Virus record (IMG/VR): IMGVR_UViG_3300035228_001973
Span: 32,001 to 96,000 of that record
Length of the DNA: 64,000 nucleotides
Reading direction: 5' to 3' (one strand)
Source of the DNA: a virus
Lineage: Duplodnaviria; Caudoviricetes
Of this stretch, positions 1 to 64,000 are shown one piece after another. A program made the position numbers and the translations under genes. The notes below the pieces were generated by a model. That model was not told where the DNA came from and did no database searches. It saw only the letters and a list, made by a program, of their open reading frames with translations. Position 1 is the stretch's first letter; each line of letters begins with the position of its first letter.

Positions 1-3000
1 CCTTGGGCTCCTCCTCCACCTTGTTGTCCCGCCGAACCTGTTGGTCCAGTTGGTCCTTGTGGTCCTCGGTAACCTTTTGGTCCTTTTAAACCTTTATTAC
101 CTACGGCACCTTTTGGTCCTTTTGGCCCTTTTAAACCTTTATCCGTTCCCTGAGGTCCTATAGGTCCTTTTTCCCCATCAATACCACCAAACCCTTGTGG
201 TCCTCTAATTCCTAGCGGTCCTTGTCCACCTCTCGGTCCTTTGTAACCTTTTGGTCCTTTAGGTCCTTTAAGACCTTTATAACCTTTATAACCTGTTGGA
301 CCTGTTGGGCCCTGTGTACCTATTAGACCTTTATAACCTTTTGGTCCCTGTGTACCAATCGAACCTCTCGGTCCTTTTTCTGTACTATTAGCACCAGTTT
401 TCCCTATGGGACCTGTCGCCCCGCCTGAAGCCTTTGGTCCTTGGGGTCCTCCTAAACCTTGTGGTCCTCTTGGTCCTTGATTACCTCTTGGTCCTGGGTC
501 GTTACCCGCTGGTCCTGTTGGTCCCGTTCCACCTTGTGCACCTGTTGAATTTGTCGGTCCTTTTGGTCCAGTTGGTCCTTGTGGTCCATCAATTCCCTTA
601 TAACCTTTATTACCTTTATCGGAACTTGCCGGTCCTTGAGCACCTGTTGGACCTGTCGCTCCTCCTGAAGCCTTTGCTCCTTGTAGTCCTCTTGAACCTT
701 GTGGTCCTCTTGGCCCTTTTTGTCCTTGTGGTCCTCTCTCTGTACTAGTTGGACCTGTTGGCCCTGTTAATCCCCCTGAAGGTCGTGAACCTTTAATACC
801 TTTAAAACCTTTATCACTAGATTGACCTATAAATGGTCCTTTTATTCCTTTATTACCTTTATCAGAACTCGCGGGTCCTGTTGGTCCACCTGGTCCTGTT
901 GGTCCTGTAGCCCCTTGTCCTGATGCTGAACCTTGTGGTCCCCTACTGGCTTGTGAACCGATTTCACCTTGAACACCCCTATCAGTACTTGCTGGACCTT
1001 GTGGTCCTGTTGGACCTGTCGCTCCTCCTGAAGCCTTCGCTCCTTGTGGACCTCTATCACCTTGTGATTGTCTTGGACCTATTGGTCCTTTTGGTCCTGC
1101 AGTATTTCCTGCGGGTCCACCTGGTCCTGTTGGTCCTACATTACCTTGTGACGACGCTGAACCTTGTGGCCCTCTTGGTCCATCGTTACCTTGTGGTCCT
1201 TTTGGTCCTATCGGTCCTCTATCAGTACTTGCTGGACCTTGTGGTCCTGTTGGACCTGTCGCTCCTCCTGAAGCCTTTGCCCCTTGTGGCCCTTGTCCAC
1301 CTCTACCAATTTGTAATCCTTTTGGACCTTTTAGTCCTTTTTGACCTTTATCCGTACTTGTTGGTCCTTTATCACCTGTGGTTGTATTTTGAGTACCTTT
1401 TGGTCCTGTTGGTCCTGTTGGTCCGTTAGGTCCTTTAGTGCCTTTATAACCTTTTTGCCCTTTAATACCTTTATCAGTACTTGATGGACCTGTCGGTCCT
1501 TGTCCACCGGTAGTTCCCTTTGGTCCTGTCGGACCTTGAGGTCCTTGTCCACCTTGATTACCTCTAGGACCTTTTGGTCCTTGTGTTCCTTTATCAGTAT
1601 TAGTTGGACCTGTTGGTCCTTGTGGACCTTTAAGTCCTTTATCGGTATTATTAGGACCTGTTGGTCCGTTGGGTCCTGTTGGTCCCGTTATACTATTTCC
1701 AATAGTTCCTCTCGGCCCATCTGTACCTTTCGGTCCTTTGATACCTTTTAAACCTTTATTACCTTTATTTGTGGGTACACCACTTGGACCTTGTTCCGCG
1801 TTAGGACCTATTGGTCCTTGTACCCCTCTCGCTCCTTTAGGTGAAGTACCAATTGTACCTTGTGGTCCTTGAAATCCTTTAGGTCCCTTATCACCTGTCG
1901 GTCCTTGTAGACCCTTATCCGAACTTACCGGACCAATATCTCCACCATCGGCAACATCACCTATAAGTCCTTTTTCATTATTACCTTGTGGTCCCTGAGG
2001 TCCCTGAGGTCCTCTGAAACCTTTATTACCATTTGGACCCTTTAGTCCTTTATCGGCACTTGCTGGTCCTGTTGGTCCCTGTGGCCCTGTCGGACCTTGT
2101 GGTCCTGAACTAGTTGAAGATTGTGGACCAATTAATCCTTTAATCCCTTTTATACCAATAAGACCTTTTAAACCTTTGGTACCTTTATCTGTACTTGTTG
2201 GTCCTTGTGGACCATTGTCCCCACCAGAACCTGTTGGTCCTTTTAGTGAATCCCCTTGTGACCCTCTATTACCATTGAAACCTTTGGGTCCGACCGGTCC
2301 TTGAGGACCTGTGGGTCCTTTAACGGCTGCGGGTCCACCTGGCCCTGTTGGTCCCTGTGGCCCAATAAATCCTTTCTCACCTTGTGTACCTATTACACCT
2401 CTACTTTGTTTAGGACCTTTTACTCCCTTAATACCTTTGATACCCTTAATACCTTTATCACCTTTGTCTGTGGATTGCGGTCCTTGAGGCCCTAAGTCCC
2501 CATTAGGTCCTTGTACACCTATAATACCATCGGGACCTTGCGGACCTTGTGGTCCTGTAAGACCTTTTATACCTTTGTTACCAATAGGTCCTTTATCGGC
2601 ATTAGGTCCTGTTGGTCCTTGTGGCCCCGTATCACCATCTGTGGCTCTTATACCTTTCTCACCTTGAGGTCCTTGTACCCCAAGAATACCTTTTTGACCT
2701 TTAACTCCCTTAATACCTTTAAATCCTTTCTGACCTTTATCAGAAGATTGTGGACCTTTTAGACCGGTAGGTCCTTGAGGTGAATCACCTCCAATATTAC
2801 CCTGCGCTCCTTGGTCTGGCTTTAACCCTTTAATACCTTTAATTCCTTTAAGTCCTGTTGGTCCTTGTTGTCCTTTATCGGTAGATGTAATCCCTTTTAA
2901 TCCTGTAGGACCTTTTAAACCTTTGGTAGATTCTGAAGGTTTTAATCCTTTCAATCCTTTTGGTCCAACTTCACCTTTATTTCCTTGTATTCCTCGGTCA

Positions 3001-3455
3001 CCTTTATCTCCTTTAACTGATAACTCACCTTTAATACCTTTTAGTCCGTCAGAACCTATACCACCTTTAATACCAAAATCACCTTTATCACCTGTAGGTC
3101 CAACAATACCCGTTTTACCTTTATTACCTTTAGTCCCTTCTATACCATCTCTACCTCTAAGACCTTTAAGTCCTTTTTGACCTTTTAAACCTTCTAGTTG
3201 ACCTACCCAATGACCTCCGGAATCAACCACCATCATACTACCAACATAAAGTTCACTATTAACAACATTGGCCTCAGCAGGTAATGATAACGGAGTATTA
3301 CTATCAGAGACTTTAAAAATATTAGTTGAAGACTTAAATATTAAATCACCTGAATTATCTATTTCAATAGCATAACTATTACCTGAACCACTAAAAATTA
3401 TATGTGGATTGGTGTTCGATGTACTTCCCGTAGGATATATTATAATATTAGCCAT
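1..3455 (-). CDS. Collagen-like fibre protein 3, partial (more than 1150 aa; C-terminus beyond the left edge; absent from the ORF track)
   Basis: ATG at 3455 overlaps the upstream TAA (TAATG). It translates as MANIIIYPTGSTSNTNPHIIFSGSGNS...GHWVGQLEGLKGQKGLKG, followed by Gly-X-Y repeats, and the same frame reads Gly-X-Y at base 3. The N-terminal domain is paralogous to those of the two upstream collagens. Confidence 0.93.
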   Translation of the reverse strand, partial: MANIIIYPTGSTSNTNPHIIFSGSGNSYAIEIDNSGDLIFKSSTNIFKVSDSNTPLSLPAEANVVNSELYVGSMMVVDSGGHWVGQLEGLKGQKGLKGLRGRDGIEGTKGNKGKTGIVGPTGDKGDFGIKGGIGSDGLKGIKGELSVKGDKGDRGIQGNKGEVGPKGLKGLKPSESTKGLKGPTGLKGITSTDKGQQGPTGLKGIKGIKGLKPDQGAQGNIGGDSPQGPTGLKGPQSSDKGQKGFKGIKGVKGQKGILGVQGPQGEKGIRATDGDTGPQGPTGPNADKGPIGNKGIKGLTGPQGPQGPDGIIGVQGPNGDLGPQGPQSTDKGDKGIKGIKGIKGVKGPKQSRGVIGTQGEKGFIGPQGPTGPGGPAAVKGPTGPQGPVGPKGFNGNRGSQGDSLKGPTGSGGDNGPQGPTSTDKGTKGLKGLIGIKGIKGLIGPQSSTSSGPQGPTGPQGPTGPASADKGLKGPNGNKGFRGPQGPQGPQGNNEKGLIGDVADGGDIGPVSSDKGLQGPTGDKGPKGFQGPQGTIGTSPKGARGVQGPIGPNAEQGPSGVPTNKGNKGLKGIKGPKGTDGPRGTIGNSITGPTGPNGPTGPNNTDKGLKGPQGPTGPTNTDKGTQGPKGPRGNQGGQGPQGPTGPKGTTGGQGPTGPSSTDKGIKGQKGYKGTKGPNGPTGPTGPKGTQNTTTGDKGPTSTDKGQKGLKGPKGLQIGRGGQGPQGAKASGGATGPTGPQGPASTDRGPIGPKGPQGNDGPRGPQGSASSQGNVGPTGPGGPAGNTAGPKGPIGPRQSQGDRGPQGAKASGGATGPTGPQGPASTDRGVQGEIGSQASRGPQGSASGQGATGPTGPGGPTGPASSDKGNKGIKGPFIGQSSDKGFKGIKGSRPSGGLTGPTGPTSTERGPQGQKGPRGPQGSRGLQGAKASGGATGPTGAQGPASSDKGNKGYKGIDGPQGPTGPKGPTNSTGAQGGTGPTGPAGNDPGPRGNQGPRGPQGLGGPQGPKASGGATGPIGKTGANSTEKGPRGSIGTQGPKGYKGLIGTQGPTGPTGYKGYKGLKGPKGPKGYKGPRGGQGPLGIRGPQGFGGIDGEKGPIGPQGTDKGLKGPKGPKGAVGNKGLKGPKGYRGPQGPTGPTGSAGQQGGGGAQ

Positions 3456-6400
3456 TAATCTATTTGTGTTCTTAACCAGTTTATTTGTTCACCTATATCT
3501 TCAATAAATACTTGGTGAGTTTTAATCGCTTCAATAATTAATGAATTTAATTTATAATATTTAATAGCTAAATAACCATCATCTCTTCTATATACCACTT
3601 CAGGGTATATTAAATTTATTTCTTGAGCTATCATACCAATTGAGTGTAACTTTTGTCTTTCTTTTAAGAAATCGTATCCTGAATATTTTTCATTCCAATC
3701 GTATTCCGTAACATTAATTTTCAAAAGTTTATTTAATGAGTCACCTATAGTTTTAATACCTAACTTCATTCTTTCATCAGAACTTCTACATTCACCACAT
3801 TCACTTAAACTACAGTTACCACCATTAGCTGCCCAATGGAACATAGACCCACTACTTAACCCACCGTCCCAAATAGTATACAATCCACTTCTAGCAGCTT
3901 TACAAAATGTAGCAAGGTTGTTACATACCGTACATGTATTATTAGTATATAAATAAGAACTATTCGTGAATTGTCCTGAAGTTGGGGAATAAAGTGTCAA
4001 TTGTGCTCCACTTCCACACGGTTCCTGCTTTCCATCACAAATACTACAGTCCCCCTCTCTTCTCAATAGTATAGTATGAGAAAAACAACTAGACGCAGTT
4101 GGTCCTTTTGGTCCTTTAATACCTTTAAAACCTTTATCACCCACAGCACCACCTGCCGCTTGTGGCCCTTGTGGTCCTTTTTGACCTGTAGGTCCTTGTG
4201 GCCCTTCTTTACCAGCCGGTCCTTGTGGTCCGTCTTTACCGTCTCTACCTTGTGGTCCTTTAAGACCTTTATAACCTTTAGGTCCTGTCGGTCCAAGTGG
4301 ACCTTGTCCACCTATAGGACCTTTATAACCTTTTACTGTAGATTGTGCACCTCTTGGTCCTTGTGGTCCAACAGACCCTTCTTTTGTATACTGTGACCCT
4401 TTTGGTCCTTGTGGCCCTCTAGGTCCTATAAGACCTTTACGACCTTTTTGTCCTTTAAACCCTGTTGGTCCGTTTTGAGTATTAGTTGGACCTATCGGCC
4501 CTGGTGAAGTGGAACCTGCACCTTGTGGTCCTCTCGGCCCACCACCACCTTGTAGACCTTGTGGACCTCTTGGTCCTTTTGGTCCCTTGACAGCTGAACT
4601 ACCACCTTGTGGTCCTTGGGCTCCTCTGTCAGTACTTGTAGGTCCTTGTTGACCTCCAACACCTTTATAACCTGTAGGTCCTACTGGTCCTTTATAACCT
4701 TTGAATGCTGCTGGCCCACCTGGTCCTGTTGGTCCTGTTGGCCCTGATTGTGGTCCTTGTGGTCCTTGTGGACCTAATGCTCCTTTAGGTCCTTTTAACC
4801 CTTTAAAACCTTTATCACCTTTACTTGAAATTAAACCTTTAGCTCCTTTAGGTCCTTTGTAACCTTTAACTGTAGAACTATTACCTTGTGGACCTAAAGG
4901 TCCTTTATAACCTTTTGGCCCTTTTGGTCCTTTAATACCTTTAAATGCTGCTGGCCCACCTGCTCCTGTTGGACCTGTTGGTCCTGATTGTGGCCCTTGT
5001 AGACCTTGTGGACCTTTTGGTCCTTTATATCCTTTTGGTCCTTTTAGACCTTTATCGGCTAACAATCCTCCACCACCCTGAGCACCTTGAGGTCCTTTAT
5101 CTCCAACAGTACCTGTAGTAGTACCTTGTGGACCTAAAGGTCCTTTATATCCTTTTGGTCCTTTAGGTCCTTTTAAACCTTTATAACCTTTGAGTGCTAC
5201 TGGCCCTGTTGGTCCTGTTGGTCCTACCGCACCTGTTGTCGGCCCTTTAGGTCCTTTTGGTCCCTTATAACCTTTTGGTCCTTTGAACCCTTTAATACCT
5301 TTGGATGCTACCGGTCCTGTTGGTCCTACGAACCCTTTTGGTCCTTTCGCTCCGGTAGCAGAACCTATCGGACCTTTGGGTCCAAAGGCTCCTTTAATAC
5401 CTTTTTGACCTTTAAGTCCCTTATATGCGGTTGGTCCACCTAACCCTGTTGGTCCTGTTAGTCCTGTATCGGTACTTTGAGTACCTTTAGGTCCTTGTGG
5501 TCCCTTTGGTCCTTTATAACCTTTAACACCTTTGAGTCCTTTAAATGCTGCTGGCCCACCTGGTCCTGTTGGTCCTGTATCTCCTGAACCTCCAGTCGTT
5601 GTACCTCTACCACCTTGAGGACCTTGTGGTCCCTTTATTCCAATGAGACCTTTACTTCCTTTTAAACCATCATCGGCTCTTAAACCTTTAATACCTTTTA
5701 ATCCTTTAAGTCCTTTAACTGTTGAAGTTGTTCCTCTACCACCTTGAGGACCTTTATATCCTTTTTGTCCTTTGATTCCTTTATCTCCGTCAGTATCTCT
5801 AAAACCTTTTTGACCTTTAATACCTTTATCACCTGTAGATGTACTTATAAGACCTTTGTCCCCTGTCACACCTTTTAATCCTTTATAACCCTTTTGTCCT
5901 TTAACCCCTTGAGGTCCTTTTAAACCTTTTAAACCTTTAATACCTTTGAGTCCCTTATCTCCTTTAGTACTAACAGGTCCTTGTGGTCCTGTTGGTCCTT
6001 GACTAGCTTTAAGTCCTTTATTACCTTGAGGTCCTATTAAACCTTTTAAACCTTTAAAGCCTTTATTACCTTTTAGTCCTTTAAGTCCTTTATTACCTTG
6101 GTCCGCCACTGGTCCCGTTGGTCCTTGTGGACCTCCATCACCTTGACTTGCAATTAAACCTTTAGGTCCTTTAGGTCCCTTAACACCTTTCTTACCTTTT
6201 AATCCTTTATAACCTTTATTACCTTTATCTCCCTGTGGTCCTCTTTGACCCTTTTCCCCTGTAGGTCCTAACTCATTACCTTGGCTTGTTGGCCCTTGAG
6301 GTCCTTTTGTCCCATCAATACCCTTTTTACCTTTTAACCCTTTTAATCCTTTAAGTCCTTTAAGACCTTTATCCGCTCCCTCACCATCTTGTGATACTGG

Positions 6401-8752
6401 ACCTTGAGCTCCTTGGTCAGCGATTATTCCTTGTGGTCCTTGTGGACCAAGTAATCCTTTTCGACCTTTTAAACCTTTAAGACCTTTATCACCTTTATTA
6501 CCGGTCGGACCTTTATCGGATTGAGGACCTGTTGGCCCTACGTCTCCTTGGCTAGCTATTAGACCTTTGATACCTTTAATACCTTTAAGACCCTTATTAC
6601 CTCTTTGACCCTTTAAACCTTTTTCACCTTTATCAGTAGAAGTATTACCTCTACCCCCATTTGGACCTTGGTCTCCGTCAGTCCCTATTTGACCTTTAGG
6701 TGAACTACCTATGGAACCATCAGGTCCTTTAATTCCTTTTGGTCCAACAACACCAACTTCACCTTTTGGTCCTTTTAAATTACCAACAGGTCCATCAACA
6801 CCCACGGGTCCTTTTTCACCTATTATACCTTTTGTCCCACCATCGGTATCAGGTCCCTTCGCTCCTTTAAGTCCTTTTAACCCTTTTAAACCTTTTAATC
6901 CTTTAGTTCCTTTATCATCACCAACAATTCCTTTATTACCTTCATCACCAGTTTCACCTTGTTGTCTTAGAAAAGACGTTAAAGCATTTGTAACAACGGA
7001 TTCAGTAAAATTATCAACAGTAGGGTCAACATCAAAACCAAAATGTTTTAGACCTGGACCATTTTTAAAACTACTTTCTAAATTTGTATAACAAGTTTCA
7101 GACGAAAGAGAAGAATAAACATTTGTCGTTATTAACGCACTTAAATTTAAATTCTCAGGACCAACTGAAGTTATGTTATCACCATATCTATTTAAAAACT
7201 CATTACTAGTGATGGTACTACCCTCAATTGCTGCTACTGCATGTTGAACAAACGCATAAGTTGAAGTACCTCTAAGTGGGTTTACAACTGGATAAACTAA
7301 ACCTTGAGCATTACCCCCTCGATTACTTTTTATATCTTCATATACTTGAACATATGAACAGTAATCGTGTAAATACCTATTTGTATATTCATCACCTGCA
7401 TTATTATTCCAATAATTACCATTCAATTCAAATGGTTTATTAAATAAGTCACTCTTAGTGGCGTTGGTTGGTGTTCCACCTAACTGTCCATGATATAGAC
7501 CAACAATACCGTCTGACTCATCCGCAACAATAATTACCAAATAGTTAGTATTATCACCACCAAATGAACCTTGTCCTGATGTTTCTGTATTATTTAAATT
7601 ACTATGGTCAAAAGGTACACCCTGAGATATGGATTCAGCTGCACCTGTATCTAAATTAACACCTCTGTTAATTCTTCTGTATATTGTTTCACCATCATTA
7701 AATTGTGAATTTCTTGGTACACAATTACCACCTGAATTAGACTGACAATAATCAGATTGATAAGTTGCGTTAGGTACCGCACTATTAAATTCACTCAATG
7801 GTGTTCCGTCACTCAATGTACCCCCACTGAGTGAACCAAGATATGGATAGGATGCCCACCATAACCAGTTTTCACCGTTATTATTGTTTTTACCAATTAC
7901 GCCCTCGTATAATTTATTAATATCACCATCACCATTTACTGTTTGGAACCAATCTCTAACACTCTGAGAGGCTTCTTTAGCTTTATCACTTGGCATCGAT
8001 GTCGCGTCATAGAAAACATAAACATCTACATTTGAGGTAATCCCAATTGGTCCTTGAGGTCCTTTTACACCTACTTCACCCTTGGGTCCAATCTCACCTT
8101 TATTTGTACCTGTTGGTCCTTGGTTACCTTTACTGGCGGATAATCCTGTAGGTCCTTTTAGTGAATCACCAATTAAACCTTTTATACCTTTATTACCTTT
8201 GAATCCTTTAAATCCTTGTGTACCTATAGACCCCTTTAATGAGTCAGGACCCGCAGGTCCGATTACACCTTGTGGGCCTATTTGACCTTTAATTCCCACG
8301 GGACCTAATGGTCCTGAGACATCCTTCTCACCTTTGATACCTTTTAACCCTTTAGTTCCTTGTTCACCTGTTGGTCCTTGTTCTGTAGAGGTTATACCTT
8401 TTAATCCTTTTTGACCTTTTAAACCTTTTTCACCATCACCATCTCTATTACCTTTAAGACCTGTCGGTCCCTGAGGTCCTTGAACACCAGTGGGTCCAAT
8501 CATATTCATAGGGTAACCTTTCCAATTACCTGAGTTATCAATTAATTCATCACTATTCTGTTTCTTTACTGAAACAGACGGCATAAACTTCATATTATCT
8601 AACTCTAAACTTGAAGTGATTTTAAAATCATTACCTAAGTGTGTGTTAAAATTCAATTCTCCGCTACCATATGCTATATTAATCATACTAGCATTAGTAC
8701 CTGAAAAATTAATTGTACCTCCTGTTGGATTTATTTTAATGTCTCTACCCAT
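3455..8752 (-). CDS. Collagen-like fibre protein 2 with inserted vWA-like domain, Cys-rich tip and C-terminal peptidase S74 intramolecular chaperone
   Basis: 1765 aa. Long GxK/GPQ/GPT repeats, a globular insert (VYVFYDATSM...LVIIVADESD), a Cys-rich segment, then SSDERMK...GMIAQEI..IYPEVV...Y. Confidence 0.92.
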   Translation of the reverse strand: MGRDIKINPTGGTINFSGTNASMINIAYGSGELNFNTHLGNDFKITSSLELDNMKFMPSVSVKKQNSDELIDNSGNWKGYPMNMIGPTGVQGPQGPTGLKGNRDGDGEKGLKGQKGLKGITSTEQGPTGEQGTKGLKGIKGEKDVSGPLGPVGIKGQIGPQGVIGPAGPDSLKGSIGTQGFKGFKGNKGIKGLIGDSLKGPTGLSASKGNQGPTGTNKGEIGPKGEVGVKGPQGPIGITSNVDVYVFYDATSMPSDKAKEASQSVRDWFQTVNGDGDINKLYEGVIGKNNNNGENWLWWASYPYLGSLSGGTLSDGTPLSEFNSAVPNATYQSDYCQSNSGGNCVPRNSQFNDGETIYRRINRGVNLDTGAAESISQGVPFDHSNLNNTETSGQGSFGGDNTNYLVIIVADESDGIVGLYHGQLGGTPTNATKSDLFNKPFELNGNYWNNNAGDEYTNRYLHDYCSYVQVYEDIKSNRGGNAQGLVYPVVNPLRGTSTYAFVQHAVAAIEGSTITSNEFLNRYGDNITSVGPENLNLSALITTNVYSSLSSETCYTNLESSFKNGPGLKHFGFDVDPTVDNFTESVVTNALTSFLRQQGETGDEGNKGIVGDDKGTKGLKGLKGLKGLKGAKGPDTDGGTKGIIGEKGPVGVDGPVGNLKGPKGEVGVVGPKGIKGPDGSIGSSPKGQIGTDGDQGPNGGRGNTSTDKGEKGLKGQRGNKGLKGIKGIKGLIASQGDVGPTGPQSDKGPTGNKGDKGLKGLKGRKGLLGPQGPQGIIADQGAQGPVSQDGEGADKGLKGLKGLKGLKGKKGIDGTKGPQGPTSQGNELGPTGEKGQRGPQGDKGNKGYKGLKGKKGVKGPKGPKGLIASQGDGGPQGPTGPVADQGNKGLKGLKGNKGFKGLKGLIGPQGNKGLKASQGPTGPQGPVSTKGDKGLKGIKGLKGLKGPQGVKGQKGYKGLKGVTGDKGLISTSTGDKGIKGQKGFRDTDGDKGIKGQKGYKGPQGGRGTTSTVKGLKGLKGIKGLRADDGLKGSKGLIGIKGPQGPQGGRGTTTGGSGDTGPTGPGGPAAFKGLKGVKGYKGPKGPQGPKGTQSTDTGLTGPTGLGGPTAYKGLKGQKGIKGAFGPKGPIGSATGAKGPKGFVGPTGPVASKGIKGFKGPKGYKGPKGPKGPTTGAVGPTGPTGPVALKGYKGLKGPKGPKGYKGPLGPQGTTTGTVGDKGPQGAQGGGGLLADKGLKGPKGYKGPKGPQGLQGPQSGPTGPTGAGGPAAFKGIKGPKGPKGYKGPLGPQGNSSTVKGYKGPKGAKGLISSKGDKGFKGLKGPKGALGPQGPQGPQSGPTGPTGPGGPAAFKGYKGPVGPTGYKGVGGQQGPTSTDRGAQGPQGGSSAVKGPKGPRGPQGLQGGGGPRGPQGAGSTSPGPIGPTNTQNGPTGFKGQKGRKGLIGPRGPQGPKGSQYTKEGSVGPQGPRGAQSTVKGYKGPIGGQGPLGPTGPKGYKGLKGPQGRDGKDGPQGPAGKEGPQGPTGQKGPQGPQAAGGAVGDKGFKGIKGPKGPTASSCFSHTILLRREGDCSICDGKQEPCGSGAQLTLYSPTSGQFTNSSYLYTNNTCTVCNNLATFCKAARSGLYTIWDGGLSSGSMFHWAANGGNCSLSECGECRSSDERMKLGIKTIGDSLNKLLKINVTEYDWNEKYSGYDFLKERQKLHSIGMIAQEINLIYPEVVYRRDDGYLAIKYYKLNSLIIEAIKTHQVFIEDIGEQINWLRTQID

Positions 8753-11700
8753 TTAAAATTTTTGATTTTAATATATTAACCCTATCTTTTATACTTTCAA
8801 TACGTGTATGTTGTTCTTGTATAGAACCAATACCAATGGCTACTAATTTACCGTAATCAAGTTTTAAATAACCACTCTCACTATTAAATACAACTTCAGG
8901 TATTACTTTTTGAATATCTTGAGCGATAAATCCGTAATCATCACCTACACTACCATCAAACTTAGTTGCTCCACCCTTCCATGTAAACTTAACACCATTA
9001 ATTAATTTTAACTTACTTAAATTACCTTTTAGAGATTTAATGTTATTTTTTAATCTTTTATCAGACGCAGGACCTTGTGGACCTTGTAGACCTTGTAGAC
9101 CTCGTGGACCTTTTGGACCTGTCGGTCCACCCGTACCTGTTGGGCCTTGCGGTCCCTTTATACCCTTATTACCTTGGTCACCTTTAGGGCCTTTGAAACC
9201 TATTGGACCATCCGCACCTGTTCCACCTTGCGGTCCTTGGAATCCTCTCGGACCTTTTTTACCTTTAACTGTTGAGGTAGCACCTTGTGGTCCTTGTAGA
9301 CCCCTCTCTGTACTTGCTGGTCCTGTTGGTCCACCCGCACCTGTTGGACCTATAATATTACCTGTGGGCCCTACAGGTCCCGTAAATAAAGATTGAAAAC
9401 CCTGTGGCCCTTGTGGTCCACTTGTACCTTGTGGTCCTTTAATTCCTTTATGACCTTTAATTCCTTTTAAACCTTTTTCTGTACTTGTTGGTCCTGTTGG
9501 TCCACCTGGTCCTGTTGGTCCACCTGGTCCACCTCCACCGCCCGGACCTCCACTACCTGACAAACCTCCGGGTCCTGTTGGTCCTTGTGGTCCCTTTATT
9601 CCTTTAAAACCTTTTGGCCCTTTATCTGTAGATTGGGCTCCTCTTAATCCTTTTGGCCCTTGTGGCCCTCTATTTCCTTTAGGTCCTTTAGGTCCTTTAG
9701 GTCCCTTAAGTCCTTTTGATGTACCGATAAAACCTTTAACACCTTTATCTGTAGATTGTGCACCTTGTGGTCCTTGTGGTCCTTTACGACCTTTAATTCC
9801 CTTGTTACCATCCGCACCTGTTCCACCTTGCGGTCCTCTTACACTACTAGCTGGTCCTTGTGGCCCTTTAACTGTTGACTCGGTACCTCTTGTTCCACCA
9901 GAACCTTGTGGTCCTCTATTTCCTTTTGGACCTTTATATCCTTTTGGACCTTTAAGTCCTTTTGCTCCACTAGTAGCCCCTATGAATCCTTTTACCGTTG
10001 AATCAGTACCTCTTGGTCCTTGTGGACCTTTAATACCTTTTAAACCTGTTGGTCCTTCTGGACCCTTAACCCCTTTTTGTCCTTTAGTAGAATTAGTTGG
10101 TCCTTGTGGTCCTTGAACTGATGAATTGGCACCTCTTGGTCCGCCAGAACCTTGTGACCCTATACCACCTCTAGGTCCTTTTGGTCCTTTAAAACCTTTA
10201 GGTCCTTTAGTAGAATTAGCGGGTCCTTTAAATCCTTTTACTGTTGAAGTTGTTCCTCTTGCCCCTTGTGGGCCTTGTACACCTAATGGTCCTTTTAGAC
10301 CTTTAAGCCCTTTTGGCCCTTTAAATCCTTTTTCAGTATTATTTGGACCTTTAGCACCTTTTACTGTTGAAATAGTACCTTGAGCACCTCTTGGTCCATC
10401 ATTACCTCTTGGACCTTTAGGTCCCTTATAACCTTTCTGACCTTTAATACCTTTAGTTGTACTAGTAATTCCTTTATAACCCTTTACTGTAGATGTCAAA
10501 CCAATGGCTCCTCGTGAACCATTAGGTCCTCTATTCCCTTTTAATCCCTTTAAACCTTTTAGACCTTTATGTCCTTTAGTATTATTAGTTGGTCCTTGTG
10601 GACCTGTTGGTCCACCTGCGGCTTGACTACCTTGAGTACCTTGTGGTCCCTTTTGTCCTTTATCTGTAGATTGTGGTCCGTTTGGTCCTTGATTACCTAT
10701 CGGTCCTCTATCAGTACTTGCTGGTCCTTGTGCTCCTTGAGCAGCTTGAGTACCTCTACCACCTTCTGGACCTTTTTGACCTTTATCTGTTGAGGTTTTT
10801 CCTCGTTGACCATCTGGACCCTTAAGTCCTTTTTCGGTGGATTGTGGTCCTCTATTTCCTTTAGAGGATGACACACCAGTACCACCTCTATTTCCTGTTG
10901 GTCCTTGTGGTCCTTTACCACCTTGTGCACCCGCACCACCTTGAGTTCCTCGACTAGGTTTAATACCTTTTAAACCTTTTTGACCTTTAATTCCTTTATC
11001 TGTAGATGTTGGACCTTGTGGTCCTTGGTCACCCTGTGGTCCTTGGTTACCTACAGTACCCGTACTTGATTGTGGTCCTTGTGGTCCAATAGGCCCTTTA
11101 GGTCCTTCAATACCCTTTAAACCTTTAGGTCCCTTAAGTCCCTTATCGGTTGAAGTCGTACCTCGATTACCTTTATTACCTAAAGATGCCCCATTACCTG
11201 TTGGTCCTTGTAGACCTTGTGAATTTTTAGGACCCTTTAATCCTTTATTACCTTTAAGTCCTTTAAGACCTTTAAATGGTGTTGGACCAACTACACCTTT
11301 TATACCTTTGTCACCTGTTGACGCTATATTTCCTTGGTTACCAATACCTCCTTGACCACCAAGTGGTCCTCTGACACCTTTAATTCCTTTAATACCTTTT
11401 AGACCTTTTTGACCTTTATCGTCACCTTTAGGTCCTTGTGGACCAGTTGGTCCTTGTGAGGCTTGTATACCAATACCTCCTTGAGTACCTCTATTAGGTT
11501 TTAAACCTTTTACACCCTTTATACCCTTTAAACCTTTTTGACCTTTAATTCCTTTATCGGTTGAGGTATTTCCTTGTAATCCTTGTGGTCCTTGTGGTCC
11601 TTGAATAGTTGTACTGGCTTGAGGCCCTTTAAATCCTTTTGGCCCTTCTAACCCTAATAGACCTTTAAGACCTTTATCGCCTTTATAACCTATAGGTCCT

Positions 11701-12722
11701 TGAGTACCAATCGGACCTTGTTGACCATTGTCTCCACTAACGGCAACTAAACCTTTGTGACCTTTTACTCCTTTAATACCTTTTACCCCCTTAAGACCCT
11801 TAACCCCTATAAGACCTTTTATACCTTTTTGCCCTGTTGGACCTTTTGGTCCTATTGGTCCTTGTGAACCGACACTGGCTATAGGTCCTTGAAGACCTTG
11901 AGTACCCACTAACCCTTTAGGTCCTTTAGTACCCTGTATACCCTTAAGACCTTTAAGACCTTTATCGGCTACATCTCCTGATTGTGACACCGGTCCTTGT
12001 GGACCAAGTAAACCTTTTTGACCTTTTTCACCTTCAACACCTTTAACACCTTTAGGTCCTTGTATTCCCTTTAAACCCTTATTACCTTTGTCACCAACAA
12101 TACCTTTATCTGAATCTGAACCTTGTGTACCTATAGGTCCTTGGCTCGCCTTTATACCAACGGCACCTTTAATACCTATCTCACCCTTAACTCCACGATT
12201 ACCTTTATCACCTTGTGGTCCTACTTCTGTAGATGTTGGCCCTTGGATACCCTTTAATCCTTTATCTCCACCAGTCTGAAACGTCCAACTGGTACCAATA
12301 GTACCTAATCTACCTTTTAGACCCTTTAACCCTTTTCTACCTTTATCTCCTTGTGGTCCATTAGTAGTTGAACCTCTACTTCCCGTAGGCCCTTGTGGTC
12401 CTTGTATTCCTTTTATACCCTTATCCCCGTCAACACCATGATTACCTTTTAGCCCTTGGGTACTACCTTTCCACCCACCAGTATCTGTAATTGACATAAC
12501 ACCATTAAATCCAACGTCATTACCTAAAATCATTGAACCTTTGATATTAACTCTATCCTCATCAATAACCACTAAGTTATCTCCATGAGTTGCACCTGAA
12601 AATGTTAACGTACCATTATCATGGACATTTAATGAAATTAAGTCACCATTTGTGTTCTCAAAAATAATATATGGAATTGTTGTACCTGTGGGTTTTGGTA
12701 CTATTATAATGTTTTTAGCCAT
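8745..12722 (-). CDS. Collagen-like fibre protein 1 with C-terminal peptidase S74 intramolecular chaperone
   Basis: 1325 aa. An N-domain of about 90 aa, roughly 1100 aa of interrupted Gly-X-Y, then SDKRLKNNIK...GFIAQDIQKVIPEVV...LDYGKL. Confidence 0.93.
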   Translation of the reverse strand: MAKNIIIVPKPTGTTIPYIIFENTNGDLISLNVHDNGTLTFSGATHGDNLVVIDEDRVNIKGSMILGNDVGFNGVMSITDTGGWKGSTQGLKGNHGVDGDKGIKGIQGPQGPTGSRGSTTNGPQGDKGRKGLKGLKGRLGTIGTSWTFQTGGDKGLKGIQGPTSTEVGPQGDKGNRGVKGEIGIKGAVGIKASQGPIGTQGSDSDKGIVGDKGNKGLKGIQGPKGVKGVEGEKGQKGLLGPQGPVSQSGDVADKGLKGLKGIQGTKGPKGLVGTQGLQGPIASVGSQGPIGPKGPTGQKGIKGLIGVKGLKGVKGIKGVKGHKGLVAVSGDNGQQGPIGTQGPIGYKGDKGLKGLLGLEGPKGFKGPQASTTIQGPQGPQGLQGNTSTDKGIKGQKGLKGIKGVKGLKPNRGTQGGIGIQASQGPTGPQGPKGDDKGQKGLKGIKGIKGVRGPLGGQGGIGNQGNIASTGDKGIKGVVGPTPFKGLKGLKGNKGLKGPKNSQGLQGPTGNGASLGNKGNRGTTSTDKGLKGPKGLKGIEGPKGPIGPQGPQSSTGTVGNQGPQGDQGPQGPTSTDKGIKGQKGLKGIKPSRGTQGGAGAQGGKGPQGPTGNRGGTGVSSSKGNRGPQSTEKGLKGPDGQRGKTSTDKGQKGPEGGRGTQAAQGAQGPASTDRGPIGNQGPNGPQSTDKGQKGPQGTQGSQAAGGPTGPQGPTNNTKGHKGLKGLKGLKGNRGPNGSRGAIGLTSTVKGYKGITSTTKGIKGQKGYKGPKGPRGNDGPRGAQGTISTVKGAKGPNNTEKGFKGPKGLKGLKGPLGVQGPQGARGTTSTVKGFKGPANSTKGPKGFKGPKGPRGGIGSQGSGGPRGANSSVQGPQGPTNSTKGQKGVKGPEGPTGLKGIKGPQGPRGTDSTVKGFIGATSGAKGLKGPKGYKGPKGNRGPQGSGGTRGTESTVKGPQGPASSVRGPQGGTGADGNKGIKGRKGPQGPQGAQSTDKGVKGFIGTSKGLKGPKGPKGPKGNRGPQGPKGLRGAQSTDKGPKGFKGIKGPQGPTGPGGLSGSGGPGGGGGPGGPTGPGGPTGPTSTEKGLKGIKGHKGIKGPQGTSGPQGPQGFQSLFTGPVGPTGNIIGPTGAGGPTGPASTERGLQGPQGATSTVKGKKGPRGFQGPQGGTGADGPIGFKGPKGDQGNKGIKGPQGPTGTGGPTGPKGPRGLQGLQGPQGPASDKRLKNNIKSLKGNLSKLKLINGVKFTWKGGATKFDGSVGDDYGFIAQDIQKVIPEVVFNSESGYLKLDYGKLVAIGIGSIQEQHTRIESIKDRVNILKSKILNG

Positions 12723-12751
12723 TGGTGTTGTTCAAAGGGTTTATGTTACTT

Positions 12752-12759
12752 TATAAATA
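12752..12759 (-). promoter_or_regulatory. TATTTATA motif (putative late promoter of the collagen operon)
   Basis: The + strand reads tataaata 29 nt upstream of ATG 12722. The same motif precedes several other structural-type genes. Confidence 0.65.
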
Positions 12760-12861
12760 CTCATAAAAAAGTTTATTAACCATTTTAAATACCGATTTGT
12801 ATTTATCATTCAACTTTTTTTTTCTATACTACACTTAATAAATATTTAAAAGTCATTTAAT

Positions 12862-13728
12862 ATGTCAAACTACATAGTACAAACCTATTCAAGAGGTGAA
12901 GACTTAACTAATCTATTAGTTAATAAGGTAATTCTTGAGATAGAAAAAGAAACTAAAAACCATAAAACAAACATACAAGTAATAAACAACAGTAACTTCA
13001 TAGTCGTTAGAGGAAATACCACACATAAAACACCAATTAACTTATCTAAATTATTTATATCATATTATAAAATACTATTCAATAGTGATATAAATTTAAA
13101 TGTTGTTGACCTTATCGAATATGACACACCTGTTGAGGAAGAATCGATTTATTTTAAAAAAACATATACTAAAGATGAGTTATCCGATTCAATAAAAAAA
13201 CAAACCTATTTAGATACGTTAAATAATAAACACTACAGGTTTACCGCTTGTACTGATTTAAACATTGTATTTACTGCAAATGATTTTAATGAAGATATCA
13301 TAAGTGATGTGTTAAATAATTTTGAGGATTATAAAATTTTAAAAAATAATTCTTCTGTTGAAACTTTTAAATCATCACAACATTACGGTAAAAACTTAAA
13401 AACATCTAAACTTTTTGAGTCGTACTTTAACTACATTGTTTATAATATATTTGAGAGAGGACTATGTCGTGACTTAACCGTTGAATTTTTTACAGACGCT
13501 AAGTTTGACACAATTAATTGGGAGAATATATCACTTAAAGTTACCTCAGACAGTTTAATGACAAGTAATGAGTGGTTAGAATCTTTAATTTTAGATTTAT
13601 TTACATTTAAACCTGATGAAATAATTAAGAGGTGGGATTTGAATGAGTATGATTTCTCAGAAGAAATCATAAGTCATTTTAATATATGGAAAGTAAAAGA
13701 TAAAGTAGGTGAAATGATATTATTTTAA
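12862..13728 (+). CDS. Degenerate S-adenosylmethionine synthetase (MetK)-fold protein
   Basis: The N-terminal FIVVRGNTT and the C-terminal YGK...Y..YI..NI...GL...E.L..L....F...P..II...DL patterns parallel MetK. The catalytic GHPDK and GGGAFSGKD motifs are absent. Confidence 0.55.
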   Translation: MSNYIVQTYSRGEDLTNLLVNKVILEIEKETKNHKTNIQVINNSNFIVVRGNTTHKTPINLSKLFISYYKILFNSDINLNVVDLIEYDTPVEEESIYFKKTYTKDELSDSIKKQTYLDTLNNKHYRFTACTDLNIVFTANDFNEDIISDVLNNFEDYKILKNNSSVETFKSSQHYGKNLKTSKLFESYFNYIVYNIFERGLCRDLTVEFFTDAKFDTINWENISLKVTSDSLMTSNEWLESLILDLFTFKPDEIIKRWDLNEYDFSEEIISHFNIWKVKDKVGEMILF

Positions 13729-14004
13729 ATATCGTTTCACCTTAACCAAAGCTTCGTCTAAATCTTCAAAGTCATCATCAGGTACCAGTAATTTTATGTT
13801 AGATGTTTTGTCACCTTTTTCAACAGTCAATAACATAAACGCAGGAATAAACTCACTATCCGTAGCCTGAACAAATAAATCATATTCATTTTTAAAGATG
13901 TCTATGTCTCTTGGTGTAAACTCAATTTTGGAGTCCTTTAACATTTTTTTCATATCATCACAATGACGACAACCTTCCATGGTGTAAACTATAACTTTTT
14001 TCAT
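13720..14004 (-). CDS. Glutaredoxin-like protein
   Basis: VIVYTMEGCRHC (CxxC) and cis-Pro motif FIPAF. Confidence 0.85.
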   Translation of the reverse strand: MKKVIVYTMEGCRHCDDMKKMLKDSKIEFTPRDIDIFKNEYDLFVQATDSEFIPAFMLLTVEKGDKTSNIKLLVPDDDFEDLDEALVKVKRYLK

Positions 14005-14031
14005 TTTAATATAATTTTATTACGTCAATAC

Positions 14032-14352
14032 CTACAATATTTTATTTGCCATTTCAATAATTTGATTCTCTTGGACTAACCCTATTTTTGTTTCAACGTT
14101 TTTTCCTTCATTGAATGCTAATAATGCCGGTATTGAGCGAACACCTAATTTTGTAGACATTTGATTGTCAGACTCAATATTAAATTTATATAGATTAACT
14201 TCATGACCTTCACTTATCATTTTTTTATCAACACTTTCAATTATTCTAGATAACATTCTACATGGTCCACACCAATCAGCATACATATCTACTATAAATT
14301 TTTCACCACTATTAATTTTTTCTTGTAATTCTTCTGAGTTTAATGTTCTCAT
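14032..14352 (-). CDS. trxA: Thioredoxin
   Basis: YADWCGPC and GVRSIP motifs. Confidence 0.95.
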   Translation of the reverse strand: MRTLNSEELQEKINSGEKFIVDMYADWCGPCRMLSRIIESVDKKMISEGHEVNLYKFNIESDNQMSTKLGVRSIPALLAFNEGKNVETKIGLVQENQIIEMANKIL

Positions 14353-14353
14353 C

Positions 14354-14722
14354 TTATATTGTTTTTAAATTTTTATAACTTCTTAAAAAGAAAATCATAC
14401 TGTCTGATGATTCTTCTTTACAAATCGTATAGAACTTATAAGTATTTTCGTCCTTCCTTTTAATGAAATATAAGTAATTAAAAGTTTCCGAAAACCTTAT
14501 AAGACCTTCTTTTAATATTGCTTGACCACCATTAAAGAATTTGTGTGACCAAATAATCTCATTTTTTTCTAACATTCGGTTTAAAGCCTCATGAGTGTAA
14601 AACTCAGTTTCAATAACTGTTGATAAAGTATGAGTACCTTTACCAATTAGATTATTAACGTGAGTTAATACTTCTTTAGGTAAAAGATACTCTTCTTTAT
14701 TATTTTGGTTATTGTTTTCCAT
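14354..14722 (-). CDS. Hypothetical protein
   Basis: 122-aa ORF tightly packed in the operon. Confidence 0.7.
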   Translation of the reverse strand: MENNNQNNKEEYLLPKEVLTHVNNLIGKGTHTLSTVIETEFYTHEALNRMLEKNEIIWSHKFFNGGQAILKEGLIRFSETFNYLYFIKRKDENTYKFYTICKEESSDSMIFFLRSYKNLKTI

Positions 14723-15858
14723 TACTCGGTTTCTCTTTCTAATGGTTCAGTCAAAACCATTTCTTTAACTTCATCACTTACTTTCACATCGCTATACATA
14801 TTATGTAAAGTTTTATATAACTCTTCAGAATTAATAATCGATTCATTAATAATATTAATTATTCGATAAGGGTCAGCATTTGATGCGGGTCTTCTATCTT
14901 CAACATATCCTTTCCATTCTTTTTCCGTTGATATTGGGACTCTAATAGATGCACCTCGGTCAGATACTCCCCAACTAAACTTATGTATTGATTGTGTTTC
15001 GTGGTCACCCGTTAATCTCATATCATTAGATGAACCATAACACTTAATATGTTCCATATGTCTCGATTCAAATGTCTTAAATATAGCATCAAAATATTGT
15101 TTTCCACCTTCTTCTCTCATTTTTGTATTTGAAAAATTACAATGTAATCCTGAACCATTCCAATCACCAGTAACAGGTTTAGGGTGATATTCAATATTAA
15201 ACCCATAGTCCTCAGACATTTGATTTAATATGTATCTTGAAACCCACAAGTCATCACCTGACTTTAATTTACCTTTACCTAATACTTGATATTCCCATTG
15301 ACCTAACATTACCTCAGCATTTGTACCTGTCACCTCAATTCCCGCCATGATACAATTTTCCATGTGTTGTTCAACAAAAAGTCTACCATTAACTTGACCA
15401 TTACCCACACCACAATAGTATTTACCTTGTGGTTCAGGAAAACCATCTTTAGGGAAACCAATCGGTTTTCCATCTTTCATAATGGTATATTCTTGTTCAA
15501 ATCCAAACCATAAATCAGTTTCGTTGTCATCACCTATTAGCGCTCTAGTGTTTGAATCGTGTGGTGAGCCGTCAGGATTGAGTACCTCACAAAACACAAG
15601 ATAAGAATCCAACACTCCTTTATTAAGTGGGTTAGGGTATAACCTAACAGGATTTAAAGTACAGTCCGAAAAATTACCTTCAGCTTGTTTAGTGGAAGAA
15701 CCATCAAATCCCCATTGAGGACAATCATTTAATGAAACTCCGTGTAGTTTCTTACCTTTTACTTCATGTAATTTAGCGTCTACTACTTTTACCTTACTTC
15801 TTAGGTTTGGTTCAGGACTATACCCGTCCAACCATATATATTCTAACTTTATCTTCAT
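14722..15858 (-). CDS. glnII: Glutamine synthetase type II
   Basis: EYIWLDG, FDGSST, GFEQEY, NAEVMLGQWEYQ, DWNGSGLHCNFS, DRGASIRVP and EDRRPASN motifs. Confidence 0.95.
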   Translation of the reverse strand: MKIKLEYIWLDGYSPEPNLRSKVKVVDAKLHEVKGKKLHGVSLNDCPQWGFDGSSTKQAEGNFSDCTLNPVRLYPNPLNKGVLDSYLVFCEVLNPDGSPHDSNTRALIGDDNETDLWFGFEQEYTIMKDGKPIGFPKDGFPEPQGKYYCGVGNGQVNGRLFVEQHMENCIMAGIEVTGTNAEVMLGQWEYQVLGKGKLKSGDDLWVSRYILNQMSEDYGFNIEYHPKPVTGDWNGSGLHCNFSNTKMREEGGKQYFDAIFKTFESRHMEHIKCYGSSNDMRLTGDHETQSIHKFSWGVSDRGASIRVPISTEKEWKGYVEDRRPASNADPYRIINIINESIINSEELYKTLHNMYSDVKVSDEVKEMVLTEPLERETE

Positions 15859-15859
15859 A

Positions 15860-16459
15860 TTATTCTGTTTCTGTTAATTCCTCAATTGGTTCACCATCAG
15901 TTATTACTAACTCGTGACATAACCCCAATAAAGATTGTTGATTTTCATATAGACTCTCATAGAATTCTTGAGATACATCATCGTACTTTTCATCATCCCA
16001 ATCCATATCCTCAAGCGGATTTTCAATATCATTGTCTTCTTCTTCCCAAATACATGGTGTACCATCTCTATCTTTTTTAATCACAATCGCACCAATCGGA
16101 CTGTAAGTTTCATCTTCGTATGTCACTTCAATTTCTACATTCTCATCTAATGTAACACACAGGTTATATAGATGGATGAAAAATTGTTTTGGTGGATACC
16201 AAGCAGATTCAATAGAAAACTCCCCATCGTTTTGAACATCATACAATGTGGTCCATTTAGAACCTAAATTTTCATTAGACCATGTGTTTAAGACACTACG
16301 GTCTTCAGTTAATTCAACATCATTATAAAATGCTGTTGCGAATGCGGTAATAGGACTGTCACTATCATTATTATTAATATTATCTACCATTGAATCAATT
16401 AGTTTAATTGACTCATCGTTACCTTTAATGGTAACAAAACTTTTTAAATTATTTGCCAT
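15860..16459 (-). CDS. Acidic hypothetical protein (YubB/DUF1281 ferredoxin-like)
   Basis: W..EN.GSKW and ESAWYPP motifs. Confidence 0.55.
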   Translation of the reverse strand: MANNLKSFVTIKGNDESIKLIDSMVDNINNNDSDSPITAFATAFYNDVELTEDRSVLNTWSNENLGSKWTTLYDVQNDGEFSIESAWYPPKQFFIHLYNLCVTLDENVEIEVTYEDETYSPIGAIVIKKDRDGTPCIWEEEDNDIENPLEDMDWDDEKYDDVSQEFYESLYENQQSLLGLCHELVITDGEPIEELTETE

Positions 16460-16463
16460 ATCT

Positions 16464-16667
16464 TTATTCTTCTATTAATTCAGGCCACTCGGTGTCCTCT
16501 AATACTTTATCTCTTACCAAATCAAAATCATCCACTACTTCATCATGAACTTCATCTTGGAGGTCATCATCTCCACTTTTCCATCTCTTAACTTGGTCCT
16601 CTGTTAATTCTTCTGTGTCTTCCCAACGAACTGTTGTGATAATCACTTTTCTTCTTAGTTTTGCCAT
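16464..16667 (-). CDS. Small acidic hypothetical protein
   Basis: 67-aa ORF in the operon. Confidence 0.65.
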   Translation of the reverse strand: MAKLRRKVIITTVRWEDTEELTEDQVKRWKSGDDDLQDEVHDEVVDDFDLVRDKVLEDTEWPELIEE

Positions 16668-16712
16668 TTTCTTTTTTATTTATTATTATTCGTTTATTCT
16701 TGTTCAGACATT

Positions 16713-16991
16713 TTAACTCACCTTTTCTTTTCGGCGACTTTTCCAATCTCTATCCATTTTATTTACCCTACGTTTATTAGTTGACTTAGTATTAGGAAAC
16801 CGACTAAAGTTACCCATTCCGTCCATATCCATATCATCCGCCTTAGGTTCTACCATTTGACCATGTCTATCGTAATAATTAGGATAGTTTTCTTCTCTTT
16901 GTTTTCTAGCACCGTAGAATATATTCCAAATTGTAAAGTAGATATAAGCTCCAAAAATAACTCCACCCACTATAAAGAATGCTAAATTCAT
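16713..16991 (-). CDS. Small membrane protein (start revised to MNLAFF)
   Basis: ATG 16991 overlaps the upstream stop; N-terminal hydrophobic helix. Confidence 0.65.
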   Translation of the reverse strand: MNLAFFIVGGVIFGAYIYFTIWNIFYGARKQREENYPNYYDRHGQMVEPKADDMDMDGMGNFSRFPNTKSTNKRRVNKMDRDWKSRRKEKVS

Positions 16992-17176
16992 GTTGTACGT
17001 CTTTGTCTGATTACTATCGCAAATAGGAGGATAGTTCCTGGCCAATGTGCTGAGTATTGAGCCTCTTCTGTGTAACCAGCCAATCCTAAACCTACTGAAT
17101 ATAGTAGACACATAAATGCAAAGATTACTGGGTACCAGCTCTGAAAAAATTTACTTATCTTTTTCATTTTTATCAT
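16988..17176 (-). CDS. Small two-TM membrane protein
   Basis: Two hydrophobic segments; start at ATG 17176 or 17167. Confidence 0.6.
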   Translation of the reverse strand: MIKMKKISKFFQSWYPVIFAFMCLLYSVGLGLAGYTEEAQYSAHWPGTILLFAIVIRQRRTT

Positions 17177-17180
17177 TTTT

Positions 17181-17555
17181 TTAATATTCGTTTTCTCCGT
17201 ATGCCAATGCTTGAAATCCACCGGTTTTTGTCCACTCTTCATTTGGTACACCTACTTGAATAGATTCATCACATCCCTTAGTACGAGAATCGAAGAACTC
17301 ATTTTCAACATAAGCTTCTTCCATACATAAATCATATACGGCATCCTCACCATAAACTTCTTTATTAGTTTCGTTCTCATAGAATTCATATTCATTCCAC
17401 ACTTCGTTTTGTAGATAGTTTACCAATTCTTGTTCTGAATCGCCTTCATATGGTGGTACACACTTTCTTAATGCGTCTACGTTAACCTCAATAGGTTTAC
17501 TTGCTGATGAGATTGTCCAAGTCTCAATTTTACGGACATAAATTTTTTCTGACAT
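17181..17555 (-). CDS. Acidic hypothetical protein
   Basis: 124-aa ORF downstream of a promoter-like sequence. Confidence 0.7.
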   Translation of the reverse strand: MSEKIYVRKIETWTISSASKPIEVNVDALRKCVPPYEGDSEQELVNYLQNEVWNEYEFYENETNKEVYGEDAVYDLCMEEAYVENEFFDSRTKGCDESIQVGVPNEEWTKTGGFQALAYGENEY

Positions 17556-17589
17556 ATTTTTATTTATTAGATTTAATTTAACTCACTAA

Positions 17590-17618
17590 ATTATAATCAT
17601 AAAAAAAGAGGTAGTCAA
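17590..17618 (-). promoter_or_regulatory. Sigma70-type promoter TTGACT-N17-TATAAT
   Basis: The + strand has attata at 17590-17595 and agtcaa at 17613-17618, with a 17-nt spacer. Confidence 0.6.
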
Positions 17619-17638
17619 CCTACCTCTTAATTTTTTTT
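17601..17638. terminator. Intrinsic terminator hairpin
   Basis: aagaggtag-tcaac-ctacctctt flanked by A and T tracts, directly after the 17642 gene. Confidence 0.7.
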
Positions 17639-17641
17639 ACC

Positions 17642-19330
17642 TTAAAATGGTAAATCGATATTACCTATGTCATCAATTTCATCTTCATTATCCCACCTAA
17701 GAATAACCCCATCGTATTTAGACTTTCTGGTAATAATCCTACCACTTCTATAAACTTTAGAAAGTTCAGGTGTTTTTAATGTATCACTTCGATATAGTGA
17801 ATTTATCTTATCGTCTAAAATTTCTAATATTGTGTCCCACATAGGAGTTAATTTACTATTTTTACTACCAAGTGATTGCACTCTTTTTAATGTGTTACCG
17901 ATAAATCGATATTCTATCGTAGCCCGTAGTTTACTATCTTTACTACCAACCCTCAATGAAATAATAATATTATTTGGGTTTTCAACATAAGTTCTAACAC
18001 AATTCTTTTGAGTTTGTGACTCTTCATTGTAATCGTTGGTAGTCATCAATACTTTAGGATAATACTCGACACCCACTAAATCGGTAACACTACCTTCAAT
18101 TAAGCTTGTAACTCCGTCCCCATAATATCTAGTTACCACACCTTTCCTATACGATTGTAGTAGTTCAGATACATCATAGTGTTCATTATTAAATTGTTCA
18201 ATATCTTTAAATTTAACTTTAAACTTATGTCCGTGTTTATCTTCTAATTCTTTAACCATGTTAAAGTGTTCGATAAGTGAATGTAGGTTTAATCCGTCAT
18301 TTAAAACATTAACAATATTTTGTTTATGAAAATTACTCGTCTCTAAATTGACTTTTTCAACTTTAAAGTTTGAGGAAAAATGAAGATTACTTTTAACAAA
18401 TACACTACTATTAACTTTGTTAAAGTAATCCACACCAAGTAAAGTATACACTTTATTTAAGACTTCAAAATCTAAATCATGACCGACATTTAAAATCTTA
18501 CGAATTTTTCTACCATTTAATTCATTAACATTCATATATAAAGAAACTAAATTGGTTTGTTTTCTTAATAATTTTTTAGGTATCGATAACTGAACATATT
18601 CTCTATAGTTATTAGGGTATTTAAATTTATTGGTCTCCAAATATAGTTGGAAAAATTTAACCTCATAATCTTTACCTCTTATATCTTTATTGACACCACA
18701 TCTTTCTTTAATTCTACTTAAAAAAATATCCATAATATCGTTAGAGTGCTCACACCTATCGCTATATTTCTTTGTAACCTGCCATGAAAGTTTTGAGTTT
18801 TCTTTAGGGACTCTTTTAGAAAAGTTATTGTTACGTAATTCGTTATCTCTTAAATGTCTCCTTATTTCTAAATTTAAAGAACTAAAAACATGTCCGTTGA
18901 AGTCATTAACTCTAACTTTTTTACTTAATATTTTTTTATTTTTTTTACTTATTGTGCCCGAATAAAAATTATTGTATTTAAAATTATATGTTATGTAGGT
19001 GAGGTATTTTCGAACCCTAAAATAGGATGACCCGACTCTTCTAATTCTTTCAGTTTGATATACCTTACATGAAATTTTATTAGGATACTCTTCAACAACT
19101 ATAGTTACTTTTTCTGAACTAACCTTAGATACCGTATTACCGTAATTAGATTTGAATTCTTCCTCGGAAACTTTATCGGTTTCTAATTCTGCCCAACACC
19201 CATATTTATTTTCATTTAATCTTTTAGTGTATTCTCTGACAGAATTATCACCTATCTCATTATACGTATGGTATTTAGTAACCAAATACGTATCAATAAC
19301 TTTTTTATAATGTAATGTTTTTTTATCCAC
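17642..19330 (-). CDS. PcfJ-domain protein
   Basis: C-terminal EESQTQKNCVRTY...IISLR...RATIEY...QSLG..N pattern. Confidence 0.7.
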   Translation of the reverse strand: MDKKTLHYKKVIDTYLVTKYHTYNEIGDNSVREYTKRLNENKYGCWAELETDKVSEEEFKSNYGNTVSKVSSEKVTIVVEEYPNKISCKVYQTERIRRVGSSYFRVRKYLTYITYNFKYNNFYSGTISKKNKKILSKKVRVNDFNGHVFSSLNLEIRRHLRDNELRNNNFSKRVPKENSKLSWQVTKKYSDRCEHSNDIMDIFLSRIKERCGVNKDIRGKDYEVKFFQLYLETNKFKYPNNYREYVQLSIPKKLLRKQTNLVSLYMNVNELNGRKIRKILNVGHDLDFEVLNKVYTLLGVDYFNKVNSSVFVKSNLHFSSNFKVEKVNLETSNFHKQNIVNVLNDGLNLHSLIEHFNMVKELEDKHGHKFKVKFKDIEQFNNEHYDVSELLQSYRKGVVTRYYGDGVTSLIEGSVTDLVGVEYYPKVLMTTNDYNEESQTQKNCVRTYVENPNNIIISLRVGSKDSKLRATIEYRFIGNTLKRVQSLGSKNSKLTPMWDTILEILDDKINSLYRSDTLKTPELSKVYRSGRIITRKSKYDGVILRWDNEDEIDDIGNIDLPF

Positions 19331-19334
19331 ACCA

Positions 19335-19342
19335 CAAATGTA
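19335..19342 (-). promoter_or_regulatory. Bacteroidota -7 promoter element TACATTTG
   Basis: Matches TAnnTTTG, 4 nt before the GTG at 19330. Confidence 0.55.
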
Positions 19343-19371
19343 ATTAAAATAAAGTAATAAAAAAAGAGGAA

Positions 19372-20802
19372 TTAAATTATTCCTCCGTAGTAATTAGTAT
19401 TCGATATTTGTATTTGATAACCTTGTTTATTTAGGTTATCACACATTAATATATCCCAATCATCGTGACTATATTTTTCACTATCCACGTAAAGCGAACT
19501 AACACTAAAGGGTATTAAATCATTTTTTATTATATGAATACCATATATTATATCTACATCCCAAATACCTTTCTTAATATATTTTTGATATTCTTTTTTA
19601 TTTTTAGATTCAAAATTAACCCATTCACTACCCTCCTTATTAATCATTGGACTAATAATTCCCTTACATTCATTAATTAGTAGTTGAATAGATTTAATAT
19701 TTCTAAATATATGGTTAGACTCCATCATAATGACATAGTCAGCCTCGTCATAAGATTCAATAAGAAAATTCTTTCTTGATATAATTTTATTACTATTGGT
19801 ATGTGTTATTTTAAAACTTTTAAATATATCCGAATACTTTTCTTTGAACATATTAACTTTGTACTCATGTTTACTATCCCCATAAATTATGTGAAATGAA
19901 GTCTTATCTTTTGGATAATTCAAAAACCTGATATGGTCAAAAGTTTGATTAATATCTAACACCTTCTCATCTAAAAATAAACCAATTAATATGTCAGATT
20001 CATTAGTGTCTTTTTTGATTTTATCATTATTAGTAATAAAAGAATCTACCTCTCTTTTATCAAATATTTTTTCATAGTAACCATTTAAAGTATTTTTCAC
20101 TATACTACCACCATTTGCGTGTATTATTAGTGGTGACTCATTAGTTACAGTATTTTTAATAATACCATCTTCAACAATAATATCTTCTAAAGATTCATTC
20201 ATAGTTTGAAATAAGAATTGGTTATAATCTAATATAGTACCTTGATTACCTTTTAGGTCTTCAAAAAACCTTTCAGTATAATATAATTGGTCATCGTATT
20301 CATTATTAACCGAAACTTTATTAATCAACTTTGATATGTGGTCACCATAACCAATAAACCCACCTGAATTTAAATATCTGTAGTCGGTAGGTGATTTTGG
20401 GTATTGTCCCTTTAAACTTTCATCTGGCCAACATGTTTTTTCAGCTGAGAATACTATAGGTGATTCCATCTTTCTAAACCTACTAACTATCTCTTCTGAT
20501 GAACCATTAATAATAACATCATATGAGTCAGTAAAAAGTATAATATGATTACCTAAATCAGGATAATCCAATAACTCTTCTTTAAGTAAATTTATTTTTT
20601 GTGAACCACCTGGTTTAAGTAGTACCCCATTTTTGGCTTCACCACCTGTCCATTCTTGACCTAACCCTAAAATTTTATATGGTATATCATGATGATGACA
20701 AGACTCCCTAAAACGGACTAATTCTTCGTTTTCTTCTGTAGCAACAGTAATGACCATAAATTTGTCAATACCATCACTATAATTATTATCTCTAAAATAC
20801 AC
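19372..20802 (-). CDS. PLOD/LH3-like collagen glycosyltransferase (GT plus accessory domain, no hydroxylase domain)
   Basis: VITVAT, LGLGQEW.GG, GGSQK, FTDSYD, FSAE..CWP, YLNSGGFIG, DDQLYYT and HANG occur in the same order as in the PLOD GT domain. ILIGLFL...LNYPKDK then resembles the PLOD accessory domain. Confidence 0.9.
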   Translation of the reverse strand: MYFRDNNYSDGIDKFMVITVATEENEELVRFRESCHHHDIPYKILGLGQEWTGGEAKNGVLLKPGGSQKINLLKEELLDYPDLGNHIILFTDSYDVIINGSSEEIVSRFRKMESPIVFSAEKTCWPDESLKGQYPKSPTDYRYLNSGGFIGYGDHISKLINKVSVNNEYDDQLYYTERFFEDLKGNQGTILDYNQFLFQTMNESLEDIIVEDGIIKNTVTNESPLIIHANGGSIVKNTLNGYYEKIFDKREVDSFITNNDKIKKDTNESDILIGLFLDEKVLDINQTFDHIRFLNYPKDKTSFHIIYGDSKHEYKVNMFKEKYSDIFKSFKITHTNSNKIISRKNFLIESYDEADYVIMMESNHIFRNIKSIQLLINECKGIISPMINKEGSEWVNFESKNKKEYQKYIKKGIWDVDIIYGIHIIKNDLIPFSVSSLYVDSEKYSHDDWDILMCDNLNKQGYQIQISNTNYYGGII

Positions 20803-20879
20803 TGATTAATTAATTAGTTGTTTATTTCATTTAGAAAATAAATCATTAAACAAATAAATAAAGGGATAAAGAGGGGTTA

Positions 20880-21167
20880 TTAGTTTAAACAAAACATTCC
20901 AAATTTAGTTTTTTGAAATATTTGACTATCAGAATATGAATTATCAACTTCTCTAATTTTATTTAGTTTGATGACAATGTCCATTATTTGTTTGTGTGTA
21001 AGTTGTAATTCATCACCACTATCGTGATTATCATGAATAGTACTATATACCTCGTTAAAAAAATCTCGTTCGGATGCATTACCAATTAACTTTATAAGTT
21101 CAGTTGGATTTTCTAAAAAGAAGGTTTTAAACTGTGAAAAATATATTTCAATATCTACATTACTCAT
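20880..21167 (-). CDS. Hypothetical protein (start revised to MSNVDIE)
   Basis: ATG 21167 lies downstream of a TACCTTTG element. Confidence 0.7.
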   Translation of the reverse strand: MSNVDIEIYFSQFKTFFLENPTELIKLIGNASERDFFNEVYSTIHDNHDSGDELQLTHKQIMDIVIKLNKIREVDNSYSDSQIFQKTKFGMFCLN

Positions 21168-21196
21168 CTTAAATGTTTTTTTATAAAAATTAACTA

Positions 21197-21204
21197 CAAA
21201 GGTA
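21197..21204 (-). promoter_or_regulatory. Bacteroidota -7 element TACCTTTG
   Basis: TAnnTTTG match upstream of the unit containing 21167 and the PLOD-GT gene. Confidence 0.6.
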
Positions 21205-21219
21205 AAGTTTTTCGATAGA

Positions 21220-22551
21220 TTATTTAAAAACTTTAATACCTTTGTCTTCAATCATTTTTTGAACTTCTTCAGGGATGTCAATATTAGGATTAGACCCCGC
21301 CAATGTAATAACCGCTAAATTTTTCATCTTATAATCATTACCATTTTTTTCAGCCATCTCTTTTGGTAATGACTTTAAGTTTTTATTATTAGGTAAAGAT
21401 AAAAACATCAAGTCCTCTAAGTTTGAAATTTCTGATGGTAATTCATCTAATATTCCATCAAGGTGTAAAGCATACATGTTTTTAAACCTACCGATACTAC
21501 TTGGTATCTTTATATTTAAATCTTTTGCGGATTCCTGCCCGTATCTACCGCTACCACTTGTTTTAATAAAGTCTAATCTACCTAAGTTGTCTGGTAAATC
21601 GTCAAAGAACTTATCAAAACCATATAAAGCAATAAATTTAGATGCAGCATCTCTAGGGTACTCTACCGAAATTTCTGTACCATCAGCATTAGATAGTCCT
21701 TTCATAAACTCAGGTTTAAAGAATTGTTTCAAACCTTCTTCCTCACCTAATAAAAAATCAACTAAATTGATTTGTCTATCATTAACATCCATAAATTGGT
21801 TACTAGGGAAGTGAAATTGGTACCTGTGTTTAGGTAACCCTGATATATCACCCACTTCCGTATCGGTCTTATCAACTAAAACATAAAGTGGTCCTTGTTT
21901 GATATATGTATTAAAGTAAGATAACCCCGGTGCGGATGTACACCATCTTGTCTCTTTATTTTGACCACCATAGAAACATGCCGCCTCTTTACCTAAATCC
22001 CCCTGGTCTTCAATCATGTAAACGTCATATTTACTACCTGAGTATACCAATTCAGCACCCGGATGAACTTTCATTTCTTTTCGTTCAGCCTTAGTGGTAC
22101 TCGCCTTCTCTAAACTAAAATCTTTAACAGTATTAAATAAACTATCAATAGTTAATTTATTAATATCTCTTAATTCATCATCAATTTGACTTTTAAATCT
22201 GTCAAACTTAATAAGGTCATCAGTTGTTTTGTATAAATCTTCAAAAAATAAATCTGTTTTTTCTTTAAATTCTTTTTTAAACTGTGGTGTTCCGTATGAT
22301 GCCTCAATATTCGGCTCAATTTGTAAAAATTGTTTAATAATCCAGTTTACATATTTACCAGCCTTTTTGATATTATCACCGTCTCTACGAGTGGTTGGGT
22401 CAGTCATCACCATTTTATTAAGTTGTTCAAGTGACATCTTCGCCGGCTTAACTTTCTCACCTTTCTTTTTAGGTTGAGTATAAGTCTTCTTCAGAATCTC
22501 GTAACGACCCTGCTCGACTATAATACTTTTTATAATGTTATTAAACTTCAT
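21220..22551 (-). CDS. Late protein with a WCT-motif domain and C-terminal leucine-rich repeats
   Basis: TRWCTSAPG..YF..Y...GPLYV motif; LRRs IPSSIGRFKNMYALHL, LPSEISNLEDLMFLSL and LKSLPKEM. Confidence 0.7.
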   Translation of the reverse strand: MKFNNIIKSIIVEQGRYEILKKTYTQPKKKGEKVKPAKMSLEQLNKMVMTDPTTRRDGDNIKKAGKYVNWIIKQFLQIEPNIEASYGTPQFKKEFKEKTDLFFEDLYKTTDDLIKFDRFKSQIDDELRDINKLTIDSLFNTVKDFSLEKASTTKAERKEMKVHPGAELVYSGSKYDVYMIEDQGDLGKEAACFYGGQNKETRWCTSAPGLSYFNTYIKQGPLYVLVDKTDTEVGDISGLPKHRYQFHFPSNQFMDVNDRQINLVDFLLGEEEGLKQFFKPEFMKGLSNADGTEISVEYPRDAASKFIALYGFDKFFDDLPDNLGRLDFIKTSGSGRYGQESAKDLNIKIPSSIGRFKNMYALHLDGILDELPSEISNLEDLMFLSLPNNKNLKSLPKEMAEKNGNDYKMKNLAVITLAGSNPNIDIPEEVQKMIEDKGIKVFK

Positions 22552-22568
22552 AAGTCTATTTGTTTTCT

Positions 22569-22576
22569 TATAAATA
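22569..22576 (-). promoter_or_regulatory. TATTTATA putative late promoter
   Basis: 17 nt upstream of ATG 22551. Confidence 0.6.
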
Positions 22577-22611
22577 TATCAGAAATTAAAAATATTCTAT
22601 TTTTATATGGG

Positions 22612-23529
22612 TTATATATCTAAACTAAGTTGACTATTCTCGTGTTCATTATCTATAGACACTTCAAATTTGGTGAAGTTAGGTATTTCATAATTCATTA
22701 TTAAAAGTTCTGTACCTTTATTTTGTTTTTTACCTTTAGACGCCGCGGCTGCTTTAGCGAAGTCTTTTTCAACCCACACATATCGATTTTTAGGAAACCA
22801 CGTATGTAATAATTCAAAATCATAGTAAGACAAAGAAAATTTACTTTTTACATTTTTAAGTGAATTGGCTAACCTTTCATGGTCATCCCTATCAAAATCA
22901 TGATTAGAATAGTAGTTTTCAGTCTTCCAATAAGGTGGGTCTAAATAAATGTATGTCGTTGGGGAGTCATATTTCTTAATGACATCATCAAAGTCCATAT
23001 TTTCAATATGACTTACTGCTAAGAATTTTTTAACCCATTTTTCATTCTTTAATTTATCCCTAAAAGTAAGGTACTTTGATTTGTATTTACCTTTTAAGTC
23101 AATATAACTTGAAGTTTCAGGTTTACTTCCACTAAAAACTTGAGTAAGTATATAAGCATATTTAGCTGCTAATTCATAGTTTGGTTTAGTACTCACGGTA
23201 TACGTATCCACAAATATTTCCTTTTGTATTTTATTAAATAACTCTCTATACTCAGGTGGTGTTGGAAAAACATCTCTTTGTTGACAAGGTATATTTTCAA
23301 CCGCCTTAAGTAATTCTGTTGGGTTTTGGATACATAAAAACAAATTGTAGTTGAGTGGATTAAAGTCATTGTAAACAACTTTCTTTAAATTTGGATACAA
23401 ATCTAAGTCCATGTTATAAAAACACCAAAACATCCCACCGAATGTTTCAACATAAACTTCCATATCTTTTGGATAGTACTCTACTATCCATTTACCTATT
23501 CTACTTTTACCTCCTATATATGATAACAT
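22612..23529 (-). CDS. dam: DNA adenine methyltransferase (Dam/D12 family)
   Basis: YIGGKS, YVETFGG and YLDPPY motifs. Confidence 0.92.
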   Translation of the reverse strand: MLSYIGGKSRIGKWIVEYYPKDMEVYVETFGGMFWCFYNMDLDLYPNLKKVVYNDFNPLNYNLFLCIQNPTELLKAVENIPCQQRDVFPTPPEYRELFNKIQKEIFVDTYTVSTKPNYELAAKYAYILTQVFSGSKPETSSYIDLKGKYKSKYLTFRDKLKNEKWVKKFLAVSHIENMDFDDVIKKYDSPTTYIYLDPPYWKTENYYSNHDFDRDDHERLANSLKNVKSKFSLSYYDFELLHTWFPKNRYVWVEKDFAKAAAASKGKKQNKGTELLIMNYEIPNFTKFEVSIDNEHENSQLSLDI

Positions 23530-23543
23530 AATTTTCTTTTTTA

Positions 23544-23574
23544 CAAATATAGGAAAAAATAAGTAAAAGGCAAA
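23544..23574 (-). promoter_or_regulatory. Bacteroidota promoter TTTG-N19-TATATTTG
   Basis: The + strand has caaatata at 23544-23551 and caaa at 23571-23574. Confidence 0.7.
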
Positions 23575-23582
23575 TGTAAATC

Positions 23583-23611
23583 AAAAAAAAACCCCACATA
23601 AGTGAGGTTTT
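23583..23611 (-). terminator. Intrinsic terminator
   Basis: The minus strand reads AACCTCAC-TTAT-GTGGGGTT followed by a U tract. Confidence 0.7.
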
Positions 23612-23615
23612 AAAT

Positions 23616-23891
23616 TTATTTCTTAAAGAATTTAACTAGTTTATCATCTAGTCGTTGTAATTGGGTTTTTAATCGTTGTAATCGGGTTTTCAGTTTGAGT
23701 ACTTTAGTTTTAAATAAATTCCAATTTACTGTAGCAAAGACTCCAAAAGCGAATCCTGCGTAAATTTTAAAACCGAACACCCACAATACTAATCCCGTGA
23801 GTAATCCAACAACACCTTCAATACCGTTTAACATTATCCATGTTTTAATAATGTTGTAAATCTTTTTAATAAAATCTAAAATCTTTTTCAT
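23616..23891 (-). CDS. Small membrane protein with a coiled-coil tail
   Basis: Hydrophobic segments and a LKTRLQRLKTQLQRL repeat; TATTTATA upstream at 23905-23912. Confidence 0.7.
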   Translation of the reverse strand: MKKILDFIKKIYNIIKTWIMLNGIEGVVGLLTGLVLWVFGFKIYAGFAFGVFATVNWNLFKTKVLKLKTRLQRLKTQLQRLDDKLVKFFKK

Positions 23892-23994
23892 AATATTTTT
23901 TTATTATAAATATAACATTATTACGTATTCTTATTTATTTTACAATTTACTATCGCACATTTTTATCTTAAACTACGTATATAAAATTATTATT

Positions 23995-24171
23995 ATGTCA
24001 AAAGAATACAATGTTAACTCAATAGAAATAAATGAAAAAAAAGATTGTAAAGCGTGCTCAAAAGGATTAAATATTGGTCAAAAGTTTATAATATTATTTT
24101 CTTTTTATATGTTAGGGACAAGTATATATGGAACTGTTAAGTTAATACAACTTTTAATTAATTTATTTTAG
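23995..24171 (+). CDS. 58-aa CxxC plus TM protein (not in the ORF track)
   Basis: [58 protein letters not shown]; fills an otherwise empty gap. Confidence 0.6.
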
Positions 24172-25113
24172 TAAATCCTTTAATTTTACCTTATCCTCAT
24201 CACTAATAGACTTGTTAGTTACACCCACTTTTATATAGAAATCTCCAATTCCACTTTGAGTGACAAATCCTTTAGATTTTACTCTTAGTGGTTTTTCTGT
24301 ACTTAAATTTTTAGGTAAATTTATATCTAAATCCCCATCAGGATGAGACACTCTAAACGTTTTATTTATTATCATTTCTATAGGGGTTATATTTAAATTA
24401 AAAACTAAATCTTTACCCACCTTCTCGTATTTACTTTTAATCATATTAATTTGAACTAATAAGTCACCTTGAATGTTATTTAGATAATCACCTTTACCTG
24501 CGGCTCTTAAGAAATCACCACTATCAACTCCTTTAGGTATTGATACCTTTAAATTTTTAAATTTATCAATAGACCCCGAACCATTACAATTTAAACAAGG
24601 GTCAACAACCATTTGTCCACTTCCTCTACAAGTATGACACGGAGTATCCACTGTCTGTGTGAAAAAACCTGTACCCATTTTTTGTCTAATAAAACCTCTA
24701 CCGGCACAAGTTGTGCATGTATTTTTTTTACCACCAGTACCAACACATAATTCACATGAAATCTTAGATTTATAAGTTATCTCCTTTTCAATACCGACAA
24801 ACGATTCTTCAGGTGTTAAAGTTACTCTTATTACTTTATCTTTAATTTTAGGTTTAGTTGACCTTCTTTGTTGATTAAACATATCAAAAGGATTACCACC
24901 GAATTGACCACCGAAAGGATTAGGATTATCGTATTGCTTTCGTTTTTTTTCATCACTTAAAGTTTCATAGGATTCGACTATATCTTTAAATTTTTCTTCT
25001 CCCTGAGGGTTTACATCTGGGTGATATTGTTTACTTAATTTCCTATACGCTTTTTTAATCTCACTTTGAGATGCGTTTTTATTAATATTTAAAATTTGAT
25101 AATAGTCCTTCAT
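24163..25113 (-). CDS. dnaJ: DnaJ chaperone
   Basis: J-domain with HPD, four CxxCxGxG repeats and a C-terminal domain. Confidence 0.95.
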
Positions 25114-25756
25114 GCAAAATTATATAATTGTATTGTTTAAGAATAAGAAAAAGAAAAAGATAATCAAAGGTTATCAGTCAGAGAAACGCGCAATTAGTAA
25201 ATTTAAATCATTAATTAAAGAAAACAATATCGACTTTGGAGTAACTTATGAAAATGCGGAGTACGTAACCTATGAATTAGGATTGCTAACCAATCAAGAT
25301 TCATATCAAGTACCGTTATTTAAAGAAGATGAATTTGGTAGAAACACTGAATTATTTATGGATTCAGATACCGATTATATGATAAAACGTATGGTTCCTT
25401 ATTCTATTGAAGAAAAAATTCACGATTGGTCCACTAATAATCGTATCACATTTAATGAAATAGTTAAAAAATACTGTATAAAAAAAGAAATGAAGAGTAT
25501 CTCTACTCTTCATAATAAATTAATTATACAAATTAACGATAAGTTTTTTGTATTTAGTTTAAAGAATATAGACGATTCACATCGTTTACTTAGTACCTTA
25601 GAAAATTATTTTAGAAATAATGGGAGAAATGATGCTATATTTGTAAGAGATACATCAACCACTCAGAGAAAGTGGATGTACAATCTTTTAGTAAAAAATG
25701 GTTTTGATAAGAAAAAACTATATCGTCAGACCACTACTTTTTCAAAACGAACGTAA
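25112..25756 (+). CDS. Hypothetical protein
   Basis: 214-aa ORF with no competing minus-strand ORF. Confidence 0.7.
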
Positions 25757-25961
25757 AGTTAATACCTGAAATTTCAATATTAAATTTATCATTACTATGA
25801 TAAACCGCTGCAAAGTTTTTTATTATTTCATTATATTCAAATGGCTCCAACTCAATAATAATTTTTACATCACCCTTAGAAAGTATAGAAGATTCAATAT
25901 CATTAGATATCTTAGCTAAAAGACTTAACTCATCCCTAAAATTACTTTTATCCTCTCCCAT
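25734..25961 (-). CDS. Hypothetical protein
   Basis: 75-aa ORF in an overlapping chain of genes. Confidence 0.6.
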   Translation of the reverse strand: MGEDKSNFRDELSLLAKISNDIESSILSKGDVKIIIELEPFEYNEIIKNFAAVYHSNDKFNIEISGINFTFVLKK

Positions 25962-26134
25962 AACGTATATTTCTTTTCAATGAAGATAGTGTTTGACACC
26001 ATTTCTTTATCGAACCCCTGAATGTCTTTAATAAGTGTGTTTTTAGATGATTCAATTTGCCTTATCGACTTCTTTTTCTCTAACTTCAGTAGAGTCAACT
26101 CTTTCTCTATTTCCTGATTTGTTATCTTCTCCAT
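25925..26134 (-). CDS. Hypothetical protein
   Basis: 69-aa ORF in an overlapping chain of genes. Confidence 0.6.
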   Translation of the reverse strand: MEKITNQEIEKELTLLKLEKKKSIRQIESSKNTLIKDIQGFDKEMVSNTIFIEKKYTLWERIKVILGMS

Positions 26135-26534
26135 CTATGATTTCTTTTGAATTTATAATACTTGTTATCTCATCCACATCAAATTTAAGGTTCTGTAAGT
26201 CCTCTAAGTTTTCTTTTTCAAAAATGCCCTTTAACTCCTGAACTTTGTTTCTAAATAATTTGTCTTTAGCCTCTCTCTCTAAGTTAGATTTAATTATATT
26301 ATCAATCAAATCTTCAAGTTGATTAACTGAAATCTCATTTATTGGACAAACAAATGAGAGAGATATCTTGTCTCCATCTATACCATTTTTAACAACTTCA
26401 ACACCCTTACCCATATTACGTGGTAATACCCATTTATTTGAAAATAATAAATCGTAACTAACATGAGTATCTAATACTCTAACCATCTTTAGATTTTTTT
26501 GTATTTTATTTAAAAAATTATAGTACGTATTCAT
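26052..26534 (-). CDS. Hypothetical protein (probable start MNTYY)
   Basis: ATG 26534 overlaps the stop of the upstream gene. Confidence 0.65.
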   Translation of the reverse strand: MNTYYNFLNKIQKNLKMVRVLDTHVSYDLLFSNKWVLPRNMGKGVEVVKNGIDGDKISLSFVCPINEISVNQLEDLIDNIIKSNLEREAKDKLFRNKVQELKGIFEKENLEDLQNLKFDVDEITSIINSKEIIDGEDNKSGNRERVDSTEVREKEVDKAN

Positions 26535-26728
26535 ATTGTTGTAATTATTAATGTTATTAAATAGGATAAACATAGACCGTAGTAAATTAAGGACCCTACA
26601 CCAATCTCGAACTTTTTAGGTGGAGTTGATAATAGGGCCTTTATGAAATTTACTGCCAATCTTACGATTGATAATGATGTGAATATCGCAATAAAAGTTG
26701 CTATATATGTCATTATTGTTTCTATCAC
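26531..26728 (-). CDS. Small two-TM membrane protein
   Basis: Two hydrophobic helices. Confidence 0.6.
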   Translation of the reverse strand: MIETIMTYIATFIAIFTSLSIVRLAVNFIKALLSTPPKKFEIGVGSLIYYGLCLSYLITLIITTI

Positions 26729-26730
26729 TA

Positions 26731-26904
26731 TTACTTGTTTTTTTCTTCCAAAATTTCTTTTCTTAAATCTTGTAGTAAAGTTTTTAGTGTTTGAGCTCCT
26801 TTTCGTGCTCTTACACCAGCCGACTTATTACCTTCGAAGAACTTAGTTGTGTCTACGGAAAGTGTTTCGGTTAATTCTTTGATTGTTTCTAATGTTTTTG
26901 TCAT
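26731..26904 (-). CDS. Histone H1-like Hc1 protein (57 aa; not in the ORF track)
   Basis: MTKTLETIKELTETLSVDTTKFFEGNKSAGVRARKGAQTLKTLLQDLRKEILEEKNK, with the GNKSAGxRARK signature. Confidence 0.85.
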   Translation of the reverse strand: MTKTLETIKELTETLSVDTTKFFEGNKSAGVRARKGAQTLKTLLQDLRKEILEEKNK

Positions 26905-26983
26905 TTTTAATAATCTTATTATAGTTTATGTTTTTAAAAAACTTAATTTTATATTGCCCATTGTAAATAGAAATGGGAAAAAT

Positions 26984-27469
26984 TTATATTTGGACCGAAC
27001 GTTCTAGTGATTTATAAAGGTCTGTAAACATCTCAAGGTCAGGTTTGGTAATCGTCCTTCTCCTATTAAATAACTCTCGTAAGAAGCTCTCTATTGAGTT
27101 TCTAACGACCCCATCTAACTGTTCATAGTATACTTCCATGTAAAATGATTCAAAAAAGTCATAATCATTACTGCTGAAGTTAAATATTATATTTTCCTTT
27201 TTGAAATCTATTATAACTTTATTAAAACACCATCTAAAGTGTTCTAACTTATCGTCATTAATTATACCAATTTTTGTTGCATTACTATCACCATGACTAA
27301 ACCCTAAGTAAGTTTCACTAATTAAGTAATAAAGTGAAAAACTAAAGTCCTCAAATAAGTCACAGTATTCAGGTATAATATTATTAGCACGATTCCATGT
27401 GTCGATATCTTCCTTATCCATTGGTGTAGATAACCATTTAAAAAATTGGTCCATTCTATATCTTTTCAT
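26984..27469 (-). CDS. Hypothetical protein
   Basis: 161-aa ORF. Confidence 0.7.
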   Translation of the reverse strand: MKRYRMDQFFKWLSTPMDKEDIDTWNRANNIIPEYCDLFEDFSFSLYYLISETYLGFSHGDSNATKIGIINDDKLEHFRWCFNKVIIDFKKENIIFNFSSNDYDFFESFYMEVYYEQLDGVVRNSIESFLRELFNRRRTITKPDLEMFTDLYKSLERSVQI

Positions 27470-27513
27470 AGTAAAAATATAGAACGGACCAAAAAAATAT
27501 AAAGTTTTGTTTG

Positions 27514-28590
27514 TTATTGAGTTTTGTAATTGTGTGAAAATAGTTTTTTCATCTTATCGATATCTTCATTTACTCTCTCTTTTTTCTTATCTGTTTTAAC
27601 AGACTCTGAAACCTCGATACCTGCCATACTATCAGTTGTTTTTTTCTTACCTGAATAATCTGTCACTGGTTGAGGTGCTTTGTTATATGATTGTTTCTTA
27701 AGTTTAGCTAAAATGTTTTTATCCATTCTATCTTTTACCTTTTCTCCTGTATCTGTCTTAACAGCATTTGCCCATTCGGGATTATTACCAGTTTCTGACG
27801 AACCAAGAATGTTCATATCTAACCACTCTTCATCAGGTTTGATTTGGTCGTAATCTAAATTTTCCATACCACCTGAACGTGCAATTTGGTCAATATACTC
27901 TTCAACACCATCAGATGCGGTGTACATCATCTTATCATCTTTTCTATCTCCGTTACCTGTTGGAAATTTTTCAGGGTCAGCTACGTATTCCCCTTCATCA
28001 GCATTTTTAAGATAATCTTTCATTTTTTTAGTAACTGATTTAATATAATCTTCATTATCCTTCTTAGATGTTTTCATTGCCTTTTTTTGACCTGTAATCC
28101 CTGAGATTTTTTGTTCTTTAACTATTCGTTGGATTAATTCAATCATCTCATCTTCAGTTAATTTTAAACTTTGTTTTTTAGACTCGTTCTTTTCACCTTC
28201 CACTGGATAGGTTTTCCCGTCAACAGTAAATTCTTTTTCACCATTTTCGATTGCTTTAGCTCTCGCACCACTAAATTCGTTACCTTCTTCTACTTCGTCC
28301 TCACCCATCTCTTTACGTTGTTTATCTATATCAGAATAGACACCAACAACTTCAGAGTCACGTCCATCAAACTTATCTCTTAACTCAGGCATCTTACCCA
28401 TACCTTCTTTTGGTTCATCTTTTTTAGTCGCCTTTCTTTCCTCTTTACGGTTTTTGGCTACTTCATAGTACTCTTCCATCTCATCAATTTCAGTTGAAAC
28501 AGACTCAGTTATATCTTTTACTTTTTTGTTGACTTCCTCACTTAGAACTCTCTCTACGAGGTTTTCAATCATATTTTCAATATCTTTCAT
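27514..28590 (-). CDS. Charged late protein (putative internal head protein)
   Basis: TATTTATA at 28605-28612; KLTEDEMIELIQRIVKEQ and VNEDIDKMKKL motifs. Confidence 0.6.
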   Translation of the reverse strand: MKDIENMIENLVERVLSEEVNKKVKDITESVSTEIDEMEEYYEVAKNRKEERKATKKDEPKEGMGKMPELRDKFDGRDSEVVGVYSDIDKQRKEMGEDEVEEGNEFSGARAKAIENGEKEFTVDGKTYPVEGEKNESKKQSLKLTEDEMIELIQRIVKEQKISGITGQKKAMKTSKKDNEDYIKSVTKKMKDYLKNADEGEYVADPEKFPTGNGDRKDDKMMYTASDGVEEYIDQIARSGGMENLDYDQIKPDEEWLDMNILGSSETGNNPEWANAVKTDTGEKVKDRMDKNILAKLKKQSYNKAPQPVTDYSGKKKTTDSMAGIEVSESVKTDKKKERVNEDIDKMKKLFSHNYKTQ

Positions 28591-28627
28591 ATCAGTATTT
28601 TTATTATAAATATATGGTAAGTATCAA

Positions 28628-29533
28628 TTATTTATTTAACTTTTCCATTATAACTCCTTTAATAAAGGAACTATCCAAGTTATATTTTTTTGATACTTGT
28701 TTTATGGCTTCTTTAACTATATTGTTTTCAAAGAACTCTAAAGCATTTATGTCACCCTGATTACAGTAAGGAAACTTCTTACACTTATCTTTTATTTTTA
28801 CGTATTTACCTCCAGGTCCACCTAACTTTGGAAAGTTCTTATCTTTAACTGACCTAAGTTTTGAATAAACATTCTTAGGTGTATCTATTTGTAATGGGTC
28901 CTTTTTTGGTCCACCAAACGGTGCATCATATGCCCCAACAGAAGATGAGGTTGTTGCCTCTTTGGATTCAATCTTCTCTAAGTTATTATAGTAGTTTAAA
29001 TCCTCGTAAATGTGGTCCATCGCAATTTCAAAAGCTACCATCATTTCAGTAGTATGTTCTAATTCAACATTAACACCCTTCTCTAAAGCATCTATAATAT
29101 TATCAACATCAACTTTGTGATGAGATGCCATATCTTCAATACTCATACCATCAGATAAACCACCTTCTAATTTTTCTTCCTTAATTTTTCTTTTTTGAGG
29201 TTCACCAAATAAAGGTCCAACATAACCACCGGCCGAACCCGCACTAGTCGCTTCATTCGGTTCTTCTTTAGATGTCTCCATTTCATCATCTAAATCTTTA
29301 GCTATTTTAGTTAATATTTTAGTTAAAGTATCACTAGTTAATCCTTCAGTCTTACCTATTTGAGGTGACCATCCTTCATTACCATCTTCTTGCACTTCTT
29401 TTTTAAGACTACTAACCGCACTCATAAATTCTGACGATGAATCACTATCACCATGAGCGGTGTAATTTTTACTCATAGCCGAAGTCATTTGAGTTCCTAT
29501 TGCCTTTTTAAGTTGTTGTGATACATCTTTCAT
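28628..29533 (-). CDS. Charged late protein with a DUF5661-like segment
   Basis: KGVNVELEHT...EIAMDHIYEDLNYY; internal repeat EATSAGSAGGYVGPL / EATTSSSVGAYDAPF. Confidence 0.6.
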   Translation of the reverse strand: MKDVSQQLKKAIGTQMTSAMSKNYTAHGDSDSSSEFMSAVSSLKKEVQEDGNEGWSPQIGKTEGLTSDTLTKILTKIAKDLDDEMETSKEEPNEATSAGSAGGYVGPLFGEPQKRKIKEEKLEGGLSDGMSIEDMASHHKVDVDNIIDALEKGVNVELEHTTEMMVAFEIAMDHIYEDLNYYNNLEKIESKEATTSSSVGAYDAPFGGPKKDPLQIDTPKNVYSKLRSVKDKNFPKLGGPGGKYVKIKDKCKKFPYCNQGDINALEFFENNIVKEAIKQVSKKYNLDSSFIKGVIMEKLNK

Positions 29534-29781
29534 TATTTAACATTTTTTAGTCTTGGTTCCCAAAAACTTCTTTGAGTCCACATTATTTTATAAAATTCTT
29601 TCATAACCTTAGCAACTATTTCACTAACATCTTTGGTTATTTTACCTCTACGTATCTCATCTTGTATTTTCTCGATAATTTTTTTCTCAAACTGATTAAT
29701 AGTCGTTGACCCAAGGAAGTCTTTTATTTCTTTCCTTATCATTATCTCGATGTCGTTTTTGTCTGCCTGTGTTAGTGCCAT
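29533..29781 (-). CDS. Hypothetical late protein
   Basis: 82 aa; TATTTATT variant at 29785-29792. Confidence 0.7.
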   Translation of the reverse strand: MALTQADKNDIEIMIRKEIKDFLGSTTINQFEKKIIEKIQDEIRRGKITKDVSEIVAKVMKEFYKIMWTQRSFWEPRLKNVK

Positions 29782-29792
29782 ATTAATAAATA

Positions 29793-30689
29793 TTAAAAAA
29801 TCTTATAACCTACACTTATTCCTATGCCCCATGTAGGTTGAAACGAACCATCTATACTGTATAAACCGTATGATGGACCAATTAACATACCAAAACCCCT
29901 TCTACTTTTACGTTTTGGAGGTGACTGTATTATATTAGGTTTTATATCCATAAATTCTACACCATTAACGAATGGTATCTGTAAAATACTTGGAGGTATT
30001 GGGTTCCCATTATTATCTGTTGGTTGTACAACTACTCGTGTTAACCCATTTCCCATCTCCAATTGAGATAATGTAAGTGAAAAATTTAAGTTGTGTTTTA
30101 GTTGAGATGATTTTCCGATTCCAAATCTATCCACTAACTCTAACTTCAATGAGTCTTTAAATGGTCTTAACTTAAACCAACTCTGGGTCTCAAGTGTATA
30201 TATTTGGTTGGAATCTTTTATACCTAAACCGATATTACCAACACTATCACGTTCAATGTTTGTCATAACGTCATTAGTGACTATCTCTGAACTCACATCA
30301 GTAACGTATATATTTTTAACCTCTACGTTTTCATCGAGTTTATCGGCTAACTCTTGAATGTTTATTTTAGCGTCATTTAATTTTCTATCTAATAACTGTA
30401 ATTCACCTTCTCTAACCCTTAAAAGTGATTTAACATAAACGTTATCCTCTTCAACAAACTCTACTGAATCTTTTAAATTTTCGATATTATTAAAGAAACG
30501 GTTTTTTTCATTTTCATATTCAACTTCTTTAATTTCTATTTCATTTTTTAATCCTTTAATGTTATCACATTGTTTAAACAATAAAACAATTAATAATGCA
30601 AAAATAACCCCTAAAAAAAACTTAGGGTTCTTCTTGATAAAATCAAAAATACTATTAAAAACGTTTATGATACCAGTTAATGCAATCAT
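29793..30689 (-). CDS. Spanin-like membrane-anchored coiled-coil protein
   Basis: N-terminal TM ending LLFKQC, a coiled coil, and a C-terminal beta-hairpin ending GISVGYKIF; close to an amidase-fold gene. Confidence 0.5.
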   Translation of the reverse strand: MIALTGIINVFNSIFDFIKKNPKFFLGVIFALLIVLLFKQCDNIKGLKNEIEIKEVEYENEKNRFFNNIENLKDSVEFVEEDNVYVKSLLRVREGELQLLDRKLNDAKINIQELADKLDENVEVKNIYVTDVSSEIVTNDVMTNIERDSVGNIGLGIKDSNQIYTLETQSWFKLRPFKDSLKLELVDRFGIGKSSQLKHNLNFSLTLSQLEMGNGLTRVVVQPTDNNGNPIPPSILQIPFVNGVEFMDIKPNIIQSPPKRKSRRGFGMLIGPSYGLYSIDGSFQPTWGIGISVGYKIF

Positions 30690-31276
30690 ACCGCATCTAT
30701 ATTTTTTGTTTTCTTTCTTTGTGAAAGTACTTTAGCCCACTTAGCTTTAAATTTGTCATAGAAAGAGGTAAGTTTATTAATTAACTCCACTAAACCATCA
30801 TCTAATTTAATCATATCTCCATTGATATATACTCCGTTGTCTTCACCTATTGAAAAGTAAAATTCAACATCGTAGTCTATTACTTTACCTGACCAATCCA
30901 CATTATTTGGATATAAATTTAATGTGCCGAAATCAGATAAATCAGATACTTCATTTACAAATTCGTCCATAGTTTCTTGAAAAGATATTTTCTCATCTGT
31001 TGAGAGTTCTAGTTCTTGTTTGGTATTACCGTGTAAAGTAATTAATCCACCAGACACTCTATATGATTTACTTTTATCTTCATCAGGGGTAGTTTGTACC
31101 TCAATTTCTTGTTCAGAATCTACCTCGATATTTGTTGCACCATCATCTTCTATTTCTTGTTCACTAATAAGGCCGTTTTTTGTTAAAACTTTTCTTGACT
31201 CTGTAAGGTCATTTTTACCTAACATATTTCTAGATACATTCAGTAAATTCTTTAATTCATCGTATTGATTACTCAT
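30686..31276 (-). CDS. Acidic hypothetical protein
   Basis: 196-aa ORF in the late operon. Confidence 0.7.
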   Translation of the reverse strand: MSNQYDELKNLLNVSRNMLGKNDLTESRKVLTKNGLISEQEIEDDGATNIEVDSEQEIEVQTTPDEDKSKSYRVSGGLITLHGNTKQELELSTDEKISFQETMDEFVNEVSDLSDFGTLNLYPNNVDWSGKVIDYDVEFYFSIGEDNGVYINGDMIKLDDGLVELINKLTSFYDKFKAKWAKVLSQRKKTKNIDAV

Positions 31277-31868
31277 TTTCTATTTTTTTTATAAACTCTT
31301 CAAAGTTAAAAGATGGATTTAAATCGGTTCGTTCTCTATAGTAATTACTGTAAGACGCTATACCATGAAATTTCTCAATCTTATCCACTTTAACATTATG
31401 ACCAATAAAGGTCGTAGGTATATTGAAGTCAGCACATAACTGATTAACTAATACAGATAAAGTTTCAATTTGTTTATCAGTGTAAGGTTGCCAAAAAAAG
31501 TAACCTCTCCACTTCCTCTCATATATCCTATCTTTATAAATATTACCAATCCAGTTAATGTAACCACCAACTAATGGGTTTTTACGTAACCACCCTAAAT
31601 TTTCTAATGATATGACTATTGTAGATTTATTATGGGACTTCACATCCATATAATTACTATAGGTTTCAGGTGGTATAATTTCATGTACCTCACCCTCTCT
31701 TGAAATCACATAATGAGGTAATTTATTATATTTACCACTCATTCGATATCTAAGACCATTTAAATAATCTTTAGCGTTACGACCCGTATGTGTTAATAGT
31801 ATTTGTTTCTTTTTTTTATAATTACCAATAGGTTTAAGTCCTATCAGTTTTTGAATTTTCACCGCCAT
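31269..31868 (-). CDS. N-acetylmuramoyl-L-alanine amidase (Amidase_2)-fold protein, possibly inactive
   Basis: QILLTHTG, HYVISREG, ISLEN.G, YTDKQIETL and RTDLNP motifs. Confidence 0.75.
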   Translation of the reverse strand: MAVKIQKLIGLKPIGNYKKKKQILLTHTGRNAKDYLNGLRYRMSGKYNKLPHYVISREGEVHEIIPPETYSNYMDVKSHNKSTIVISLENLGWLRKNPLVGGYINWIGNIYKDRIYERKWRGYFFWQPYTDKQIETLSVLVNQLCADFNIPTTFIGHNVKVDKIEKFHGIASYSNYYRERTDLNPSFNFEEFIKKIENE

Positions 31869-33039
31869 CTCTCCTTCTATATGTTAGAATACGTTTATTT
31901 GGTTGTGGAGTGACTTTATTATTCTCTTTTTTTTCTATATTCTCTGATTGTTCTTCTACGTCACTTTCCAAATCAATCACTTGTGATAATTTATCAATTT
32001 TTTTCAATAAATCATCAGTTATCACCATACTTTTTTCATTTTCAGTCTCTTTGGTGTCTATTTTACCTAATTCTTTTTCTAATCTACTTAATAATTCGTC
32101 AGAAACCTCTAAAGGTTTGGGTTCATCACTAAGTAATTCTTTTTCAATTTTACCCGCCTCTTTTGATATATCTATGGGGTCACCTGCTAAATTATCTTTT
32201 TCTGTATCCTCATTTTCATTTTTACCTTTTAATTGATTAAACATGAAATTAGATGCAATTACTAATGAAATCGCTAATGGGTCAAATACAAAGATAATAA
32301 TTAACAAAAGTACGTTAATTATAATATTCATAGGTTTACCTGTTAATTCACTTAAATATTTTAAAGGACCTAATTCACTTGCTATTTCAGCACTACTCTC
32401 AGTATCTAAAATTTTAATATCGATACCGTTAATTGAATCGGTAGCGGTCTCTAACCTAATAGATATTTTATCCCTTTGTGTCACCGCAGTATTTAGCTCA
32501 TTTTGTAATGCCTTTCTTGTACTTGAAGAAGTTGTGGTAATTATTTGACCCGTTTCTTTATCTTTATATTGGATAACATTGTTAGATAAACCATCCCTAA
32601 GACTTGAAATACTTTTATCTAAGACCCCCTTTTCAGTCATTAAGTAATCTCTACTATCTATAAATCTATTTTTTCTAAGTTCTAAAACTTCAACTCTCTT
32701 ATCAACAATACCCGACTTAGTCGCCGTCTCTTGATATGCCGCGGATAAGAATCCATAGATACCAGCAGAAGTAATAAGTACTAATATTATTGTAGCCAAA
32801 GTTAAGTAGAACCTTAACAATTTATTAATCTTACCCCAATATTGGTATAATAGTGACGCGATAACTAATTTAGAAATTTCTAATGATGACGCCATTACTA
32901 TAACCTCAAAGGTTGCTCCCGCAAATAACTTACTAAGTCCTGATACCGAATAAAACGCAGCAGAAACACTCACAGACAACGCCGAGAGTGCCACTACAGT
33001 GGGGAAAATACGTTTTTTAATTTCTTTTAAAATACCCAT
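31834..33039 (-). CDS. Multi-TM coiled-coil membrane protein
   Basis: Three N-terminal TMs (SAAFYSVSGL, LEISKLV, ITSAGIYGFLS), a coiled coil and a TM with FVFDPLAI; TATTTATA at 33058-33065. Confidence 0.75.
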   Translation of the reverse strand: MGILKEIKKRIFPTVVALSALSVSVSAAFYSVSGLSKLFAGATFEVIVMASSLEISKLVIASLLYQYWGKINKLLRFYLTLATIILVLITSAGIYGFLSAAYQETATKSGIVDKRVEVLELRKNRFIDSRDYLMTEKGVLDKSISSLRDGLSNNVIQYKDKETGQIITTTSSSTRKALQNELNTAVTQRDKISIRLETATDSINGIDIKILDTESSAEIASELGPLKYLSELTGKPMNIIINVLLLIIIFVFDPLAISLVIASNFMFNQLKGKNENEDTEKDNLAGDPIDISKEAGKIEKELLSDEPKPLEVSDELLSRLEKELGKIDTKETENEKSMVITDDLLKKIDKLSQVIDLESDVEEQSENIEKKENNKVTPQPNKRILTYRRRDGGENSKTDRT

Positions 33040-33075
33040 AAAGTGATTTTAGTTATCTATAAATAGTTAAAAGTC

Positions 33076-33885
33076 CTATAAGTAATCAAATAAAGTAGAG
33101 CTTTCGTTACGTAATTTACGTAAAGCCTTTTCTTTAATTTGTCTAACTCTTTCTTTAGTTAGACTAAAATCACCCCCAATATCTTCAAGTGTTCTTGGTG
33201 TGCCTGTTAACCCGTAATACTCTTCAACAATATTTCTTTCTCGGTCATCAAGTACTGACATAATACCAAATAACCTATGTTTTAACTCATCTGCCGTGTT
33301 AAAACCTTCATCGGGTTGTACTGAGTCCACATTCTCAAGTAAATCAATTAGAGTGTCCCCCTCATCATTAATAAAGTTATCTACTGACGTTGTTTTGGGT
33401 AGACTTGTAAATTTAGAATCTAATTCAGTATTTGTCTTTTGAGCGACTTTTTTAGCTTTATATAAATCTTGAACAACATTAACAGGTAATCTAATCGTCC
33501 TTGAGTTTTCATTAAGAGATTGTAAAATAGATTGTTTAATCCACCAAACAGCATATGATATAAATCTGAGTTTTTTTGTCCAATCAAAATTTTTGATTGC
33601 CTTCATTAAACCGTAGTTACCCTCAGCAATTAAATCTGACATATCTAACCCTTGATTTTGATATTGTTTTGCGACCGTAATAACAAACCTAAGATTACCT
33701 TCTAACAATTCTTTATGAATTTCGTCTCTTTGTTTTTGTGTACAGTCATTCGAACACATTATATTCGATAATTCTTTTTCTCTTTCGGGAGTCATGACAT
33801 CGATTTGTCTTAAGTCTTTTAAGTACATTTGAATGTCATCTTGATTTAATGTGTACATACTGTTGTTGTCTCTAATTTCTCGCAT
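33076..33885 (-). CDS. RNA polymerase sigma factor, RpoD/SigA family (Bacteroidota-like, lacking region 1.1)
   Basis: NLRFVITVAKQYQNQG, DLIAEGNYGL, RFISYAVWWIKQSI and TKERVRQIKEKALRKLR motifs. Confidence 0.95.
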   Translation of the reverse strand: MREIRDNNSMYTLNQDDIQMYLKDLRQIDVMTPEREKELSNIMCSNDCTQKQRDEIHKELLEGNLRFVITVAKQYQNQGLDMSDLIAEGNYGLMKAIKNFDWTKKLRFISYAVWWIKQSILQSLNENSRTIRLPVNVVQDLYKAKKVAQKTNTELDSKFTSLPKTTSVDNFINDEGDTLIDLLENVDSVQPDEGFNTADELKHRLFGIMSVLDDRERNIVEEYYGLTGTPRTLEDIGGDFSLTKERVRQIKEKALRKLRNESSTLFDYL

Positions 33886-34462
33886 ATTCGTCTAATATTT
33901 GTTTTTCGTATTTAGTTAATTTATCCACACCACTTTCTTTAACCTTTTCAAGTAATTCATCTAATGTTGGTTTTACAAAGGTAACATTTTTTTTCAATTT
34001 AAGCCCATTTATTAAAGAATCTTCTTCATTGTAAAACATATTATCAATTTCATCTTTATCAAAATTCTTCATACTATTCTGTAAGAAGTAATCCATAATC
34101 TTTAACATCTCATCATCATCCTGTTTATTAGGCATTTTTTCATATTGCATATTTTCCGTTTCTAAATCAAATAAATTCAATTTTAACGTATCATCAATAT
34201 GTACCGCCATTTTATTAGGATGTTCAAATAAATACCACTGGTCGACAATTAATCCTATAGTACTGTCAATAAATTCTCTTAAATCCTCAAATTTTATATT
34301 TGATTCGAAATTACAGACCACATGAGTATCAGTATGGTTGTATTTGAGATACTTTGAGGAACTTACTGGTGATAATTGTAACGGTATATCTTTTAGGATT
34401 GTTGAACCCTTTTCGAACTCCGAAAAAATAAACAACATATAAGGTTTAGACTTTTCTTGCAT
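33872..34462 (-). CDS. Hypothetical protein (probable start MQEKSK) with a C-terminal LDELLEK..ESG...LT..EK motif (DUF6576-like)
   Basis: Start revised to avoid overlap with the + strand gene. Confidence 0.65.
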   Translation of the reverse strand: MQEKSKPYMLFIFSEFEKGSTILKDIPLQLSPVSSSKYLKYNHTDTHVVCNFESNIKFEDLREFIDSTIGLIVDQWYLFEHPNKMAVHIDDTLKLNLFDLETENMQYEKMPNKQDDDEMLKIMDYFLQNSMKNFDKDEIDNMFYNEEDSLINGLKLKKNVTFVKPTLDELLEKVKESGVDKLTKYEKQILDEYARN

Positions 34463-34488
34463 ATTACACTTTTTTTTAATTCTAATTA

Positions 34489-34496
34489 TATTTATA
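34489..34496 (+). promoter_or_regulatory. TATTTATA putative late promoter (+ strand)
   Basis: 17 nt upstream of ATG 34514; this copy fixes the motif orientation. Confidence 0.65.
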
Positions 34497-34513
34497 AGAA
34501 AAAACAAATTATT

Positions 34514-35371
34514 ATGAAAAAACTTGTCATTCCTGAATCTGAGCTTACAAATATAATACAAAAAGCCGTAGAAAAAAAACTTATTGAACAAGATTTTACT
34601 ATCGAACCTCAAATAAGTAAAACACCAAGAGAAACTGAATTAGAAAATGTGTTTGGTAAATACAGTGGCGAGATACCCGCTGATATTGTTAGATATATGA
34701 GAAAAAACCCTAAGGTTGTTATAAACCGTTTATTAGATATCTACGGACCCAAGATGTTAGAATATATGACCGATATGGTTATTGATGATGAAACAGAACC
34801 AATTAATGAAGATTCCGCAGATGAAAATAAAGATGGTATCATAAGTCCTGATGAACTTTATAGACATTTTGATTTAGATAAAGATGGTGTGGTAACAATG
34901 GAAGACTACGCGGCTCATGTAGATTTTCATTGTGAAAATCCAGATTTACTTCAACCTTACAGAGAAACTGAAGAATATATAAGTAAGATGGATGATGAAC
35001 GTGACGACTTTGTTGATTTTTTTAACTCGTTAGAAGGTGTAGATTTTCATAATAATATAGTTTCAGAACAATTTGATGAAGACGAAGAAGAGGAGTTTAT
35101 TAAATACCCTGTAGATGATTTTGACTTTGATATGGACGAATCTGACATTACTGACATTTACAACCACAAAGGACCCTTAAGAAGGTTTAGAGGGTCTATC
35201 TATGTTGATGATATGGTTCCTGAGACGGATGATAAAGAATATGATAGAGCAGTCGCTAAAAAAATGTTAGAGTTTTACAGAGGTCAAATTAAAAATAGAG
35301 AAACTTATGTTGGTGGTGTTGGATTTAAACAAAGAAGTTTATTAGACCCCTACGACAATATGGACTTCTAA
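34514..35371 (+). CDS. Acidic EF-hand protein (start revised to MKKLVIP)
   Basis: EF-hand loops DENKDGIISPDE and DLDKDGVVTMED. Confidence 0.75.
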   Translation: MKKLVIPESELTNIIQKAVEKKLIEQDFTIEPQISKTPRETELENVFGKYSGEIPADIVRYMRKNPKVVINRLLDIYGPKMLEYMTDMVIDDETEPINEDSADENKDGIISPDELYRHFDLDKDGVVTMEDYAAHVDFHCENPDLLQPYRETEEYISKMDDERDDFVDFFNSLEGVDFHNNIVSEQFDEDEEEEFIKYPVDDFDFDMDESDITDIYNHKGPLRRFRGSIYVDDMVPETDDKEYDRAVAKKMLEFYRGQIKNRETYVGGVGFKQRSLLDPYDNMDF

Positions 35372-35390
35372 ACCCATATATATATAAATT

Positions 35391-35418
35391 AAAAACCCAC
35401 CGATTGGTGGGTTTTTTT
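35391..35418. terminator. Bidirectional intrinsic terminator
   Basis: aaaaacccacc-gatt-ggtgggttttttt between convergent genes. Confidence 0.85.
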
Positions 35419-35423
35419 ATGGT

Positions 35424-35888
35424 TTAAACCATTTGAAGAGTTATGTTTTTAAAACTATCAACTAACACTCCGTAAGCAGGGTCGGCCCATGTTTTAGAAC
35501 CGATTGATTTCCAGTGATTATGGTCAGCCATCTTAGGAAAACCAGAGTGGATATCTCCAACCGTTAAATTCTCGATAATAACTTTATCAATTATGTAGAA
35601 TTTACTAGCTTTCATAGCTAAGACCGTTTGATAGTTACCGTATTGGTTTTTTACTTCAAGGGTATGTAGTCGATTCTTTTCCCATCGAGTGGCAATCTGT
35701 GAAAGTTTACCTTTACCCTCTGAAATCGTTAGAAACCCTGCAACACACTTAGTGATTGCTCTGTACTCATACTCAGTTTCAGAATCAAAGCCATTATCAT
35801 TTACCATGAATTTACACATTTTACCGTTAACTGATTGTTCTACTGAAAACCCTTTACCCATTACGTTGTCATACTTTTTAATATACAT
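35424..35888 (-). CDS. Hypothetical protein
   Basis: 154 aa; TATATTTG promoter element at 35928-35935. Confidence 0.7.
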   Translation of the reverse strand: MYIKKYDNVMGKGFSVEQSVNGKMCKFMVNDNGFDSETEYEYRAITKCVAGFLTISEGKGKLSQIATRWEKNRLHTLEVKNQYGNYQTVLAMKASKFYIIDKVIIENLTVGDIHSGFPKMADHNHWKSIGSKTWADPAYGVLVDSFKNITLQMV

Positions 35889-35968
35889 ATCTTTCCTTTT
35901 TTATATTGTTAAACCCTTATTGTTCTACAAATATACGGCGGATTTGTCTATAAAAAAAATATTTAACA

Positions 35969-36130
35969 CTATATCTTCACAACTTCGCTAAATTTTACTG
36001 GTTTTGTCAATACCGTACCTATACTAAAATTTTGTTTTAAAATTAAACCATCTTCTCTAACTTCCTGAATAAAGTATGTCGAATCTAACCAACTAACCAT
36101 CTCACCAATTACAAACATGTCACCACTCAT
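35969..36130 (-). CDS. 53-aa hypothetical protein (not in the ORF track)
   Basis: MSGDMFVIGEMVSWLDSTYFIQEVREDGLILKQNFSIGTVLTKPVKFSEVVKI; fills the gap after the 36135 gene. Confidence 0.55.
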   Translation of the reverse strand: MSGDMFVIGEMVSWLDSTYFIQEVREDGLILKQNFSIGTVLTKPVKFSEVVKI

Positions 36131-36134
36131 ATAA

Positions 36135-36686
36135 TCACTGACACTTAATTACGTAATGTACTTGTCTACGAAAACCATTGTACTGCTCATCTGAATTACC
36201 GTAAAGAATACCATCTACCAAAGCTAATGCGTGTCCCTTAACAATCATAAAGTAATTACCCTTTGGGTGTTGTTCCATAAAAGACTTAACTGTATACCCC
36301 GTTTCTTTTTTATATTTAGGGTTGGTAAGTTTTTTTCTACCTCCGAAAGACCTTGTCGGGTGATAACCCATAAGCCTCATTCTCTTACCATTTTTTTGCT
36401 TACCTAAAATATTTTCAAGATAAACCGAAGTATGAGTTCCATTACGATTTACTCTATTAAATTTGTCCGACACGAATTTGTGAGCCTTATCGTAAGATAA
36501 ATCTAATGACATCATAAACGCTCTAACAACACAATCATTACGTTCAGACTTCGCCACTTTACTTTGTGATTTAGCAATAACGTTAGAATCCCTGAAATAA
36601 TCGTCTTTGATTTTTTTTCTAGTTACCTCACCACCCCAAAGAGTTTCAACTGTAGTTGTTTCAATTATGTCGTATTTTTTTGTCAT
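36135..36686 (-). CDS. Phage protein with DCVVRA...GH motif (possible Cys-His peptidase-like fold)
   Basis: NDCVVRA and GHALALVDG motifs. Confidence 0.55.
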   Translation of the reverse strand: MTKKYDIIETTTVETLWGGEVTRKKIKDDYFRDSNVIAKSQSKVAKSERNDCVVRAFMMSLDLSYDKAHKFVSDKFNRVNRNGTHTSVYLENILGKQKNGKRMRLMGYHPTRSFGGRKKLTNPKYKKETGYTVKSFMEQHPKGNYFMIVKGHALALVDGILYGNSDEQYNGFRRQVHYVIKCQ

Positions 36687-36704
36687 ATTTCCTCGTTTGT
36701 TTTA

Positions 36705-36735
36705 CAAATATACAACAATAATTCTATTCTACAAA
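36705..36735 (-). promoter_or_regulatory. Bacteroidota promoter TTTG-N19-TATATTTG
   Basis: caaatata at 36705-36712 and caaa at 36732-36735. Confidence 0.7.
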
Positions 36736-36746
36736 ACGTAAGAAAG

Positions 36747-37604
36747 TTATTTTACTGAATTAATATAATCCTCTATTAAATGTCTTGGTTTCCAATTTAA
36801 AATCTCCTCAGTATCAGTTTTAAATTCCTCACTAACAAATCTTTCTCCTCGTCTTTTAGGTATAAATTCCCATTCCCCAAACATCTCAGCTATCTGTATT
36901 ATAGTATGATTAACACCACTTCTAAGATGCCACTCATGGTTTTTACTCTCTTCACTTATCAGCATTAACCCGTCCACAATATCACCAACATGTGTAAAAT
37001 CTCTCTGTTGATTACCTGGCTCAACAACCGTTAAATTTTCCCCATTATTATATTGTCTTTCAAATATACCTATAACAGTCGCGTAATCACCATCAGTTAT
37101 TTGACAAGGACCATAAACATTATAAAAATAAACAATTTCATAATTTAAGTCGTACCACTTACCATAATTTTTGATTAATTCAACCATCTTAGCTTTAACC
37201 CAAGAATAAGGGGATAAGTTTTCATCTTCACCATCATTTCCAAACTTTGATGATGATGCCGAATAAATTAACTTACTACCCCATTGTTTACACTTTTCAA
37301 TTAACTTAGATGTTGAATATAAATTAGTCTCAATAAGGTAATCAACATCATCAAAAGATTTAACTATTCTTGAATATTCACCAAAGTGATATACGACATC
37401 GGGAATAATACCCCCACCACTATCGATGTAATCATTAACTGATATGTCTACGTAAGTCACATTTGGCGAATCAATATGATTTTCTTTTTTACCTGTAAAA
37501 TAGTTGTCAACAGAGATTACTTTATAACTAGGATACTTATTAACTATACTTTTTATTAGGTTAGAACCGACAAAACCTGCACCCCCTGTAACTAATATGT
37601 TCAT
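36747..37604 (-). CDS. NAD-dependent nucleotide-sugar epimerase/dehydratase (extended SDR)
   Basis: MNILVTGGAGFVGS, YSASSS, SPYSWVK (YxxxK), NVYGP and RDFTHV motifs. Confidence 0.92.
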   Translation of the reverse strand: MNILVTGGAGFVGSNLIKSIVNKYPSYKVISVDNYFTGKKENHIDSPNVTYVDISVNDYIDSGGGIIPDVVYHFGEYSRIVKSFDDVDYLIETNLYSTSKLIEKCKQWGSKLIYSASSSKFGNDGEDENLSPYSWVKAKMVELIKNYGKWYDLNYEIVYFYNVYGPCQITDGDYATVIGIFERQYNNGENLTVVEPGNQQRDFTHVGDIVDGLMLISEESKNHEWHLRSGVNHTIIQIAEMFGEWEFIPKRRGERFVSEEFKTDTEEILNWKPRHLIEDYINSVK

Positions 37605-37605
37605 A

Positions 37606-38142
37606 CTACACTCTTTTTGAATAACCAACTATTTGGTAAAAATCTTTTATTCCATCACAGTAATCTAAGATTAACTGCAATAAGGCTTTAAACATAAACG
37701 CACCTTCACTTTGTTTTTCACATCTAATAAATAGTTCAATAAATGTTGTTAAGGTATCCATTTGATAGTATCCGTGACCGTTTAGTTCATTGTATACTTC
37801 ATCCAACTCATCTTTAACTTTTAATTCGTAATTATCTCTTTCATCAGTAGTCTTAAATGGTTCCATTTGGTCATACTTGTCTAACATATTATATACGAAA
37901 CCTCTAACCAAACCTTTATTGTATTCACACTTAACAAGTAAATCAACAATCCAATGAGTATGACTTGGGGTTCTTAATCGTTTTCCAGGTTCCCTATATT
38001 TTACAATAAAGTCTAAATCAGGGTTATCCCCTCTAAATCCTTGATAGGTGGCAATATGTGTACCATCTCTCATTTTATAATATTTTAGTGGTGGATAGTA
38101 CTCGTCTGTCCCTCTTTTCTTGTATGTTAACTCTTTTACCAT
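37606..38142 (-). CDS. Hypothetical protein
   Basis: 178-aa ORF. Confidence 0.7.
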   Translation of the reverse strand: MVKELTYKKRGTDEYYPPLKYYKMRDGTHIATYQGFRGDNPDLDFIVKYREPGKRLRTPSHTHWIVDLLVKCEYNKGLVRGFVYNMLDKYDQMEPFKTTDERDNYELKVKDELDEVYNELNGHGYYQMDTLTTFIELFIRCEKQSEGAFMFKALLQLILDYCDGIKDFYQIVGYSKRV

Positions 38143-38167
38143 TTTATTTATTTTAAATTAATATTTT

Positions 38168-38626
38168 TTAAAAATCTCCCTCCGCAACTTGAAATACGTT
38201 TAACCCATTACTTCTCCACATGTCAACCACTTTATTCCTATCGTCAAAGACCGCAAATACATCTTCTTTATTTGTGAATAAAGTATCTAACCAACCTTGT
38301 TTCAAATCATCATCAGACATAAACTTAAATTGTTTATTATCTGGTCTCATCTTTAAAACATCAAATGGTACATTAAAATTTTCTAACCATTTTTTAGTCA
38401 CATCTTTAGTAGTTTTTAATCTACCACTAAGGATAACAATTCTGAACCCACTATCTTTAAACATTTGAGCAACTTTTATAACTGGTTGATTCGGTTTATC
38501 TAAATTTATATTATTAGGGTCAAAAAATATATCCCAATCAATTTTACCATTATCCTTAGTTGATAGTGTTCGTCTATCATCTATAAGTGCTAATGTCCCA
38601 TCTAAATCAAATATAATACTTTTCAT
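38168..38626 (-). CDS. HAD phosphatase (PseT/PNKP 3'-phosphatase-like)
   Basis: FDLDGTL, LSGR, K and FDDR motifs. Confidence 0.88.
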   Translation of the reverse strand: MKSIIFDLDGTLALIDDRRTLSTKDNGKIDWDIFFDPNNINLDKPNQPVIKVAQMFKDSGFRIVILSGRLKTTKDVTKKWLENFNVPFDVLKMRPDNKQFKFMSDDDLKQGWLDTLFTNKEDVFAVFDDRNKVVDMWRSNGLNVFQVAEGDF

Positions 38627-38629
38627 ACT

Positions 38630-38743
38630 TTAAAACATTTTAGGTATTTGAAAACATAAGAAAGTTACATATAATAGGGCGGCTAAAATTAATACCACAT
38701 CAACACTTTCAATTTTCTTAATTATTGTTTTTATATTTTTCAT
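38630..38743 (-). CDS. 37-aa single-TM peptide (not in the ORF track)
   Basis: MKNIKTIIKKIESVDVVLILAALLYVTFLCFQIPKMF. Confidence 0.5.
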   Translation of the reverse strand: MKNIKTIIKKIESVDVVLILAALLYVTFLCFQIPKMF

Positions 38744-38801
38744 CTCTCTTTGGTGTTAAAGATGTCAATCATCTTGTGCAGTTTACTTGACATCGTTGGT
38801 G

Positions 38802-39041
38802 TTAAAGGTTATCTCTTACTGAATTTTTATGTAACATTTGACTAGTTTGAGCAATACCAAAGCTCACCCAATTATCACTATTGTTAAACTGAGCTCGGCA
38901 ATGATTCATTATACCTTCTCCATCAAGTCCCCATTCTAATTGTTTCCCTGAAGCATCTGTAACTGGATGCCATTTAGTCTCCCATCCATCATGAAGGAAA
39001 GTAACCCAAGCCATTTCTTTATTTAAATCTATATTTTCCAT
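38802..39041 (-). CDS. Hypothetical protein
   Basis: 79 aa; TATCTTTG element at 39060-39067. Confidence 0.65.
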   Translation of the reverse strand: MENIDLNKEMAWVTFLHDGWETKWHPVTDASGKQLEWGLDGEGIMNHCRAQFNNSDNWVSFGIAQTSQMLHKNSVRDNL

Positions 39042-39082
39042 ATCTATAAGTTTAGACTACAAAGATAATAAAAAAATTTCAA

Positions 39083-39535
39083 TTAAACGTTATCATTGTA
39101 AAAAATTACCTCAACACCGCTTTCTTTAAACATTTGTAAACTTCTTTTTGCGTGTTCGTCCCAATATTCTCTATTTCTAGTGGTGTCTTTTATCTTACAG
39201 TGTATTCTTTTAATCCCCGAACTTATTATACCTTTAGCACAATCACTACATGGTATACCACAGGTTAAGTACATTGTACTTTCTCTTAAACTAACACCTA
39301 TACGTGCCGCGTTATATATAGCGTTTCTCTCTGCGTGTTCAATCCAATAATACTTTTCAGGTCGTTCCTGTCTTTCTTCAATATTATCATTAATACCACG
39401 AGGAAAAGAGTTATAACCTGTTGATACAATTTCATTATCTTTTCCGACAATTACTGCACCAATATGTGTCCTCTTATCCTTACTCTTTTCTTTTACCTGT
39501 TCCGCAATATTTAAAAAATATCTATCCCATTCCAT
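39083..39535 (-). CDS. dCMP deaminase
   Basis: STGYN, HAERNAI and PCSDC motifs. Confidence 0.93.
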   Translation of the reverse strand: MEWDRYFLNIAEQVKEKSKDKRTHIGAVIVGKDNEIVSTGYNSFPRGINDNIEERQERPEKYYWIEHAERNAIYNAARIGVSLRESTMYLTCGIPCSDCAKGIISSGIKRIHCKIKDTTRNREYWDEHAKRSLQMFKESGVEVIFYNDNV

Positions 39536-39536
39536 T

Positions 39537-40442
39537 TTACCCTATAATTTTTGTCAACCACTCTTTAAGGTCAATGTAGTTCAAAGTCCCAAATTTATCA
39601 TTATATTTAGATATGTCTAACGCATATTTTCTATCATGACCTAATCTATCTTTTACGTATTCAAACTTAACATCTTTACCAACTATCTCAGATACAATTT
39701 TAATTAATTCATTATTAGTTATACGATAACCACTACCAATATTAAAAACTTGATTAACCTCATCTGATAACATTATATTAATTATTGATTTCGCATTATC
39801 ATCGGCATGTATCCATTCTCTAACTTGTTCACCATCACCGTAGACTGGAATAGACTCATCGTTTTTAATCATTTTAATTATCTTAGGTACCATCTTTTCG
39901 GAGTGTTGGTTTTCCCCAAAATTATTACAGGTTCTAGTAATCACATAAGGTAACCCAAATGTCCTTCCAGCTGACTGTACTATTAAGTCTGAGGAGGCTT
40001 TAGTTGCAGAATAGTATGATGACCCAACCAACGAAAATTCTTCATCAGCGGACACCTCTAAACCATAATCATTCATATCCCCATATACTTCATCTGTAGA
40101 AATATGTATAAATTTCTTTAGACCTTTAACCTTTAGTGCCAATTCAACCATATTAAACGTACCCTCAACGTTAGTCCTTACAAATGGTCTACCATCTTTG
40201 ATTGAGTTATCTACGTGTGATTCAGCCGCAAAATGAACTACGTAATCACAGTCAGGTAATTCAGTCAAATTACATATATCCTCTTTAATAAATTTAACCT
40301 GAGTATTGATATTGTTAGGGTTAGACGCATATGTGAGTTTATCTATAACTGTTATTTCACAATCATTTATCTCACTATTTAATTTGTTTACGAAATGTGA
40401 ACCTATGAATCCCATTCCACCTGTAACTACTATTTTTATCAT
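39537..40442 (-). CDS. rmlB: dTDP-glucose 4,6-dehydratase
   Basis: TGGMGFIGS, DKLTYA, HFAAESHVDNSI, HISTDEVYG, YSATK and DRLGHDRKYA motifs. Confidence 0.93.
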   Translation of the reverse strand: MIKIVVTGGMGFIGSHFVNKLNSEINDCEITVIDKLTYASNPNNINTQVKFIKEDICNLTELPDCDYVVHFAAESHVDNSIKDGRPFVRTNVEGTFNMVELALKVKGLKKFIHISTDEVYGDMNDYGLEVSADEEFSLVGSSYYSATKASSDLIVQSAGRTFGLPYVITRTCNNFGENQHSEKMVPKIIKMIKNDESIPVYGDGEQVREWIHADDNAKSIINIMLSDEVNQVFNIGSGYRITNNELIKIVSEIVGKDVKFEYVKDRLGHDRKYALDISKYNDKFGTLNYIDLKEWLTKIIG

Positions 40443-42814
40443 TGTTCTACTTTTGAAACGTTATTGTCTTTATTTATTTTTACCACACTATCAGCCCATT
40501 GACTAACTAAAGGATTATGAGTTATCACAAATATTTTCTCGAAATACTCTTTGATTTTTTGAAAGAATTGTGAAACCATTTCTAAATTCTCATTAGATAT
40601 TTTACCGAATACTTCATCAAACACAACTATGTTTGGTTTAGGTAGAGAACAAACTTTACTTAAAACTGCCCTTAACGCTAATGACGCTATAGACCTTTCA
40701 TATCCTGAACCTGAACTCATTAATTTTTCAATACCAGTATTATTATCTATCATCCAAAATTCAACCTCATCTTTTTCAGATATTCTAACCTCCAATTTAA
40801 ACTCCGCAGAATCAATTAATAACCTTTGTAATTCTGAATTAATTACCGGTGTCATACTTCTCATAATCATTTTAGTTATACCTTTTTTACCAAATAATTC
40901 TAAGTAAATTTTATATAACCTTAATTTCTTTTCTTCATCTTTTATTCTAATAATAAAACTATTATTCTCATCAATCTTAGAATTACGGTTTTTAATATTA
41001 TTTTTTGAATCACTTATTTTAGTATTAACCCCGTCTCTCTCAACTGTTAAAACATCCAACCTCATATCCGCTTTGAGAATGGTTTCATCAATTTTTTTGT
41101 TTTCCTCTAACTTTATTTGAACTTCTTTAAATCTTTTAAGTTTGTCTTCCAAACCACTTTTTTTAAGTTCCAAAGTTTCAAGTTGAATTTCAAATTTTTC
41201 CTTTATGAGTTTGTTCCTTTCATAGGTATCGAAATCTTTTTTAAGATTTACGAAAGATTGTTCTTGAAGTAACAACTCCTTTAATTTAAGAGTAGAACTA
41301 GTTAGACCTATATTAATATCCTCTAACTCTTTCTTTCTCTTTTCCGTATAAGTTGACTGAGCCAAAACAATACCACAGTATTGACATTCTAATCCGTCTT
41401 CAAATGTTTTTAATTCTTCAACTATATCTTCTTTTTTAGAAGACATTGTCCCTTCATTAATCCTTTCATTCGATAACTTTTCTTTTATTTGGTCGTGCTC
41501 ATCTTCATGATAATATTTTGAAGGTTCAACTACATTGATTGAAGTAAGTTCCTTAAGTGTAACACCTATTTTTGACCCATATTCTTTAATATCGTCTTTC
41601 ATTGAGTCAGGATTAATTCTAAGTAACTCATCATCTAACCCTATGTGTTTTTTTCTAATCAAATCGTCCCTATAACCCTGACCTTTTTCAATACGACCAT
41701 TAACATCGTTAAGTTCATCAACATATTTCTGTATGTTTAAATTTTCTTGTTCAATATCAATTTTCGCTATTTCTATCTCTTCCTTTAATGATTCAATATT
41801 ATATATGTTTGAAATCATTCCCTTACTATAGTTTGAAGTGATTTCTTTAGCTACGTCTTCTTTTAACTTAAGAGAATCTAACCCTAAAAATCTTGATAAA
41901 ACTTGCCCTCTAGCGGTGGGTTTAGAATCAATTAATTCCTCTAAATTAGTCGAAGTAGTTAGTATAGTCATTAAGAAGTCGTCCATAGTTCCTATAGACT
42001 TCTTTATAAAATCTTCGGTCTCCCTTCTTTGTTCACCTGTAAAGTTTTGTAAACTACCGTCAGATAATTTTTTGAAAAATTCTAAACTAGTACTAACCGT
42101 ATAATCGGTTTTATTTCTTTTTAATTTACGATTGACTTCCCTAACTATAATGTAATCCTCACCATCAATTTGAATTTCACCTTTAACCACTACTTTATCT
42201 TTATTTCTAAATCTATTAAAAATTTCTTCAGCCTTGTTAGTCTTAGTTGTTGTGTTAAAGAATAAAAATAGTAAAAGGTCCACAGTCAAAACCGTTTTAC
42301 CACCAAAATTAGGTGGATTAGATTCTACCGCAGTAATACCTTCTACTTTTTCAAAATCTAAAACTTGTTTGTCACCAAATGATAGAAAGTTAGAGAATTC
42401 AATATTTTTTATGTACCACTTTTTAAATGGTGTTATATCCGCCTTTTCTGAAGCAATTTTATCTTCAACTAATAAATCAATATTTAATACCTCATCTAAA
42501 CTTTTTTCATACCCATTAGCAATTAGATATTTTTTTATTAACTCTTTTTGAAAATTTTCATCTAATATATTCATAGAAACATCTACGGATTGCACATCCA
42601 TATCTTCCGTCTTAACTTTCGTTATTACGTTTACATTCTTAGATTTATATTTTTTTTCAAAATATGACCTAACTCTCTTTAGTCTCTCCTGAGTGAAATT
42701 ATCTGGCGTATCTTCCCAAACAACTTGTATATAAGGATTCTCTAAAGTATCAACATCTAGTTTATGACTCATATAAGTGTAATTTAATTCTTTTGGTGGA
42801 TTAAACAAATCCAT
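40439..42814 (-). CDS. sbcC: SbcC/Rad50/gp46-like ATPase with an N-terminal extension of about 130 aa
   Basis: NFLSFG, NFGGKT, zinc hook CQYC, SGYE signature, VVFDEVF and ITH motifs. Confidence 0.92.
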   Translation of the reverse strand: MDLFNPPKELNYTYMSHKLDVDTLENPYIQVVWEDTPDNFTQERLKRVRSYFEKKYKSKNVNVITKVKTEDMDVQSVDVSMNILDENFQKELIKKYLIANGYEKSLDEVLNIDLLVEDKIASEKADITPFKKWYIKNIEFSNFLSFGDKQVLDFEKVEGITAVESNPPNFGGKTVLTVDLLLFLFFNTTTKTNKAEEIFNRFRNKDKVVVKGEIQIDGEDYIIVREVNRKLKRNKTDYTVSTSLEFFKKLSDGSLQNFTGEQRRETEDFIKKSIGTMDDFLMTILTTSTNLEELIDSKPTARGQVLSRFLGLDSLKLKEDVAKEITSNYSKGMISNIYNIESLKEEIEIAKIDIEQENLNIQKYVDELNDVNGRIEKGQGYRDDLIRKKHIGLDDELLRINPDSMKDDIKEYGSKIGVTLKELTSINVVEPSKYYHEDEHDQIKEKLSNERINEGTMSSKKEDIVEELKTFEDGLECQYCGIVLAQSTYTEKRKKELEDINIGLTSSTLKLKELLLQEQSFVNLKKDFDTYERNKLIKEKFEIQLETLELKKSGLEDKLKRFKEVQIKLEENKKIDETILKADMRLDVLTVERDGVNTKISDSKNNIKNRNSKIDENNSFIIRIKDEEKKLRLYKIYLELFGKKGITKMIMRSMTPVINSELQRLLIDSAEFKLEVRISEKDEVEFWMIDNNTGIEKLMSSGSGYERSIASLALRAVLSKVCSLPKPNIVVFDEVFGKISNENLEMVSQFFQKIKEYFEKIFVITHNPLVSQWADSVVKINKDNNVSKVEQ

Positions 42815-42821
42815 TTTAACT

Positions 42822-43034
42822 CTATAACTTTATGTTAAGTGGTTGTTCATTCTCAACAACCTCATTATTTTCAGTTTCCGCTGATAATGTTTTTCTATAC
42901 TCCTCTAACTGTTTAGTCATCTCAGCAGTATACTGTTCTTGCATTTTTCTTTGCATCCCCTTAATTTTAGCATTTCTCGCTTGAACTCTTTTACGGTGAG
43001 CCGTTGCACCACCTCTTGTTTTACTTTTTGGCAT
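42822..43034 (-). CDS. Small basic hypothetical protein
   Basis: 70-aa ORF. Confidence 0.7.
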   Translation of the reverse strand: MPKSKTRGGATAHRKRVQARNAKIKGMQRKMQEQYTAEMTKQLEEYRKTLSAETENNEVVENEQPLNIKL

Positions 43035-43062
43035 AATTTTAATTATTTATCTATTTATTAAT

Positions 43063-43269
43063 ATGAGAGAACTAATAACAAAAATACTTTCCAATAAACT
43101 GGTAAAACTTTTATTTTCAGTCTCAATTATTGTTTCAACTATACCATCAATTATACAAGATTTTAATGGAGTAGTCAACAATGGTTATACACATTATGGA
43201 TTAATGTTTGTAGGTATTATGTACGGAATGGAAAGTTTATTATGGATTATGGACATATGGAAAAAATAG
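43063..43269 (+). CDS. Small two-TM membrane protein
   Basis: Two hydrophobic helices; TATTTATT at 43052-43059. Confidence 0.65.
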   Translation: MRELITKILSNKLVKLLFSVSIIVSTIPSIIQDFNGVVNNGYTHYGLMFVGIMYGMESLLWIMDIWKK

Positions 43270-43667
43270 AATCATTTAACAAAAAAGTTATTGAATTAGA
43301 GAAAGGGTTAGAAAGTAACCACCCTAACTTTGATGAGATGGACCTTTATCAACTTAAAAAAGAAATGTTACTTTATAAATTAGATAACCCTAATGATACT
43401 AAGATAGATACTCTATTATCCCTAATGGATAATCTTGATACCGCTTTCGATAAAGACCAAACTGAAAAAATGAACCGTAAGTTAAACTTACTTACGATAT
43501 GGTCTACTATTTTCTTACCATTATCTTTCTACACCGGCATGTGGGGAATGAATTTTGATGACGTACCTTTACTAACTGGTGACCACGGATTTTGGGTATT
43601 TTTAGGTTTAACAATATTAACTATTGTTGGGATGTTCTATTATTTTAAGAAAAATAAGTGGTTTTAA
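43242..43667 (+). CDS. Minimal CorA-family divalent cation channel (stalk plus two TMs)
   Basis: MNRKLNLLTIWSTIFLPLSFYTGMWGMNF (GMN motif) and C-terminal FKKNKWF. Confidence 0.85.
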   Translation: MDYGHMEKIESFNKKVIELEKGLESNHPNFDEMDLYQLKKEMLLYKLDNPNDTKIDTLLSLMDNLDTAFDKDQTEKMNRKLNLLTIWSTIFLPLSFYTGMWGMNFDDVPLLTGDHGFWVFLGLTILTIVGMFYYFKKNKWF

Positions 43668-43915
43668 TTGAAATAGTAATTAATCATATTATCTACATTT
43701 CCATTAGAAAATCCACCCATTAAGAGTACGTATACTAAGTACATCCAACCAAATAAATAATGAATAACTAACCAAAGTAATGATTTATTAAAGTACCAAC
43801 TTACTAATAAAGCGATGACTTTATAAACCATTCTCCAATCACCAGGTACTAAATAATACCTAACTTCTTTTATTTCATTATCCATTACCTTTTGTTTCCT
43901 CGAACCATTCCACAA
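43664..43915 (-). CDS. Small membrane protein
   Basis: SWYFNKSLLWLVIHYLFGW.Y pattern; start uncertain. Confidence 0.6.
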   Translation of the reverse strand: MWNGSRKQKVMDNEIKEVRYYLVPGDWRMVYKVIALLVSWYFNKSLLWLVIHYLFGWMYLVYVLLMGGFSNGNVDNMINYYFN

Positions 43916-44219
43916 TCGTGTTAATCATCCAAACGCCACCTGAAGCTAACATACCATCAAAAAATACCCCAAACGCCATATTAACCCCTAAAACCTCAAC
44001 AAATGGTGACCAAATAAAACTCATTAAAAACCCAACCCATGTTGAGGTACACATCATACAAGATATTAATCCTGATAGAAATACTCCCATGAAGTTAAAT
44101 ATTGATAGTCTATTTTCTGCCCATCTATGTAAACCGTCTCTTAATCCTTTAAAAATTGAACCATATACTAATATCTGACTCATTCCGTACGCGGCTATTA
44201 ACCAAATTACTAATTCCAT
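43878..44219 (-). CDS. Membrane protein with CxxC (DUF1360-like)
   Basis: LISCMMCTSTWVG motif. Confidence 0.65.
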   Translation of the reverse strand: MELVIWLIAAYGMSQILVYGSIFKGLRDGLHRWAENRLSIFNFMGVFLSGLISCMMCTSTWVGFLMSFIWSPFVEVLGVNMAFGVFFDGMLASGGVWMINTIVEWFEETKGNG

Positions 44220-45052
44220 TACTTATATATATTATCGTTTAAATTTGTAGAACCCATAAATTTACCCTTTATTGGTCCTTTTATTTTTTCTAATTCTACA
44301 ACATTATTCTCAATTTGTAAAATCTTTTCATCTTTTTTTCTTATCTCATCTTTCATCTTTGATATGGTTTCCTGTAGTAATAACAATTTATCTTTATTAA
44401 CTACTTTAACCTCTTTGATGACTTCAATAGGTTTTTCAACTATTACCTCTTTAATAACTTCAATAAACTTCTCAACTTCTGTAGGTGGTTTGTTTAATTC
44501 AATGTCTAAAGTTCGCCTAAGTTTATCTAAACTTTCATCTTTTTTAGACATCTCTTGAGATAACTCTTTATTCACCTCCTCCAACTTACTAATCTTACTA
44601 CCAAGTTCTTTAACTTGTTCATCATCGGTAATGTATACCTCTTTTTCAACTATAACTTCTTTAGGTTTTTCAACTTCTACAATTTTCTCAACCTCAACAA
44701 TTACTTCCTTTTCTACCTCTTTAATAACTTCAAAAGGGACTTCTTTTATAACTTCTACAGTTATTTGTTTTTCAACTATTTTTTCTACAGGTATTTCTTT
44801 AATTACTACTTTTTCAATAATTTTTTCAACCTCGATAGGAACTTCCTTTATAATCTCTTTTTCAATTATTTTCTCTTCAAATACAATTTGTTCACCATCA
44901 TCAGTTGTTAACAAACCATATTTTTCAATCTGATATCCTTTACTAAAACATATCTTAATAAACTTCTCAAAATCTAATTCGTTTAGTTTACAGAAACTTT
45001 TAATATCCTTTATCTCTTTTGTGGTAAGACTAATAATTGGTGAGTTGCTCAT
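44219..45052 (-). CDS. V/I/E/K-rich repeat protein with a coiled coil
   Basis: Repeats of EKIIEK, VIKEVP and VEVEK. Confidence 0.75.
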   Translation of the reverse strand: MSNSPIISLTTKEIKDIKSFCKLNELDFEKFIKICFSKGYQIEKYGLLTTDDGEQIVFEEKIIEKEIIKEVPIEVEKIIEKVVIKEIPVEKIVEKQITVEVIKEVPFEVIKEVEKEVIVEVEKIVEVEKPKEVIVEKEVYITDDEQVKELGSKISKLEEVNKELSQEMSKKDESLDKLRRTLDIELNKPPTEVEKFIEVIKEVIVEKPIEVIKEVKVVNKDKLLLLQETISKMKDEIRKKDEKILQIENNVVELEKIKGPIKGKFMGSTNLNDNIYK

Positions 45053-45818
45053 GTCCTTTCTCTAAATCTTCAATATTTGTTATTTTAAAAGATAGAAATG
45101 GTCGAGGATTAGTTAAATCAACAAACTCATAAGTATCTTCATCTACACTATAAATACCAAACCCATGTTTAGTTATACTTTCTCCAAAGTTCTGTTGTAT
45201 AGTCGACCCCACCATATACGCCTTTTTATTATTAGGAATATCAATCACTTGTCTTTTATGAATATCCCCACATAATAACACATCTAAACCTTTAAATTTT
45301 TTGATATCGTAAGCATGGTCTCCAAAACCATAACCAGTATCAGTAACCAAACCTTGTATTGGGTCATGAAACAACCCTACTTTATATCCTTTAGCATTCG
45401 ATATTTCAGGTGGTATATTACCCTGAAATTGAGAGTACACACACCAACTTATATTATCGTCCTCATAAATTCCTCGGTCTCTGTAGTATACAATTTCAGG
45501 GTTTTTAAGTGAATCTATAATAGGTGTTAATGCGTCCAATCTATTAAGATTATTATTTAAAAAGTCATGATTACCCGGAATAAGTACTATTTTAGATATT
45601 TTACTACATTCGGTAAGTATCCAAGCAACAACTTCAATAAGTTCAGGTGTCATTTGATTTTTACTATGAACCAAATCACCCGTAAAAACAATTCGGTCAG
45701 GCTTTATATCTTTAAATTTATTTAACATATCAGTTATAATACGCTTATATAAATCGTGGTCTTTAAATAACCTCAAATGTAAGTCCGAAAAATGTACTAT
45801 CTTTTTTATCATAAACAA
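45030..45818 (-). CDS. sbcD: SbcD/Mre11/gp47-like nuclease (short)
   Basis: SDLH, TGDLVH, PGNHD, GDIHKRQ and GSTIQQNFGE motifs. Confidence 0.92.
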   Translation of the reverse strand: MFMIKKIVHFSDLHLRLFKDHDLYKRIITDMLNKFKDIKPDRIVFTGDLVHSKNQMTPELIEVVAWILTECSKISKIVLIPGNHDFLNNNLNRLDALTPIIDSLKNPEIVYYRDRGIYEDDNISWCVYSQFQGNIPPEISNAKGYKVGLFHDPIQGLVTDTGYGFGDHAYDIKKFKGLDVLLCGDIHKRQVIDIPNNKKAYMVGSTIQQNFGESITKHGFGIYSVDEDTYEFVDLTNPRPFLSFKITNIEDLEKGHEQLTNY

Positions 45819-46684
45819 CTAAAATATCTATCTCCCCTATCACAAAGGAAAGTTATTACAGGACCATCAGGGTTATATTTTTCAATATATCTTTCTGCGG
45901 CTAATATATTGGAACCCGCTGAAATACCTACAAACATACCGTGTTCTTTAGCTAACTTACGTGCTCTTAGTTTTGCGTCCTCTGTACTAATAGTAATAAT
46001 TTTATCAACAACAGTCAAATCAACTAAAAATTTTGAACCATCACCTATCCCTTGTATACCGTGTAAACCTGGTTCACCACCACTCATCACAGGAGACTCT
46101 TCAGGTTCCACCGCAACTATATCCATATTAAGATAATACATTTTTAACATCGGACCAACACCCATTAGTGTACCACCTGTACCTGTACCACTGATTATAG
46201 CGCTAGGTTCTATACAAATATTTTTACACTGATGTAATATTTCAACCGCAGTACCCTCTTTATGTGATTCAACATTTAAAGGGTTATTAAATTGATTACA
46301 ATTAAACCACCCATTCACCTCACACATTTCATCTCTAAGTGCAATAGCATCATCAAACGCACCGGCATCCACCTCAATAAGTTCTGCACCATAAAGTTTT
46401 AGGGTTTTCTTACGTTCCATTGACATGTTGTTAGGCATAATAATAACACACTTATACCCTCGTTCTGCAGCTAACCAAGCAAAACTAACACCCATATTTC
46501 CAGAAGTGGCCTCACATATAGTTCCACCTGGTAATAGAGTTCCGTTCTTTTCTGCCTCGTTAATAATATAAGATGCCGGTCTGTCTTTGATAGAACCTGT
46601 CGGGTTTAATAACTCAACCTTAACATATATCTTCTCACTAATCTTAAGTAATGGTGTAACACCTATGTTATCTGACAATTTCAT
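45809..46684 (-). CDS. cysK: Cysteine synthase (CysK/CysM family)
   Basis: NPTGSIKDR, EATSGNMG, GTGTGGT, HGIQGIG and D.G.RY.S motifs. Confidence 0.93.
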   Translation of the reverse strand: MKLSDNIGVTPLLKISEKIYVKVELLNPTGSIKDRPASYIINEAEKNGTLLPGGTICEATSGNMGVSFAWLAAERGYKCVIIMPNNMSMERKKTLKLYGAELIEVDAGAFDDAIALRDEMCEVNGWFNCNQFNNPLNVESHKEGTAVEILHQCKNICIEPSAIISGTGTGGTLMGVGPMLKMYYLNMDIVAVEPEESPVMSGGEPGLHGIQGIGDGSKFLVDLTVVDKIITISTEDAKLRARKLAKEHGMFVGISAGSNILAAERYIEKYNPDGPVITFLCDRGDRYFSCL

Positions 46685-47079
46685 CTTATACTTTTGAATT
46701 TAGAATGAATAAACCTATTTATTTTTTCCCATCGACTAAGTTCTGAACCCCACATAACTCTATCTATCATATCAATACACCAATTATCCCATTTTTCAAA
46801 TATGAATAAAATATCAATTGTTAATTCTCCAGCATGTGTAACTGTTGGGAAGTGCCACGTAATTTCAAACAATGACCCTGACCATACAAACCCTTTATCA
46901 ATATTAAGTATTTGAAACCCAAATTTATGATTATCACCACCTAAGTAGAGATTAAGCAAACTAATCTTTGTTGTCCATCGATTTGTCTTCCAAGCTATTT
47001 TTTGTAGTTTTTTTCTCATTTTTTTTATTATTTTTTTCTTCATTCCACATTTCATCCCAAAAATAAAATTCGTTTTCAT
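46681..47079 (-). CDS. Hypothetical protein (start uncertain)
   Basis: ORF in the operon. Confidence 0.6.
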   Translation of the reverse strand: MKTNFIFGMKCGMKKKIIKKMRKKLQKIAWKTNRWTTKISLLNLYLGGDNHKFGFQILNIDKGFVWSGSLFEITWHFPTVTHAGELTIDILFIFEKWDNWCIDMIDRVMWGSELSRWEKINRFIHSKFKSIR

Positions 47080-47087
47080 CTGTCATA

Positions 47088-47321
47088 TCACATATACACA
47101 TTAGGTGGTTTACCGGGAAAATCCATATCATCATTTTGATTAGGTTCCTGTATGATTATTGGTTGAGTTGGTGGACCCTCCCTTCTTATAATTACCTCAG
47201 TATTTTCACTTAAATCAACTTCCTCAACTTTATTTTTAATATGTCTTATATCATCAACACTTAAGTTAATCTTACCCTGTATGAATCCATCAATCCATAT
47301 TACAAAATCTCTACTTTTCAT
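47088..47321 (-). CDS. Hypothetical protein
   Basis: 77-aa ORF. Confidence 0.65.
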   Translation of the reverse strand: MKSRDFVIWIDGFIQGKINLSVDDIRHIKNKVEEVDLSENTEVIIRREGPPTQPIIIQEPNQNDDMDFPGKPPNVYM

Positions 47322-47538
47322 TTCCTAATATATTAAATTCTTTATTTATATGTGAACATTCAGTACAAACGTAAGTTTCCATTGGAACTAACTCATCAGT
47401 CGCCGAACCCGTTAGTAATTTACTAACTTTTTTAATAATCGTAACTTTATCATAAAAAATATTTTCACATTTTTCACATTCTACATTAGGTAAATCTAAC
47501 GGATTGACCCTCATTTGGTTATTATTTCCTATATCCAT
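47311..47538 (-). CDS. Small zinc-ribbon protein
   Basis: CEKC...CTEC. Confidence 0.7.
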   Translation of the reverse strand: MDIGNNNQMRVNPLDLPNVECEKCENIFYDKVTIIKKVSKLLTGSATDELVPMETYVCTECSHINKEFNILGNEK

Positions 47539-47541
47539 ATC

Positions 47542-48177
47542 TTATCTTTTTACTGAACAGAATGAAACGATAATGTACCTTTGTCCTGCTTCAACAGGTA
47601 ATCCTCCGTGCCAATGAGTTATTTGACCAGGATGAATTGATATATCACCTTTCTTTCCTTTTAATTTAGAATTCTGATTTGGAAAGTACGTACCTCCACC
47701 TTCAAAATCTTCGTTTAATGTTACTACGGTTGTTATCTGACTCGCGTCATGATGTAGTGATAAATGATACTGAGCGTATGGGTGATATCTAGCAATGAAA
47801 TTTTCACTACTCATATTTAACCATGAATTACCTTCTAACTTATACAACTTATAACTTAATGGCCATATATATTTTTTTAATATTTTTTCATAAGTATCTC
47901 CTAAACCAATAGTACCTAAAACCATATCGGTTGTTGGATAACTTTCATGCCTGTCAACAGTCCAACAATTACAAGACTCGGCCTCTTCCATTATGAAATC
48001 ACAAAACTCACTCGTAAATGCAGGGATAGTGTATATGTTTAATAATTCTTCATGTACATATAAATTAGAATTATCAGACATTAATTCTGGTTTTAAGAAT
48101 CTACGTTCCCATTCCGCGGGGTTATCATCATAGGTGTACAACTCAGGATGAATATAATTACTATGTTTAACTTCCAT
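47542..48177 (-). CDS. PLOD-type lysyl hydroxylase domain (2OG-Fe(II) dioxygenase)
   Basis: HPELY...DNP.EW, PTTD, NFIARY.P..Q..L..HHDAS, FEGGG, HPGQITHWHGGLP and G.RYIIVSF occur in the same order as in the PLOD C-terminal domain. Confidence 0.9.
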   Translation of the reverse strand: MEVKHSNYIHPELYTYDDNPAEWERRFLKPELMSDNSNLYVHEELLNIYTIPAFTSEFCDFIMEEAESCNCWTVDRHESYPTTDMVLGTIGLGDTYEKILKKYIWPLSYKLYKLEGNSWLNMSSENFIARYHPYAQYHLSLHHDASQITTVVTLNEDFEGGGTYFPNQNSKLKGKKGDISIHPGQITHWHGGLPVEAGQRYIIVSFCSVKR

Positions 48178-48328
48178 TATTTTCTTTTTTATCTCTTTTA
48201 TAATTTAGATATATCATACCAAAACATAACCCAAACATAAATGATGGGAGTTGCCCACCTGTTTCTCTACCAATTAGAAAAAATATGATTCCAAGAACCA
48301 TTAAAAAATTGTTAGATATTCTAATCAC
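48167..48328 (-). CDS. Small membrane peptide between the two hydroxylases (not in the ORF track)
   Basis: (V)IRISNNFLMVLGIIFFLIGRETGGQLPSFMFGLCFGMIYLNYKRDKKENNGS; overlaps both neighbours; start GTG 48328 or ATG 48301. Confidence 0.55.
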   Translation of the reverse strand: MIRISNNFLMVLGIIFFLIGRETGGQLPSFMFGLCFGMIYLNYKRDKKENNGS

Positions 48329-48932
48329 TTGTACAATATGTCATTAAAAAATACCTATCATTTTTATCGACTCTTTTCATACCGTATCTATGTGTTATTT
48401 GTCCGGGATACATATAAATAAAACCCTGTTTTGGTACTATGGTTTTTCCATATTTTTCAAAAACTAAATCACCACCTTTACTATTATCGTCTAATTTACA
48501 ATACATTGAAATGTGTACATTATCATGATGCATTCTAATTTCCTGTCCCTCTTGTAACTTCAAAACATTATTGTCGGGTTGTAATAGTTTCCATTTTTTA
48601 CCTTCTAAATGCCACTCTTTTTGTACTATACTAAAAATGTAATCGTGAACTAAATGAGTCATTATTTTCTCTAAATTAAACTTTTTAAGGTTTGTTGAAA
48701 AAACAGGCGTACCCCATCGATTTACTTGGTCCCAATTAATCGTTTTTAAAATCTCCACTAAATTATCACAGAATTTCGTATTAAAAAATGGAAACTCAAA
48801 CACATCAGGAGCAACTTCCTGAACCATCATATTCCACTCATATGATAAAAATTCTTTTCTTATGTTTCTACTTTTCCATAAGTCAAAGTCACTGTCATCG
48901 AACATGTCAGGATATAGGTCTTTATATACCAT
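48321..48932 (-). CDS. Second, divergent PLOD-like 2OG-Fe(II) dioxygenase
   Basis: LYPDMF, EVAPDVFEFPFF..KFCD, WHLEG, MHHD, KGG, YPGQITHRYG and DRYFL motifs. Confidence 0.8.
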   Translation of the reverse strand: MVYKDLYPDMFDDSDFDLWKSRNIRKEFLSYEWNMMVQEVAPDVFEFPFFNTKFCDNLVEILKTINWDQVNRWGTPVFSTNLKKFNLEKIMTHLVHDYIFSIVQKEWHLEGKKWKLLQPDNNVLKLQEGQEIRMHHDNVHISMYCKLDDNSKGGDLVFEKYGKTIVPKQGFIYMYPGQITHRYGMKRVDKNDRYFLMTYCTSD

Positions 48933-49779
48933 AATCAGATAATTTTAAATTCATAACTTTATTTATTGTTTTTGAAGGTATTTTAAATTCTTCAAATTCA
49001 CTGTCACCTTTTAATAATACGATAACACACCCTAAAAGTGAAATGTTTTCATATTTTGTTCCTTCCAACATTTTTAAAATTAATCTTCCGTAGAATGGTA
49101 ATTGTAGTTGATAGTGACCTAAAGCGTTGTCAGGTAAATCTTGAAATGGTAATTTCATAGGTTTTGTCCAATGAGTTTTTTTAAAATTCTTTTCTTTGTT
49201 AGTTTTCCAATCGGTAATTACTAACCCAAAACCGTTTTTCTCCTTATTCATTATTAACCAAACTTTATCAGGTTGACCCGTATACCCTAATTCAGGGTGA
49301 CCTAAAACCATCTCAGTATCTAAAAGGTACGCCCCTCTTTCGTCCATTAATTTTAAGAATTTTTCACCCGCACTTATCATTGAGTTACTTCTTAGTTCTT
49401 GTTCAATGTCACATTCAAATATAGGTTTACGCACTTCTTTATAGTCACCATATAGTTCAATAGTTTTCTTCTCTAATATGAAGTGAGCTCGAGACCCCAT
49501 ATTTGTGGCATACGAACCCGCGGCTGACCACTCATCTAATAATCGTTCCATCTCCACTCTGTCCCCTTTAGCCTTCTTATATGCGATGTCTTCTGCTGGA
49601 AAAGGTTCGTAGAAATGTTTTAATAATTTAGAGACTGAAGGAAAGTTATTTCTTACGATACCATCCCTATCCTTCATAAAATATATGTGTTCAGCCTCAG
49701 TAAATGATAATTCTAATTCTTTTTGTTTTTTATCGATTATATCTCTTATCTCTTGAGATATTGTTTTTAAGTCTTCCAT
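48922..49779 (-). CDS. PD-(D/E)XK exonuclease
   Basis: F....H.Y, PSVS, GS..H, GQPD, ITDWKTN and YQLQL..Y motifs. Confidence 0.85.
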   Translation of the reverse strand: MEDLKTISQEIRDIIDKKQKELELSFTEAEHIYFMKDRDGIVRNNFPSVSKLLKHFYEPFPAEDIAYKKAKGDRVEMERLLDEWSAAGSYATNMGSRAHFILEKKTIELYGDYKEVRKPIFECDIEQELRSNSMISAGEKFLKLMDERGAYLLDTEMVLGHPELGYTGQPDKVWLIMNKEKNGFGLVITDWKTNKEKNFKKTHWTKPMKLPFQDLPDNALGHYQLQLPFYGRLILKMLEGTKYENISLLGCVIVLLKGDSEFEEFKIPSKTINKVMNLKLSDYGI

Positions 49780-50708
49780 TATTTTTCTAATTTTACATAA
49801 CTACCTTCAGGAATAACACCCCGTAAGTCACCTAAATCTTTATCTTCAGGTAGTTTTATTATATCTATCTTACCATATAGCTTTCCACCACTTAACTTAT
49901 AGTAAAGCCCCTTAGCATCTTCCCAAGCGTCCGCATCTAAACAAATCTTAATTCTACCTTTAGATTTATCGTATAGTGTTTCCCAAAGTTTTTCAGATAA
50001 GAATTTACCAAGTAGTGGTATAGAATTTGGGACAAAGAAACTATCAAATACCCCTTCTACTATCCATATATCCTCATCCCAATTTATTCTACTTTCATTA
50101 AATATTAATAGCTCTTTGGGGGCCTCAGGATTCTTATACTTTAATTTAGAATACTTATTCCAACTACGAGCAACAAAGTAATTTAATAACCCTTCATCAT
50201 TAAATGATGGTACTATTATACGTCCCGCATAGTCACCACTGTTAGCGAACCCAATATCGTATTTTTTAATAATTTCATCAGTTATACCCCTTCTTTTTAA
50301 ATAGTTATAAGCTTGTGCTCTTGGTGGAAATATAGGATTAACATCGCTAAATTTTTGATATTCTTTTGGTAATCTAAGTGTTTTGTATTTTCTTTGGTCT
50401 CTAATAAACTCATCAGGTCTAACTAAAGTATAAAATTGTTTATCCTTCTTTGAACCATATTTATCAATCAATCGACCTAAATGTCCGTGAGTCCCATGTG
50501 TTTCAGAACAAGCCCAACATTTATAAACGTGTTGACCATAATTTATTTCTAAATTACCTTTACCGTCTCCTTTATCGGAACCTTTAATATCGTGTGAACA
50601 AACAGGGCAATCAAAAGATATCTGAGCCCTCATCTCATTATGTAAATGAGACTCACCAAAAATGTTAACTAATAAGTCAACTACCAATAATTCATCTTGA
50701 TTGTCCAT
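49779..50708 (-). CDS. DNA primase (zinc finger plus TOPRIM)
   Basis: CPVC...CWAC, YLKRRGI, RIIVP, KYKN, VEGVFD and LDADA motifs. Confidence 0.92.
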   Translation of the reverse strand: MDNQDELLVVDLLVNIFGESHLHNEMRAQISFDCPVCSHDIKGSDKGDGKGNLEINYGQHVYKCWACSETHGTHGHLGRLIDKYGSKKDKQFYTLVRPDEFIRDQRKYKTLRLPKEYQKFSDVNPIFPPRAQAYNYLKRRGITDEIIKKYDIGFANSGDYAGRIIVPSFNDEGLLNYFVARSWNKYSKLKYKNPEAPKELLIFNESRINWDEDIWIVEGVFDSFFVPNSIPLLGKFLSEKLWETLYDKSKGRIKICLDADAWEDAKGLYYKLSGGKLYGKIDIIKLPEDKDLGDLRGVIPEGSYVKLEK

Positions 50709-50717
50709 ATAGGACTA

Positions 50718-50746
50718 AATATAAAATAAAGTATTTACAAAATCAA
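50718..50746 (-). promoter_or_regulatory. Sigma70-like promoter TTGATT-N17-TATATT
   Basis: The + strand has aatata at 50718-50723 and aatcaa at 50741-50746. Confidence 0.5.
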
Positions 50747-51349
50747 CTACCAAAGGCCTTGTTGTTTCATATAACCTTGAACACATGTGTATGCGTCCGC
50801 TTGGTCAAAGCATTCTTTCTTTAAAGTATTATTACGTGTATATAACCAAACTATTTGCGGCTCAGATTCCGCTACTTTTTTCCAAACAATTTCTTTCTTA
50901 TCAATTGTTTTAGGGAGACCTCCAAATAAAACTCTTTTACCTTTTCCATTATCATTAACTAATTCTGGCCACGCAAACTTACGTGAATTATATGTTGATA
51001 TGTAGCGAGGCACTAAACCTAAAACTTCGTAGATTACCCTTGAAATCATAGAATTATACCTTAATAAGGTACCCACTGTCCATATATTATTAGAATTAAG
51101 AAGTGGTTCTTCAATAACCACCTTAACAATATTTAAATCTTTGTATCCTTCAATCTTCTCTTTAAAACCATCTACCTTAAGTAATAGTTCTTCAATCTTT
51201 TCTTCAGGTTTAGGTTTTATAACTGGTGAAAAGTGTGTTAATTCTAACAATTTTTGACTACTCTCATCAAATAGTGCCCATCCAATAGTTTTTGTAGATA
51301 TATCCAACCCTAAGACTTTAGGGGTATTATTTAATTCTTGTTTTGACAT
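50747..51349 (-). CDS. RuvC-like Holliday junction resolvase
   Basis: VLGLDISTKTIG, VIEEP and DQADA motifs. Confidence 0.85.
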   Translation of the reverse strand: MSKQELNNTPKVLGLDISTKTIGWALFDESSQKLLELTHFSPVIKPKPEEKIEELLLKVDGFKEKIEGYKDLNIVKVVIEEPLLNSNNIWTVGTLLRYNSMISRVIYEVLGLVPRYISTYNSRKFAWPELVNDNGKGKRVLFGGLPKTIDKKEIVWKKVAESEPQIVWLYTRNNTLKKECFDQADAYTCVQGYMKQQGLW

Positions 51350-51358
51350 GTGATTATA

Positions 51359-53605
51359 TTAAAAATCTAATTTTATAGTATACTGTTGTATACCTTGTCT
51401 CTTTTCAGGAGACTGTATCTTAGATATAATCATAAGTTCTTTATTCAAATCGTAAAGACCAACTTCAGTTATGTAAGCTGAATCCGCAGTTGACCATGTT
51501 GGGTTTTGAGAAGTTAAAAATTGAGTGGGACCTAAATTACATTTATAATTCATAACATAAATCGTAGCTTGAATGTCTGAAGCAATATTACCATAAAAAT
51601 AATATTCATCTCCAAATGTTAAAGTAGGTTCTGGGTCATTATTTTTAGGTAACTCAATATAATTTGATAAATCATACACATCACCATTCGATACCGCATC
51701 ATCGTACATAGTCTTATTTAAAATTAAAGTACTACCCGTTAAACCTGATACTGTTATATTACCGTTAACTGATGTTCCACTTATTTGATTAGTCACATCT
51801 ACCTCATACCACTCAGTTGGGTCAGGTTTTTCTCCCGACACTACTTTTTGAGCTAGTAGTACAATATCATTAGCCGAAAATCCTGATTGTGAACCATCAC
51901 TGAATAAAAATGGAAACTCATTTCCAAATCTAACTGTTACATCAGCAGTGTCAGGTGGACAATCTGGGTCTGTACCACATATTTGTGTATAATAATTACA
52001 ATGTAACGACTCGGTAAATGCGGAATTATTAAACCTATAAGTTAACCATAAACATTCAGTTGTACCTGATAAAAGACCCGTATCACTACCAGTCGTACCG
52101 TTAAAGGTATTAGGTACAATTAGTCCTAATTTTGGTGCGGGTAACGTCCAATTTCTATTCGATTTATAACTTAATGACGCTATAATTTCATCATCATCAA
52201 AAGTTATCATTTTTAGGTCGGGCCAAACTTTACCTACTCTATTTGGAAATCCGTTTATATTAGGATTGTCATCCCATAGGTGGTAATACCTTATTCCCGG
52301 ATTATTCATATCATTATTTACGTTTGATTCAATATAATGAGGTTTAAATAGTTTTTCTTTTGCAAACCCATCAGGGTCAACATAAAACGTTTGACCCATC
52401 GTACCACCTGAGGATTTGTGCCACATAAGTGTCGGAACATTTACTCTAAATCTACGTGCAGGACCCGTTTGACCTGAAAGTGGAAACTGATTATCAGTGG
52501 TTGTCAATGCAAATTTCTCACCATAAAAATTATCAATTGATTGATTAGTGTAGTGGACTATGGATATAGATTTTTGGTCTGATGGGGATAAATTAATTTT
52601 TTCAGAAAATGAATTATAATAATATGTAGAATCAGTATCAGTTTGGCCAGTATTAGAATTATACCCTAAATATTCTTTAGTTCCCGTGTACCCTGTAGAA
52701 CCAAATTGGTCGTACCCTTGATATACATTAGTAAATAATCCAGCAGGACTTTCTGTCCACGGAATATTCATATTCCAAACTTTTACAAAATAGTTAGAGA
52801 TATCACAATTACTTTCGAAATTAATTGCGTCTTGATTCCAATAAAATTCAGGCGTATAAGTATCATATAATTCAGTCATACCTGAAGGGTAAAATATTAC
52901 TCTTGCATCACCAACATAACCCATACTCTGTAAGTCAGGTAATTGTCTATCAAGTTTAACAGTTACAGTTCCCGTATTTCCTGAAGTGTTTCCCGTAATA
53001 TCAATAACTTTATAAGTCAATACAGGGTAGTTATTACTTATTGGTTGTGTACTAAAATCCGAATAATAAACTGTCATTATATGGTTAGAAATAACATTAC
53101 CCGTCACACTAGCATCAATAACTGAAGCATTTAAACTAATTGTGTTACCGTAATTTACGGTATTCATTGGTATCACATAATTAGGGTTGATTGTATAGGC
53201 ACTTGACGTAAACGCAGTAAAACTATTATCTACAACATTACTAAAGTCATATGAAGTTTGACCAGTAAAAAAACCTAACGTCGCCGCAGTATTATAAATA
53301 TTATCTATTATTGGTTCAGGGATTGGTATACCATAAGTGTTTGTTGATTGAGTTGAAACCAATAAAGGATATTTAACATTCGCTTTATTTTTTTCAGGTA
53401 TCGGTGATAAGTTTTGCGCATTATACTCAGCATCTAATACTCGTCCAGTTGATAAATCAGCATTTGGTATACAGTCATAACAAACCTCACTATCTCCAAC
53501 TTGAAAATATGAAATATTGAATGTTCCTTCTGAAATTCTTTTTCTTCCTGCGTCGGTTAATTTACTGTTAACTAATGCGGCGGTATCTTTTATTATGTAT
53601 CCCAT
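51359..53605 (-). CDS. Virion structural protein (baseplate/tail-collar type)
   Basis: N-terminal KLTDAGRKRI...F.VGDSE and C-terminal YITEVGLYD...L..ISK...P...IKLDF; TATTTATA at 53610-53617. Confidence 0.75.
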   Translation of the reverse strand: MGYIIKDTAALVNSKLTDAGRKRISEGTFNISYFQVGDSEVCYDCIPNADLSTGRVLDAEYNAQNLSPIPEKNKANVKYPLLVSTQSTNTYGIPIPEPIIDNIYNTAATLGFFTGQTSYDFSNVVDNSFTAFTSSAYTINPNYVIPMNTVNYGNTISLNASVIDASVTGNVISNHIMTVYYSDFSTQPISNNYPVLTYKVIDITGNTSGNTGTVTVKLDRQLPDLQSMGYVGDARVIFYPSGMTELYDTYTPEFYWNQDAINFESNCDISNYFVKVWNMNIPWTESPAGLFTNVYQGYDQFGSTGYTGTKEYLGYNSNTGQTDTDSTYYYNSFSEKINLSPSDQKSISIVHYTNQSIDNFYGEKFALTTTDNQFPLSGQTGPARRFRVNVPTLMWHKSSGGTMGQTFYVDPDGFAKEKLFKPHYIESNVNNDMNNPGIRYYHLWDDNPNINGFPNRVGKVWPDLKMITFDDDEIIASLSYKSNRNWTLPAPKLGLIVPNTFNGTTGSDTGLLSGTTECLWLTYRFNNSAFTESLHCNYYTQICGTDPDCPPDTADVTVRFGNEFPFLFSDGSQSGFSANDIVLLAQKVVSGEKPDPTEWYEVDVTNQISGTSVNGNITVSGLTGSTLILNKTMYDDAVSNGDVYDLSNYIELPKNNDPEPTLTFGDEYYFYGNIASDIQATIYVMNYKCNLGPTQFLTSQNPTWSTADSAYITEVGLYDLNKELMIISKIQSPEKRQGIQQYTIKLDF

Positions 53606-53648
53606 GTTTTATAAATAGTTTTATTATCTAATTTTTTATTTTTTTTAT

Positions 53649-55280
53649 CTACGTTAATGGAAGACATCCCGATTGAGTAGACTCACCAGTTATTGGTGTT
53701 GATATATTGTTTATTGTTCCACAGGTTGTTGTTCCAATTATTTGTACATTCTTTAATTGTACATTAGTTCTGTTTAATCCCGTAATAGGACAATTACATG
53801 AACCGCTACTTAGGTATCTAGGTAATGTAACCGTTGTACTTACAGTACCGTTAAAAGTTGAACTACCGTCTATAGTAATAGTTGTATCTCCAGTACTACT
53901 AAATGTAGCTATATCAATTTGATAGTTAGGACAATTTTGTGAGGGTGGTGAACCTAATACAACAGGTGATGTTGAACTGATACTTACCGCATTACCATCT
54001 AAACTACCCGTAAACGTATTTTCATATGTTACAGGGTCAGAACTACTATTATCAGGGTACGTACTAGTTCTAGTGTGAGCGAAATCTAAATCAAACGATA
54101 CCTGCACACCTGATGGTAATTGAGGAGTGACGACCACATCATATTGATAACTAACAACTTGCTCTCTTAAGTTATTAGTCACCACTTGGTTAAACTTATT
54201 AAGTTGTATTGTATATGACGGCGCACCCACTCCTTGACTAATCGTAAAGTTAGCAGTTGCAACATTACCTGAACTATCCGTTACTTGAGCGACATAACTA
54301 CCTGGTTGAACATTATTAAATTGACTGTTTGCTTGAGAAGACGTTATACCTTGAATGACATAACTATAAGGTGATGAACCTCCATTAGCATTCATTAATA
54401 CACTACCCAATTGACCTTCACATTGTGGTGATATTGGAGTGACACTTAAGGATAAGCTGGTTAAATTACTTGAACATGTCCCTACTACCATCACCCAATT
54501 TGCCTTTGTCGGTGGCACACCTTGATTTTGCCACGTTCCTATTGGTTGTAATTGTGGAGGACTCTGAGTTAGTCTCATTACGCCTTGATTACCACTAATA
54601 GAGGTCCATACTAATACTTCCCACCAACCATTCGTAACATTATATGTTAAAGTAAGACCATTTACAGTATCTAACCATTGGAAATTACCATTATTATCAG
54701 TACCGTTAGGTGTGAAATTATATTGTTGATTTAGTTCACTATGACTCAAACATAATGGGTCTTGTGTAGGAGGTGTAGGTGTGGGTGGGTTACAAACAGT
54801 ACAAGTAGTATAAGAACTATTAATTGTTAAGGCAGATACTTCAAGCCCTGATGAATTAACAGGCCCAATAAACTCATAACATCCTGGTATTTCATTAAAA
54901 ATAATTGTAGGTTTGAAATTTGGGAATGGTGGTTCATAAGTCGCTCCTGAAACATAAATTGTTCGAGAGGAAAATCCTGGACATGTAATAAACTTGTAAA
55001 CTGTTTCACTACTACTACCTACAACACACGTTGTTTTTTTAACATAATCTCCAAAATAGTCAACAACAGTAGCAAAATATATACCTGGCGTTAAATTAGT
55101 TAAAGTATTACCTTGCTGACCATTATTCCATGTTATAGAATAAGGAGGGGTACCACCAAATACTTGAACTATGGCACTACCATCGGATGCCGTTGGTGAA
55201 GATGCATTAGTGACATTACACTCTACCTCCATAGGTATTATGGTTATTATCGTACATTGATTTCCTGTTAATCCTGCCAT
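53649..55280 (-). CDS. SprB-repeat structural/adhesin protein
   Basis: DGSA.V.V.GGTPPYSITWNNG...LTNLTPG.Y and NGGSSPYSY...F.NV.PG.Y...VTDSSG repeats; start 55280 or 55301. Confidence 0.75.
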   Translation of the reverse strand: MAGLTGNQCTIITIIPMEVECNVTNASSPTASDGSAIVQVFGGTPPYSITWNNGQQGNTLTNLTPGIYFATVVDYFGDYVKKTTCVVGSSSETVYKFITCPGFSSRTIYVSGATYEPPFPNFKPTIIFNEIPGCYEFIGPVNSSGLEVSALTINSSYTTCTVCNPPTPTPPTQDPLCLSHSELNQQYNFTPNGTDNNGNFQWLDTVNGLTLTYNVTNGWWEVLVWTSISGNQGVMRLTQSPPQLQPIGTWQNQGVPPTKANWVMVVGTCSSNLTSLSLSVTPISPQCEGQLGSVLMNANGGSSPYSYVIQGITSSQANSQFNNVQPGSYVAQVTDSSGNVATANFTISQGVGAPSYTIQLNKFNQVVTNNLREQVVSYQYDVVVTPQLPSGVQVSFDLDFAHTRTSTYPDNSSSDPVTYENTFTGSLDGNAVSISSTSPVVLGSPPSQNCPNYQIDIATFSSTGDTTITIDGSSTFNGTVSTTVTLPRYLSSGSCNCPITGLNRTNVQLKNVQIIGTTTCGTINNISTPITGESTQSGCLPLT

Positions 55281-55291
55281 TTTTTTATTTT

Positions 55292-57061
55292 TTAAGTACA
55301 ATCATTATAATTTCCTCCTGCTGAGATACTGAGGTTAGTACCACTAAGACCCGCAATTACCCAAAAAACATTCATGTTTATACAATCGCTGACTACGGTA
55401 TCACCCTGTGGGAATTCTAAATCTATTGCAGTACCATCACATTGTTTTACATTAATTAACGATACCGTTCCACTGCCAATGTTAGTAACCGTAAATCCAC
55501 TTTTACATCCACAATAAGAATCGGTACAGTCCGTAACTTGTGCATATTTATAACCTGGTGACGACCAATCTGTTCCTACTGTAACTGCCTGTGCTGAAGT
55601 AATACTAGTCGCTTGACCACCTACGGTATAACATGTATTAACACCTTGTGATGGAACGATTGACGCTGACAAACTAGATTGTCTCGCTAATCCCGCAGCA
55701 CTTATAACATCACCAACAATAAGAGTACTCGCTAAATTATGATTCATTGGTACAATTATAGTCTCATTATTTACACAACCTTCGAGTAGTACGTTTATCG
55801 TACCACATTTACCACCACCATTACAATCGCTTAATATGGTATTAACTGTCGGAGAAAGTATTGGTGCGGTAACATCATAAACAACTTTTTGATAACAATC
55901 TTGTATATCGAATGTTGCTCCATTAGCATTTGTTATTGTAAAATTAAATTTAACAAAATCATCATCTACATTTATAACATTAAATTTATTTGGATTAACC
56001 ATTAAATCACTAACAGCAATTGAAGGTACACAAGCTTCATAAGTTGAAATTACCTCACTACTTGTTGTCGGAGTAGGGGTTACCGTATTAGTAGGTGTGT
56101 TGGTTGGCGTATTCGTTGGTGTTTGCGTTGGTGTAACCGTTGCAGTATTTGTAGGAGTTAAAGTAGGTGTTAGTGTCGGGGTATTTGTCGGTGTTAAGGT
56201 AGGTGTTAAAGTAGGTGTTAAGGTAGGTGTTGGAGTTAAAGTTGCTTCAGGTGTAGATGTAACACTTGGTGTAGGTGTATTGGTTGATGTATTAGTTGGA
56301 GTTGGCGTTAAAGTCGCATCAGGTGTAGATGTAACTGTCGGTGTATTAGTTGGAGTCAATGTTGGAGTTAATGTTGCCGTTGGTGTTTGACTTACGTCTA
56401 TAGTGTTTGTTGGTGTCGCAGTATTTGTTGGAGTAGGTGTTGGTGTTGGAAAACCACATCCCTCAGTTGTAAAAGACACACTACATGTCGCACCATTTAC
56501 ACAACCTTGGTATAACCAATTTGTTGTATTAGGTGAAGGGAATGTTGGCGCTGGATTATAAAATGTTACACCAGCTAAATTCCAACCTGAAACTTCCCAT
56601 CTTACACCTGTCCACTGTATTGAACCATTATTTGGTGAAATCCATTGATTTTGTCCATTAAATAACGTTGTAGATAATGTATACCTGACTGTTTCCGTAA
56701 ATCCATTACCTTCAAATACGCCATCATAATAAGTTGCATTTAAACATGGACCCGTACCACTAGGTGTTGGTGTTGGCGTAGGGGTTTGAGTGTTAGTTGG
56801 TGTAATAGTAGGTGTCGCTGTCGGTGTAGGTGATGGTCCGAACCCGAAACATTCACAAACTACACATAAATCAGCATCTATAACTTTAATACAAAACGGT
56901 ATATTTTCATAAATTGTTGGTAAATTAAATGTCGCAGGAAAATCAGCATTAGTCGCCACCTGACCAAGATATGTTTGTTGGGATAACACATCACAACTAT
57001 CAGCCGCCCATATTTGAAATGGTGATACTCCTGATGCGCTATTTATTGTTACTGTACTCAT
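55292..57061 (-). CDS. Cys-rich protein with a Thr-Pro repeat stalk
   Basis: 589 aa; TPTN/TPTL repeats at about 56065-56447. Confidence 0.8.
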
Positions 57062-57168
57062 TTAATTCTCTATTCTATTATTATAATCACTCACATTATT
57101 AAGTGAATATGTTATTTTACTATAAGTATTTATCTCTCTTTCAATTTTATTTTTTTTATTCATAATAT

Positions 57169-60100
57169 CTATAGAGGTATACAATCTTCGTCACCTGTGG
57201 CGAAACATTCACCACCGTATAGTGAGGTAACTGCACCATATACTCCGGTATTTGGACCTGATGTCTCCTTTTCTACTTTAGCTACTCTGTAAGTGTTATC
57301 ATTACCTTCCCCTGTCTGACCATCACCATTATCGACCCTAAAAGCAAACCATGCAGGGTTGTCTTGATTTCCACCCCAATCTTGTAATCCGTAGATGAAT
57401 GAAGGCTGGTAAAAAACGCCATCGTAAGTCATCGGAGTATTGATAGAGTAAGCGATATCACAGAACGTATTACAAGGAATAGCACCTCCCGAAATCCATG
57501 CACTAAATTCACCACTTGGTTGTGAACTAGGTGTTGGTGTAGGTGTGGTCGTTGTTGTAGGTGTAGGTGTTGGCGAATCAATTGGTGTAGTTGTAGGTGT
57601 CGGTGTTGGCGTCGGTGTCGGACTTTGTGATGGTAATGGTGCATCGTCGCTAGGACATTGAGTACAGTTAGGGTATCCTGTATCTAAACTTAACGAGTAT
57701 GATGGTCCTACGTAACCTGTTATATCTTCAACATATTCCCAACATCCTGGTACTTCATTAAATGTTGAAACATTATTAGCTCCAGGATTAACAACATTTA
57801 ATCCATATAATGTATCAGTATTTGTTTGTTGTGTACCTGAGAATACTATATCATAAAACTGAGTTTGTCGTTGTGATGAGGTTAAGTAACCAAATCGAGT
57901 ACCTCCCGTAAATCTTTCCAACTCATCACCAACGGCGTATGAAGGTTTGTCTGTCCATGTCGAATCATCAGTTAAATCTATAGAAACTAATAACGTATAT
58001 GGGTTAGTTGAACCTATAGGTATTTGCCCACTTCCATTACCCATTTTACCTGTATTGTATATGCTAATAGTTGTATTGGTTTTTATAACTTTAAATCTAA
58101 TTTGACCCTTATTATTGTAATTACCCGAACCAAATGGTGAAGTACTTTTCCATACTATAGTATTGAAATTACCTGAACCATCAGTAAACGATTGAGTATT
58201 GTTATTTTGATTGAAGACTATTCTAGCAAAATTATTATCACCGTTTAACATAAGGTATAACGTTTGTGTTTGACCTGAAGGACCATACACTCCACTCTCA
58301 TCCTTAAATGCGGCTAAAACAAGACCTATAGTATCATTATCGGTCGCAGTACTACCCAAAGTTACTTCATGGTTATATTCATTATAACCACATGTTGAGT
58401 AAAACCCATTCATTAATCCACTATTTTGTGAACATTCAATCATTTTTGTAACTCCACCCGCATCTGTAATTTTATTGATTGCCGTCACAACTGTATTAGA
58501 TACACCACTAACGGTTAGATTACTATTCGCTAAAGAGGATGTAGACCAATTACTTGATGTAGTTAAAAATCTTGTAGCTGTCGGATTACCATATGCTAAT
58601 CCTGTGTCTTGTGTTGGATTCCATGTTGACCATTTCCAACCATTACTAGCACCTTTAACATTATACCAAACTACAAATTTATTAATAAAATCATTATAAT
58701 AGAATTTACCACTGTCCGCATTGTTTTGTGATAAACCTGAAGGCCCAGTGTTTTCACCTTCGAACATCGGATAACTATAAACACCTAAATAATTAGATGA
58801 CGATGGAGGTGTTGTGGCTCCCGTATAAAAATACATGTTAGGGTCATTAGTGATTATAGTTCCATTTATTTGTAACCCTGATTCACCTGCCCCAGGATAG
58901 TTAATTCCCGCAAAATTAGAAAATCTAACCCAATTACTAATAATTACGTCAGGGTCTGTTTGCTCACCAAATGAAATATCCGTCTCAACACATCCGACAC
59001 CACCACATCTTTCATATACGCTAATAATTTCAGGTAATGGAGTTGGGTCAGGTGTTGTACACTCTAAACAATCGGCATCGATACTATTAACAGAAGTTAA
59101 AATATGTGTTGATGAACCATCAACTTCCTCCTCATACGTTAAACAATATTCCACACCATCTATAGTACCATTGAATGTTGTACCTGATGTTACAGTACCA
59201 CCTGTATAAGGTATTGGTGCAGTAACATAAAATTCTTGTTCTCTACCATTAGGGTCACAATTAGTTAACCTAGCAACTTCACCACAATCAAAATACCCAT
59301 CATCTATTATAAATGTTACCGCTCCACCAACAGGCGTTATACACGCTTGCGGCGTAGAAGTAGGTGTAGGTGTAGGTGTTGGAGTAATATCTTTAATATC
59401 CTCACCTATTATTATTATCGCATCACAATCATTAATTAACGTACTTGTCGGTGTAGGCGTTAATGTTGGTGTAACTGTATTAGTTGGTGTATTAGTTGGA
59501 GTTATAGTGTTAGTCGGAGTATTGGTTGGTGTTGGGCTTGGACTAAGTCCTGGTGTTACTGTTGGAGTAGGAGTTACAGTATTCGTAGGTGTTAAGGTTG
59601 GTGTTATAGTTGGAGTAGGAGTGACAGTATTCGTAGGTGTATTTGTTGGAGTTAAGGTGGGTGTGTTAGTTGGTGTAACAGTTGTAGTATTAGTCGGTGT
59701 AACAGTAGTAGTGTTAGTCGGAGTTAAAGTAGGAGTTAGTGTCGGGGTATTTGTTGGGGTTAATGTCGGAGTATTAGATGGAGTAGGTGTTAGTGTCTCA
59801 GCTGGTGTTGAAGTTACTGTTGAAGTTACTGTTGGTGTTAATGTAGGGGTGTTAGTTGGAGTAACCGTCGCAGTATTAGTAGGTGTATTAGTAGGTGTAT
59901 TAGTCGGCGTATTAGTAGGACTTAACGATGGAGTATTAGTCGGTGTATTTGTTGGAGTGTTAGTTACAGTATTCGTAGGTGTTAAAGTTGGACTTAACGA
60001 TGGGGTGTTAGTCGGAGTATTCGTTGGAGTATTTGTTGGTGTTAATGTAGGGGTGTTAGTCGGTGTATTTGTAGGAGTGTTAGTTGGTGTGTTAGTCGGT

Positions 60101-63100
60101 GTATTTGTAGGAGTGTTAGTTGGTGTGTTAGTCGGTGTATTTGTAGGAGTGTTAGTTGGTGTTGGCGTTATGGTCGCACCAGGTGTTGAGGTTACACTTG
60201 GAGTTATTGTCGGAGTATTAGTAGGTGTTAATGTTGGAGTTACCGTAGATGTGTTTGTTGGCGTTAATGTAGGTGTCGGCGTAGACGTATTTGTAGGTGT
60301 ATTAGTTGGTGTTAATGTAGGTGTATTTGTAGGAGTTAGAGTTGGTGTTACCGTAGACGTATTTGTTGGTGTTAGAGTCGGCGTATTAGTAGGACTTAAC
60401 GATGGAGTATTAGTCGGTGTGTTAGTCGGCGTAATAGTTACAGTATTCGTAGGTGTATTTGTTGGAGTATTTGTAGGAGTATTTGTAGGAGTATTTGTAG
60501 GAGTAGGAGTTATAGTTGCATCAGGCGTTGACGTTACACTTGGAGTTATTGTCGGCGTATTTGTAGGCGTTACCGTAGCGGTATTAGTTGGCGTTAATGT
60601 AGGAGTAACTGTCGCAGTATTAGTCGGAGTTAAAGTAGGTGTATTAGTTGGTGTTAATGTAGGTGTATTAGTTGGAGTTAAGGTAGGAGTATTTGTAGGA
60701 GTAACTGTCGCAGTATTAGTCGGAGTTAATGTAGGACTTAACGATGGTGTATTAGTTGGAGTTAATGTAGGGGTGTTAGTAGGTGTAACAGTTGCAGTAT
60801 TTGTAGGAGTTAAAGTAGGGGTATTTGTAGGGGTAACTGTCGCAGTGTTAGTTGGAGTAACTGTCGCAGTATTAGTTGGAGTTAATGTTGGTGTATTTGT
60901 AGGTGTAGGAGTTATGGTTGCATCAGGCGTTGATGTTACACTTGGAGTTAAGGTAGGAGTATTAGTCGGAGTTAAGGTAGGAGTATTAGTCGGAGTTAAT
61001 GTAGGTGTATTTGTTGGAGTAACTGTCGCAGTATTAGTTGGAGTTAAGGTAGGTGTTAGTGTCGGGGTATTTGTCGGTGTTAAGGTAGGTGTATTACTAG
61101 GTGTAACAGTTGCAGTATTTGTAGGTGTAACTGTCGCAGTATTAGTCGGAGTTAATGTAGGTGTAAGTGTTGCAGTATTAGTCGGAGTTAATGTAGGTGT
61201 AAGTGTTGCAGTATTAGTCGGAGTTAATGTAGGTGTAAGTGTTGCAGTATTAGTTGGAGTTAATGTAGGTGTATTACTAGGTGTAACAGTTGCAGTATTT
61301 GTAGGAGTCAGAGTCGGAGTGTTCGTAGGTGTTACCGTAGGAGTATTAGTAGGTGTAACTGTTGCAGTATTAGTCGGAGTTAATGTAGGCGTTACCGTAG
61401 ATGTGTTTGTTGGAGTTAATGTAGGTGTGTTTGTTGGAGTTAATGTTGGCGTATTTGTAGGTGTGTTTGTTGGAGTATTTGTAGGTGTGTTTGTTGGAGT
61501 TAATGTTGGCGTATTTGTAGGCGTGACTGTCGCAGTATTTGTAGGGGTTAATGTCGGAGTATTACTAGGTGTAACAGTTGCAGTATTTGTAGGTGTAACA
61601 GTTGCAGTATTTGTAGGTGTAACAGTTGCAGTATTTGTAGGTGTTAAAGTAGGAGTTAGCGTCGGAGTATTTGTTGGTGTTAATGTCGGAGTATTACTAG
61701 GTGTAACAGTTGCAGTATTTGTTGGCGTATTTGTTGGGGTTAAGGTAGGAGTTAATGTGGGTGTATTTGTCGGAGTATTAGTTGGTGTAACCGTTGCGGT
61801 ATTAGTTGGAGTTAAGGTAGGTGTATTAGTCGGGGTATTTGTCGGAGTTGGTGTTGGTGTATCTGACGGACAAGTACCACATGATTCACAAGAATTAAAT
61901 AAATCATCAGGAATTAACTTACCATCCTCACCTGCTCCACCTTGCGATTCACCCGTAATCTCATAACAATCACCTAACCATTTTAAATGGGTTCCACCAT
62001 ATTGTACACTAGGTTTTGTAATTCCGTCACTACATGGTACCGTTAATTTTACAACTATTCTTTCTTCAGTACAACAGTCTTCCAATTCTATTGTCCAATA
62101 TTTACAATCAACCTCTTTTTCATAACATTCATCACAATCATCAAAATCGGGAGAGTTAAATACTCCATCAGTACCATCACCCCCAACATTATTAGCGAAA
62201 TAACAACAATTATCAATAAAAAAAACATTGTTATTTGCTACTATATTTCCAGCATCAGCTGAGGGAACTAATATATTTTTACTTAGTATACTTGTACAAC
62301 AGTCATACAGTGTTATTCCCCTATAACTAACAGTTGTTGTCGGTGTTGGTGTTTGTGTTGGAGTTGGACTAATGGAAGGAGATGGTTCCGAACATGGAAA
62401 TAACAACTTACAGTCTTTACATTCTTGTTCTGAATTGGGATTTACTTGTGGTCCACCATTACCTCCAAGTGCGACTAGTTCGTAACATTCATTATTTATC
62501 ACAAAAGTGGAACCTAAGACAGTAAAAGATGGTGCCTCTACATCCAAAAAGAAAGTGTCGTCACAACATTTTGCCGCACGATATCTACTGTAGATTATTT
62601 CAGGTACCGTTGGTGTAGGTGTAGGAGTTGGAGTCGGAGTATTGGATGGAGACTCTCCTGTACAACAATCCGTACAGTCTTCAGAAACACTGTTGATAAT
62701 TACAGTCGTGTTACTTACCGCCTTACTATCAACATCTGTAACAAGATAACAACATTCATCGTTCGGTGCCGGACTATTTACCGTAACCACCTGACCAATA
62801 AATGGACAAGGAAATAAAGAAGGCGTTTGTACCGTAACCCATAATCCATCTAAAGGATACGTACACCCACCTAATTCACCTGAGGGACATACTCCCGTTA
62901 TCTGGTCACAACCTCTTAATTTTATTTTACATGCGGCACTAAGTTGTTGAGTATCACCTGGTGTAATAGGTGTCGTACCTGAATCACCAGGACAATCTAC
63001 ACATCCATTACCTATCCACATTGATTGTATTGTACCAATAAAAGATACTGTTGGCGAGCAACTCGGACAATCACTTATAGGTATCCAACACGAACCATTA

Positions 63101-63666
63101 CCATCAATAAAACCATTAAATCCGACCGCTAGATTCATAGTATTATTAATACATGCGACGTTAAATGAACTATCACAATTTTGAATACATATCGTACCAA
63201 CATTATGTACAACATATCCGTCTAATAAATAATGAAATGGTCCGTGTAAACTAATTGAAATTAAATCCTCCTTATTGGTGGATTTTTCATAACTATAAAT
63301 ATTCTCTAACAATATACTGTCTTCCGTGATTCTTACTAATTTGTGGTCATCACCTAAGTATAAATTATTAACATTTTTAAATTCAAAAGTTTTATTTAAA
63401 GTATTATATACAAGTATTTCCTTATCCCTTAAAGATAGTTCATTAATGGTTATATAATCTTGATTTTCTGTGGAAACTTTATTTACCTCAGATGAAGTAA
63501 ACTCTAATTCATTAATTTCTTTACTTGACCAATATTTAGCTTCTTGAACGTCACCATCATTAGGTAAAACAATAGTTTGCAGAGACATACCCTCTTGAAC
63601 ATCTTCAATATTCAAAAGAGTACCATCAAGTAATAAAACTTTTTGACCTACTTTATATCCAACCAT
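57169..63666 (-). CDS. Giant Hint-domain / Cys-rich / Thr-Pro mucin-like protein
   Basis: N-terminal Hint-like domain ending GYVVHN, several CC...CY modules, about 800 aa of TPTN repeats and a C-terminal beta-rich domain; TATTTATA at 63685-63692. Confidence 0.85.
59440..61860 (-). repeat. Coding tetrapeptide repeat ([12 protein letters not shown]), 12/24-nt period
   Basis: Degenerate ggtgtattagtt-type units with variable third codon positions. Confidence 0.9.
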
Positions 63667-63720
63667 ATAACTAAATACTTTCTATATAAATAATCGCATA
63701 AGCGATTTTGTGACATTTTA

Positions 63721-64000
63721 TTATGACTCTTTTCTTAATTTACCATCATAGTGGTCAAATCGGTCATGTTCTGTTGGTGTAAGTAATAAAATACCGGGGT
63801 TTATATTACCCTTTACGGTTTCTTGAAAAATATATGACATCCAAGTCTGTTCAAATGGTCTTTCCCACTTTTCAGTTAAAAACATTTTTTTATTACCATA
63901 TTTAGAGACCAATTGAGGCCAATTACAGTAATATATCTCACCATGAGCATATGGTACACCATTAAAGGAGTCTATTTTAGTTAATTTAGTCTTAGGTGCG
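63721..64000 (-). CDS. C-terminal part of a gene entering from the right edge (possibly glycosyltransferase-like)
   Basis: The frame is open to the edge: APKTKLTKIDSFNGVPYAHGEIYYCNWPQLVSKYGNKKMFL...PFEQTWM...EHDRFDHY. The function is a guess. Confidence 0.6.
   Translation of the reverse strand, partial: APKTKLTKIDSFNGVPYAHGEIYYCNWPQLVSKYGNKKMFLTEKWERPFEQTWMSYIFQETVKGNINPGILLLTPTEHDRFDHYDGKLRKES

Follow-up and report, generated by a model that had tools for sequence, protein, structure and literature searches.

According to a literature search, hydroxylation and glycosylation of collagen lysine have been described for animals and giant viruses only. Human LH3 (PLOD3; PDB 6fxk and others) is a single chain in the ER lumen, in which a glycosyltransferase (GT), an accessory domain (AC) and a lysyl hydroxylase (LH) are arranged as GT-AC-LH; its substrate motif is X-Lys-Gly, and its animal partner is ColGalT1/GLT25D1 (PDB 8zgc). 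In the available portions of the sources cited here, mimivirus R699 (PDB 9dyt) stands alone as a glucosyltransferase, and assays showed it to act on Gal-Hyl (PMC9546862); the enzyme is dimeric and depends on Mn2+ (PMC12279948). L230 of the same virus (PDB 6ax6) combines two activities, lysyl hydroxylase and Hyl glucosyltransferase: on collagen peptides it hydroxylates Lys and adds Glc. The GT of L230 is described as GLT25D1-like and not PLOD-GT-like, the mimivirus collagens have Pro in the X and Lys in the Y position (PMC9614988), and the LH domain of L230 dimerises (PMC5802723). Bacterial and phage collagen-like proteins at large (Scl, BclA type) have Gly-X-Y repeats without Hyp and trimerise via non-collagen end domains; as far as the review's available part goes, they are considered mostly without hydroxylation and glycosylation, and the phage ones are described as short (PMC8968730).

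The window analysed here is a 64,000-nucleotide stretch of a 119-kb fragment (CheckV, 41% complete) whose source is a ~300-kb marine tailed phage. All features are carried by the minus strand, at the coordinates of the earlier note. The collagen-like genes are as follows.

1..3455 (frame 3-3455, cut by the window edge; full gene at contig 31490-35455), minus strand: collagen-like fibre protein A, 1321 aa
3455..8752, minus strand: collagen-like fibre protein B, 1765 aa
8745..12722, minus strand: collagen-like fibre protein C, 1325 aa

The earlier note's three giant collagens with frequent Lys at Y were borne out, at 1321-1765 aa. All three matched Pfam Collagen (E 1e-81 to 5e-94), with Lys at Y in 31% of 311 Gly-X-Y triplets in protein A (96 Lys), 44% of 315 in B (139 Lys) and 38% of 302 in C (115 Lys). 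Gly-X-Lys thus made up 350 of the 928 triplets, and Lys at X was found 2-4 times per protein (8 in total). Pro occupied X in 34-43% of triplets and Y in none. Since the repeats hold only 92 Asp/Glu against ~420 Lys/Arg, the Lys excess cannot be put down to charge pairing. Proteins B and C, which lie wholly within the window, carry Peptidase_S74 at the C-terminus: B has a ~355-aa non-collagen insert and ends in a Cys-rich region followed by the S74 chaperone, and in C the chaperone directly follows the triple-helix repeats. The C-terminus of protein A starts SDKRLKND, as that of C does. Unlike bacterial and phage collagens as the review describes them, the proteins of this phage have up to ~315 triplets and are accompanied by dedicated predicted Lys-modifying enzymes.

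The first of these enzymes lies 6.6 kb from collagen C, with the hydroxylase genes another 27 kb away.

19372..20802, minus strand: stand-alone PLOD-type glycosyltransferase plus accessory domain (GT+AC), 476 aa, assigned by Pfam GT_PLOD and LH3 alignment
47542..48177, minus strand: LH1, stand-alone PLOD-type lysyl hydroxylase domain, 211 aa, assigned by LH3 and L230 matches
48321..48932, minus strand: LH2, tandem paralogue of LH1, 203 aa, assigned by LH3 match and Foldseek

GT+AC scored 242 bits against Pfam GT_PLOD (cut-off 27), and one alignment to human LH3 ran over chain residues 14-492, through both the GT and the accessory domain (E 6e-58), confirming that the gene matches both of these PLOD domains. 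The motifs DSYD, CWP, DDQ and H-x-N-G were invariant across 13 homologues, animal PLOD among them, and the protein is predicted to be a hydroxylysine-linked sugar transferase. Mimivirus R699 (458 aa) matched over residues 13-474 (E 2e-42); it is an assayed enzyme of an amoeba giant virus (Acanthamoeba polyphaga mimivirus), whereas the activity, donor and acceptor of the phage GT+AC are predictions. The stand-alone GT+AC form was dropped as a candidate novelty because R699 has the same architecture and was assayed (PMC9546862, available part). Contigs from RNA libraries, which can contain DNA, matched parts of the GT gene at ~94% identity.

Both genes at 47542-48932 were likewise placed with the PLOD hydroxylase. 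LH1 aligned with residues 501-713 of LH3 (E 2e-28) and with mimivirus L230 (2e-23); the next family, P4H, reached only 2e-3, so that LH1 is closer to lysyl than to prolyl hydroxylases by about 20 orders of magnitude. Its HHD, second His (ITHWHGG) and Arg (QRYI) were invariant in 7 sequences; between them the phage enzymes keep the DSYD, CWP, DDQ, HxNG, HxD...H and Arg of LH3. LH2, 27% identical to LH1 and faster evolving, matched LH3 more weakly by sequence (E 3e-7), but Foldseek with its model put LH3 or L230 at all of ranks 1-13 (E 1e-13 to 2e-11, TMq 0.74-0.82), with the next family at 1e-7. Its HHD and second His were invariant in 6 orthologues, and the 2OG-binding Arg was replaced by Lys in two. 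Complex prediction gave LH1+LH2 a score of 0.70 (best of 3 controls, 0.08), a value attained by 58 of the 80 solved complexes and by 2 of the 110 mismatched pairs used as benchmarks; between runs, contacts agreed to 68% or more, and partner pLDDT was at least 86. LH1 and LH2 are therefore predicted from the models to form a heterodimer, although the pass may reflect likeness to solved LH-domain dimers. Deep branches of the LH tree were not resolved, and the tree hence says nothing on origin. L230, which had been put forward as a fused viral PLOD homologue, is indeed fused and its LH domain matches LH1, but the GLT25D1-like description of its GT (PMC9614988, available part) does not fit that label; the phage LH genes are stand-alone and duplicated.

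Relatives of these genes extend into eukaryotic viruses, with GT homologues of 28-44% identity in giant-virus bins. Polinton-like viruses of protists also have S74 and collagen fibres (PMC12220804, available part), and no capsid or terminase gene was found in the 119 kb of contig. The contig could on these grounds belong to a giant virus with a eukaryotic host, carrying out known mimivirus-type chemistry in a eukaryotic cell, but this is very improbable given a sigma-70 factor, SbcCD, a DnaG-type primase, Amidase_2, a PG_binding+GH19 protein (lysin) and SprB repeats on the contig, and Terminase_6N in the relatives G005 (99% complete) and G006 (56% complete). Around LH, G005 is syntenic with the contig, with matching ORF lengths. 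The syntenic relatives gave 0 matches in an NCLDV capsid search, which is uninformative as the control genomes also gave 0. Its gene content marks the virus as a tailed bacteriophage.

Co-occurrence of the enzymes with GxK-rich collagens, a check that the earlier note had asked for, was seen in several lineages of phages that differ in how the domains are arranged. Among GT-bearing virus records, 22 of 27 (this record counted) had collagen, and 18 of the 26 searched for LH had a homologue of it. Control collagen loci (n=118) were sampled by a composition-blind Gly-codon pattern; their median Lys-at-Y was 0.011, and 12 loci reached at least 0.25. The 26 GT case records whose fetched stretch included a collagen had a median Lys-at-Y of 0.36, and the 116 control collagen loci compared with them had one of 0.008 (Mann-Whitney p 6e-10, with rows phylogenetically non-independent and some duplicated). 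GT_PLOD turned up once in the 89 control records searched for it, and LH at E <1e-10 in 2 of 100, both with Lys-rich collagens ranking 1st and 13th of 118 for Lys-at-Y. Searching from LH, all 29 non-jumbo loci (13 distinct value sets) had a GT4+GT25+LH fusion and, no more than 10 kb away, a giant collagen whose Lys-at-Y was 0.21-0.59. There were exceptions. Three near-identical GT records (G013, G014, G025) had collagen Lys-at-Y of only 0.06, a weak 2OG match and a methyltransferase insert within the GT; a complete 217-kb genome (G090) had neither enzyme and a collagen with Lys-at-Y of 0.38 over only 29 triplets; and a 38% fragment (G003) had GT and a Lys-rich collagen, with LH not found. In G019 an LH 42% identical to LH1 directly precedes a collagen-like ORF with zero Lys at Y. 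The homologies, conserved catalytic motifs, Lys-at-Y bias and co-occurrence across phage lineages were observed directly.

The last exception bears on whether collagen is the target at all. Real PLOD-type enzymes might act on virion proteins (e.g. Pro/Thr-rich, mucin-like), host proteins or modified DNA bases, the Lys-rich collagens being coincidental. Besides G019, this is favoured by the gene layout, the dispersal of GT, LH and collagen genes giving no operon evidence in this genome, by the several further glycosyltransferases and giant Pro/Thr-repeat proteins that the phage encodes, and by the many 2OG oxygenases without an assigned role in cyanophages. It is nevertheless unlikely: LH1 is lysyl- rather than prolyl-type, three fusion architectures in unrelated phage groups all adjoin Gly-X-Lys collagens, and in collagen phages with Thr, Gln or Ser at Y, GT_PLOD and strong LH matches are nearly absent.

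Fusions were also found in cultured phages. A GT25+GT_PLOD+LH fusion lies three genes after the tail fibre in the cyanophages S-CAM9, S-PRM1, S-8S53, S-8S55 and S-8S56 (55-59 triplets, Lys-at-Y 0.37-0.44), and in roseophage CRP-6 two genes past a collagen-like fibre (99 triplets, Lys-at-Y 0.26); the word 'collagen' is absent from the available part of the CRP-6 genome paper. Six of seven distinct GT-positive phage records had the fusion near a Gly-X-Lys fibre, the seventh being an 8-kb fragment. These proteins (gp218 of Synechococcus phage S-CAM9, gp162 of S-PRM1, gp58 of Roseobacter phage CRP-6), annotated as hypothetical or 2OG oxygenase, are predicted to do the same work beside Gly-X-Lys collagen-like fibres, and so is the uncultured GT4+GT25+LH type (G087). 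They differ from the genes of the window in that a single chain bears all modules, without an accessory domain; the GT25+GT_PLOD+LH fusions are only 24-32% identical to the window's proteins, and the GT4 type shares 39-47% identity with LH1 in its LH domain.

GT25, the family of the animal partner ColGalT1, is a third separate gene in the phage relatives G005 and G006, and a GT homologue 57% identical to the window's is fused to it. None was found in the 119 kb of this contig; in this phage the gene presumably lies in the unsampled 59% of the genome. The earlier proposal of a PLOD split into separate genes about 27 kb apart, unlike the single chain of LH3, holds for the separation and the distance and fits less well for the notion of two halves, as relatives have a separate GT25; the genes rather resemble one layout of a toolkit whose modules are LH, GT25 and a second GT. 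With GT25 missing here, the phage might stop at hydroxylation or at a single glucose on Hyl, GT+AC being inactive or using another acceptor, so that no animal-type disaccharide is made; L230 puts Glc directly on Hyl, and glucosylation was unconfirmed on mimivirus particles (PMC9614988, available part). This too is improbable, to a similar degree as a non-collagen target, given the invariant GT motifs, GT25 in both relatives, other phages in which GT25 is fused to LH and either GT_PLOD or GT4, and the Gal-Hyl that R699 must have as its acceptor (PMC9546862, available part).

Two sugar-nucleotide genes had been counted in the system.

39537-40442, minus strand: 'RmlB', best match dTDP-glucose 4,6-dehydratase (1e-90)
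36747-37628, minus strand: SDR, family assignment ambiguous

The 'RmlB' name survives as a best match, its 304 bits lying below the equivalog cut-off of 365; the SDR, which the earlier note called an epimerase, is ambiguous between families. No tie of either to the collagens was found.

The main reading, to which we assign a probability of roughly 75%, is that the phage would mature the collagen-like fibres it encodes within the cytoplasm of the bacterium, with the same order of steps as animals. We infer the enzymatic steps and their order, the sugars and the collagens' place on the virion as follows. LH1, probably as a dimer with LH2, would use Fe2+, 2-oxoglutarate and O2 to hydroxylate the Y-position Lys of unfolded Gly-X-Lys-Gly repeats in the three fibres; GT25 (COLGALT-like) would then place the first hexose on hydroxylysine, and the stand-alone GT+AC, like LH3 and mimivirus R699, would use a UDP-sugar to attach another sugar. 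The chains would then trimerise from the C-terminal S74 chaperones, which would cleave themselves off. That PLOD-type modules in separate genes may hydroxylate and glycosylate the phage's own collagen Lys, as the earlier note proposed, is supported at the level of sequence analysis by family membership, by the tailed-phage genes and by co-occurrence. Using close relatives of the animal collagen-lysine enzymes, the phage probably modifies its fibres much as animals modify collagen.

The record (119,041 bp, 33% G+C, the window being its bases 32001-96000) carries nearly all of its genes on the minus strand, including the following six, listed by window coordinates.

1-3455, minus strand: collagen A, collagen-like fibre protein of 1321 aa, cut by the window edge
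3455-8752, minus strand: collagen B, collagen-like fibre protein of 1765 aa
8745-12722, minus strand: collagen C, collagen-like fibre protein of 1325 aa
19372-20802, minus strand: GT+AC, 476 aa, stand-alone PLOD-type glycosyltransferase plus accessory domain (Pfam GT_PLOD, PF25342)
47542-48177, minus strand: LH1, 211 aa, corresponding to the lysyl hydroxylase (LH) domain of LH3 (human PLOD3)
48321-48932, minus strand: LH2, 203 aa, paralogue of LH1

The collagen genes overlap or abut at the left end of the window, and their products match Pfam Collagen (PF01391) at E values of 1e-81 to 5e-94. Each protein holds 302-315 Gly-X-Y triplets, with the longest uninterrupted run spanning 19-35 triplets. 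Lys fills the third position (Y) in 31%, 44% and 38% of the triplets of collagens A, B and C and the X position just 2-4 times per protein, so that the three giant collagens rich in Lys at Y described in the earlier note were borne out. Pro takes 34-43% of X positions and no Y positions. In the three proteins pooled, Gly-X-Lys makes up 350 of 928 triplets, most often with Leu, Pro or Ile at X, and the repeats contain 92 acidic against ~420 basic residues. A C-terminal Peptidase_S74 intramolecular chaperone ends both collagens that are complete in the window, and the edge-cut collagen A shares the SDKRLKN start of this domain. Four-residue inserts (STDK, STVK, STEK, STER) recur in the triple-helix runs and break them up in a regular, Ser/Thr-containing pattern. 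Collagen B is also broken by a non-collagen insert of ~355 aa (window 6960-8032); a vWA domain was considered for this protein and rejected, as neither vWA nor any other Pfam family matched at E up to 0.01.

GT+AC matched the GT_PLOD profile at 242.4 bits (cut-off 27) over profile positions 3-241 of 246. Its residues 13-475 aligned without a break to residues 14-492 of LH3, the glycosyltransferase and accessory domains (E 6e-58), and to residues 11-456 of the 458-aa mimivirus enzyme R699 (E 2e-42); these continuous alignments place a second Rossmann-like domain after the GT domain, as in LH3 and R699. The assignment of this gene to the PLOD transferase and accessory domains thus held. Across 13 homologues, an animal PLOD among them, no variation occurs at D92, D95, C124-W125-P126, D170-D171-Q172, H228, N230 and G231, and the DSYD, CWP, DDQ and HxNG motifs line up with the same motifs of LH3. 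The DxxD, CWP loop, DDQ and HxNG elements are presumably the metal and UDP-sugar motifs. In a set of relatives (P0088 and others, 692 aa, from records G005, G013, G014 and G025) a methyltransferase domain is inserted after the GT domain of the GT_PLOD protein.

In LH3 the GT, AC and LH domains share one chain. The phage reading frame stops after residue 476 and is separated from the LH genes by 27 kb, so this is not a full-length PLOD; the split proposed in the earlier note is real as regards the separate genes. The split form is not novel in itself because R699, likewise a stand-alone GT+AC (458 aa against 476 aa in the phage, whose activity is predicted), has been assayed as a glucosyltransferase (PMC9546862, PMC12279948).

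Among solved structures, LH1 was closest to the LH domain of LH3 (E 2e-28) and to the mimivirus enzyme L230 (2e-23), with prolyl hydroxylases (P4H) at best at 2e-3. LH2 is 27% identical to LH1 and matched LH3 by sequence at E 3e-7; when its AlphaFold model (pLDDT 75, pTM 0.79) was searched with Foldseek, the first 13 hits were all LH3 or L230 (E 1e-13 to 2e-11, TMq 0.74-0.82), ahead of another family at 1e-7. Seven sequences share H143, D144, H188 (or H190) and R200 of LH1 without exception, corresponding to the HxD...H triad and the 2OG-binding Arg. In LH2, H136, D137 and H181 are invariant, and 2 of 6 orthologues have Lys in place of the 2OG-binding Arg. The closest relatives of LH1 and LH2 are lysyl rather than prolyl hydroxylases, and both are predicted lysyl hydroxylases that would act on X-Lys-Gly. 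Both the claim of two PLOD-hydroxylase-domain genes at 47542-48932 and the structural comparison proposed alongside it came out in favor of the PLOD family, the nearest relatives being LH3, L230 and R699 and not other families. No NCBIfam model matched GT+AC, LH1 or LH2. Over the same genomes LH2 diverges far faster than LH1 (36-37% vs 70-71% identity), and the Arg-to-Lys orthologues of LH2 are L220:3544-4155 (G005) and L231:1062-1673 (G007). Outside the window (contig 1047-1670, plus strand) a further 2OG oxygenase, the third, is encoded; it is 207 aa long, is 36% identical to LH1 over residues 107-204 (E 5e-11), adjoins RmlD-like (contig 1766-2446) and RmlC-like (contig 3221-3676) genes, and has a counterpart in G002.

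Complex prediction scored LH1+LH2 at 0.70 (0.08 for the best control); 58 of 80 solved complexes attain this level, as do 2 of 110 mismatched pairs. At least 68% of contacts agreed between runs, partner pLDDT was at least 86, and the predicted interface includes the PGQITH motif of both chains. Judged by these models, LH1 probably works together with LH2. L230 and human LH domains are reported as dimers (PMC5802723), and the LH1+LH2 score may for this reason reflect resemblance to solved dimers.

The gene content of the contig suggests that the virus is, as the earlier note has it, a phage of bacteria, probably a tailed one (Caudoviricetes). Alongside a sigma-70-type factor (phrog_351, E 6e-54), the contig encodes nuclease subunits resembling SbcC and SbcD, a primase of the DnaG type and an Amidase_2 protein; a protein of 792 aa matches PG_binding_1 and GH19, and one of 1607 aa carries SprB repeats. 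CheckV estimated the record to be 41% complete. No terminase was found in this 119-kb contig or in fragments of four relatives; Terminase_6N is present in the relatives G005 and G006. G005 (297 kb, 99% complete) encodes LH1 and GT proteins 71% and 54% identical to those of the window and matches it in successive ORF lengths around LH; in G006 the two proteins are 87% and 63% identical. A search of relatives for NCLDV capsid proteins gave no match and was uninformative, since no control genome gave one either; a tRNA search of the window found none. The SprB repeats, low G+C content and Bacteroidota homologues of the GT domain hint weakly at a marine Bacteroidota host. The stretch is contained in metagenomes of marine water and sediment from 17 studies, among which the source study may be included. 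In four metatranscriptome libraries, each from a different study, contigs match portions of the GT gene and of neighboring genes at ~94% identity, which is no proof of transcription. Host-like genes occur in window 12862-15858, 24163-25113 and 45809-46684, among them a glutamine synthetase (Gln-synt_N and Gln-synt_C) and, by eye, thioredoxin-/glutaredoxin-like, DnaJ-like and cysteine-synthase-like ORFs; the ORF at 12862-13728 had no Pfam match.

Association of the enzymes with Lys-rich collagens was assessed in three IMG/VR samples, using Lys-at-Y, the fraction of Gly-X-Y triplets with Lys at the third position. A profile of 13 GT homologues returned 42 loci, including giant-virus bins at 28-44% identity. 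An LH homologue was present in 18 of 26 searchable GT-bearing records, the tandem LH pair being retained in five (G001, G002, G005, G006, G007), and Pfam Collagen matched in 22 of 27 (own record counted), 20 of them above cut-off. Of 45 records or loci considered, 26 had a collagen within the stretch retrieved, and their median Lys-at-Y was 0.36. The control sample was drawn with a composition-blind Gly-codon pattern, which matched at least 118 collagen loci; among the 118 listed, Lys-at-Y had a median of 0.011 and a mean of 0.072, and 12 reached 0.25. Among the control matches listed, GT_PLOD was found in 1 of 89 searched records and an LH match at E up to 1e-3 in 4 of 100. The two strong LH matches (2e-57 and 1e-15) are in G087 and G100, which rank 1st (0.57) and 13th (0.24) in Lys-at-Y among the 118 listed loci. 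The Mann-Whitney p of 6e-10 for cases against controls serves as an illustration and not as a probability, because rows are related and partly duplicated. The third sample, from a profile of LH1 orthologues, gave 35 loci, 6 of which are the jumbo clade, with collagens outside the 10-kb flank; in all of the remaining 29 (13 distinct value sets) an ORF of 748-773 aa is accompanied, within 10 kb, by a collagen ORF (701-2238 aa) with Lys-at-Y of 0.21-0.59 (at least 0.36 in 28 of 29).

The predicted co-occurrence was seen in all three samples (medians of 0.36 against 0.011) and has exceptions. The near-identical G013, G014 and G025, which carry the methyltransferase-insert GT, have a collagen with Lys-at-Y of 0.06, a weak 2OG match and no clear LH; in G019, LH adjoins a collagen-like ORF with a hydrophobic N-terminal stretch and no Lys at Y; and the complete record G090 encodes a short Lys-rich collagen and neither enzyme.

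GT25 (PF01755), the family of COLGALT-type hydroxylysine galactosyltransferases, had no match in the 119-kb record, itself 41% complete. A separate GT25 gene of 255-259 aa is present in G005 and G006, far from the other genes of the set; that of G006 lies ~88 kb beyond the collagens, a spot whose equivalent here would fall off the contig end. P0031, a GT homologue 57% identical to GT+AC, is fused to GT25. By domain matches, phages have at least three module arrangements: separate genes, as here; GT25+GT_PLOD+LH on one chain of ~590-680 aa, in T4-like cyanophages and roseophage CRP-6, the gene standing 2-3 genes after a collagen-like tail fibre; and GT4+GT25+LH, as Pfam reads the ORF of the 748-773-aa class in G087. 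A Sulfotransfer_2 protein (195 aa, E 1e-17) directly follows the fused enzyme of G087 (the region is L219:1513-4364), which hints that the fibre or its glycan may be sulfated in this lineage.

A library of 1.84 billion representatives contained 747 relatives of LH1 at E up to 1e-10. The closest are C-terminal LH domains behind other modules: GT4/GT1, GT25 or GT_PLOD in 9 of 10 scanned, and DUF6445 in the tenth. The recurring combination of LH, GT25 and a second transferase parallels the animal reaction order; for the human proteins, the structure of LH3 in complex with ColGalT1 is available (PDB 8zgc). Bacterial GT homologues (22 loci, mostly Bacteroidota) consist of the GT domain only (~270 aa), have no LH within 10 kb, and probably serve other roles. 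A fused GT25+GT_PLOD+LH protein of 664 aa is encoded on an 865-kb contig of a Ca. Poriferihabitaceae MAG (L197:9290-11281), with no collagen within 10 kb; the name of the lineage suggests sponge association. No donor or direction is claimed for the phage enzymes, as the LH tree (34 rows) leaves deep nodes unsettled.

The earlier note had counted RmlB and an SDR epimerase in the collagen system. No link to the collagens as sugar suppliers was found and both were left out: window 39537-40442 is best matched by the dTDP-glucose 4,6-dehydratase family, RmlC- and RmlD-like genes lie elsewhere on the contig, and the SDR was not assignable to GalE in the family search. The donor of R699 is given as UDP-glucose only (PMC9546862). 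Window 53649-63666 and contig 95721-100291 encode giant proteins with Pro/Thr repeats (TPTNTPT), one of them 2165 aa long. The gene block beside them includes genes for an HtrL_YibB-like protein and for a GlcNAc-type transferase of family PF11397 (E 3e-64). This block could be a second, separate protein-glycosylation system, which the Rml genes may serve instead of the collagens.

Sequence and comparative evidence supports the reading that the phage modifies Lys of its own collagen fibres by means of PLOD-type modules, a predicted function to which we give a probability of roughly three in four. LH1 would hydroxylate Y-position Lys on unfolded collagen chains, GT25 would attach a first hexose and GT+AC the next sugar from a UDP-sugar donor, after which the S74 domains would nucleate trimerisation and then self-cleave. 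The dispersal of the genes of the set and the absence of GT25 from the 119-kb record count against this scheme. A more far-reaching version, which we hold only tentatively and consider rather doubtful, is that marine phages make animal-type glycosyl-galactosyl-hydroxylysine on giant collagen fibres in bacteria, using a modular toolkit (LH, GT25 and a further transferase) of which at least three architectures exist, with an LH1-LH2 heterodimer as the working hydroxylase here.

Hydroxylysine and its Glc-Gal sugars are regarded as hallmarks of animal collagen, and mimivirus is, to our knowledge, their one other known source. On collagen peptides, L230 carries out both Lys hydroxylation and Glc addition; in mimivirus particles hydroxylysine was confirmed and its glucosylation was not (PMC9614988). 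For bacterial collagen-like proteins, hydroxylation by other dioxygenase families was predicted by Iyer and colleagues (PMC2938197); a Baltic virome study catalogued viral P4HA genes, their role termed 'cryptic' (PMC9301287); and in reviews the collagens of bacteria and phages are portrayed as essentially free of modification (PMC8968730). No paper on phage lysyl hydroxylation or hydroxylysine glycosylation was found in a literature search whose scope excluded subscription journals and supplements (e.g. cyanophage and CRP-6 gene tables). What is supported as new is that the PLOD/GLT25 collagen Lys modification, a known system in animals and mimivirus, is predicted for bacteriophages, here with its enzymes encoded by separate genes. 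An immediate test is possible, since the Synechococcus or Roseobacter host strains on which the cultured phages S-CAM9, S-PRM1 and CRP-6 were isolated are named.

If the more far-reaching version were true, metazoan PLOD plus COLGALT would represent one fused form of a toolkit circulating among phages, bacteria and giant viruses, which may predate animals. With a complete and recurring enzyme set in bacteriophages, the origin and spread of collagen Lys modification would shift outside eukaryotes, and the enzymes, presumably folding and working in bacterial cytoplasm, could aid the production of modified recombinant collagen. For phage biology, this would be a new type of fibre decoration, which may tune adsorption.

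Follow-up and report, generated by a model that had tools for sequence, protein, structure and literature searches.

The window analysed here is a 64,000-nucleotide stretch of viral DNA belonging to a 119,041-bp source record, which is itself a fragment amounting to ~41% of a ~290-kb marine tailed phage genome. It carries a gene for a stand-alone homologue of the glycosyltransferase (GT) and accessory (AC) domains of PLOD/LH3, here called GT-AC, together with two genes for lysyl hydroxylase (LH) type proteins and, at a distance of 6.6 kb, three tandem genes for collagen-like fibre proteins (Table 1).

Table 1. Genes and domains discussed in the text, with their positions in the window
Feature	Position	Strand	Description and basis
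GT-AC gene	19372..20802	(-)	476-aa ORF with GTG start; stand-alone homologue of the PLOD/LH3 GT and accessory domains
GT (catalytic GT-A) domain, residues 13-248	20059..20766	(-)	Pfam envelope, motifs, model superposition
Accessory (AC) domain, ~residues 267-476	19375..20004	(-)	LH3 alignment; second Rossmann-like domain in model
LH1, 211-aa stand-alone LH-domain 2OG/Fe(II) oxygenase	47542..48177	(-)	H142, D144, H190, R200; LH3/L230 matches
LH2, 203-aa divergent LH1 paralogue (25% identity)	48321..48932	(-)	Keeps H135, D137, R193; Tyr183
Collagen-like fibre gene A, 1321 aa	1..3455 (genome 31490-35455; 3' end beyond window)	(-)	Pfam Collagen E 1.4e-81
Collagen-like fibre gene B, 1765 aa	3455..8752	(-)	Pfam Collagen E 5.2e-94; Peptidase_S74 E 2e-10
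Collagen-like fibre gene C, 1325 aa	8745..12722	(-)	Pfam Collagen E 4.6e-83; Peptidase_S74 E 6.3e-14

Source genome, relatives and fibre genes

The source record encodes a sigma-70 factor, a phage lysozyme, an endolysin, a Dam methylase and a DnaG-type primase. Terminase_6N had no match in the record, so the phage hallmarks were taken from a collinear relative, G008, which encodes a portal protein (E 4e-67) and a baseplate wedge protein (E 3e-18). The source genome is that of a tailed bacteriophage. Megablast of window positions 12800-37000 against deposited phages gave zero matches, and no tRNA genes were found in the window or its flanks. A tblastn search with an SbcC-like protein returned distant matches only (≤29% identity), while a scan of genome contigs with the GT-AC alignment yielded just four loci, three of them on MAG contigs (29–32% identity) and the fourth a match of 21 residues; neither result allows the host to be inferred. 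The LH2 paralogue, the three collagen-like substrate candidates (window 1-12722) and the tailed-phage nature of the genome were missing from the first-pass annotation of the window.

Also present on the source record are a thymidylate-synthase-family gene, several methyltransferase genes, further glycosyltransferases (PF11397-type and GT11-like) and NDP-sugar dehydratase/epimerase genes. A supply of UDP-Gal by the two genes for NAD-dependent epimerases/dehydratases (window 36747-37628 and 39537-40442) was considered and rejected as unsupported: the better-scoring gene is nearest to dTDP-glucose 4,6-dehydratase and not to GalE, with a score of 304 bits that is below the equivalog cut-off of 365. 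NCBIfam holds no model for GT-AC, LH1, LH2, the GT25 of relative G007, the PF11397-type glycosyltransferase or the GT11-like glycosyltransferase.

Two relatives are collinear with the source record (G000). G007 is 56% complete and matches 98 of 122 ORFs at a median amino-acid identity of 79.5%, and G008 is 99% complete and matches 91 of 122 at 55.7%. Each encodes three collagens, a GT_PLOD gene, LH1, LH2 and a stand-alone GT25. Collagen genes occur in all five related viral records and the LH pair in two of the five, the remaining three being short fragments. The catalytic residues of GT-AC are unchanged in the G007 and G008 orthologues. Identity between the GT-AC proteins of the source record and G007 is 62.7%, below the genome median, and GT-AC may have been exchanged or may be evolving faster than the genome.

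A C-terminal S74-like chaperone is found in all three fibre proteins. In B and C this is the Peptidase_S74 intramolecular chaperone, and in A it is an S74-type chaperone similar to the S74 region of B (E 1e-12). The classical lysyl hydroxylase site is X-Lys-Gly, with Lys at the Y position of Gly-X-Y. Lysine occupies Y in 88 of 284 triplets in A, 139 of 303 in B and 113 of 278 in C (31–46%), and there are 342 G-x-K-G sites across the three genes, 137 of them in gene B. The three collagen-like fibres are probably the targets of GT-AC and the hydroxylases.

The GT-AC protein and its active site

The Pfam family GT_PLOD (PF25342) matches residues 13-248 of GT-AC with an E-value of 5.3e-72 and a score of 242.4 bits against a cut-off of 27, covering profile positions 3-241 of 246. 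When the PDB was searched with phmmer, human LH3 (6fxk) aligned over query residues 13-475 with chain residues 14-492, i.e. the GT and AC domains (E 6.4e-58), and mimivirus R699 (9dyt, 458 aa) aligned over query residues 13-474 with its residues 11-456 (E 1.9e-42). The AlphaFold model of GT-AC has a mean pLDDT of 86.3 and a pTM of 0.53, at which domain orientation is unreliable. Residues 249-266 form a low-confidence linker (pLDDT <50) before the AC domain, which ends in ...NTNYYGGII. The top folds returned by Foldseek for the model were LH3 and R699 (E 1e-43 to 1e-37), and superposition of its GT domain onto the GGT domain of the human protein (6wfv) gives a TMt of 0.89 and an rmsd of 1.9 Å over 231 columns with 38% identity.

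All five motifs that the first-pass annotation listed as retained lie where it had placed them: DSYD at residues 92-95, CWP at 124-126, NSG at 145-147, DDQ at 170-172 and HxNG, here H-A-N-G, at 228-231. Conservation was examined in a 23-row alignment that extends to an R699-like protein, in which W51, K69, D92, D95, E121, C124, W125, P126, N145, S146, G147, D170, D171, Q172, H228 and N230 are invariant. The Mn2+ site, D-x-x-D with a downstream His, is made up of D92, D95 and H228, each kept in 23 of 23 rows; the corresponding residues of LH3 are D112, D115 and H253. LH3 chain numbering carries an offset of +23, verified against the Val80Lys entry. Equivalents of LH3 Trp145, Asp190 and Asp191 are also kept, and LH3 V80 and W92 correspond to Ala56 and Leu72 of GT-AC as read off the phmmer alignment.

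Residues assigned to sugar or acceptor binding in GT-AC are K69, E121, W125, N145, D170, D171, Q172 and N230. Mutagenesis of R699 is reported to have identified K62, E114, W118, N138, D162, D163, Q164, H216 and N218 as essential (PMC12279948). Their counterparts in GT-AC are K69, E121, W125, N145, D170, D171, Q172, H228 and N230, in a mapping that uses equal spacing and the R699-like row P0212 rather than the sequence of R699 itself. The earlier description of a stand-alone GT and AC protein with an intact UDP-sugar/Mn2+ site is thus borne out by the PF25342 and LH3 matches and the invariant catalytic residues, and the best explanation of the sequence is that GT-AC is a predicted glycosyltransferase of the PLOD/LH3 GT type that is active and retaining, depends on Mn2+ and uses a UDP-sugar.

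The stand-alone GT and AC architecture is already known from mimivirus R699, described as an assayed and crystallised Gal-Hyl glucosyltransferase (PMC9546862; PMC12279948). R699 (9DYT, 9DZS, 9E92) resembles GT-AC in having two domains, GT and AC, without LH or GT25, in its length of 458 against 476 aa, in its fold (Foldseek E ~1e-37) and in that all of its essential residues are matched; mimivirus, like this phage, also encodes collagens. The differences are an identity to GT-AC of only ~27%, the clustering of the R699-like P0212 with L230-like fused proteins, and the virus itself, mimivirus being an amoeba-infecting giant virus whereas the present genome is that of a tailed bacteriophage. The mimivirus hydroxylase is moreover fused in L230, while the phage hydroxylase is unfused. 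Human LH3/PLOD3 (6FXK), PLOD1 and PLOD2 match the GT and AC domains end-to-end, with LH1 equivalent to their C-terminal LH domain. LH3 however is a single three-domain chain, whereas the phage has two or three polypeptides encoded by genes 27 kb apart, signal peptide and ER context are lacking, and the poly-Asp run is down to two Asp. Whole-protein identity to GT-AC is 29–32% for animal PLODs and ~27% for LH3 by structure comparison.

Among 50,697 deposited phage records the only matches were in Roseobacter phage CRP-6 and in cultured cyanophages (S-PRM1, S-CAM9, S-8S53 and others). Their GT_PLOD-domain proteins match the GT domain of GT-AC at 27–32% identity, but coverage is limited to ~residues 13-250 and none of 11 records spans at least 80% of GT-AC, so these proteins are without the AC domain. 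They are annotated as hypothetical or as 2OG-Fe(II) oxygenase. A literature search returned no publication that describes collagen alongside a GT or LH of PLOD type encoded by a phage, and the phage setting of a PLOD-type GT-AC with LH and collagens appears to be unreported.

Separate hydroxylases and the phylogeny of the two halves

LH1 aligns with LH3 over its LH domain (chain residues 501-713; E 2.4e-28) and with mimivirus L230 (6ax6; E 2.1e-23). It comprises a PLOD-type N-terminal module and a DSBH fold, and matches the OGFOD2-like family PF25238 with 33.2 bits (cut-off 31) and 2OG-FeII_Oxy_3 (PF13640) with 29.4 bits (cut-off 27). The LH1 model (pLDDT 89.3, pTM 0.88) superposes on the LH domain of L230 with a TMt of 0.88 and an rmsd of 1.8 Å, and on LH3 with a TMq of 0.85–0.87. 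The iron triad (H142, D144 and H190) and the 2OG-binding R200 are complete, and correspond to H667, D669, H719 and R729 of LH3, a numbering that fits the LH1 alignment. H142, H190 and R200 are kept in 19 of 19 LH1-type rows and D144 in 18 of 19, the exception being Glu in P0343.

The best PDB match of LH2 is likewise the LH domain of LH3 (E 2.9e-7, query residues 5-199), and both of its Pfam matches are below cut-off. The distal iron ligand precedes the 2OG Arg by 10 residues, and its column holds His in 19 of 19 LH1-type rows and Tyr in 7 of 7 LH2-type rows. LH2 is without this canonical distal His, having Tyr183 in its place, and a His two residues earlier is kept.

The LH domain is absent from the GT-AC chain, whose ORF ends after AC. 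The first-pass annotation had placed this end about where PLOD joins its hydroxylase domain, and the start of the gene at 47542 about where that domain begins, and both placements hold. The alignment of GT-AC with LH3 stops at chain residue 492 and residue 7 of LH1 aligns with chain residue 501, so the break falls inside the 8-residue AC/LH linker of LH3. A prediction of a complex between the AC domain (residues 250-476) and LH1 scored 0.01 against a mark of 0.32 and, run without controls, is evidence neither way.

To place the two halves we used quick, unrooted IQ-TREE phylogenies with SH-aLRT support only. The GT-AC tree includes 73 of 158 eligible rows, namely all eligible representatives of one search plus a hand-picked set, after four rows with regions >520 aa were dropped. 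In it the query clade (SH-aLRT 91, and 100 for the inner 18 rows) holds 22 rows, which are 18 stand-alone proteins, three GT25-GT-AC fusions and the query, with LH in none of them. The L230/R699-like clade of 24 rows and the animal PLOD side both lie apart from it. The R699-like P0212 falls within the L230/R699-like clade and hence outside the query clade. The three fusions P0031, P0032 and P0034, which are 49–57% identical to GT-AC, are nested within the query clade; a scan of viral contigs for relatives of P0032 confirmed none.

The LH tree was built from 29 hand-picked stand-alone rows out of 141, taken from length-limited searches, together with 46 fused rows and the two query proteins. 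LH1 and LH2 lie in a 34-row group in which the stand-alone members are the 29 database rows and the two query proteins. Three fused proteins (P0257, P0263 and P0238) are inside this mostly stand-alone group, and LH1 and LH2 are outside the fused-LH group. Fused forms of several orders were found, namely GT25-GT-AC, GT25-GT-AC-LH and GT-AC-LH. The separate trees that had been proposed for the two halves show no incongruence between them at the level the trees resolve.

These results bear on whether the phage genes could have come from a recent capture or split of a fused eukaryotic or giant-virus PLOD gene, possibly one that is decaying and has no coordinated function. Such an event would account for a break that maps exactly to the AC/LH linker, and the GT-AC copy of the close relative G004 (locus L009) is in three ORF pieces. 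We nevertheless consider it very improbable, since neither half is nested in the animal or L230-like clades, the stand-alone state of GT-AC is common to homologues down to ~35% identity and the catalytic residues are all invariant. The GT-AC and LH genes, with a GC of 0.27–0.33, also fit the value of 0.32 for the genome outside the collagen genes, and contigs of close relatives from RNA libraries cover the GT-AC gene in four marine metatranscriptome runs, a weak hint given that DNA carry-over is possible. The earlier suggestion of either a clean fission or an unfused ancestral state stands in part: the position of the break agrees with it, but a recent fission is not supported because both halves lie among mostly unfused proteins. 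As the trees are unrooted, fission and a primary unfused state are indistinguishable in them.

A candidate pathway for fibre glycosylation

No match to GT25 (PF01755) was found in the window, as the first-pass annotation had noted, nor in the whole 119,041-bp record or in any of five close viral fragments. From the window alone it had been argued that the sugar may be added directly to hydroxylysine (Hyl); the product could then be, for example, Glc-Hyl, with no galactose step. Direct glycosylation is possible for the fold, given that the mimivirus enzyme L230 is reported to form peptidyl Glc-Hyl as a hydroxylysyl glucosyltransferase (PMC9546862). L230 (6AX6, 9NEV) is also a viral collagen lysyl hydroxylase, and the same four activities or domains are present in the phage lineage, but in the L230-like P0197 (899 aa) GT25, GT-AC and LH are fused in that order whereas the phage lineage has four separate genes. 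L230-like proteins carry an N-terminal COLGALT1-like GT25 domain, and on the present evidence the reported direct activity is therefore not assignable to the GT_PLOD domain. In the assays described, R699, which has the same architecture as GT-AC, was active on Gal-Hyl, and no signal was obtained with Glc-Hyl collagen (PMC9546862).

The argument from a missing GT25 fails since the source record is a fragment, the collinear G007 and G008 both have a GT25 and GT25-GT-AC fusions occur inside the query clade. The stand-alone GT25 proteins of G007 and G008 are 249–254 aa long and score above the PF01755 cut-off, and their sole PDB matches are to the collagen Hyl galactosyltransferase COLGALT1/GLT25D1 (9EVJ, 8ZGC; E 2e-8), from which they differ in having one catalytic domain only; with the GT25 portion of the fused relatives they share ~30% identity. 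The full set of LH, GT25, GGT-type and collagen genes is present in G007 and G008, and the source record has all but GT25. In G007 the GT25 gene is ~58 kb past the left end of the source record. Synteny with the two relatives leads us to infer that this virus has a GT25 in the region outside the fragment, and direct addition of the first sugar to hydroxylysine by GT-AC is in our view unlikely.

The reading we favour, at a probability of roughly 0.6, is that the hydroxylases convert lysines of the phage's own fibres to Hyl, that GT25 adds Gal and that GT-AC adds Glc. The phage would make its three giant collagen-like fibre proteins as trimers, with a C-terminal S74 chaperone folding each of them. 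LH1, perhaps assisted by LH2, would turn fibre lysines, at a third to half of Y positions, into 5-hydroxylysine. The stand-alone ColGalT-type GT25, encoded in the part of the genome outside the record, would then add galactose to Hyl, and GT-AC would add glucose from UDP-glucose to Gal-Hyl in the manner of R699 and human LH3. The outcome would be heavily O-glycosylated collagen fibres, which we would expect on the virion. The donor and acceptor given here for GT-AC are those of its homologues R699 and LH3, at ~27% whole-protein identity, and the substrate and order of the steps are likewise proposals. The GT-AC gene is 27 kb from the LH genes and, in the relatives, >100 kb from GT25, so an operon-level link is absent.

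A different target for GT-AC, such as phage DNA bases, host LPS or capsule or a free sugar, would make the nearby collagen genes coincidental. DNA glycosylation is frequent among phages, and the thymidylate-synthase-family, methyltransferase, other glycosyltransferase and NDP-sugar genes of the source record would suit such a role, as would the GT-only relatives in Synechococcus and Roseobacter phages. R699 has also been described as producing free kojibiose. Against this, GT-AC, PF25238-bearing hydroxylases and collagens with Lys at Y occur together in G000, G007 and G008, with the COLGALT1-like GT25 in G007 and G008. A collagen-like ORF was also found within the fetched flanks (≤10 kb) of GT_PLOD relatives in 24 of 37 viral loci, a count that spans several architectures and includes some duplicate loci, and the GT-AC alignment shows no variation at E121 and W125 on the acceptor side. 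We regard a non-collagen target as quite unlikely, and fibre glycosylation as the better account.

A broader version of the fibre-glycosylation reading may be stated, which we hold only tentatively and consider unlikely. Tailed phages of marine bacteria would run the animal-type series Lys -> Hyl -> Gal-Hyl -> Glc-Gal-Hyl inside the bacterial cell, on their own giant collagen fibres and with four separate single-function enzymes, LH2 being a non-catalytic or altered partner. Giant viruses and animals would have assembled their fused enzymes, of L230 and PLOD type respectively, out of this unfused tool-kit of phages and bacteria.

Hyl-linked Glc-Gal is held to be a hallmark of animal collagen, with mimivirus the known outlier. 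If it is also true of a family of ~300-kb marine phages, then small enzymes that can be separated carry the pathway in the cytoplasm of bacteria. Bacteria have yet to yield recombinant glycosylated collagen, a bottleneck named in the R699 paper (PMC9546862). GT-AC taken alone is a further member of a family with a solved and assayed stand-alone example. If the phages do perform this chemistry, the origin of PLOD would become testable through the many unfused GT-AC, LH and GT25 proteins and the fused intermediates, and LH1 and LH2 would form a natural pair with which to ask if both active sites of a lysyl hydroxylase dimer are required. Fibres of phages, offering potential glycosylation sites by the hundred, would then represent a new type of virion surface.

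A PLOD-type transferase in a jumbo phage

GT-AC combines a PLOD-type glycosyltransferase (GT) domain with an accessory (AC) domain and is encoded by an uninterrupted frame with a GTG start. The Pfam family GT_PLOD (PF25342) covers residues 13-248 (E 5.3e-72), and in a search of all PDB sequences the best matches were to LH3 (PLOD3), the human collagen enzyme that also has a lysyl hydroxylase (LH) domain (6fxk and others, E 6.4e-58), with residues 13-475 pairing with LH3 chain residues 14-492, its GT and AC domains. Mimivirus R699 (9dyt, 458 aa) is matched along its whole length (E 1.9e-42). The five motifs reported by the first-pass annotation are all present, at residues 92-95 (DSYD), 124-126 (CWP), 145-147 (NSG), 170-172 (DDQ) and 228-231 (H-A-N-G).

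To describe conservation we aligned 23 stand-alone GT-AC proteins, one of them R699-like, with 29-96% identity to the query. W51, K69, D92, D95, E121, C124, W125, P126, N145, S146, G147, D170, D171, Q172, H228 and N230 are invariant. Their counterparts in R699, found at matching intervals, are K62, E114, W118, N138, D162, D163, Q164, H216 and N218, mutation of which abolished activity (PMC12279948); those in LH3 are Trp145, Asp190 and Asp191 (PMC9546862). In contrast, LH3 Val80 and Trp92 are replaced by Ala56 and Leu72 in the PDB-search alignment. An AlphaFold model built from this alignment (mean pLDDT 86.3) shows two well-folded domains joined by a linker (249-266) that is disordered, the geometry between domains being unreliable at a pTM of 0.53. 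The top Foldseek hit was LH3 (E 1e-43), followed by R699 (E about 1e-37), and the modelled GT domain fits 6wfv, the human GGT domain in isolation, with a TMt of 0.89 and an rmsd of 1.9 A. GT-AC is very probably an active UDP-sugar transferase of the PLOD type.

Variants of the gene were also seen. In a close relative, G004 (94% identity; locus L009, 9998-11434), the frame lies in three pieces; the copy may be a pseudogene, or the breaks may come from an error in sequencing or assembly. In the related viral record G008, the syntenic orthologue (G008:C1:52731-54611; locus L074/L037) has 626 aa and keeps every catalytic residue, with an insert of ~140 aa in the GT domain following residue ~196. 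Related 692-aa forms, among proteins of 685-699 aa (P0046-P0097), carry precomputed methyltransferase Pfam domains; in such insert-bearing forms a second enzyme domain would split the GT domain.

The window spans positions 32001-96000 of an IMG/VR viral record. Linear and 119,041 bp long, this record is 41% complete by CheckV, so the full genome should measure about 290 kb. Its genes include those for a sigma-70 factor, DnaJ, Dam methylase, SbcCD, a DnaG-type primase, phage lysozyme and an endolysin. It is collinear with two related records, G007 (169 kb, 56% complete), matching 98 of 122 ORFs at a median 79.5% identity, and G008 (297,164 bp, 99% complete), matching 91 of 122 at 55.7%. G008 has genes for a portal (phrog_213, E 4e-67) and for a baseplate wedge (E 3e-18) protein. 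From this gene content, the collinearity and these hallmarks it follows that the virus is a tailed jumbo bacteriophage. The very large non-collagen proteins, which show phrog_15511, SprB repeats and tail-fibre-like matches, probably serve as additional fibres or adhesins, and the SprB repeats give only a hint of a Bacteroidota host; positions 59507-61966 show strong local GC skew and an opposite-strand shadow ORF of 819 aa. Several auxiliary genes are unusual in phages (see table). The GT-AC gene is near-identical across many marine metagenomes, and window 17600-22600 is matched at 90-99% identity by metatranscriptome contigs from four marine libraries, one per study (X19-X22), that cover the gene and its neighbours (one contig of 946 nt spans 19378-20323). 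These contigs are compatible with expression but no proof of it, DNA carry-over being possible.

Features of the phage record (window coordinates unless marked genome or given by fetched locus, L)
Feature	Coordinates	Strand	Product
GT-AC	19372-20802	-	476 codons
Three tandem collagen-like genes	1-12722	-	1321, 1765, 1325 aa; Pfam Collagen E 1e-81 to 5e-94
LH1	47542-48177	-	211 aa; LH3 chain 501-713, E 2.4e-28
LH2	48321-48932	-	203 aa
Third LH-related 2OG oxygenase ORF	genome 1047-1670 (L001)	+	207 aa; phmmer E 3e-12 to LH1
PF11397 'GlcNAc' transferase	genome 99023-100291 (L003:4023-5291)	-	E 3e-64
HtrL/YibB-like gene	genome 95721-97391 (L003:721-2391)	-	556 aa
GT11-like gene	genome 24960-25922 (L002:4960-5922)	-	320 aa
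NAD-dependent sugar-nucleotide epimerase/dehydratase genes	36747-37628, 39537-40442	-	
Very large non-collagen proteins	57169-63666 (-); genome 107528-118350		2165, 973, 1607, 988 aa
Auxiliary genes	14722-15858, 24163-25113, 33076-33885, 45809-46684; L001:9156-10769		glutamine-synthetase-like, full DnaJ, sigma-70 factor, PLP-dependent cysteine-synthase-like enzyme, sulfatase

Separate hydroxylases and the age of the split

The hydroxylase LH1 also matches the hydroxylase domain of mimivirus L230 (E 2.1e-23). GT-AC residue 475 falls opposite LH3 chain residue 492, and LH1 residue 7 opposite residue 501, so that together the two proteins cover LH3 except for a linker of 8 residues, and the first-pass annotation had placed this boundary correctly. 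Both the iron triad and the 2OG arginine are present in LH1 (H142, D144, H190 and R200), and its model (pLDDT 89.3, pTM 0.88) fits the L230 LH domain with a TMt of 0.88 and an rmsd of 1.8 A. Directly upstream is a paralogue that had gone unmentioned, LH2, with 25% identity to LH1 and the LH3 LH domain still its best PDB match (E 2.9e-7). LH3 and L230-type enzymes have a distal iron-binding histidine, whereas LH2 has Tyr183 in this column, which is tyrosine in all seven LH2-type sequences and histidine in 19 of 19 LH1-type sequences. Two readings of LH2 are conceivable: a pseudo-enzyme that partners LH1, or an enzyme in which His181 serves as a shifted ligand. Outside the window, a third and more distant LH-like ORF has counterparts in G007 and, more distant again, in G008.

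The family is a large one, with 2,638 representatives (E <= 1e-3) among 1.84 billion proteins. Crude, probe-based counts over 262 proteins with a GT or AC domain gave 125 GT-AC, 53 GT only, 22 GT25-GT-LH, 17 GT25-GT, 16 GT-AC-LH, 7 GT25-GT-AC, 7 GT-GT25, 6 GT-LH, 4 GT25-GT-AC-LH, 4 AC only and 1 LH-GT, GT25 being the ColGalT-type family. An unrooted GT-AC tree (73 rows) sets the animal PLODs (22 rows) opposite a microbial and viral group (50 rows, SH-aLRT 99), which contains a separate L230/R699-like clade (24 rows) and that of the query (22 rows: the query, 18 stand-alone proteins and three GT25-GT-AC fusions, with LH in none). In the LH tree (77 rows) LH1 and LH2 fall in one 34-row group (support 92) with 29 stand-alone database rows and three fused forms, the other group (37 rows) holding LH domains of L230-like and animal proteins. 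No incongruence between the trees was seen, though with three major groups and no root they are unable to show any.

The split state is old and common to a whole clade. A root is needed to tell a primary state from an ancient fission. That a fused gene was captured recently and is now decaying is very improbable.

Collagen-like fibres and a proposed GT25 partner

Lysine is the commonest Y residue in the Gly-X-Y runs of the three collagen-like proteins (88 of 284, 139 of 303 and 113 of 278 triplets), which together hold 342 G-x-K-G sites; proline occupies X, not Y. X-Lys-Gly is the classical lysyl hydroxylase site. All three proteins end in an S74-type intramolecular chaperone domain, of the kind seen in phage tail fibres and spikes. 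G007 and G008 carry the same three genes, with lysine at 36-51% of Y positions, and all five close fragments have collagen matches. In fetched flanks of up to 10 kb, a collagen-like ORF accompanies GT_PLOD relatives of various architectures in 24 of 37 viral loci, several of which are duplicates, so that the 24 are not independent. The fibres are probably the substrate of GT-AC; beside this recurrence of collagen genes, a substrate other than collagen is quite unlikely. The collagen genes have a GC content of 0.42, against 0.32 in the remainder of the record, and their repeats yield long plus-strand shadow ORFs.

No GT25 (PF01755) was found in the 119,041-bp record or in the five close fragments, and from its absence in the window the first-pass annotation had proposed that sugar may be added directly to hydroxylysine (Hyl). 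The absence itself is borne out. A stand-alone GT25 ORF of 249-254 aa is, however, present in G007 (148.6 kb) and G008 (236.4-237.2 kb); that of G007 has COLGALT1 as its only PDB match (E 2e-8) and is 30% identical to the GT25 portion of P0032, a fused relative. As position 1 of the record corresponds by synteny to about 91 kb in G007, GT25 would lie about 58 kb past the fragment end. The GT25-GT-AC fusions P0031, P0032 and P0034, nested in the query's clade, are 49-57% identical to the query. Truncation of the record, which lacks the region where relatives carry GT25, therefore best explains the gap; direct glycosylation of Hyl loses its basis and is unlikely.

We propose, with a probability of roughly 0.6, that LH1, perhaps partnered by LH2, would hydroxylate Y-position lysines on the three fibre proteins, that GT25 would then put Gal on these residues and that GT-AC would then transfer Glc from UDP-Glc, the fibres being trimerised by their S74 chaperones. 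For GT-AC itself, Glc onto Gal-Hyl is the mildly favoured reaction. Three further GT-like genes may extend or replace glycosylation steps; the PF11397 and HtrL/YibB-like genes are kept in G008 at 78% identity, and PF11397 is presumably the family of the Skp1 hydroxyproline GlcNAc-transferase, another glycosylator of a hydroxylated amino acid. The epimerase/dehydratase pair suggests that the phage makes deoxy-sugars as well, the gene at 39537-40442 being closest to dTDP-glucose 4,6-dehydratase (304 bits, under the equivalog cut-off).

R699 already provides a stand-alone GT-AC protein of known activity (PMC12279948 and PMC9546862), and bacterial 2OG hydroxylases of other families have been predicted to modify collagen-like proteins (Iyer et al. 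2010, PMC2938197). Relatives in deposited phage genomes are GT-domain-only at 27-32% identity, none of 11 matching records covering at least 80% of the query, and the literature searched held no report of a PLOD-type system in a phage. The protein family and the type of system are known; what we rate as new is that the tool-kit is fully unfused and sits in a tailed phage whose giant fibres are rich in lysine.
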